Part shown: positions 1-25,712 of the stretch, piece after piece | Layout of the letters: every line of letters starts with the position of its first letter | How positions within the stretch are numbered: position 1 is the stretch's first letter | From: a virus | Lineage: Duplodnaviria > Caudoviricetes | Direction: 5' to 3' (one strand) | Length of the DNA: 25,712 bases | IMG/VR virus record: IMGVR_UViG_3300020413_000070 | Location: 1 to 25,712 of that record | The notes under the pieces: generated by a model | Told to the model about the DNA's origin: nothing | Databases searched by the model: none | What the model saw: the letters and a program-made list of their open reading frames with translations, nothing else | Program-made: the position numbers and the translations under genes

Positions 1-8
1 ACTAAGTA

Positions 9-449
9 ATGTCTAGAGTTTTTTCACAAGAAGATGGTAGTATTGATACAGCATCGATAATTACTAGTCGAAAGAAAGTCTATAAAGATATAGATCTTAC
101 TTTTGCTGCGAGAACGATGGGTGATGTTTTTAAGAAAACAGATGCTGCATCAGTTAAACAAGCTGTAAAAAATATATTATTAACTAATCATTTCGAAAAA
201 CCTTTTACCCCTTTCTTTGGAGGTAATTTACACGCTTTCTTATTTGAAAATATTGAAGATTTAGATGAAATGGAAATTATGGATCATGTAAGTGCTGCAA
301 TAAACAATTATGAACCAAGAGCAATTATAAGATCTTTAAAAGCTAATGCGCGACCTGATTATAATTCTATAGAATTAATTATAAGATTCCAAATTATTAA
401 CACATTTGAAAACGTAGAATTAAACGTAGAACTTACGAGGTTAAGATAA
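9..449 (+). CDS. gp25: Baseplate wedge subunit, T4 gp25-like
   Basis: 146 aa with YKDIDLTF...DAASVKQAVKNILLTN..EKPF.P.FG..L...LFE and INNYEPRA, typical of the gp25/GPW family; stop overlaps the gp6 start (TAATG). Confidence 0.92.
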   Translation: MSRVFSQEDGSIDTASIITSRKKVYKDIDLTFAARTMGDVFKKTDAASVKQAVKNILLTNHFEKPFTPFFGGNLHAFLFENIEDLDEMEIMDHVSAAINNYEPRAIIRSLKANARPDYNSIELIIRFQIINTFENVELNVELTRLR

Positions 450-2299
450 TGGCTACAACAATAAAATCATCCGATTTAGATTTTAATACGATTAAAGCAA
501 ATTTAAAAAGTTATTTTGCACAACAAACAGAATTTGCAGATTATGATTTCGAAGCCTCGGGTTTAAGTAATATATTAGATGTTCTTGCATATAATACACA
601 TATTAATGGATTAACAGCAAACTTTGCATTAAATGAAGCATTTTTAAATACCGCGCAATTAAGATCATCTGTATTATCGCATGCAGCAAATTTAGGTTAT
701 TATCCAAGATCGAATACCTGTTCTCAAGCAGTTGTTACTGTAACTGCAAATACTAGTGATACTATTACTGGAAGTGCTTCTCTTCCAAGATTCAGTTCCT
801 TTACATCATCAATTGACGACGTTACTTATACTTTTAGTACTATAAGTGAAACAAGTGCATTGAATGATGGATCAGGAGGATTTACATTTAAAAATCCAGA
901 TGGAACAAGTAGCATTGTCATTAAAGAAGGCGTACAAAAAACTAAAACATTTTTAGTAGGTAATCAATCTGATAATGCAGTTTATGTTATACCTGATACA
1001 AACGTAGATACTTCAACATTAGTAGTTAGAGTATTCGATAATGTAAATTCACAAAGTTTTACTGAATTTGCAGATATTCGTAATGCTGTTAATATAACAC
1101 CAACATCAAAAGTTTACATCGTAAGAGAAGCACCTAATGGATTTTATGAACTCATATTCAGTGAAGGTAATGTATTAGGACAAGCACCTATTGCAGGAAA
1201 TCAAATTATTGCAACGTACTTATCTACAAAAGGTGCTACTGCAAATAATGCATCTTCATTTACCGGAGCAAATTCAATATCTATAGGTGGTACAACTTAT
1301 AATTTAACTGTTACAAAAGTTTCAAATTCTGCAGGTGGTGCCGATAAAGAATCTCTTGATTCAATAAAACTAAATGCGCCAACTGCGTTTGCTGCACAAC
1401 AAAGAATGGTTACAGCAGAAGATTATAAAACATTAATTATTGGAAGATATAATAATGTTTTAGATGACGTTATTGCTTGGGGTGGTCAAGATAACATTCC
1501 TGCTACATTTGGTAATGTGTATGTAAGTTTAAAATTTAAAACTGCTATAGCCTCTAATATCCAACAAGAAACAAAAGATTCTATTAAATCAAACTTTGCA
1601 GCCAATTTATCTGTAATGTCAATTGATACCGTTTTTGTTGATCCTACCGAAACTCATATGGAAGTCAATGTTAAATTTGATTTTGATCCTGATTTAAGTG
1701 GTGATACCGTAAACTCTACGCAAATTCTAATTAAAAATAAAGTCGGTGAATTTTTTACAGCTAACTTAGGATTGTTTGGAAGAACATTTCGAAGATCTGC
1801 ATTATTAACAGAACTTGATGCATTATCACCAGCAATTTTAAATAGTAGTGCAACTGTTAATCTACAAAGAAGAATATCGGCACCTACAGATTTTCAATTT
1901 AATGTTTCAGCGCCGGTATCAGTAGAATTTCCTGCAAGACTTGCATTGCCAGACGATGAATTACATATCATTAATTCGTCAATATTTACATTTAACGGAG
2001 TATTAGCAAGATTGCGTAATAAACTTAGCTCAACAACATTAGAAATTGTCGATGTTAATACAAGCGGAATACTTAATGAAAATGCCGGAAGCTATGATCG
2101 TTTAAATGGTACAGTTCGTTTAGATGATACATTTAACATTAGTGCACACGAAGGAGCATTTATAAAAATAAGTGCAACACCTGATAATCAAAGTACAATC
2201 AAACCATTAAGAAGTCACGTATTATTATATGATAAAGATACTTCGCTTTCTTCTGGTACCATTGATACACAAAATACATTAGCAGTAATTACAACATAA
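449..2299 (+). CDS. gp6: Baseplate wedge subunit, T4 gp6-like
   Basis: 616 aa; N-terminus LDFNTIKANLKSYF...EFADYDFEASGLSNILDVLAYNTH...EAFLNTAQLRSSVLSHA..LGY.P, plus GGADKES..SIKLNAP..FAAQQRMVTAEDY; follows gp25. Confidence 0.95.
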   Translation: MATTIKSSDLDFNTIKANLKSYFAQQTEFADYDFEASGLSNILDVLAYNTHINGLTANFALNEAFLNTAQLRSSVLSHAANLGYYPRSNTCSQAVVTVTANTSDTITGSASLPRFSSFTSSIDDVTYTFSTISETSALNDGSGGFTFKNPDGTSSIVIKEGVQKTKTFLVGNQSDNAVYVIPDTNVDTSTLVVRVFDNVNSQSFTEFADIRNAVNITPTSKVYIVREAPNGFYELIFSEGNVLGQAPIAGNQIIATYLSTKGATANNASSFTGANSISIGGTTYNLTVTKVSNSAGGADKESLDSIKLNAPTAFAAQQRMVTAEDYKTLIIGRYNNVLDDVIAWGGQDNIPATFGNVYVSLKFKTAIASNIQQETKDSIKSNFAANLSVMSIDTVFVDPTETHMEVNVKFDFDPDLSGDTVNSTQILIKNKVGEFFTANLGLFGRTFRRSALLTELDALSPAILNSSATVNLQRRISAPTDFQFNVSAPVSVEFPARLALPDDELHIINSSIFTFNGVLARLRNKLSSTTLEIVDVNTSGILNENAGSYDRLNGTVRLDDTFNISAHEGAFIKISATPDNQSTIKPLRSHVLLYDKDTSLSSGTIDTQNTLAVITT

Positions 2300-2300
2300 T

Positions 2301-3347
2301 ATGGCTCATACAGTAAAAGATTATAATCGGAAAAATATTACTTTAACAACATCTAAAGTTGGTGAAGTAGTACCGCAATATTTTGGTGAAGAAAATTCTA
2401 AACTAATTGAATTTCTAGAAAAGTATCAAGATTTTTTAGACAGCGATCAAACCGGTGGTTTTGGTTATAAGATTAAACAACTTATTCACGCAAGAGATGC
2501 AGACAGAGTCGATGCAGATGAGCTTGATTCAATCATAGAAGAAATAGGCAATGGATTAAAATCAGCATCATTCTTTCAAAAACCAAGATTAATGACTAAA
2601 TTACTTGGTGATTATTATAGAGCAAAAGGATCATTTAACTCAGCACAAGGTTTTTTTCGTGGTTTCTTTGGTTTAGAACCAGAAATTAGTTATCCTAAAA
2701 AAGATATATTTACGGTTGGTGAATCTAATATTGGATTTGAAGCTCAAAAATTTTTAGTAAACGCAGGCATTTATCAAGTCTTTTCAATATTAATTAAGTG
2801 CGGTATATCGACATTAGATTATGAAACGTTATATAAAAAGTTTGTACATCCAGCTGGATTTCATTTTGCAGGTGAAGTTATTGCGGTTGATGAAGGTATT
2901 TTAGATGTTGGTGTACCATCTGGTGAATTTCTTATTGATCCACTTGAACCTGATAGTCCTGATTTAGTTACAGTAGGTCAAGCTTTTGTAACTCCATTAA
3001 CTGGAATAAGATCTGACGGAACGGTTCAGCAAGATGTTGCACCTACTATACCATTTAGAGAAATGACTGTATTATTAGATTCTGGTGGTGATGTAACTTA
3101 TACTACAAATGATGCATATAGAGTTGATCCGTACGGTACATCGATAACAGATATTCAATTTTTAATATCAGGTAATTTAAATAAATTTTATTCTAATATT
3201 GCAGAAATACTTACGCCTAATTCATTTACATTTGATGATAGTGATACAGGCGCAACTGCAGCAAATTCTAGACCAGATTTTTCATTAACAATAGAAACTA
3301 TGGACGATGATAAGTTTACTACATATTTGAGCGATTCTGCATATTAA
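2301..3347 (+). CDS. gp7: Baseplate wedge initiator, compact T4 gp7-like protein
   Basis: 348 aa with YYRAKGS..S...FFR.FFG....ISYPK and YQVFS.LIK...KKFVHPAGFHFAGE motifs seen in gp7-like proteins of marine T4-like phages; lies between gp6 and gp8. Much shorter than T4 gp7. Confidence 0.75.
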   Translation: MAHTVKDYNRKNITLTTSKVGEVVPQYFGEENSKLIEFLEKYQDFLDSDQTGGFGYKIKQLIHARDADRVDADELDSIIEEIGNGLKSASFFQKPRLMTKLLGDYYRAKGSFNSAQGFFRGFFGLEPEISYPKKDIFTVGESNIGFEAQKFLVNAGIYQVFSILIKCGISTLDYETLYKKFVHPAGFHFAGEVIAVDEGILDVGVPSGEFLIDPLEPDSPDLVTVGQAFVTPLTGIRSDGTVQQDVAPTIPFREMTVLLDSGGDVTYTTNDAYRVDPYGTSITDIQFLISGNLNKFYSNIAEILTPNSFTFDDSDTGATAANSRPDFSLTIETMDDDKFTTYLSDSAY

Positions 3348-3351
3348 CCTT

Positions 3352-3359
3352 TATAAATA
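3352..3359 (+). promoter_or_regulatory. T4-type late promoter (gp55-dependent TATAAATA box)
   Basis: Exact TATAAATA in the 32-nt gap between the gp7 stop (3347) and the ATG at 3380. Confidence 0.8.
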
Positions 3360-3379
3360 ACATAAATTAAGAGTGAAAC

Positions 3380-3871
3380 ATGGCAAAACAAGTAATAGCA
3401 ACAGGCAGCGCAGCTAACGACGGAACCGGAGATACACTACGATCTGCCGGTACGAAGATTAATTCTAATTTTACAGAATTATACGATATGCGCGCGCGAG
3501 TAACTAAAACAGAAACTACTGCCTCAATTAGTAATAATGACCAAGATAAATTAACTTTTGCTGATAGCGATGTTGGTAAGTCATTTGTATTGCATGAGAT
3601 TAAACCAAGTGCCGCATCTTATATTAAACTTTATACTGATTCAGATTTACGTGTAGCTGATATAGGTAGAGGACAATTAGCTTCTCCGGTAGGCGAAGGT
3701 TTAATAACTGAATTTGTAACTCAAGCAGATAGCGCTATCAGATTTGCACCTGGCATAATTGGCTATACAGATTCTGATAATGTATTAGGAGTTTCAATGC
3801 AAGTTAAAAATTTAAGTGGTAGCACAACTGCAATAAGTGTTCGTTTAAAAGCGTTAAAATTAGAGATATAG
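3380..3871 (+). CDS. Small virion protein with T4 gp9/gp10-type N-terminal baseplate-anchoring motif
   Basis: N-terminus MAKQVIATGSAANDGTGDTLRSAGTKINSNFTELY closely resembles the T4 gp10/gp9 N-terminal motif (DGTGD.LR.GG.KIN.NF.ELY), followed by a ~125-aa beta-rich domain. Confidence 0.7.
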   Translation: MAKQVIATGSAANDGTGDTLRSAGTKINSNFTELYDMRARVTKTETTASISNNDQDKLTFADSDVGKSFVLHEIKPSAASYIKLYTDSDLRVADIGRGQLASPVGEGLITEFVTQADSAIRFAPGIIGYTDSDNVLGVSMQVKNLSGSTTAISVRLKALKLEI

Positions 3872-3881
3872 GAATAACACC

Positions 3882-5324
3882 ATGACTGCTATAGCAACAG
3901 AAGCTTTAAAATTTAATTTTGCTGAATTATTGCATAAAGAAATAATAAACACGACTGATAGTAATCATTTCTATATTGGTATCGGTAAAAGTGATCAATA
4001 TGATAGTGCTTCTGATAACACAGTAGATCCAGTAAGAGTAAGAAGAGATGAGCAAGAAGCTCGATATAATTTAGAATCAATCATTAAAGTTTCTGAAACC
4101 GCAATGACTTTTAGTATTCCAAGAAATAATTGGATAAGTGGTACAATATATTCTGCATATAACGATAACCAAGTTGGATATCCAACTCAACCTTATTACG
4201 TAATTACTGAAGATCAACAAATTTATATTTGTTTAGCAAACAATCGTAATACTTCTGGTGTTGCACAACCATCTACAATAAAACCAAGTTTTGCTACTGA
4301 AGGTGTAGGAAATCATCAATCGTTTAAAACAGCTGATGGTTATATTTGGAAATATCTATATGAACTTTCAGTGGTTAAAGTTGCAGCATTTTTATCTTCT
4401 AATTTTATGCCAGTCGGAGTTTTTGATTCATCTACTGCGAGTGGTGCGGCTGAACAAGATCAAGCTAAAATAAGAAAAACTTCAGTGCCTGGTCAAATTA
4501 TTGGTGTTGAAGTCGTAGATCCGGGTGCTGGTTATTCAAGTACACCAACATTAAATTTTATCGGAAATGGAACAGGTGCTGCTGGTACGGTCACTCTTAA
4601 CGGTACGACCGTAGGAAAGATTGATATGAATTGTGTGATAAGTGATTCTGGATTTGGTTCAGGATATGATTTCGCACGTGCACAATTATCAGGTGGTGGT
4701 ACGCCAAGTAAACCAGCAGTTTTACGTCCTATACTTGGCCCGACAAAGGGATTTGGTTTTGACGCAAGAAAAGATTTAAAATCATCTTCCTTAATGTTTA
4801 ACGCTAAACCCGCAGGAGCTCAAAATAATAACTTTTCAATAACAACTACCGGTACGTTTGGTGGGCAATCTGATTTTAGACAGATAACATTATTTAAAAA
4901 TATAGATTTTATTGATAGTGCAACTGCAGGAAATAGAGTTCAAGTAACAGATGCAAGAGCAAATCGAATTGTAACATTAACAACTAAACCGGCTTTTGTT
5001 AAAGACGAAAAAATAATAGGACAAACAAGCGGTACTGTAGCTCATATTGATCACATAGATAGTACAGGCGGTGGAGCTTTACAGATTCATTATCATTTTA
5101 ATCATAGATCAGATTTTAGACACGGTACATTTTCAGGTTCAGAAGTTCTTCAAGGAAATACATCTGGTGTTTTTGGAACAGTAGATTCTGATAGTCAACC
5201 TAAAATAGCGAATTTAGGAGCTATTAATAGATTTAGTGGTGACGTGCTGTATATTGATAATAGATCGAGAATTATAAGATCTGCTTCACAAACTGAAGAT
5301 ATAAAAATTGTACTTACAATATAG
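3882..5324 (+). CDS. gp8: Baseplate wedge subunit, T4 gp8-like
   Basis: 480 aa; IPRNNW.SG..Y, YYVIT....YICL.N, TADGYIWKYLY, and C-terminal SGDVLYIDNRSRIIRSASQTEDIKIVL. Confidence 0.9.
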   Translation: MTAIATEALKFNFAELLHKEIINTTDSNHFYIGIGKSDQYDSASDNTVDPVRVRRDEQEARYNLESIIKVSETAMTFSIPRNNWISGTIYSAYNDNQVGYPTQPYYVITEDQQIYICLANNRNTSGVAQPSTIKPSFATEGVGNHQSFKTADGYIWKYLYELSVVKVAAFLSSNFMPVGVFDSSTASGAAEQDQAKIRKTSVPGQIIGVEVVDPGAGYSSTPTLNFIGNGTGAAGTVTLNGTTVGKIDMNCVISDSGFGSGYDFARAQLSGGGTPSKPAVLRPILGPTKGFGFDARKDLKSSSLMFNAKPAGAQNNNFSITTTGTFGGQSDFRQITLFKNIDFIDSATAGNRVQVTDARANRIVTLTTKPAFVKDEKIIGQTSGTVAHIDHIDSTGGGALQIHYHFNHRSDFRHGTFSGSEVLQGNTSGVFGTVDSDSQPKIANLGAINRFSGDVLYIDNRSRIIRSASQTEDIKIVLTI

Positions 5325-5336
5325 TAGAGATAAAAA

Positions 5337-8300
5337 ATGGCAACAAATCTTTCAAATGTAACTTTCAGCAACGTTTACAAAGACGATTTTGCAGACAGTG
5401 ATAATTTTCACAGAATACTATTTAATAGTGGTAAAGCATTACAAGCTCGTGAGCTTACGCAAATGCAAACTATTATTCAAAAAGAAATCGAAAGATTTGG
5501 CTCAAATATTTTTAGACAAGGTGGAGCAGTTACTGGCGGTGGTTTAACAATTGATAATAAAGTCGAATTTGTTAACTTAGCTACAAATCAATTACCATCA
5601 ACTCCGTCAACGCTTGTTGGAAAATATTATAAAGATAGTACAAACAATCTTATTATTAGAATTAAAGAAGTTTTAGTAGCAAATGCATCAACTTCAGATA
5701 TTGCTATTGGTAGTGGAAGTGCAGTTAATCATAATGTTGATACATTAATTATAGAATATGTAAGCACAAGTTCAGGTACGGCTGGATCAGCACCAGTAAG
5801 ATTGCAAGCAAGTAATATGTTACAAAGAATAGTTGCAGCTAATGATTCAACTTTGTTTAATGATGCTGTTAATTATCCGGATATGGCAGTAACGGCTGGT
5901 CATCCAAGCACAGGACAAAACATATCTGGTTTAGGATTAAAGGCAAATATCGATAAAGGTAGTTTCTTTGTACAAGGACATTTTGTATTTTGTAAAGCTC
6001 AAACAGTTACAATACAAAGATTTTCACCAATACCTAATACAATATTAGGATTTCAAATAGCTGAACAAATTATTAATACTGATGATGATACGTCTTTATT
6101 TGATAATCAAGGTGCATCACCCAATTTATCATCACCCGGTGCAGATAGATATCGAATACAATTAACTCTTACAACAAAAGTTCTTGCTGGTAGTAATAAT
6201 TTTATATACTTAGCAAATATTGTAAATGGTAAACTTTCTGATGAAGTTAATTTAGATAATTCATATAAACAATTACAAGAAGTATTGGCTCTTCGAACAA
6301 AAGAGGAATCAGGTAATTATATTGTAAAAAGATTTGATTTAAATCCGAGTTCAATAACTTCTACAAAAGTCAATTATAATATATCAGATGGCATTGCGTA
6401 TGTCGACGGTTACAGATTAGATTTAGATGCAAAAAGTGTCGAAGTCGATAGACCGACTACAACTCAAGAAGTTGATGGTGAATTAATTAGTACTAATTTA
6501 GGTAATTACGTTGTAGTTGCCGGTGATCACTCAAGTGATTCTGCTAGTTTAGAAAACAACAATATACCAGATATATCTAATTTTCAAAAATTAAATTTAT
6601 ATGCAGCGTTTTCTGCAGGACAAGGAACAGCCGGTGGTAATACTGCTGATCATGCAGCATTAGTTATTGGATCAGCTCGTTGTCGTGGACTTTATAGAGA
6701 AACAACTGGTAGATATCGAATGCATTTATTTGATGTTCGAATGAAAGTTGGTCAATCATTTTCTTTTGTAAGAAGTATTGGTAGAGATCAAACAAATTTC
6801 ATGAATGTTGTTTTAGAAGGCGATCAAGCTGTTCTTAAAAATACTATTAATAATGATTTGTTATTTTCACTTCCAAAAAATAGACCACAGTTTGATGGCA
6901 TCACTGGTTCATCGATGATTGTACAAAGAAAATTTACTTTCACAACATCGGCCGGACTAACTTCTATTTCTGGTACAAACGGCGGTGGGTTACCTGCTGG
7001 TTGTGATGCATTCTTTGGTGGATCAAGTTGGGTAGTATCAGAAGTTGGAGAAGGAATCGTTGAAGGCGCAGTTTGTTCAGTTGAAGCAGGTAATGTTACT
7101 TTTGCAGTTACTGGCTTACCTGTTGGATCTAAAACATTTAATGTGCTTGCGCAAGTTCAAATGAGTGGATCTACATCAGTAGCAGAAAGAACAAAAACAT
7201 TAAAAGAGACTACAATAACTCGAGGTGCAACTTCTGATTCAGATGGTCGTGGATTTAAATTTATAAGTTTAGATAAACCTGATATTTTTGCAATCAAATC
7301 AGTTAAAGAAACAGATTCAAATGGTGTAGACATATCTGGTAATTTTGAATTAGATAACGGTCAAAGAGATAACTATTATGGTATCGGAAGATTGTTACCT
7401 AAAAAGAATGTAGATATGCCAGCTGCCAATGTATTTGTAAGATATCAGTATTTTGAGCATGAAGCTTCTGTGACTGGTGTTGGTGGACAAAAATGTTATT
7501 TTAGTGCTACTTCTTATAAGAATAACTCAAATGCAGTAGGTTCATTAGATGGCACCGGTGTAACATATGAAACAATACCTGATTATACAAAAGGTAATGG
7601 ACAAAAAGTTAATTTAAGAGATGTTTTAGATTTTAGACCGGTAGGTGTACTACAACATGATTTTGATTCGGCCGGTGATACATTAAAAGCAAATGGTCAT
7701 CATAATATTACATTTGATTCAAATGGTCCAGATGTTGCTGGTACAGTACCATTAATTCATTTATTACCACAACCCGGTGGAACAGTTCAAGCAAATGTAA
7801 CATATTTTTTAGGAAGAAAAGATCGTTTAGTTGCAAGCTCTTCAAATCTTAGAGGTGGAAGATCTGCAACTGGATCTGTTGATTATATACAGGGTTTACC
7901 AAGCTTTGATCCTGAATTACCACATCTTCCAAACGGAGCTATGCCGCTTTATAATATTAATTTAGGTGGAAATACTATTAATACAAAAGACATTACTACA
8001 GAGCCATACGCAAATAAAAGATTTCAAATGGCTGACATTGCAAGATTAGAAAGAAGAATTGATAATTTAGATGAAGTTACATCATTAAGTTTATTAGAAT
8101 TAAATACATCAACACTTAACGTTGTTGATTCTGCTGGTAATTCAAGAGTTAAGTCTGGATTTTTAGTAGATAATTTTAGAGATTATTCATTTACAGATAT
8201 TACTAATAATCAACAAAGAGCAAGTATTGATCCGCAAGCTGGTTATTTGACGCCATTAGTTATATCTAAAGTTAATAGATTATTATATGATTCGGATGAT

Positions 8301-10808
8301 GCTCAAAGTAATGCTGCTCTTCGCGGAGATAACTTATACTTATCAATGTCAGATTCTGCAGTAGAATATATCAATCAAAATCTTGCAACTACTACAGAAA
8401 ATATTAATCCATTTGCAGTTATCAGATCTAATGGTCATATCGAATTATCACCTTCTACAGATACATGGGTAGAAACACAATTTGCTGCGTCTGAAGTTAA
8501 TGGCGGTGGAACTGTAACTCAAACAGTACCAACACAAATTCAGTTTGGAAGTTTAGCCTCTTTTAGAGATAACTGGATTGGTCAACCAACTGCATGGAAT
8601 GTTGGAGAAACATCAGTAGCAGCAGCTGGTAGAAGAAGAGATTTTTCTAGAACAAATACAAGAAGTGTTACAATTAGTGGAGGATTTGATACAGTAACTA
8701 CACAAGTTGGTGAAAGAGTATTAAGTGTTTCAATATTACCATTTATGAGATCAATTAAAGTATATTTTAGAGCTCAAGGTTTAAGAAGAAAAACAAGGCA
8801 CTTTCCATATTTTGGTAATTCATCAATTGATAACTTTACAAGACAAGAATCATTTGCTCGATATTCTACAAGAACAGATGCTGGCGCAGTAAGTGCTGGT
8901 GCCACTGCTCACCCAGATGGTTCAACAAATCTTACTTCTGATAGTAATGGAACTATTACGGGTTCATTTATTATTCCAAGCAATAATACATTACAGTTTA
9001 ATACGGGTACGCAACAATTTAAATTATTAGATATTAGTGGTGGTATAGATTCAAATTCTATATCTTCGGCCAATACATCTTTTACTGCGGCCGGTACATT
9101 AGAAACAAGACAAAGAATATTTACTTCAACACGTGTTGAAAGAGTTCAAACTATTGTTGAAGAAGCAACTTCGTCTTGGACAAATTGGGTTGATCCATTA
9201 GCTCAATCTTTCTTAGTTGATCCTATCGATAATCCAAATGGTGTATTCATAACTAAAGTAAAGATTTATTTTGCAACAAAAGATGATAATCATGGTGTGC
9301 CTGTTCAGTGTCAGATAAGACCAATGGAAAATGGAGTTCCTGTAAATCAACCTTTACCGCAAGCTGTTAAGTTTGTAGAACCTGCTAATGTTAATGCAAC
9401 CGCTTTAAGTGGTGCAACAATGGGTGGTGTACAAGGTGCGGGAACTGATTTTAAATTTGATGAACCAATTTACTTGGCTCCTGGTGAAGAATATGCGATT
9501 GTTCTTCTTGCAGAATCAACAGCTTATACAGTTTACGTGGCAGAAACTTATGAGTTTGTTGTTGGTACAACTGCACAAAGAATAGCTAAACAACCTACTC
9601 TCGGTTCATTGTTTTTATCACAAAATGGTTCAACATGGACACCTGAACAAAGTAAAGATTTAATGTTTACTTTATTTAGAGCAGATTTTAATACAAGCAG
9701 TTCAGCAATATTAAATAACGCTACTCCATCAACTGAAAAACTTGCAACTAACCCTATGCAAACTACTAGTGGTAATAATAATATAAGAGTATTTCATACA
9801 GGACATGGTTTTAACACAGGAGATAAAGTTACAATAAGTGGAGTAACTGATGCAATTGCAACTGTATCAGCTTCTATTATAAACGGAAATAGAACTATTT
9901 CAGAAGTAGATCATACAGGATATACCTTTACGGTTGGTTCTAATCCGAACGCAAACGTAAGAGGCGGAGGCGCGAATGTAGTTGTTACTGCTAATACTGT
10001 TTTAAATACATTTTTACCTCAAATTCGAAATTTACAAATACGAAATACTTCAATTACAGCTCAAGCTAAATTAACACTTGGAAGATCCTTTGGCGGAGCA
10101 CCTAATTCTTTAGGAAGTCAAACCAGTAGAACTAATGGTAGTCATGGATATTCAAAGGAAACCAGCTTTTCTGATATTATTTTAAATGAATTTAATTATA
10201 CAGATATGTCAAGATATATCCTTACAGATTCAAATGCAGCGCCGGCGCAACATCTAAGTGGTGCAAAGTCCGCAACTATTAAATTAAATTTGGCTACAAA
10301 TGATACAAAAGTTTCTCCTGTTATTGATTTACAAAGAGCAAACTTAGTTGGATTTGAAAATTTAATTGATAAACAACATTCAAGTACTAATGCCACTTTA
10401 GGCGTTAAACCTATATTAACTTCTTTTACTGATGAAATTGAACCTACTGATGGTACACACGCTGCTAAACATTTAACAAGACCGGTTAACTTAGAAGAGT
10501 CAGCAGTTGGATTAAAAATATTATTTGCGGCTAATAGACCTGCTGCTTGTGAATTTAAAGTTTATTTTAGAACAGCTACTTCAGATGAAGATTTATCTAC
10601 TCAAGCATTTATATTACAGCCAGAATTTAGTAATAATCCAGCTGATGATGATAATCAAACCTTTAGAGAATACGAATATCTACCAGGTGGACAAATTGGT
10701 AATTTAGATGCATTTACAAAATTTCAAATTAAGATTGTTATGAGATCAACAAATCAATCTAAGATACCAACATTAAAAGATCTTAGAGTGATTGCGATGG
10801 TGACATAA
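5337..10808 (+). CDS. vrlC: Large virion structural protein, VrlC-like (DUF4815)
   Basis: 1823 aa; YKDDF....NFHRILFNSGKALQARELTQMQTIIQ, LFDNQG..N...PGADRYRI, RTKEESGNY.V, KSGFLVDNF, DPLAQSF, GSLFLSQNGSTWT, and C-terminal FQIKIVM....P..KDLRVIA. Position after gp8 is typical of marine T4-like phages. Confidence 0.85.
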   Translation: MATNLSNVTFSNVYKDDFADSDNFHRILFNSGKALQARELTQMQTIIQKEIERFGSNIFRQGGAVTGGGLTIDNKVEFVNLATNQLPSTPSTLVGKYYKDSTNNLIIRIKEVLVANASTSDIAIGSGSAVNHNVDTLIIEYVSTSSGTAGSAPVRLQASNMLQRIVAANDSTLFNDAVNYPDMAVTAGHPSTGQNISGLGLKANIDKGSFFVQGHFVFCKAQTVTIQRFSPIPNTILGFQIAEQIINTDDDTSLFDNQGASPNLSSPGADRYRIQLTLTTKVLAGSNNFIYLANIVNGKLSDEVNLDNSYKQLQEVLALRTKEESGNYIVKRFDLNPSSITSTKVNYNISDGIAYVDGYRLDLDAKSVEVDRPTTTQEVDGELISTNLGNYVVVAGDHSSDSASLENNNIPDISNFQKLNLYAAFSAGQGTAGGNTADHAALVIGSARCRGLYRETTGRYRMHLFDVRMKVGQSFSFVRSIGRDQTNFMNVVLEGDQAVLKNTINNDLLFSLPKNRPQFDGITGSSMIVQRKFTFTTSAGLTSISGTNGGGLPAGCDAFFGGSSWVVSEVGEGIVEGAVCSVEAGNVTFAVTGLPVGSKTFNVLAQVQMSGSTSVAERTKTLKETTITRGATSDSDGRGFKFISLDKPDIFAIKSVKETDSNGVDISGNFELDNGQRDNYYGIGRLLPKKNVDMPAANVFVRYQYFEHEASVTGVGGQKCYFSATSYKNNSNAVGSLDGTGVTYETIPDYTKGNGQKVNLRDVLDFRPVGVLQHDFDSAGDTLKANGHHNITFDSNGPDVAGTVPLIHLLPQPGGTVQANVTYFLGRKDRLVASSSNLRGGRSATGSVDYIQGLPSFDPELPHLPNGAMPLYNINLGGNTINTKDITTEPYANKRFQMADIARLERRIDNLDEVTSLSLLELNTSTLNVVDSAGNSRVKSGFLVDNFRDYSFTDITNNQQRASIDPQAGYLTPLVISKVNRLLYDSDDAQSNAALRGDNLYLSMSDSAVEYINQNLATTTENINPFAVIRSNGHIELSPSTDTWVETQFAASEVNGGGTVTQTVPTQIQFGSLASFRDNWIGQPTAWNVGETSVAAAGRRRDFSRTNTRSVTISGGFDTVTTQVGERVLSVSILPFMRSIKVYFRAQGLRRKTRHFPYFGNSSIDNFTRQESFARYSTRTDAGAVSAGATAHPDGSTNLTSDSNGTITGSFIIPSNNTLQFNTGTQQFKLLDISGGIDSNSISSANTSFTAAGTLETRQRIFTSTRVERVQTIVEEATSSWTNWVDPLAQSFLVDPIDNPNGVFITKVKIYFATKDDNHGVPVQCQIRPMENGVPVNQPLPQAVKFVEPANVNATALSGATMGGVQGAGTDFKFDEPIYLAPGEEYAIVLLAESTAYTVYVAETYEFVVGTTAQRIAKQPTLGSLFLSQNGSTWTPEQSKDLMFTLFRADFNTSSSAILNNATPSTEKLATNPMQTTSGNNNIRVFHTGHGFNTGDKVTISGVTDAIATVSASIINGNRTISEVDHTGYTFTVGSNPNANVRGGGANVVVTANTVLNTFLPQIRNLQIRNTSITAQAKLTLGRSFGGAPNSLGSQTSRTNGSHGYSKETSFSDIILNEFNYTDMSRYILTDSNAAPAQHLSGAKSATIKLNLATNDTKVSPVIDLQRANLVGFENLIDKQHSSTNATLGVKPILTSFTDEIEPTDGTHAAKHLTRPVNLEESAVGLKILFAANRPAACEFKVYFRTATSDEDLSTQAFILQPEFSNNPADDDNQTFREYEYLPGGQIGNLDAFTKFQIKIVMRSTNQSKIPTLKDLRVIAMVT

Positions 10809-11032
10809 TGAGTGGTTATGTAAAAGTTGAAGGGCATTCATATCTTATGAGAGATGGTCAATCCGGAGCGATAATAAATACAAATATTAATGAAATGACA
10901 CAAGCGCGTATAAGAAAAGCTCAGCAGAAAAAACAACAAAATGAAATAAAAGAATTAAGAAGTGAACTTCAAGAAATGAAACAACTTTTAAATAAAATGA
11001 TAGAGGTTAATGATGGCCGTCACAACAGTTAA
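10808..11032 (+). CDS. Small conserved hypothetical protein with C-terminal coiled coil
   Basis: 74 aa, VKVEGH..L.RD..SGAIINT then heptad-like EIKELRSELQEMKQLL; coupled to the VrlC stop by TAATG. Similar small ORFs follow VrlC in T4-like marine phages (recollection). Confidence 0.75.
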   Translation: MSGYVKVEGHSYLMRDGQSGAIINTNINEMTQARIRKAQQKKQQNEIKELRSELQEMKQLLNKMIEVNDGRHNS

Positions 11033-11285
11033 TTTATCCGATACAATTTCACAATGGGTGACTAAAACAAATACTATATCGACTAATTTAGGTGACATAT
11101 CTACTTTAGCTACACCTGTAACAACTAATACTGTTGCGGCAATTAATTCGATTAAGACACGTGATTCGGCCGGTGTAAGAACAATAACAAATTTTACAAG
11201 TTTTAACTTTGATAATGTTGTAACGTTACAAATATTCGATTCATCAGGAAGTGTATTAAAAACGCTTAGAACTCCGGGGTCTTAA
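11013..11285 (+). CDS. Small putative virion protein (short trimeric-fibre-like N-terminus)
   Basis: SDTISQWVTKTN...LGDISTL....VAAIN resembles N-termini of phage fibre/whisker proteins. GAGG at 11003-11006 favours ATG 11013 over 11010. Contains RDSA and FDSS. Confidence 0.6.
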   Translation: MAVTTVNLSDTISQWVTKTNTISTNLGDISTLATPVTTNTVAAINSIKTRDSAGVRTITNFTSFNFDNVVTLQIFDSSGSVLKTLRTPGS

Positions 11286-12218
11286 ATGGCCTATCGTTTT
11301 CCTTTATATTACGATCGTAGTAATGGGTCATTGAAAAATATGACTCAAGCTCAATTAGCAGAAATTGTTAATGCAGTTAGATACGAATGGGGTGCTTCTC
11401 CTTATCCAGGATTAGGCGTAGTTATAGCCGGCGGTAGTATGGATTCATTGACCGAAACTCGATTACAGGCTGGTACTTTTGTTACTCATGTAAGTAGTTT
11501 TCAAGATGCACCTGATACTTCAATTGTAACAACAACATTTGATAAAGTATCTCAGTCACATTCTGGTGTCGGAACTTCCGAATATACTGGTAATTTACCT
11601 TGTTATTATGATGCATCTGGTATTATTAAACACATGTCATTACAAGATGTAAAAGATACATTTATTTATCCTGCAATAGTTTTATTAACTGATGGTACAG
11701 ATCAACCCGGTACACATAAGATAACGACTTCAACTACTTTAGCCGGACATACTGTTGATACTGTAAATGGAGCAATGTATATCGATACAAGAGCAGATGC
11801 TTCGGCTTATACGGCTGGATCTATACCAGAAGCACAAGATCAGCCTACTAACATCACGTCATATTATCTAGCTAAAGTTAATAATATTGCTAATCCTACT
11901 CATCAATATCCTATGACAATACTTCCAGATGGAGATTTAGCAGAATATAAACCTGCAACTTTCAGAGCTTTATTGCAGCAAGTTGTAAGACGTACTGCTT
12001 TTACAGATGCTGGATATAAAATAAGATATGGATATTTTGATGGTTCCACACACACTGCAACTGGAGCTAATATGGGTACAGGTATGACAGATACAAGATT
12101 AAACAATCAAGCTACTGGTTCTGTTCAAATAGGTGGTGATGATTATAGAACTCAAGATTTTCCAGCTGGAACATCAGTAACAATTAACACTACTTTTTTA
12201 CGAATACGGAGAGATTAA
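11286..12218 (+). CDS. Hypothetical T/G/S-rich protein, probably structural, with degenerate internal repeats
   Basis: 310 aa, starts directly after the previous stop; composition like the neighbouring virion proteins; recurring PLYYD/PCYYD and TETRL/IDTRA/TDTRL elements. Confidence 0.65.
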   Translation: MAYRFPLYYDRSNGSLKNMTQAQLAEIVNAVRYEWGASPYPGLGVVIAGGSMDSLTETRLQAGTFVTHVSSFQDAPDTSIVTTTFDKVSQSHSGVGTSEYTGNLPCYYDASGIIKHMSLQDVKDTFIYPAIVLLTDGTDQPGTHKITTSTTLAGHTVDTVNGAMYIDTRADASAYTAGSIPEAQDQPTNITSYYLAKVNNIANPTHQYPMTILPDGDLAEYKPATFRALLQQVVRRTAFTDAGYKIRYGYFDGSTHTATGANMGTGMTDTRLNNQATGSVQIGGDDYRTQDFPAGTSVTINTTFLRIRRD

Positions 12219-12220
12219 AT

Positions 12221-13015
12221 ATGCAACCTGGTTATGAATTTGTTGAAGCGAGATTTATAGATGAAGATCACCTTAACGTAGCAGTTATGTGGAAAACACC
12301 AGAAGAACAACTTATAGAAGAAGTTATATCTTCAGATCCAACTCAATTACAATGGAATCAACTTATGAAACACACAACTGAGAAAGCTGTGTGGGATCGA
12401 ACTGCTGAATGGAAATTAGAAGAAAAGAAAAAGTTTGATGCGTATATCAGACCCGCAGTTGATGCTGAAGTTGAAAAAAGAGTTCAAGCAGAAATAGCTC
12501 TTAGAGAAAAAAAAGTTAAAGAAGAAGTATCTCATAGATTAGTTGAAAAATATCCTGTTTTAGTTGATGAGTTAAATACAAAAAGGTCTGAAGTAACAAA
12601 TTTAGTAAGATTAGTTAAAGGAAAAGATGGAGAAATAGATAATTTAGTAACAAGCGTTAACTTAAAAGAAGGTGAAGTTCAGGTTTTAGCAAGAGATAAT
12701 AAAATTCTTGTAGAAGATATTGAAAGAATAAATTTAAATATGAAAGAATTTATTGATAAGCCTTTTACTGTAGCTGCTTCTGACAAATTCCAAAAAGAAT
12801 TTGAAGCTATTAAACAACAATTAAAACAGGATATGATTATAACTCCTGAAAAATTATTTCAATTACTTATTGAAAATAACGAAAATGAAGAATATCTATT
12901 TAAATTTAAGTTAGAGGCTTTCAAATTAGATCATATTAAAAATACTAAATCTAAAAAAATAAAAACAGATATAAGAAAAGCAAAAACTCTTATCGAATTG
13001 TTTAAATTAATATAA
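12221..13015 (+). CDS. Hypothetical charged protein with a long central coiled coil
   Basis: 264 aa, E/K-rich with heptad periodicity over roughly residues 60-205; stop overlaps the first glycosyltransferase start (TAATG). Confidence 0.7.
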   Translation: MQPGYEFVEARFIDEDHLNVAVMWKTPEEQLIEEVISSDPTQLQWNQLMKHTTEKAVWDRTAEWKLEEKKKFDAYIRPAVDAEVEKRVQAEIALREKKVKEEVSHRLVEKYPVLVDELNTKRSEVTNLVRLVKGKDGEIDNLVTSVNLKEGEVQVLARDNKILVEDIERINLNMKEFIDKPFTVAASDKFQKEFEAIKQQLKQDMIITPEKLFQLLIENNENEEYLFKFKLEAFKLDHIKNTKSKKIKTDIRKAKTLIELFKLI

Positions 13016-13656
13016 TGAATATAATATTTGTTAAATGGGGTACTAAGTACTCGAGTGATCACGTTATCAATTTATATAATTCTTTAAAGAATTACGATTA
13101 TCCAAATCACTACTATTATTGTTACACAGATAGAGATGCAGATGTTTTAATTAATGCTGGTCTTAGGACAGTTCCTATTCCAGAAAAACCATCGTTAAAA
13201 AAATGGTGGAATAAGCTTAAAATGTTTGATAAAGATTTTCCATTAGTTGGAAAAAATTTATATTTTGATTTAGATATTAAAATAAACTCTGATCCTTTTG
13301 ATATAATTAAGCAAATTAATTGGAATAAACTAACGGTGATTGATTGTCACTGGAAAAAATCTAATCTATATAAAAGATTGTCTAATTACGATGTTGATAT
13401 AAATTCATCAATGCTAGCGTGGCATTCTAAATCAACTAGTGTGCATGAAATGTGGGATCATTTTTATAACTCTGGTTATAAAGATTATTTCTTAAGAAAA
13501 TACGTTGGAATAGATCGCTATATAGTACATGAAGATTTTGAATATAATACATTTCCACATGACTTTATACAATCATATAAATATGAACCAGATAAAAAAG
13601 CACCAGTAACAACATTTGAAGAGGTAAAATTTGAAGGAACAAATTCTATATCGTAG
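13015..13656 (+). CDS. GT-A fold glycosyltransferase-like protein
   Basis: VKWGTKYS...V..LY, YCYTD, WWNKL.MF, DxD motif (LYFDLDI) and NSSML.W; pattern of GT8-related phage glycosyltransferases. Confidence 0.8.
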   Translation: MNIIFVKWGTKYSSDHVINLYNSLKNYDYPNHYYYCYTDRDADVLINAGLRTVPIPEKPSLKKWWNKLKMFDKDFPLVGKNLYFDLDIKINSDPFDIIKQINWNKLTVIDCHWKKSNLYKRLSNYDVDINSSMLAWHSKSTSVHEMWDHFYNSGYKDYFLRKYVGIDRYIVHEDFEYNTFPHDFIQSYKYEPDKKAPVTTFEEVKFEGTNSIS

Positions 13657-14263
13657 TCTTAAGATTATAGAAGAAATATATGATGAATCACAATATGGTG
13701 TAGATGATTTATATCGTATAAAAGATATTGTACATTCGTTAGATGACAATCATTGGAATAGTAAGCAATGGCTTGTTGATACATTAACGCCTATTCATAA
13801 AAAATTATTTCCAAATAATTGTAAAATGTATATTGCCGGTGGCTGGTATGGATTACTTGGTCATCTTTTACGTGATAGATTTAGCGATAATCATATCGTC
13901 TGTGGGGATATAGATCCTATGACAGAACACTATGGTCATAAATTATTTTATGATAGAGATATAGAATTTAAAATTGAAAATTGTTTACAGTCAAAAGATT
14001 TAGACGCTAATATAATTATTAATACTAGTTGCGAACATATTGATAAAGATGATCTTGCAGACTTTATACAAATGAAAAATAAAGAATCTTTAATAGTATT
14101 ACAAACTAATGATTATTATGAGTTAGATTCTCATATCAATTGTTCGAATACACTAGAAGAATTTTGTGAGTTTGTTGAACCTCTATTATCAAAGAAATGG
14201 ATTGTATCTAAAGCATCTTTAGATTTAGGTGACTTTAGTAGATATATGGTAATAGGTCAATGA
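13631..14263 (+). CDS. Class I SAM-dependent methyltransferase-like protein
   Basis: TTG start with GAGG upstream (13621); SKQWL, glycine-rich motif I (IAGGWYG), acidic motif II (GDIDP), IINTSCEH, VLQTND, HINC and C-terminal RYMVIG. Confidence 0.75.
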   Translation: MKEQILYRSLKIIEEIYDESQYGVDDLYRIKDIVHSLDDNHWNSKQWLVDTLTPIHKKLFPNNCKMYIAGGWYGLLGHLLRDRFSDNHIVCGDIDPMTEHYGHKLFYDRDIEFKIENCLQSKDLDANIIINTSCEHIDKDDLADFIQMKNKESLIVLQTNDYYELDSHINCSNTLEEFCEFVEPLLSKKWIVSKASLDLGDFSRYMVIGQ

Positions 14264-15114
14264 ATATAATTTATAGCATATACATCGATATTGAAGATGA
14301 TAATTTAGATAATCCTGGTTGGTGGGAAAATGGTGTACAAATAAAAACAAATAAAAGTTTAGAAACTAAACTGGCATTTAAAAGAAACTATGATAAATTA
14401 AATCAAGTTAAAAAAGATTATGCAGAATCAATAGGAGCTGACTATATTTTATTTGAAAATGATAGTCAATATAAAGAATATTTTAAATCATTTCAAAAAA
14501 AATATTCACAGATATCTGAGTACGATGTTATAAATTTTTATAAGCAATGGTTAATGAAAGAAATGGCGTTAGAATATGATAATGTATGTTATTTAGATTT
14601 TGACGTTATACCAAATACAAAAGATGATATATTTAAAGCACATAAAATAGATACGCACTTTGCTTGTGCTGAAAATAATTCTTTAGCATTGTGGGGAAAG
14701 GTAGTAAATGCAAATAGATATAATACGTGTATTCGAAATCCTGCATCAAAATATTGGAATTGTCATGCAATGTTATTTGAAAAAGGATTAGAACCAGAAA
14801 CCGATGTTTTTAATACTGCTATTATGATTGCATCAAATAAAATTATAAATCAATTAAATTATTTTGGTGATTTTGATAAGACTTTAGATTTAATGACTTA
14901 TGTAAAAAATGATAAAGATTCTATATATCCTCACAATATTAAAAGAGTTTTTGGATATGATAACGAAACTGTATTTGCTTACAGAAGAGTAGTTAATGAA
15001 ATAAAAATAGATTATATTACCGATGATTGGCACTGGAGAGTTGATTCGGATATATGGAAAGAAGACGCAAAAATGTTTCATGTCATGAATAAAAAGTTTG
15101 GTTTATTTTTATGA
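14260..15114 (+). CDS. GT-A fold glycosyltransferase-like protein (GT8/GT34-like)
   Basis: YAESIGADY, DxD motif (VCYLDFDVI), FNTAIM, YDNETVF and a C-terminal W...MFHV.NK; ATGA overlap with the upstream gene. Confidence 0.75.
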   Translation: MNIIYSIYIDIEDDNLDNPGWWENGVQIKTNKSLETKLAFKRNYDKLNQVKKDYAESIGADYILFENDSQYKEYFKSFQKKYSQISEYDVINFYKQWLMKEMALEYDNVCYLDFDVIPNTKDDIFKAHKIDTHFACAENNSLALWGKVVNANRYNTCIRNPASKYWNCHAMLFEKGLEPETDVFNTAIMIASNKIINQLNYFGDFDKTLDLMTYVKNDKDSIYPHNIKRVFGYDNETVFAYRRVVNEIKIDYITDDWHWRVDSDIWKEDAKMFHVMNKKFGLFL

Positions 15115-15749
15115 AAATATATTGTGTAAGTATAGGTGAAAAATACGGACCAGAGTTTGAGAAATATTTAGAAAATAAACTCGGTAAAATAATTTGGATA
15201 CGAGATCAAATAGCCTCTAACGTTCCATTACAATGGAATAAAATGTACCCAATGTCTTTAAGTGATACTGAACCTGTTTGTGTAATTGATTTAGATATTG
15301 TTTTAGAAAATGATTACATGGATTTATTTAATTATCCAATAGAAAGAGGTGAGTTTTTATCAATTCACGGTTGGTGGAGAGATGCGCCGGGTTATACATT
15401 AAATGGCGGATTTTTTAAATACTATCCGATTGACTGTAACTACATATATGAAAAGTTTATGTCTGATATTGAAAAATGGAAAGTACATTATATTAAAAAT
15501 AAAACTACAATCGGTCCAGTAAACGGCGAACAATATTTTGTAGAAGATAGTGTTAATGAAAAATTAAAATTAAAACTTGTGCCTGCAAGTTGGGTTACAA
15601 GATGGAAAAACGATTACAGTCATATATGGTTTGAAGAATTAACAAAGAAATATATAGATGTATCAGGAGAAGATTATCTTAAAAAAGATGATTGGAATCC
15701 TAATATAAAACTAGTTCATTATAATCACACATTAAATAAACCACAATGA
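15111..15749 (+). CDS. GT-A fold glycosyltransferase-like protein, paralogous to 13015..13656
   Basis: CVSIGEKYG, QWNKM, DxD motif (VIDLDIV), NGGFFKY, GEQYFV and C-terminal LVHY; ATGA overlap. Confidence 0.78.
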   Translation: MKIYCVSIGEKYGPEFEKYLENKLGKIIWIRDQIASNVPLQWNKMYPMSLSDTEPVCVIDLDIVLENDYMDLFNYPIERGEFLSIHGWWRDAPGYTLNGGFFKYYPIDCNYIYEKFMSDIEKWKVHYIKNKTTIGPVNGEQYFVEDSVNEKLKLKLVPASWVTRWKNDYSHIWFEELTKKYIDVSGEDYLKKDDWNPNIKLVHYNHTLNKPQ

Positions 15750-16951
15750 AATGTTTAGTACCAGATACTGGAATTACAATTAATCCGATAGGAGAGCTTG
15801 TATTATGCTGTGCAGCTGATCATGTTCCTATTGGTCATATTAAAGATATAGACGACGTTTCTGATTTTTTTAATTCAAAAGTCTATAATGATTTAAGAAA
15901 AAAATTTAAATTAAAAGAATTTCCTGATCAATGCGATGTATGTAAAGTTCATTATAATGCAGGAAGAATAGCAAGATTTGATTCTTATAATAAATTTAGT
16001 TTTCCTACATATGAGCAAGATATTTCTAGTAAAACAATACCTATACGTTATTTAGAAATTACTACAAGTAATATTTGTAATCAAATGTGTGTTACTTGTT
16101 CTGGTAAATATTCATCTAAATGGGCTCCATACGAACAGCATGCTATTGATGTTGGATTAAATTGGAGAAATGAAAACCATAAGTTTCATACAGAAATTTA
16201 TAAAATGACTGATAATGATGTTGATAAGATTTTAAAAATAGTTCCACACTTACAACATTTAACAATAAAAGGTGGTGAACCTTTTGCTGATCATAATAAT
16301 ATAAAGATACTAAAATTGTTAGGAGAAACAAATCCTAAGTGTCGTGTAGAGATATGCACTAACTTTCAATTGGTAACTAATACAGTTATTGATTTACTGC
16401 ATAAAATAGAAGATGTTCATATACAAGCAAGCATCGATGGAACTTATGCATTATATGATTGGATTCGTGGCGGTAATTTTGAAAAAACAATCAACAATAT
16501 TAATAGATATCACGCAGTAGAAGGAAGACACGTTATTCCGGTTATATGCATATCAATATATAATTGGATGAACATTGTTGAGCTGCTAGATTTTTTTAAA
16601 ACTGTAAAGGGTACTCCAAGTATTGATCTTGCAAATTTAGTAACGTTTCCAAAGTATTGTTCACCGCTATATTTGTATCCTCGACACATAAAAGAAGGCC
16701 TTGATAAATTTTATAATTATTTAAAAGGTTATAAAAAAATTCACGATACAATTTATGGATGGAAAGATGCAGAAAACCGGTTAGTAATAAGTGGCATCAA
16801 TAATATTAAAAGTGTAAAATATACAGAAGATTTTTTAGGAAATGATGTTATACAAAAACGCATGATTGATTGGATAGATTTTTGTTTAATTGCTCGTCAA
16901 AACAATGAAGACATATATGAATTAGCTCCGTATTTAAAAGAATATAAATGA
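15746..16951 (+). CDS. Radical SAM protein with N-terminal twitch/SPASM-like domain
   Basis: CNQMCVTC (CxxxCxxC), KGGEPF, SIDG...YDWIRG; N-terminal C...INPIGELVLCC...CDVC. Confidence 0.9.
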   Translation: MKCLVPDTGITINPIGELVLCCAADHVPIGHIKDIDDVSDFFNSKVYNDLRKKFKLKEFPDQCDVCKVHYNAGRIARFDSYNKFSFPTYEQDISSKTIPIRYLEITTSNICNQMCVTCSGKYSSKWAPYEQHAIDVGLNWRNENHKFHTEIYKMTDNDVDKILKIVPHLQHLTIKGGEPFADHNNIKILKLLGETNPKCRVEICTNFQLVTNTVIDLLHKIEDVHIQASIDGTYALYDWIRGGNFEKTINNINRYHAVEGRHVIPVICISIYNWMNIVELLDFFKTVKGTPSIDLANLVTFPKYCSPLYLYPRHIKEGLDKFYNYLKGYKKIHDTIYGWKDAENRLVISGINNIKSVKYTEDFLGNDVIQKRMIDWIDFCLIARQNNEDIYELAPYLKEYK

Positions 16952-18096
16952 ATGAAGCAAAAAAAATAGCTAAATACCGAAAGTATTTAAATGATAGTGA
17001 AAAACAAATAACTTGTTATGCTCCTTTCACCTCGATGCATATCAATATGCATGGAGTAATGAAGCCATGTCCTTTTTCATTTAAAGGGGTGCAAAAGAAG
17101 TTTAAACGATGGACACCAGAACATTCAATAAAAGATTTTTTTAACGAAGAAGAATATGAGAATTTGAGAAATGCCATGATAGAAGGCACATTAACAGATG
17201 CGTGTATTTATTGTAAAAATTCTATTAAAGAAGATAAACCTCCTAGTAGCTTAGATTTTGATTGGGTTGGTGGTAAAAGAAATATTAACAATATTACTCC
17301 AAAAGAAATAGAAATTGAATTATCTAATAGTTGTAATTATATGTGTTTAGGATGCGGTCCAACGCATTCAACACAACATGTAAAAAATATGGGTTTAGAA
17401 AAAGATTCAAGATATATAAGTAAATTTGATGCAAACTCTGAATATTATGATAAAATTATAATTGATTTAAAAGAAATAATTCATGACTTACATCGAATTA
17501 ATTTTACTGGTGGTGAACCATTTGCACAAAAAATTGTATATGATATTTTAAAAATGATAGAAAAAGAAAAACCAAAAGATTTAAAAATTCATTTTACAAC
17601 AAACGGAAGTGTTATGAATGGAGCTGTAAAAAGATTAGCTCAAAAAGAAAATACTCGTTTTACAATATCATTAGATTCTATTAACCCAAAGATTTATCCT
17701 ATAGTGAGAGTAAATGGCAATTTAAAAAATGTAATGAATAATATTAATTATCTATTAAAACAAAAAGCAGAACTTGGTTGTTCTTTTGTTATAAGCAAAT
17801 ACAACGTAAGAGAATTACCTGATATTGTTTCATGGTGTAACGAAAGATTTATTGAATTTTCTTATCATATTATTAATGAAATGGGACGTGGATGGGATCC
17901 AATTCTTCCTATAGCAGTTGAATTTGAAACTCAAGAATATAAAAAAGAATTAAAAAATTATCTACAAAATAAAATAGATGATATAAAGTTTGTAGAAGTA
18001 AAAGATTTTATAACAAACCAAGAAAAATATAACAAATGGTATGTACAACGTAAAAATTTAAATATGTTTAAACAATATATTGAAAGAATACAATAA
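16948..18096 (+). CDS. Radical SAM protein with N-terminal twitch/SPASM-like domain
   Basis: CNYMCLGC, TGGEPF, TTNGS, ISLDS....Y..VR; N-terminal CYAPF.SMHIN.HG.MKPC...CIYC. Confidence 0.9.
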   Translation: MNEAKKIAKYRKYLNDSEKQITCYAPFTSMHINMHGVMKPCPFSFKGVQKKFKRWTPEHSIKDFFNEEEYENLRNAMIEGTLTDACIYCKNSIKEDKPPSSLDFDWVGGKRNINNITPKEIEIELSNSCNYMCLGCGPTHSTQHVKNMGLEKDSRYISKFDANSEYYDKIIIDLKEIIHDLHRINFTGGEPFAQKIVYDILKMIEKEKPKDLKIHFTTNGSVMNGAVKRLAQKENTRFTISLDSINPKIYPIVRVNGNLKNVMNNINYLLKQKAELGCSFVISKYNVRELPDIVSWCNERFIEFSYHIINEMGRGWDPILPIAVEFETQEYKKELKNYLQNKIDDIKFVEVKDFITNQEKYNKWYVQRKNLNMFKQYIERIQ

Positions 18097-19406
18097 TGTC
18101 AAGTCCTAGATATATTTATATACATAAAAAATTAACTCAAAAAGTTAATCCAGAATCTTTGATAATTTCTAATAAAAAAAGAACTATTCCAGAAAATCAA
18201 AAATACATTAGCTGTTTTGCACCCTTTAATCATCTTAGAATTAATAGATCAGGTGAAGTATCACCGTGTTGTTTTTCTACACATAGAGAAAGATGGAAAA
18301 GAGGCAGTGTTAGTTTACGTGAAATTTGGTTTAAAGGTATTATTACCAAATATCAAGAACAAATGATTAATGAAAAATTACATTCAGGTTGTACTATATG
18401 CATTAATAAAATTAATCGAAATATTACTCCGCATATTCCAGATTATGATTGGAATGATAATGATAGAATGAGAAGCACACTTAATATAACCTATCCTAAA
18501 ATACTCGATATCGAATTATCTAATTTATGCAATTTAGAATGTCCTATGTGTTTTGGTTTTTTATCATCTAAGCATGCTATGAATCGAGATAAATTTTATA
18601 ATGAAAAAGCTGGTAAAGAATTACAAGGTAAAAAAAAGAATTGGGGTGTAAATAGATTTGATAGCGATAAAAACCTAAATGCATTTATCGAAGAGTTAAA
18701 AGAATTTATACCACATTGTAAAGAAATGCGTTTTGCAGGAGGCGAACCTTTTGCACATAAAGCTATGTATAAAATAGCAAAAGTAGTTGCAGAAATTAAT
18801 CCAGAAGTTAGATTAGAAATATGTACAAATGGAACTGTATATAATAAAAATGTTGAAAAAATCATAAAAGAAAATAATGTTTCTTTCTCATTTTCTATCG
18901 ATACTGTAATACCAGAAGAATATAATTCTATTCGTGTTGGTGCTGAATACGAAAAAACATTTCAAAACATTGAAAAAATATCTCAATTAACAACACCAGA
19001 AAATATAACAATATCTACTGTTTTAATGAGTAAGAATTGCAAAAACTTTATAAAATTTTTTAAATGGGGTTATGACAGAAAATATAAAATATTTGTTAAT
19101 ACGTACGATCTTCATGGAAGAAAAAGATGGATACCTGATTGGAGTTTATCTTTAGTAGATAAAGAAGTAAAAGACAATGTCATTAGCCAATGTGTGCATT
19201 GGTTAAACAAAATTAAAATAAAAGAAGAAGATTACAAATCAGACAATTTGTTTGAAAATAGAGATTTAGCCAAAAAATTAGCTGCTATTAAAATTTATAA
19301 TAATAATTATGAAAATCAACTTAAAAAAGTAATATTTTTATTAAAAGAAAACACTAGTCAAGAATTAATTGACATATCAGAAGAAGAAAACTGGACATAT
19401 ACTTGA
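18096..19406 (+). CDS. Radical SAM protein with N-terminal twitch/SPASM-like domain
   Basis: CNLECPMC, AGGEPF, CTNGT, FSIDT....Y..IR; N-terminal CFAPFNHLRINRSGEVSPCC...CTIC. Confidence 0.9.
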   Translation: MSSPRYIYIHKKLTQKVNPESLIISNKKRTIPENQKYISCFAPFNHLRINRSGEVSPCCFSTHRERWKRGSVSLREIWFKGIITKYQEQMINEKLHSGCTICINKINRNITPHIPDYDWNDNDRMRSTLNITYPKILDIELSNLCNLECPMCFGFLSSKHAMNRDKFYNEKAGKELQGKKKNWGVNRFDSDKNLNAFIEELKEFIPHCKEMRFAGGEPFAHKAMYKIAKVVAEINPEVRLEICTNGTVYNKNVEKIIKENNVSFSFSIDTVIPEEYNSIRVGAEYEKTFQNIEKISQLTTPENITISTVLMSKNCKNFIKFFKWGYDRKYKIFVNTYDLHGRKRWIPDWSLSLVDKEVKDNVISQCVHWLNKIKIKEEDYKSDNLFENRDLAKKLAAIKIYNNNYENQLKKVIFLLKENTSQELIDISEEENWTYT

Positions 19407-20089
19407 TGACTAGGCATTTTCATGGAAAAGAAAATAGAGATCTTATAAAGCATAAACATTTTGTATACGAACAAGATGGTGTTTATCATAAAAAAATTAC
19501 TAAATTTAGGACGCGTCATTGGTTTAATGATCCAGTTCGTGGTAAATCATATGCAGAAAATAAGTGGTTTAAAACTTATAAGAAAAGATTTAATGATCAT
19601 CCTAATTTTGTATCTTTATTACACATTGATTTTGATGACAAATATTATAAAATGAGTAAAATTGATTACGTTTGTACATTATATGAAAGATTAGATAATT
19701 TACTAGTAAATCAAGCAGCAAAAAAATATTCTAAAAATAAGAACAAATATTTAGACAATGAAAAAGAATGTATACAAAAAATATTTAATCAATATAAAAT
19801 TATTGTAAATCATATTCTTTCGTTTAACGATAACTTTTTACATATCGATATATGGGGTTATCAAAACGTACTGGTTGATAAAAATGATAATTTATTCTTA
19901 ATCGATCCAGATGGATTTACACATTTAAACACAAAGCACACACACTGGGCAAAATATAAGATGTATAAAAACCTAGCAGATATCAAAAGAATAGAACTTT
20001 TCATTATAAATAAAGATATTAATATCTCTTGGGAAAGAATTAGATACGGTTATTTGTCAGATAGTTGTAAAATACCTGCATCTAGTTAA
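19406..20089 (+). CDS. Protein-kinase-like fold phosphotransferase (APH/RIO/Kdo-WaaP-like)
   Basis: HPNFV, catalytic-loop-like FLHIDIWGYQNVLVD and metal-binding LIDPD. ATG at 19406 overlaps the upstream TGA (TGATG), preferred over TTG 19403. Confidence 0.65.
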   Translation: MTRHFHGKENRDLIKHKHFVYEQDGVYHKKITKFRTRHWFNDPVRGKSYAENKWFKTYKKRFNDHPNFVSLLHIDFDDKYYKMSKIDYVCTLYERLDNLLVNQAAKKYSKNKNKYLDNEKECIQKIFNQYKIIVNHILSFNDNFLHIDIWGYQNVLVDKNDNLFLIDPDGFTHLNTKHTHWAKYKMYKNLADIKRIELFIINKDINISWERIRYGYLSDSCKIPASS

Positions 20090-20100
20090 AGTTTATATTA

Positions 20101-20108
20101 TATAAATA
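20101..20108 (+). promoter_or_regulatory. T4-type late promoter (TATAAATA box)
   Basis: Exact TATAAATA in the gap between the kinase stop (20089) and the ATG at 20135, followed by an AAGG RBS-like site. Confidence 0.8.
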
Positions 20109-20134
20109 ACATTAATAGTTTTTAAGGTATTTTT

Positions 20135-20497
20135 ATGGCTCGGTACGAAGAATTTACTATAGATAAAGGTTCAGATATTTCAATTAGATTGGAATTAACT
20201 GATGCTGGTGGAGCTAAGAAAAACTTAACTGATCATTCTTTAAGAGCCAGAATAAAGAAGAATTATAATGACAGTGCAGGAGAAGCTGTTGAATTTTTTA
20301 CAGCAATACCTCTTGCAACTCAAACTGATGGAGTAGTAACTTTAGGATTAACGCATAGCCAAACTAAAGGGATGAAAGCAGGAAGATACGTGTTTGATGC
20401 TGAGCTAAATCATATTGCTGCAGGTGGTCTTCGAATAAAGGAACGTGTTTTAGAAGGTGTCATTACTGTTACTCCTTCTGTAATGGATTCGGCATAG
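20135..20497 (+). CDS. BppU-like small virion adaptor protein
   Basis: 120 aa, IDKGSD....L.....NLT.....I.......F......G.VTL.LT..QT..MK.GRYVFD.E....RVLEG.ITVTP, the pattern of BppU-N-like fibre-attachment domains; directly precedes the fibre genes. Confidence 0.65.
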   Translation: MARYEEFTIDKGSDISIRLELTDAGGAKKNLTDHSLRARIKKNYNDSAGEAVEFFTAIPLATQTDGVVTLGLTHSQTKGMKAGRYVFDAELNHIAAGGLRIKERVLEGVITVTPSVMDSA

Positions 20498-20506
20498 GAG
20501 AAATAA

Positions 20507-22936
20507 ATGGCGACAATCGTAAATACAATCACTCAATCCACCCCGAGCTCATCACCGGCTGAGGGTCAAGAAAAGAAAAATTTCGATTCGTCAAGAATAG
20601 ACTTTTTATCAAGCTCATTTGCAAACATTGATTCCGGAAGATATACAAATCTTCATGTTGATTCAGGGCATATTAATATATTAACAGCTAATAGTATTAG
20701 TTTTACTGGATTAAACGTAGACTCTGGTAATATTACCACATTATCAACAACGACTTTAAATCCTGCTACTATTAATGCTACAACAATTAACGGTGATTCT
20801 GGTAACTATACAAACCTTACGGCAGTTAATTTAACTGCTACTAATTTAAATATTAGTAATGGTACTACACTTTCTTTTGCAGGTATCTTTACAAATTTAA
20901 CGGCCGACTCAGCCAATATTACAAATATCACATCTAATACTTTAAAAAGAACTCCTCCTGCCGGTGTTACACCTGGTAAATACGGTCAAATGGGAGGTAA
21001 TAGTAAATTATCTAAAGCACCAATCATAACAGTTGATTCTTCTGGATTTATTAATATCACAGATCAAGGTGCTGTTGCTGGTGTTGCAAGTACTGCTTTT
21101 GATAGTGCTAGTTTTAACTTTAGTATTAATACTACTGATAGTGGAAGTACGCCAGTAGTTAAAATGGCTCATACAAGAAAGCCTGGTTTAGAGGCAAGTG
21201 CAAGTTTTTACGGAACAGCATCAAAAGTTCCAACAATTAAAATAAATGAATACGGTCATGTTGATAGTATTGCTTTAGTCGATATTGCAGGAATTAGTGG
21301 TACAAATTGGGATTCTGCTAATTCAACATTTCAAATTACTCAAACAGATGGTACTACAGTAAGTGAAGTTATTAATGGTTGGGGTGACAACCAAAAAATA
21401 TATTTCGGTGCTGGACAAGATTTAGAAATATATCATGATACGTCAAACAGTGTTATTAGAGATGGTGGAACTGGTAGTTTAATTATTGCTGGTGATACAA
21501 TTCAAATAATGAATGCAGCACAAACAGAAACAATGGGTTTGTTTCAACAAGATGCTGCTACTTCAATACATTATAATAATGATCCTAAATTATTAACAAC
21601 CGCAACAGGTGTTCAAGTAAGTGGTACCGCAGTAACAACTGCTGGGATTACTGCAGGTAGTCATATCTTACCGGCAACTGATGGCGACGTTGATCTTGGA
21701 TCTTCTACAAAGAAATTTAGAGATTTACATTTAAGTGGTTCAACTCTTAAAATTGGAACTATACAATTTAAAGACAGCGCATCCGGATTAAGAGTAGAAA
21801 AGATTACTGGCAATGAAGTAGTTCCAATTGTTTTTAGAGAGCTTGAAGTTGATTCTGCCACAGTATCAGGGAATATAACTGCCGGTACTTTTACAGGTGA
21901 CGGTAATGCTCTTACTAATTTTAATGCAGCTCAAATTAGAACGCACATGTCTGCAGGAACCGGTGTTGGATTTGCAAGTGGCGTTATATCGATTGGCCAA
22001 GCAGTAGGTACAGGTAATGACGTACAATTTAAAGATCTTTTATTAACTGGAGATTTAACAGTTCAAGGTACTACAACAACCATTAGTAGTGCAACAATGG
22101 ATGTTACAGATAAAAATATCACTATAGCAAAAGGTGCTGCTGATGCTTCAGCCGCAGACGGTGGTGGTATAAACATTGAAGGTGCTGGTGCTAACTTTAC
22201 TTACACAAGTAGTAATGATAGATGGAATATGAATAAAGCCCTTGTGGTTTCAATGGTACACGGCAACGTAACTGGTACTGTAACTGATATTAGTAATCAC
22301 AGTACTGATACTCTTTCAGAAGGTTCTACAAATCTATATTTTACACAAGGTAGAGCAAGACAATCTATTAGCGGCGACAAAGGTTTAACTTATAACTCTG
22401 GCGCCGGAATAATGGATGTTGATTCATCAAATATTATAGAATTTACAAGAGCTTCTTTAGGAGGCGATAAAGGTTTAACTTATAATACCACAACCGGTGT
22501 CATGGATGTTGATTCTGCTAACGTCAAAGAAATGTTTACCGGTGCAAATAACATAGTTTATAATAATTCCACTGGACAAATTCGTACAAATATAACAAGT
22601 GCAGATCTATCAACAGATAGTTCTTATTTAACTGCCACATCATCTAATCAACTAATATCATCGATATCAGCATTAACTCACAGAAGCGTAAAGTTTTTAG
22701 TACAAGTTCGTGTAGATGCCGGTGGTGAAAAAGTTCAAACTTCGGAAATAAATGTTATACATCAAGGTGGTAATGCGTTTATGACTGAATACGGTAGAGT
22801 AGGTAATACTGACGATAATTTGGCTACATATGATGCAGATATAAATTCAAACAATTTAAGATTGTTGGTGACTCCAGCAAATGCAAATACTGAATTTAAA
22901 GTATTTAAAACGGCAGTCAAAATTAATACAACTTAA
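20507..22936 (+). CDS. Tail fibre / fibre-like virion protein
   Basis: 809 aa, T/S/G/N-rich with phage fibre modules (FGAGQDLEIYHD, ILPATDGDVDLGSSTKKFRDLHL, GDLTVQGTTTT, TDTLSEGSTNLYFT..RAR, GDKGLTYN repeats); GGAG RBS upstream. Confidence 0.8.
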   Translation: MATIVNTITQSTPSSSPAEGQEKKNFDSSRIDFLSSSFANIDSGRYTNLHVDSGHINILTANSISFTGLNVDSGNITTLSTTTLNPATINATTINGDSGNYTNLTAVNLTATNLNISNGTTLSFAGIFTNLTADSANITNITSNTLKRTPPAGVTPGKYGQMGGNSKLSKAPIITVDSSGFINITDQGAVAGVASTAFDSASFNFSINTTDSGSTPVVKMAHTRKPGLEASASFYGTASKVPTIKINEYGHVDSIALVDIAGISGTNWDSANSTFQITQTDGTTVSEVINGWGDNQKIYFGAGQDLEIYHDTSNSVIRDGGTGSLIIAGDTIQIMNAAQTETMGLFQQDAATSIHYNNDPKLLTTATGVQVSGTAVTTAGITAGSHILPATDGDVDLGSSTKKFRDLHLSGSTLKIGTIQFKDSASGLRVEKITGNEVVPIVFRELEVDSATVSGNITAGTFTGDGNALTNFNAAQIRTHMSAGTGVGFASGVISIGQAVGTGNDVQFKDLLLTGDLTVQGTTTTISSATMDVTDKNITIAKGAADASAADGGGINIEGAGANFTYTSSNDRWNMNKALVVSMVHGNVTGTVTDISNHSTDTLSEGSTNLYFTQGRARQSISGDKGLTYNSGAGIMDVDSSNIIEFTRASLGGDKGLTYNTTTGVMDVDSANVKEMFTGANNIVYNNSTGQIRTNITSADLSTDSSYLTATSSNQLISSISALTHRSVKFLVQVRVDAGGEKVQTSEINVIHQGGNAFMTEYGRVGNTDDNLATYDADINSNNLRLLVTPANANTEFKVFKTAVKINTT

Positions 22937-23770
22937 TAACGGCAGTTAAAATTACAGGATAAATCATATGCCTATTAGAAAAATAACGTTACAAAGAGCG
23001 GCTTCTGATAAACCGCAGCTGGGTGCAGATTATATTGATTCAAGCTTTGCACTAGACTCGGCAGAAGCAATTCAGCTACTAGGATTTAATCCAACACTTG
23101 GTAATAGTTTTGTCGACTCTGCAGAAGCTAAAAAACTTATTGAAGGAGATAAAGGTTTAACTTATAATACTGGTACCGGTGTTATGAGTATTGATTCTGC
23201 AAACATCAAAGAAATGTTTGAAGGTGACAAAGGTTTAGTTTATAATAATTCTACCGGTGTTTTTAATTTAGATTCAGCAAACGTTATTAGTTTTACTCGA
23301 GAATCGATATCTGGTGATAAAGGTTTAGTTTATAACAATGCTACTGGTGTATTTAATCTTGATTCAGCAAACGTTAAATCAATCTTTGGAACAGATAACA
23401 AAGGTTTAGTTTATAGTAATGGTACATTTAATGTTGACTCAGCAAATATAAAAAGTTTTACGGTTGCTGATGCGATTAATGATGGCACTACTACTATTGC
23501 GCCTTCACAAAATGCGGTGTTTGATGCACTAGCTCTTAAAGCAAATACGGCTGCAATACCAACTCTTGGTGGAAGTTTTGTAGACTCGGCTGAAGCGAGA
23601 AAACTAATTTCAGGTGATAAAGGGTTAACGTATAATAACGCAACTGGTGTCATGGATCTTGACTCTGCTAATGTCACAGAAGTTGCTAGAGCAAGTATTA
23701 TATCACATAATAAAGGAATAACATATAATAATACTAGTGGTGTTATTCAAGTCGACTCTTCAAATATCAA
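22373..23770 (+). repeat. Degenerate ~25-30-codon coding repeat GDKGLxYNxxTGVxx(V/L/I)DS(A/S)N shared by both fibre genes
   Basis: Two full copies at the end of the 809-aa gene and six in the next gene. 22466-22537 vs 23148-23219 match at 62/72 nt, with the first 23 nt identical. Confidence 0.9.
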
Positions 23771-25712
23771 CATTATAGCCGATGCAAGAATAACTACGGC
23801 TTTAGCTGGCAATATTATCATTGGTGGTACCTTAACAGTTAACGGTACTACAACTACTGTTAATTCAAATACTGTTAATATTGGTGATAATATAATTGTA
23901 TTGAATTCTGATGAAACTGGAGCTGCTTCACAAGACGCCGGAATTGAAATAGAAAGAGGTACTGACGCTAACGTTCTATTGAAATATGATGAAAGTTTAA
24001 ATAGATGGCGTTTTACTAATGATGGTACAACTTATCAAGATCTCGGAGCGGGTACCGGTGATATTACTGGTGTTGACATTACTGCAGGTACTGGATTAAC
24101 TGGCACGTTAAGTACAACTTCAGGTGATCATACACAAACAATTAATGTTGATGTTGGTACAAGCGCAAGTAAGATTGTACAGCTAGATGGTTCTGCTAAA
24201 TTGCCGGCAGTTGATGGATCAGCTTTAACTAATTTACCAGGAGGTTCTTTTGTTGGTTTATCAGATACTCCTGCAAACTTTACCGGTGCTGCAACTAAAA
24301 TAGTAAGAGTTAATGCCGCCGGAAATGCATTAGAATATTTATCTGATACTACATTAGTTGATGCTGATTTTTCTTCTGCTGGTTTAATGAAAACAGATGG
24401 TGCTGGTAATTATTCATTAGTTACTGATGCTAGCGCCAATTGGAATACCGCTTTTGGTTGGGGTAATCATGCGAGTGCTGGATATTTAACATCACAAACA
24501 TCTCATGCTGATGTTCTAGTTGATGGTGATTTTTCATCAGCAGGTATTATGACAACAAATGGTTCTGGCACTTATACAGTAATTACTGATGCTAGTTCAA
24601 ATTGGAATACTGCGTTTGGCTGGGGTAATCATGCTAGCGCTGGCTATCTTACTGGCACTTTACCAACTTTAGGTGGAAGTTTTGTAGACTCGGCTGAAGC
24701 TGCTAAAATACCAGAAACAGAATTTAGTGTTACAACAGCAAATGGCGGTGTATACAAATTTACTGGTGATGGTTTTCCTACACAATCTGGTGATAATCCA
24801 CCAATCTTTTTTACTCGTGGTAAAAAATATGTTATAAACAATTCTTCTCATTCAGGACATCCACTTTATATTAAAACAACTGCAGGTGCTGGAACTGGAA
24901 ATCAATATTCATCCGGAGTAACTGGACAAGGAACTGTTAAGGTTACTTTTGAAGTTCCGATGGACGCACCTAAAGTATTATACTACCAATGTTCTGCTCA
25001 CACAGCGATGTATGGTCCGATTTATATATTAAATGATACATTTGGTCCTGATTCTTCTGGAGTTAATACATTAGCAGATGCTAGAATTGCTGCTGCTTCA
25101 ATTAACGCTTTATCAGACGTAAATACTGCAGGTATATCAAGTGGCCAAGTTTTAAAATATAACGGATCACAATTTGTAGCTGGTAACGATTCGAGCACAA
25201 TTGGTATTCAATTCGCAGATTCAAATGGAACATTAGCAACATCCGGCACGTTAGTAACTTTTACTGGAACCGGTGTTACTGTTTCTGGATCAGGCGCAAG
25301 TAAGACCGTTAATATTACAGGTGGAGGTGGAGGAGGAGGCGGATCTCTTAACAATATTGTTGAGGATACCACACCACAATTAGGCGGAAATTTAGATGTA
25401 AATGGCCAAAAAATAACTAGTGTTTCAGGTGGTAATATTGATATTGAACCAAATGGAACAGGTGACGTATTACTTGGTAATTTCAGATTTGATGCCGATC
25501 AGAGCGTTGGTTCTGGTCAAGACAACCACGTTTTAACTTATGATAATTCAACCGGAAAAATAAGTTTAGAAGCATCTGCAGGCGGCGGTGGTGGAAGTGC
25601 TATTACAATACAAGAAGAAGGATCCTCGTTATCAACTGCAGCATCTACAATTAATTTTGTTGGAGCAGGAATAACTGCTAGTGGAACAGGTTCAACAAAA
25701 ACAATTACAGTT
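22968..25712 (+). CDS. Long modular tail fibre protein, 3'-truncated by the window edge (absent from the supplied ORF track)
   Basis: My translation from ATG 22968 (AGGA upstream) is open for 915 codons to the window end: MPIRKITLQRAASDKPQLGADYIDSSFALDSAEA...; contains GDKGLxYN repeats, GTLTVNGTTTTVNS, two NWNTAFGWGNHASAGYLT copies, a cupredoxin-like domain, DTTPQLGGNLDVNG and poly-Gly linkers. Confidence 0.9.
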   Translation, partial: MPIRKITLQRAASDKPQLGADYIDSSFALDSAEAIQLLGFNPTLGNSFVDSAEAKKLIEGDKGLTYNTGTGVMSIDSANIKEMFEGDKGLVYNNSTGVFNLDSANVISFTRESISGDKGLVYNNATGVFNLDSANVKSIFGTDNKGLVYSNGTFNVDSANIKSFTVADAINDGTTTIAPSQNAVFDALALKANTAAIPTLGGSFVDSAEARKLISGDKGLTYNNATGVMDLDSANVTEVARASIISHNKGITYNNTSGVIQVDSSNINIIADARITTALAGNIIIGGTLTVNGTTTTVNSNTVNIGDNIIVLNSDETGAASQDAGIEIERGTDANVLLKYDESLNRWRFTNDGTTYQDLGAGTGDITGVDITAGTGLTGTLSTTSGDHTQTINVDVGTSASKIVQLDGSAKLPAVDGSALTNLPGGSFVGLSDTPANFTGAATKIVRVNAAGNALEYLSDTTLVDADFSSAGLMKTDGAGNYSLVTDASANWNTAFGWGNHASAGYLTSQTSHADVLVDGDFSSAGIMTTNGSGTYTVITDASSNWNTAFGWGNHASAGYLTGTLPTLGGSFVDSAEAAKIPETEFSVTTANGGVYKFTGDGFPTQSGDNPPIFFTRGKKYVINNSSHSGHPLYIKTTAGAGTGNQYSSGVTGQGTVKVTFEVPMDAPKVLYYQCSAHTAMYGPIYILNDTFGPDSSGVNTLADARIAAASINALSDVNTAGISSGQVLKYNGSQFVAGNDSSTIGIQFADSNGTLATSGTLVTFTGTGVTVSGSGASKTVNITGGGGGGGGSLNNIVEDTTPQLGGNLDVNGQKITSVSGGNIDIEPNGTGDVLLGNFRFDADQSVGSGQDNHVLTYDNSTGKISLEASAGGGGGSAITIQEEGSSLSTAASTINFVGAGITASGTGSTKTITV
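23568..24700 (+). repeat. Exact 29-nt direct repeat GGTGGAAGTTTTGTAGACTCGGCTGAAGC (23568-23596 and 24672-24700)
   Basis: Encodes part of PTLGGSFVDSAEA; a diverged third copy (PTLGNSFVDSAEA) starts at 23091. Confidence 0.92.
24354..24653 (+). repeat. Tandem coding duplication with a 162-nt (54-aa) period
   Basis: LVDxDFSSAGxMxTxGxGxYxxxTDASxNWNTAFGWGNHASAGYLT at 24354-24491 and 24516-24653. Confidence 0.9.
24717..25030 (+). other. Cupredoxin-like (type-1 copper) domain inside the fibre ORF
   Basis: NPPIFFTRGKKYVI...SGHPLYI...APKVLYYQCSAHTAMYGPIYI gives His631, Cys675, His678 and Met681 of the ORF starting at 22968. Confidence 0.8.

Follow-up and report, generated by a model that had tools for sequence, protein, structure and literature searches.

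A candidate serine tag on outer virion proteins and a separable enzyme cassette linked to a predicted fibre-tip protein in an uncultured marine T4-like phage

In T-even phages, the trimeric fibre protein gp37 is capped by the monomeric adhesin gp38. The proteins orf91 and orf310 described here are predicted to share this arrangement, with one monomer on a trimeric fibre tip and its gene directly after the fibre gene, yet orf310 differs in its lack of a sequence or Foldseek match, its three internal repeats and its linkage to an enzyme cassette. Phage-encoded glycosyltransferases (GTs) have been proposed to sugar-coat virion proteins in mycobacteriophages (Freeman et al. 2023, via PMC12619734 and PMC10877033), where the accessible text places the glycans on capsid and tail tube, at their C-termini; for the present myophage glycosylation is likewise proposed, but on a short internal motif scattered over proteins of the outer baseplate, the neck, the sheath and the fibres. 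GTs expressed with virion genes are found here as well, namely GT8-like genes under a late promoter; relatives also carry a GT25 pair. In the host recognition cluster between vrlC and gp14 of pelagimyophages, GTs are read as acting on host LPS, and the accessible text mentions neither a link to a fibre-tip protein nor a DS motif (PMC7029224). That cluster shares with the present locus its position, its GT/radical SAM cassettes and its variable content, and the cultured phage Mosig has homologues of orf310, GT1, the methyltransferase (MTase), GT2 and GT3. In Bacteroidetes O-glycosylation, as far as the accessible text goes (PMC11611037), Asp precedes the acceptor Ser and Ala is favoured at +1, as here.

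The window (the whole 25,712-nt stretch of DNA that was analysed; Table 1) carries after vrlC a variable region with fibres, GTs and radical SAMs, of the island type described above. Its gp8 is 26% identical to that of pelagimyophage HTVC008M, and by sequence the phage is placed in another clade. Two separable systems are proposed, with a probability of roughly 0.45: an orf310-linked cassette that would build or tailor a fibre-tip glycan, and a clade-wide O-glycosylation tag on the serine of DS[AD], written by a GT25 enzyme encoded elsewhere.

Table 1. Positions of features in the window
Feature	Position	Strand	Remarks
gp7-like baseplate wedge protein	2301..3347	+	DS-rich, 6 vs 2.3 expected; begins 5′ of 3352
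T4-type late promoter TATAAATA	3352..3359	+	conserved upstream of 44/48 homologues
gp9/10-like connector	3380..3871	+	PF07880; DS-rich, 4 vs 1.3
gp8 baseplate wedge	3882..5324	+	DS 8 vs 2.8
VrlC-like baseplate protein	5337..10808	+	DS 14 vs 9.9 (not significant alone); DS[AD] 7 vs 1.3
orf91, short fibre, predicted trimer	11010..11285	+	alignment; complex model
orf310, three-repeat predicted monomer, candidate adhesin	11286..12218	+	no DS[AD]; structure model, co-occurrence
orf264, conserved orf310 neighbour	12221..13015	+	putative assembly chaperone, by position only
GT1, GT8-like GT-A (YFDLD), cassette core	13015..13656	+	
SAM-binding Rossmann enzyme (methyl- or aminopropyl-transferase), cassette core	13631..14263	+	nearest: spermidine synthases
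GT2, GT8-like GT-A (YLDFD)	14260..15114	+	39% identical to Mosig_00091
GT3, distant GT1 paralogue (VIDLD)	15111..15749	+	no Pfam match
Three N-terminal-twitch radical SAM enzymes, variable part	15746-16951, 16948-18096, 18096-19406	+	
Kinase-like ORF	19403..20089	+	motifs HIDIWGYQN, LIDPDG only
Second late promoter TATAAATA	20101..20108	+	precedes orf120 and fibres
orf120, fibre-assembly-like	20135..20497	+	phrog_1084, phrog_3304; 2 DSA
Tail fibre	20507..22936	+	DS 16 vs 5.5
Fibre-like ORF, truncated by window end	22968..25712	+	DS 14 vs 6.4, partly in repeats

The original prediction described eight enzyme genes wired into the tail operon and expressed late, with no gap above 12 nt between 3352 and 20089. 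The inter-ORF gaps from 3380 to 20089 (10, 12, −1, −23, 0, 2, −1, −26, −4, −4, −4, −4, −1 and −4 nt) bear out the spacing, and late expression of the cassette is supported. The wiring holds in this window but is not conserved: among 44 non-redundant orf310 loci, 34 have GT1 on the strand opposite to orf310. The promoter copies at 3352 and 20101 occupy the only two gaps above 30 nt, with further copies at 13576 and 20005, both within ORFs (chance expectation 5.3). Furthermore, three of the four inverted cassettes that abut orf120 have an exact late promoter of their own, against none of ten forward ones. Between 10500 and 23200, scans for sigma-70 promoters (80 vs 82 in shuffles) and terminators (6 vs 3.5 in shuffles) returned no clear excess.

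The enzyme identities held to different degrees. All three radical SAMs pass Pfam PF04055, with an N-terminal SPASM/twitch match and CxxxCxxC, and score 190, 160 and 163 in order against NF033640 (N_Twi_rSAM; cut-off 170). BtrN-like radical SAMs oxidise a sugar or cyclitol hydroxyl; a BtrN-type model is absent among the radical SAM profile matches listed. The three GT-A assignments are plausible but weak: a DxD motif is present in GT1, GT2 and GT3, yet none has a Pfam match, GT8 (PF01501) included, and GT8 matches in relatives (2/22 for GT1 and 6/11 for GT2) reach E values up to 0.05; a search of GT2 against solved structures returned nothing. The predicted methyltransferase is a SAM-binding Rossmann protein closest to spermidine synthases, and the kinase was read from two motifs. 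The kinase-like ORF is rare (five database matches, itself included), and the second radical SAM is absent from the close relatives L002/L003. Family searches gave no meaningful match for orf264.

A DS excess in virion proteins but not in enzymes, as originally claimed, was confirmed: DS occurs 69 times against 35.2 expected in eleven structural ORFs, where it is the most enriched of all dipeptides, and 11 times against 9.1 in the enzymes. In the eight outer proteins DS[ASG] is found 43 times (8.1 expected) and DS[AD] 35 times (4.4 expected), while the enzymes lack DS[ASG] (0 vs 1.1). The proposed acceptor D-S-(A/S/G) can be refined: with the two fibres set aside, position +1 shows no excess of S (2 vs 1.6) or G (2 vs 1.4), in contrast to A (11 vs 1.3) and D (9 vs 1.1); hydrophobic-D-S-(A/D) is a better description. 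Over 1541 unique contexts, A and D at +1 are enriched 4.2- and 2.7-fold, with V/I three residues after the serine and a hydrophobic residue at −1. SD is not enriched here, the sites being isolated DS[AD]. The enrichment of flanking virion proteins is true of the outer ones; gp25, gp6, orf74, orf310 and orf264 together have no DS[AD] (0 vs 1.1), thus some flanking virion proteins lack the motif.

Across genomes of the DS clade, observed/expected DS[AD] counts were 60/7.2 in gp7-like proteins (21 copies), 71/11.2 in gp8, 161/31.9 in VrlC, 17/2.4 in gp14, 22/1.4 in gp15 and 23/5.2 in gp18, and 16 copies of orf120 held 24 against 2.2. The counts were 1/12.0 in gp6, 1/5.9 in gp27-like proteins, 1/4.6 in gp48, and 3/2.6 and 0/0.8 in gp23 and gp19, the capsid and tube type of target of mycobacteriophages. 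The DS[AD] excess is confined to proteins of the outer baseplate, the neck, the sheath and the fibres. Plain DS in gp23 (28 vs 14.1) leaves room for some other capsid site. In literature searches that covered mostly open papers, no publication turned up on phage C48C1 or on a DS motif among the virion proteins of phages. A DS tag on outer virion proteins is supported, and that it marks a covalent modification is somewhat more probable than not.

The candidate writer, GT25a, lies outside the window and was placed via the close relative G002 (baseplate proteins 88–94% identical), where it is ~19 kb upstream. GT25a and its neighbour GT25b match PF01755 at 48–58 bits (gathering cut-off 24), and the GT25b profile matches procollagen galactosyltransferase (E 0.003); procollagen galactosyltransferase is a protein O-glycosyltransferase of family GT25. 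All 18 DS-rich genomes that reach the locus carry GT25a (non-fibre DS[AD] ratio 4.0–9.7), 11 of these 18 having been chosen through GT25a. It is absent from all three locus-spanning genomes of a DS-poor lineage, that of phage C48C1, and no orthologue was found in W01, G086, G087, W02, W03, G024 and G025, whose non-fibre ratio is 0–1.1. This group is nested within the DS clade in a gp8 tree and in a five-gene head/packaging tree (an inner-baseplate tree, unresolved at its base, was left out), and motif and GT25a are jointly absent from it. For example, the motif at gp8 site 41 is present in 49 of 74 DS-clade sequences and at site 393 in 58 of 74, against 0 of 22 in the C48C1 lineage at either site. 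The link between GT25a and the motif rests on a single gain and a single loss. When proteins from four genomes were screened, GT25a was the only enzyme with the full presence/absence pattern. As sole writers, GT25b and a GT-A neighbour were rejected because DS-poor G086 keeps both, a GT29-like gene because DS-poor G086, W01 and G087 keep it, and the c231 GT because DS-poor W01, G086, G087 and G092 keep it. The GT29-like gene has no Pfam match, its label being a reading of the sequence. Cultured phages gave no GT25a or GT25b orthologue, only three weak partial cyanophage matches.

In the proposed mechanism, soluble GT25a, an NDP-sugar transferase, would add the first sugar late in infection to the serine of exposed DS[AD] loops, and the neighbouring GT25b, GT-A and GT29-like enzymes would extend the glycan; the variable cassette enzymes may possibly also tailor it. 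GT25a as the writer is somewhat less probable than the tag itself and falls a little short of an even chance. The tag now has one candidate writer and one peptide motif, and the cultured phage C48C1 offers a natural negative control. Should the proposal prove correct, phages would possess a cytoplasmic O-glycosylation code of three residues, bearing on marine host range and virion stability and usable for glyco-engineering.

Alternatively, DS[AD] could be structural or non-covalent (a turn, a helix cap, cation binding or docking of a decoration protein) and have spread in one clade, GT25a co-occurring by shared ancestry. The wider DS context fits a helix N-cap with a hydrophobic staple, the hydrophobic −1 and V/I +3 residues resembling such caps; in a model of gp8, however, four of the eight DS sites are in loops, three at strand ends and one before a three-residue helical turn, with none inside regular helices. 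Single large fibres keep DS[AD] in the GT25a-negative lineage (15/3.2 in W01, 10/3.1 in G086, 12/3.7 in G087 and 8/1.6 in G092), non-virion proteins show no genome-wide avoidance (32/37 in the DS clade vs 20/39 in the loss group), and the DS at the orf91 tip is in a predicted interface and not conserved. Yet the motif is found in at least seven non-homologous proteins, and the close, nested C48C1 lineage makes the same proteins without it. The structural or non-covalent reading is judged improbable.

For the second proposed system, the cassette, the evidence lies in its linkage to orf310, which holds in both directions. GT1 is downstream of orf310 in all 43 scorable loci (26 DS-rich, 17 DS-poor), and all 20 non-duplicate MTase loci that extend 6 kb to both sides have orf310 and GT1 nearby. 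Five orf310 loci beside neck genes, outside the counted sets, have no cassette downstream. As exceptions, G009 has MTase and GT2 matches without orf310, G001 and L004 pair GT1/MTase with a Tyr-repeat paralogue of orf310, and W01 has a GT1-like gene elsewhere; an insertion hotspot could account for part of the link. A parallel module combines a Tyr-repeat version of the tip protein with a putative oxygenase and a further GT, a pairing that suggests enzymes which track the sequence of the tip protein.

The structure model of orf310 has a pLDDT of 92.8. The predicted complex has a single orf310 on top of three orf91 chains, with each of its repeats holding the tip of one chain (residues 73–84). 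The complex score was 0.69 (best control 0.26; partner pLDDT 90; contact agreement between runs ≥94%); 116 of 157 solved pairs and 2 of 215 mismatched ones attained the mark, which applies only roughly to this case. Weak fold leads point to a beta-prism (MABP-like; 2qp2, Z 6.9, rmsd 4.2, 117 aligned; 3tow, Z 5.2, rmsd 4.4, 111 aligned). Foldseek searches of PDB and of viral libraries gave the model no match at E ≤ 0.001, and an atlas search gave only unnamed clusters, below 0.9. GT1 and the SAM-binding enzyme, the core, would act at the fibre tip, separately from the DS tag, and GT2, GT3, the radical SAMs and the kinase would make its decoration strain-variable. A virion-related role, as the original prediction held, is supported, with the orf310 tip as the likely target; action on the orf91–orf310 tip itself is put at even odds. 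Marine myophage GT islands, read in print as modifiers of the host surface with no substrate assigned, would here gain a candidate substrate in a fibre-tip protein, which is testable in cultured Mosig (homologue Mosig_00097).

On the rival reading, the enzymes of the cassette act on the surface of the host cell (LPS O-chain, serotype conversion against superinfection), as proposed, in the accessible text of PMC7029224, for GTs of the vrlC–gp14 island of SAR11 myophages; the DS motif would then be a question of its own. GT1 and GT2 are GT8-like, of a family active on LPS, and their place beside an adhesin would be in keeping with a receptor/receptor-masking pair; late promoters on forward and inverted cassettes would, however, suit a virion target better than early exclusion, and the parallel Tyr-repeat module has enzymes that seem to track the tip. 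Modification of the host surface is judged improbable.

The original prediction that the window's three GTs glycosylate DS serines, with the MTase, radical SAMs and kinase tailoring the glycan, fits the tight late co-transcription here, the lack of DS[ASG] in the enzymes and the presence of the cassette in many DS-clade genomes, but is contradicted by co-occurrence in both directions. Cassette orthologues are absent from five DS-rich genomes (G007, G012, G043, G050 and G051; two of them 84–87% complete), while 17 of 43 orf310 loci with GT1 are DS-poor and Mosig, with its cassette homologues, has DS[AD] 2 vs 3.0. The motif is independent of the cassette, the outcome that the original prediction had itself named as refuting; the cassette very probably does not write DS, and its role as DS writer was rejected. 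Least probable of all is a host enzyme of the Bacteroidetes type, with loss in the C48C1 lineage reflecting a host switch: its sequon, D-(S/T)-(A/I/L/V/M/T), which was subsequently extended to S/G/C/F (PMC11611037, accessible text), is similar, but here DT is depleted and not enriched (in Mosig too and so not specifically in the DS clade), D, outside the published sequon, is the second commonest +1 residue, I/L/V/M/T are not favoured, and a periplasmic system is set against virion proteins assembled in the cytoplasm, for which the candidate writer is a phage GT25.

A broader generalisation is doubtful: that this uncultured, abundant marine T4-like clade has its own sequon-directed O-glycosylation (one GT25, hydrophobic-D-S-(A/D)) together with swappable, tip-matched cassettes on the receptor-binding tip, orf310 being paired with GT1/MTase and the Tyr-repeat tip with the other GT and oxygenase. 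With such a sequon system and tip-matched cassettes, vrlC islands would decorate the virion, not the host. The gp14 end of the vrlC–gp14 island lies beyond the window and is seen in G006, G007 and G008.

The 25.7-kb virus record comes from a T4-like phage and covers its baseplate region, with genes for gp25, gp6, gp7-like, gp9/10-like, gp8 and VrlC proteins, two fibres and eight enzymes, as well as small ORFs. The closest cultured matches of VrlC are in phages C48C1 (34%), Mosig and HTVC008M; it is a single 1823-aa ORF in the window, whereas many relatives (L009-L017) have it divided into ORFs of about 1200-1350 and 525 aa. The enzyme genes are packed as tightly with the structural genes as originally noticed, with all intergenic gaps from 3380 to 20089 at ≤12 nt, and the late promoter at 3352 is conserved, preceding 44 of 48 homologues. 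The enzyme labels were fair yet uneven: on sequence grounds the assignment of three of them as radical SAM proteins is firm, while the glycosyltransferase (GT), methyltransferase (MTase) and kinase calls are weaker. GT1 and GT2 are weakly GT8-like (via relatives), GT3 aligns with GT1, the family nearest to the MTase profile is the spermidine synthases, and the kinase label is based on two sequence motifs. QueC/asparagine-synthase-like ATP-pyrophosphatase genes recur within the cassette of relatives (L004, L012, G044, L048 and L054; weak Pfam hits).

Asp-Ser (DS) is the top enriched dipeptide in the 11 structural ORFs of the window (69 versus 35.2 expected), whereas the enzymes show no such excess (11 versus 9.1), as had been noticed. 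The proposed D-S-(A/S/G) motif held for alanine: 1541 unique contexts, drawn from 21 genomes, show A (4.2x) and D (2.7x) enriched right after DS, S and G both near background there, and a mostly hydrophobic residue just before it. In the gp8 tree, a DS-rich clade is set apart from outgroups with DS at chance level, and the DS[AD] motif is, as judged from sequence, a clade trait. In genomes of this clade (gp-numbered names following the C48C1 annotation), observed/expected DS[AD] is high in gp7-like (60/7.2), gp8 (71/11.2), VrlC (161/31.9), orf120 (24/2.2), gp14 (17/2.4), gp15 (22/1.4) and sheath gp18 (23/5.2), low in gp6 (1/12.0), gp27-like (1/5.9) and gp48 (1/4.6), and at chance in the capsid (3/2.6). 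In eight clade copies of the major capsid protein gp23, plain DS is found 28 times versus 14.1 expected.

The cassette had been proposed to write the DS tag; across relatives, however, motif and cassette are independent, and the cassette was rejected as writer of the motif. Five DS-rich genomes (G007, G012, G043, G050 and G051; non-fibre DS[AD] ratios of 5.0-8.3), whose contigs span the cassette position, lack MTase, GT3 and twitch radical SAM genes, and their GT matches are all distant. Conversely, Mosig carries orf310 (the predicted fibre-tip protein), GT1, MTase, GT2 and GT3 at a DS[AD] ratio of 0.7, and 17 DS-poor loci also have the cassette. The feature is real and its mechanism was mis-assigned: it splits into a variable set of enzymes linked to a candidate adhesin, and a probable DS[AD] tag shared across the clade. 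Between their orf74 and orf120 homologues, G012, G043 and G051 carry, in place of the orf310 module, a third, unrelated set of genes, about ten without a label and one radical SAM.

Positions of features in the window and in related genomes and contigs
Feature	Record	Position	Remark
Late promoter TATAAATA	window	3352 and 20101	exact sequence
orf264	window	12221-13015	
Tyr/Phe-x-Gly-x repeat paralogue of orf310	W01	141011-151054	
Tyr/Phe-x-Gly-x repeat paralogue of orf310	G086	86293-91695	
Tyr/Phe-x-Gly-x repeat paralogue of orf310	G087	74713-79455	
Tyr/Phe-x-Gly-x repeat paralogue of orf310	L004	11673-12701	
Tyr/Phe-x-Gly-x repeat paralogue of orf310	G001	58515-59492	
ATP-pyrophosphatase gene in cassette	L004	16772-17515	weak Pfam hit
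ATP-pyrophosphatase gene in cassette	L012	15966-16625	weak Pfam hit
Extreme DS density	L015	3663-4541, 11360-13025	
Extreme DS density	G008	43648-45466	

The cassette follows orf310. Among the best 80 of 435 orf310 loci, GT1 lies downstream in all 43 with enough DNA on both sides to be scored (26 DS-rich and 17 DS-poor). In 34 of the 44 non-redundant loci whose downstream DNA extends 3.5 kb, GT1 is on the opposite strand. Five copies adjoining neck genes (L409 and L414-L417), removed from the counted sets by the flank and duplicate filters, have no cassette downstream; on one contig (L413/L415) it comes after the other orf310 copy. A search in the opposite direction, starting from MTase and biased to close relatives, gave 63 loci (two without a called ORF and nine duplicates set aside); all 20 that are flanked by 6 kb on either side have orf310 and GT1, and 25 of 32 shorter ones have orf310. 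Whole-contig exceptions to the pairing are G009, G001, L004 and W01. A late promoter of its own is present in three of the four inverted cassettes that abut orf120 and in none of ten forward ones, so late timing seems to be maintained where co-transcription is lost. In L405, L406 and L419, late promoters stand back to back upstream of orf120 with 20 nt between them, one pointing to the inverted cassette and the other to orf120.

The orf310 model (pLDDT 92.8) has three repeats with one helix each. Foldseek found no match to it in PDB and viral libraries at E up to 0.001; the top VIA-align rows, beta-prism domains (Z 6.9, rmsd 4.2, 117 aligned), give no more than a lead. One orf310 with three copies of orf91, the preceding short fibre, scored 0.69 versus 0.26 for the best control (116 of 157 solved pairs reach the mark for this score, as do 2 of 215 mismatched ones; these counts apply only roughly here), with at least 94% contact agreement between runs and a partner pLDDT of 90. 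Residues 73-84 of each orf91 chain are predicted to contact one orf310 repeat each. These scores favour, without proving, a monomeric orf310 that caps a short trimeric fibre, similar to T-even phages, where monomeric gp38 caps the trimeric gp37 fibre. The neighbouring orf264 is ~100-120 aa longer than most homologues owing to a central charged, coiled-coil-like stretch.

A paralogue of orf310 with a long [YF]xGx[YF] repeat extension (the 3347-aa protein of C48C1 has the most overlapping matches, 207) is followed by GT-like c231 and c206 (a putative oxygenase as read from sequence) in G001, L004, L046, L073, W01, G086, G087, G092 and G007, where downstream DNA is seen. The enzyme set therefore varies with the type of tip protein, and this pair is a candidate second tip-modification module. 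Islands of GT and radical SAM genes are known from pelagimyophages (PMC7029224; also PMC12379486), and mycobacteriophages are a known case of phage enzymes that glycosylate the virion. Host LPS is an alternative target of the cassette, in line with the proposal of PMC7029224 for pelagimyophage GTs, and cyanophage GTs have been read as host-surface or DNA modifiers (PMC12801897). No acceptor residue was found on orf310.

The candidate writer of the motif is encoded outside the window. Comparison of long contigs revealed, upstream of gp32, a cluster of two GT25 genes (GT25a and GT25b), a GT-A and a GT29-like gene, which in G002 (baseplate proteins 88-94% identical to those of the window) lies ~19 kb before gp25. 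Both GT25 genes are present in all 18 DS-rich genomes reaching the locus, 7 chosen via gp8 or VrlC and 11 via GT25a itself. A C48C1 gp8 search gave 53 loci and brought up a DS-poor lineage; one of the 53, L374, is DS-rich and outside it. This lineage is nested within the DS clade in the gp8 tree (support 0.999) and also in a five-gene head/packaging tree (sister to DS-rich G007; 0.993), although its sister differs between the two. GT25a is absent from all three of its genomes spanning the locus: G086 retains the other three genes, and W01 and G087 the GT29-like gene. Genomes with GT25a have non-fibre DS[AD] ratios of 4.0-9.7, and those lacking it 0-1.1. When proteins of <900 aa from four genomes were screened, GT25a was the only enzyme in all 18 DS-rich genomes with no orthologue in six negatives; nor was one found in cultured phages of the collection searched. 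The association of GT25a with the motif is one gain plus one loss.

DS[AD] is a candidate clade-wide tag with GT25a as its single candidate writer, and the Bacteroidetes O-glycosylation sequon is similar (PMC11611037). A helix-cap motif also fits the sequence context, but by secondary structure the gp8 model (pLDDT 88) puts one of eight DS sites before a (three-residue) helical turn, with four in loops and three at strand ends. No report of the motif in phage virions was found at title/abstract level. Non-virion proteins of the clade show no avoidance of DS[AD], and in large fibres of the DS-poor lineage it persists, in part within repeats, at three to five times the expected number. One subclade reaches extreme DS density (16 in 292 aa and 29 in 393 aa) with no obvious sequence repeats.

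Follow-up and report, generated by a model that had tools for sequence, protein, structure and literature searches.

Excess of a short Asp-Ser motif on the outer proteins of uncultured T4-like phages and its possible reading by a Maf-like enzyme

Maf proteins place ulosonic acids, including Kdo, directly on Ser or Thr and can use CMP-Kdo in E. coli, according to the accessible part of the corresponding report (bioRxiv 10.1101/2020.06.03.131540), and the available text of a further study describes no sequon for the known Mafs (PMC11339370). By contrast, the general O-glycosylation system of Bacteroidota recognizes the sequon D-(S/T)-(L/I/V/T/A/S/M), in which Glu is not accepted in place of Asp; as described in the available sections of that work, the system is lipid-linked, modifies only non-cytoplasmic proteins and disfavors Gly at the third place (PMC12871550). 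Phage particles are generally described as unglycosylated, with a few exceptions among actinobacteriophages; in Che8 and Rita, phage glycosyltransferases glycosylate particle proteins, the target cited in the accessible portion of the source being the major capsid protein (PMC11256854, citing Freeman et al. 2023). For marine phage proteins, the available text of another study reports phosphorylation and acetylation, not an Asp-Ser motif (PMC12014285). In the literature searched, which left out most subscription journals, we found neither such a motif described nor phage particles named as the substrate of a Maf-like enzyme. In the cytoplasm of staphylococci, SdgA and SdgB glycosylate Ser beside Asp within Ser-Asp repeats.

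The window (the whole stretch of DNA analyzed, a 25.7-kb virus record) belongs to an uncultured marine T4-like phage and covers its baseplate-to-fiber region: gp25, gp6, gp7-like, gp9/10-like, gp8, a DUF4815 protein, an enzyme cassette and two fibers, with all features cited below on the plus strand. Its nearest annotated phage record is C48C1 (gp6 44% identical), followed by pelagiphages and cyanophages at ~30-37%. The 809-aa fiber protein (fiber 1, 20507..22936), which has a PHROG tail fiber match over residues 292-398 (E 8e-17), contains 16 Asp-Ser (DS) dipeptides, 15 of them DS[ASG]; its orthologue in a related record (G011) is 89% identical and has 16 DS. The second fiber protein (22968..25712, at least 915 aa long and truncated where the window stops) contains 14 DS, 13 of them DS[ASG]. 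The motif is distributed unevenly, with the first 270 residues holding 11 of the 16 sites in fiber 1 and 10 of the 14 in fiber 2. The DS-dense N-terminal part of fiber 1 (20585..21316) has several of its 11 sites inside a short-period beta-repeat and the rest in unrelated contexts, and the ten sites of the second fiber (23037-23759) fall mostly in tandem repeats.

An earlier note on this DNA had drawn attention to the fibers by manual counts, all of which our recount reproduces: Ser directly follows 11 of the 14 Asp in the first 270 residues of fiber 1; A, S or G comes next in 28 of the 30 (16 + 14) DS of the two fibers; the preceding residue is mostly hydrophobic (V, L, I, F or W in 22 of 30); 5 of 16 Ser codons in fiber 1 are AGY; and the 11 DS found in the 2366 aa of the eight enzyme ORFs include no DSA, DSS or DSG. 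Sites also occur outside the tandem repeats, as had been claimed, the 30 fiber sites collapsing to 17 contexts. Against composition-preserving shuffles (1000 per protein set, 2000 for repeat-collapsed DS[ASG]), the fibers hold 30 DS vs 11.8 and 28 DS[ASG] vs 3.7, with none of 1000 shuffles reaching either value, whereas SD (5 vs 11.8), DT (7 vs 14.3), ES (2 vs 4.2) and NS (13 vs 14.7) are not enriched. The excess persists after de-replication, the check that the note itself had proposed: with repeat copies removed, DS stands at 21 vs 10.0 (p 0.0005) and DS[ASG] at 19 vs 3.2 (0 of 2000 shuffles).

The motif is, however, not confined to the fibers, where the note had placed it, since seven non-fiber outer proteins of the window carry an excess as well (DS 37 vs 18.9, DSA 11 vs 1.5). 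These include the gp7-like baseplate wedge protein (2301..3347; 6 DS vs 2.3 expected), the gp9/gp10-like connector (3380..3871; 4 vs 1.4), the gp8 baseplate wedge protein (3882..5324; 8 vs 2.8), the 1823-aa DUF4815/VrlC-like virion protein (5337..10808; 14 vs 9.8, weak when taken alone, p 0.11), a 91-aa protein (11010..11285) with one DSA and one DSS, and a 120-aa protein resembling an L-shaped-fiber assembly protein (20135..20497) with two DSA, one of which forms its C-terminus. Baseplate gp6 (449..2299), serving as internal control, has 2 DS vs 4.3 expected, and gp25 and gp6 together 2 vs 4.8; the eight enzymes have 11 vs 9.1. In the outer proteins as a whole, under an outer/inner split that follows T4 architecture and was set after the per-protein counts were known, DS is the top dipeptide (67 vs ~30.8), while ES (8 vs 14.7) and DT (21 vs 36.2) show no enrichment, and neither do SD and NS. 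The excess of the motif on the outer proteins is real, ordered and residue-specific.

Moreover, the motif is a clade-wide trait of a large uncultured T4-like clade. Every one of the 120 gp8 homologues listed (41-99% identical) lies above expectation, with 771 DS vs 379 in all, at a few recurring columns with variable neighbors, and the Thr form shows no excess among them (DT 225 vs 362). Across 79 IMG/VR loci reaching down to 32% identity, 76 gp8 copies have at least five DS (587 vs 259), and the 39 gp6 copies from the same loci under-use the dipeptide (84 vs 154); the copies of each protein are related by descent and do not count as independent events. In five long records (G001-G005), the DS-rich proteins are mostly fibers, gp7, gp8, the gp9-like protein, the neck proteins gp14/gp15 and the major capsid protein. 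At 506 distinct sites, the residue after DS is Ala 3.7 times, Asp 2.5 times and Ser 1.8 times as often as expected, and Thr, Val or Ile 0.4 times. In contrast, four cultured T4-like outgroups have DS at expectation, namely HTVC008M (56/50.0), Mosig (41/45.2), Melnitz (53/48.6) and S-PM2 (73/76.6).

These preferences agree only in part with the Bacteroidota sequon to which the motif had been likened. Asp precedes Ser in both, Glu is not tolerated (ES is not enriched in the window) and Ala or Ser may follow. However, Thr is used there and is not enriched in the phage motif; at the third place only A and S overlap, the phages under-using V and I; and the Bacteroidota substrates are non-cytoplasmic, whereas the phage motif sits on T4-like virion proteins. 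Such virion proteins assemble in the cytoplasm. The staphylococcal enzymes act on long SD tracts, whereas single DS are dispersed here and SD is not enriched. The Che8 and Rita systems are alike in having phage-encoded glycosyltransferases, but there the cited target is the major capsid protein, with no sequon in the portion of the text available, and in the aquatic phages considered here many different outer proteins carry a short motif.

A residue that serves as a turn or cap should be retained at its position throughout the homologues, and the DS sites do not show this pattern. In an AlphaFold model of gp8 (pLDDT 84), which speaks to secondary structure and not to solvent accessibility, the Ser of six of the eight DS lies in loops or at a helix start (one at a helix start) and that of two in a strand. 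In the YNxxTG fiber repeat, DS follows the motif in 6 of 8 window copies vs 1 of 17 copies in G001-G005, in which it lies inside the motif in 5 of the 14 copies printed. In a C48C1 repeat protein, the DS of the early copies gives way to DG, DA or GS at the corresponding positions of the late ones. A fixed structural role is therefore disfavored, given that repeat copies vary and that the outgroups build the same parts without DS. Structural conservation of the Ser, which the earlier note took to speak against a modification site, is seen neither across homologous repeats nor across homologous proteins of other phages.

As for what might read the motif, one candidate considered is the variable enzyme cassette of the window (eight ORFs, 13015..20089). 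It comprises two paralogous GT8-like proteins (13015 and 15111, with GT8-like features found for the one at 13015), a methyltransferase-like ORF (13631), a DxD-bearing glycosyltransferase-like ORF (14260), three N-terminal-twitch radical SAM proteins (15746, 16948 and 18096; NF033640, one above cut-off) and a kinase-like ORF (19403). The methyltransferase, DxD glycosyltransferase and kinase labels are presumptive, being taken from motifs spotted by eye in ORFs with no library match. Its glycosyltransferase families also occur in motif-free Mosig. The 213-aa glycosyltransferase matches two of the five motif-rich records, to which BLAST family grouping adds G003 and G004, whereas G002, 87% complete, stays without it; the 284-aa glycosyltransferase is found in three of the five and the kinase-like ORF in one. 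Another cassette is found in relatives whose gp8 is 97% identical. Thus, the cassette does not track the motif and is probably not its writer, and the link between the motif and these eight enzymes that the earlier note implied is not supported, the cassette being patchy in motif-rich records and swapped among close relatives.

Comparison of long records reveals a second glycan-gene cluster, upstream of gp32 and outside the window, with the core order GT25, GT25, GT8-like, Maf-like in most of 81 loci. A GT8-like gene is present in 80 of these T4-clade loci and GT25 in 77, and matches to GT25, GT8-like and GT9 families in G001-G003 indicate several phage-encoded glycosyltransferases. We discarded the GT8-like operon gene as a marker of the motif, as it is also present in motif-free HTVC008M. 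The last gene of the operon encodes a 200-aa product with no Pfam family in the members scanned. Its predicted structure (pLDDT 84) is closest to Maf (5mu5; Z 10.9, rmsd 3.8, 167 aligned) and to the Campylobacter sialyltransferase 2p56 (Z 10.4, rmsd 4.9, 188 aligned), with SteA (Z 9.7) and the archaeal pyrophosphokinase (HPPK) 8sd5 (Z 9.3) close behind, within ~1.5 Z of Maf; the top Foldseek rows are CstII, at an E of 1.5e-3 that falls short of 0.001. The distances between the invariant residues D46, C107 (Ser in the other subfamilies) and D130, 84 and 23, are like those between the essential D272, S334 and D357 of CbMaf (85 and 23), a comparison of spacing only.

The candidate resembles Maf (PDB 5mu5; PF01973 MptE-like/DUF115) and the GT42 enzymes CstII and CstI in predicted fold. 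It differs from Maf in being a stand-alone protein of ~200 aa without a Pfam match, and its substrates would be many virion proteins. Members of the family are ~175-220 aa long, cover no more than residues 271-508 of the 5mu5 chain, which has 632, and have none of the N- and C-terminal flagellin-binding domains of Maf. Although the members scanned have no match to PF01973, a neighboring Atlas cluster (score 0.92) has this domain in 13% of its members; a PDB sequence search with the enzyme profile gave nothing meaningful. Neither NeuB nor CTP_transf_3 was found in any of five records (two complete), i.e., these phages show no CMP-nonulosonate pathway of their own, so that a CMP-ulosonate donor would have to be the host's.

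The candidate gene is probably present in the phage of the window as well, since in G011, where it lies at L186:1872-2522, it occurs together with the window's cassette (92-94% identity in the members compared) and with fibers 89% identical to those of the window. Four of 28 records picked by gp8 have the gene; completeness is 8-61% in the remaining 24, and two of these end within ~3 kb of gp32. In the opposite direction, the gene was used to pick 23 records: 15 of them reach gp8, and 14 of these 15 have at least five DS there (97 vs 42.4). A tblastn search of 50,697 annotated phage records recovered the gene only in C48C1 and DSL-LC06, and none was found by tblastn in the four cultured outgroups or in eight small control phages. 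Apparent cellular homologues were set aside: the six matches in genome_contigs are all metagenome bins, and closer inspection of one of them, L402, showed a piece of phage DNA with gp32.

The record DSL-LC06 introduces an unrelated phage family. This phage, assembled from a metagenome and 29.8 kb long, has tape-measure and distal-tail genes and is assigned to an orphan group in the accessible part of its description (PMC10611076). Its Maf-like homologue lies directly before the structural block, just upstream of the fiber genes. Its virion proteins have DSA 11 vs 2.0 and DS[ASG] 19 vs 6.4, both patterns having been defined beforehand on the window, and its other proteins DSA 0 vs 0.5; the longer DSAG was noticed in the small-phage data and not predicted. 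The enzyme leads to 22 related loci of roughly 30-kb siphovirus-type phages (a single-protein search for relatives had returned nothing), and 16 of the 18 in which S/T/G/A/N-rich protein adds up to at least 1000 aa have at least two DSAG (61 vs 2.2 in total). The same motif appears in 80 loci collected through a DSAG-free tail protein, with DSAG making up 117 of 574 distinct DS contexts. The gene is found in 20 of these loci and, in the whole record, in two more, most others ending before the site; a whole-record search of three incomplete records of the set gave no match to it. Two variable loops of a 140-aa tail protein, one of which is an insertion, contain DSAG, and seven homologues of this protein from phages without the gene have none. 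The controls come from other families, since no member of the small-phage family lacking the gene turned up: eight small phages without the gene show no DS excess, one of them (MW202879) having DSAG 2 vs 0.27.

The enzyme subfamilies of the T4 clade and the small phages are homologous (hhalign 99.8%, 181 columns). Four genes scanned beside the Maf-like gene in DSL-LC06 gave no GT25 or GT8 match, and one matches GT9; a KpsC label for a neighbor was dropped for want of Pfam support. Given that gene and motif also occur together in a small-phage family unrelated to the T4-like clade, the motif is likely to be an address for a phage enzyme. The gene and the motif are each clade-wide, so that these observations amount to two independent co-occurrences, not hundreds.

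The pairing also has exceptions. C48C1 has the gene (37% identical, E 2e-40), with four other genes between its GT8-like and Maf-like genes, and a weak signal in its virion proteins (DS 77 vs 71.9; DS[ADSG] 39 vs 25.1, mostly from one repeat protein). Two small-phage loci (L231 and L232) have the gene and no DSAG. Six records from two more distant subfamilies show no clear DS excess (95/86.7, 31/34.1, 47/30.3, 35/32.3, 15/21.1 and 61/54.4), the highest, 47/30.3, being in collagen-like proteins; thus, not every Maf-like homologue predicts the motif. In a wider set of 48 homologue loci, of which 46 were counted, most have too little virion sequence for such a comparison, as do L296-L304. The two motif-linked subfamilies are not resolved as sisters; the alignment suggests an arginine pocket common to both, but arginines are present in the other subfamilies as well. 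Motif-free HTVC008M shows a weak match to the N-terminal half of the Maf-like family.

Taken together, we consider it quite probable that the motif is read by something rather than structural. The best reading, which we favor by a little over an even chance on the basis of sequence patterns and predicted fold, is that DS(A/D/S/G) is a tag whose Ser may be O-glycosylated in the host cytoplasm by a phage enzyme, most likely the Maf-like one. The modification sequon of the earlier note thus survives, with an excess that withstands shuffling and de-replication and a Ser that is not conserved, but detached from the eight enzymes, the link to which is unsupported. The Maf-like protein would be the first transferase, acting on the Ser of exposed D-S-small sites during assembly and adding an acidic sugar supplied by the host as a CMP-ulosonate, for example CMP-Kdo; extension of the glycan would fall to the GT8-like and GT25 enzymes of the operon and its decoration to the variable cassette of the window, and the resulting coat might shield or disguise the particle. 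We give this full chain, in which we infer every chemical step, about an even chance. A broader proposal is more tentative, possible but on balance doubtful: a portable sequon-directed system in which a minimal Maf-like transferase would prime D-S-small sites with a host ulosonate, possibly Kdo, and LPS-core-type enzymes would build an LPS-like coat, unrelated myovirus and siphovirus families each having acquired the enzyme and each having written the tag into their outer proteins.

Other explanations share parts of this evidence. The tag could be real and have another writer or chemistry, with a GT8-like or GT25 enzyme starting the glycan and the Maf-like protein capping it, or with the Maf fold transferring a phosphoryl or pyrophosphoryl group. 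The near-constant presence of GT8-like and GT25 genes in the T4-clade loci fits such a scheme, as does the occurrence of the Maf-like gene at times without the motif; the fold is shared with TPK/MptE kinases, and GT42 and GT29 enzymes of the Maf/CstII fold act on sugars. On the other hand, the GT8-like gene is found in motif-free HTVC008M, DSL-LC06 has the motif and no GT25 or GT8 match in the four neighbors scanned, and the kinase-like ORF of the window is absent from two complete motif-bearing genomes, so we regard this alternative as unlikely. An enzyme-free structural or ion-binding habit, in which Asp-Ser caps helices or turns or binds Ca2+ or Mg2+ and so stabilizes exposed parts in seawater, would account for the many fiber sites that resemble helix N-caps in sequence (hydrophobic-D-S-A-N/E-hydrophobic) and for the gp8 sites, which recur at fixed columns, one at a helix start in the model. 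Yet marine outgroups have the same proteins without the motif, identical repeats function without DS, DT and SD are not enriched, gp6 under-uses DS, and in the small phages the motif is inserted where the loops of a tail protein vary, while other homologues of that protein do without it; we judge such a habit a rather poor prospect.

Alternatively, a host enzyme or surface factor, for example of the Bacteroidota D-S/T type, could read the motif, the phage glycan genes being directed at host LPS or phage DNA. The Bacteroidota sequon does begin with Asp-Ser/Thr according to the available text (PMC12871550), the operon families GT8, GT25 and GT9 are those of LPS-core enzymes, and both phage families could have a common host group. 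However, that system is described in the same sections as non-cytoplasmic and as disfavoring Gly at the third place (PMC12871550), which fits neither virions put together in the cytoplasm nor D-S-A-G, the form preferred by the small phages. Nor is there an excess of Thr, and the small-phage gene lies just upstream of fiber genes. We consider a host reader improbable.

If tagging by the Maf-like enzyme is correct, particles are coated via a tag of three or four residues in two unrelated groups, a large uncultured clade of aquatic T4-like phages and a family of small phages, which would bear on the host range, decay and grazing of marine viruses. The enzyme itself would be a single-domain cytoplasmic O-glycosyltransferase with a defined sequon, unlike the known Mafs as they are described in the accessible text (PMC11339370). 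By our estimate, which counts pieces and not species, ~3900 stored stretches match the gp8 patterns of the clade.

Comparison of the window with the loci L002, L005 and L007 shows that the stretch 11286-20089, which encodes a 310-aa protein, a 264-aa protein and the enzymes that follow them, is swapped as one block, and the baseplate wedge protein gp8 of phages that differ in this block is 85-97% identical. The block resembles a serotype cassette; a related block is present in the pelagiphage Mosig. Within it, three radical SAM proteins encoded in tandem (15746-19406), each bearing an N-terminal twitch domain, match the model NF033640 with scores of 190, 160 and 162 (cut-off 170), and their nearest annotated phage relatives are those of KVP40-like vibriophages, at just 22-24% identity. 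The adjoining 228-aa ORF (19403-20089), which we take to be kinase-like from HxDxxxxN and DxD motifs spotted by eye, had no match in a library search and has a counterpart in one of five records, that of the closest relative.

In the unrelated small-phage family (L218-L239), the Maf-like gene, the putative writer of the Asp-Ser (DS) tag, has a conserved 110-155-aa gene downstream and usually a 300-aa gene upstream, the latter labelled KpsC-like in the DSL-LC06 record; Pfam gave no convincing match for either flanking gene. In the T4-like records G037 and G038 (L457-L460), whose Maf-like gene is a distant one, the fibres are long, collagen-like and rich in Gln-Gly (QG 902 vs 274 expected), and glycosyltransferase-looking ORFs lie amid the tail genes; a different acceptor motif may be in use there. 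The Maf-like gene also occurs in six metagenome bins labelled as bacteria (L399-L404), but L402, the sole bin inspected, proved to be a stretch of T4-like phage, and the host can therefore not be read from these labels.

A 1257-aa fibre fragment (L073:17573-21346) contains 50 DS, the majority inside a T-H-D-S-A-A-V repeat, versus only three in gp8 of that record. Along the 1568-aa repeat protein of phage C48C1 (L011:22804-27510), the N-terminal repeats keep DS, replaced towards the C-terminus by DG, DA or GS; this gradient may be a trace of the tag being lost or spreading. In the window, the motif forms the C-terminal end of two proteins, at 20135-20497 (D-S-A-stop) and 2301-3347 (D-S-A-Y-stop).
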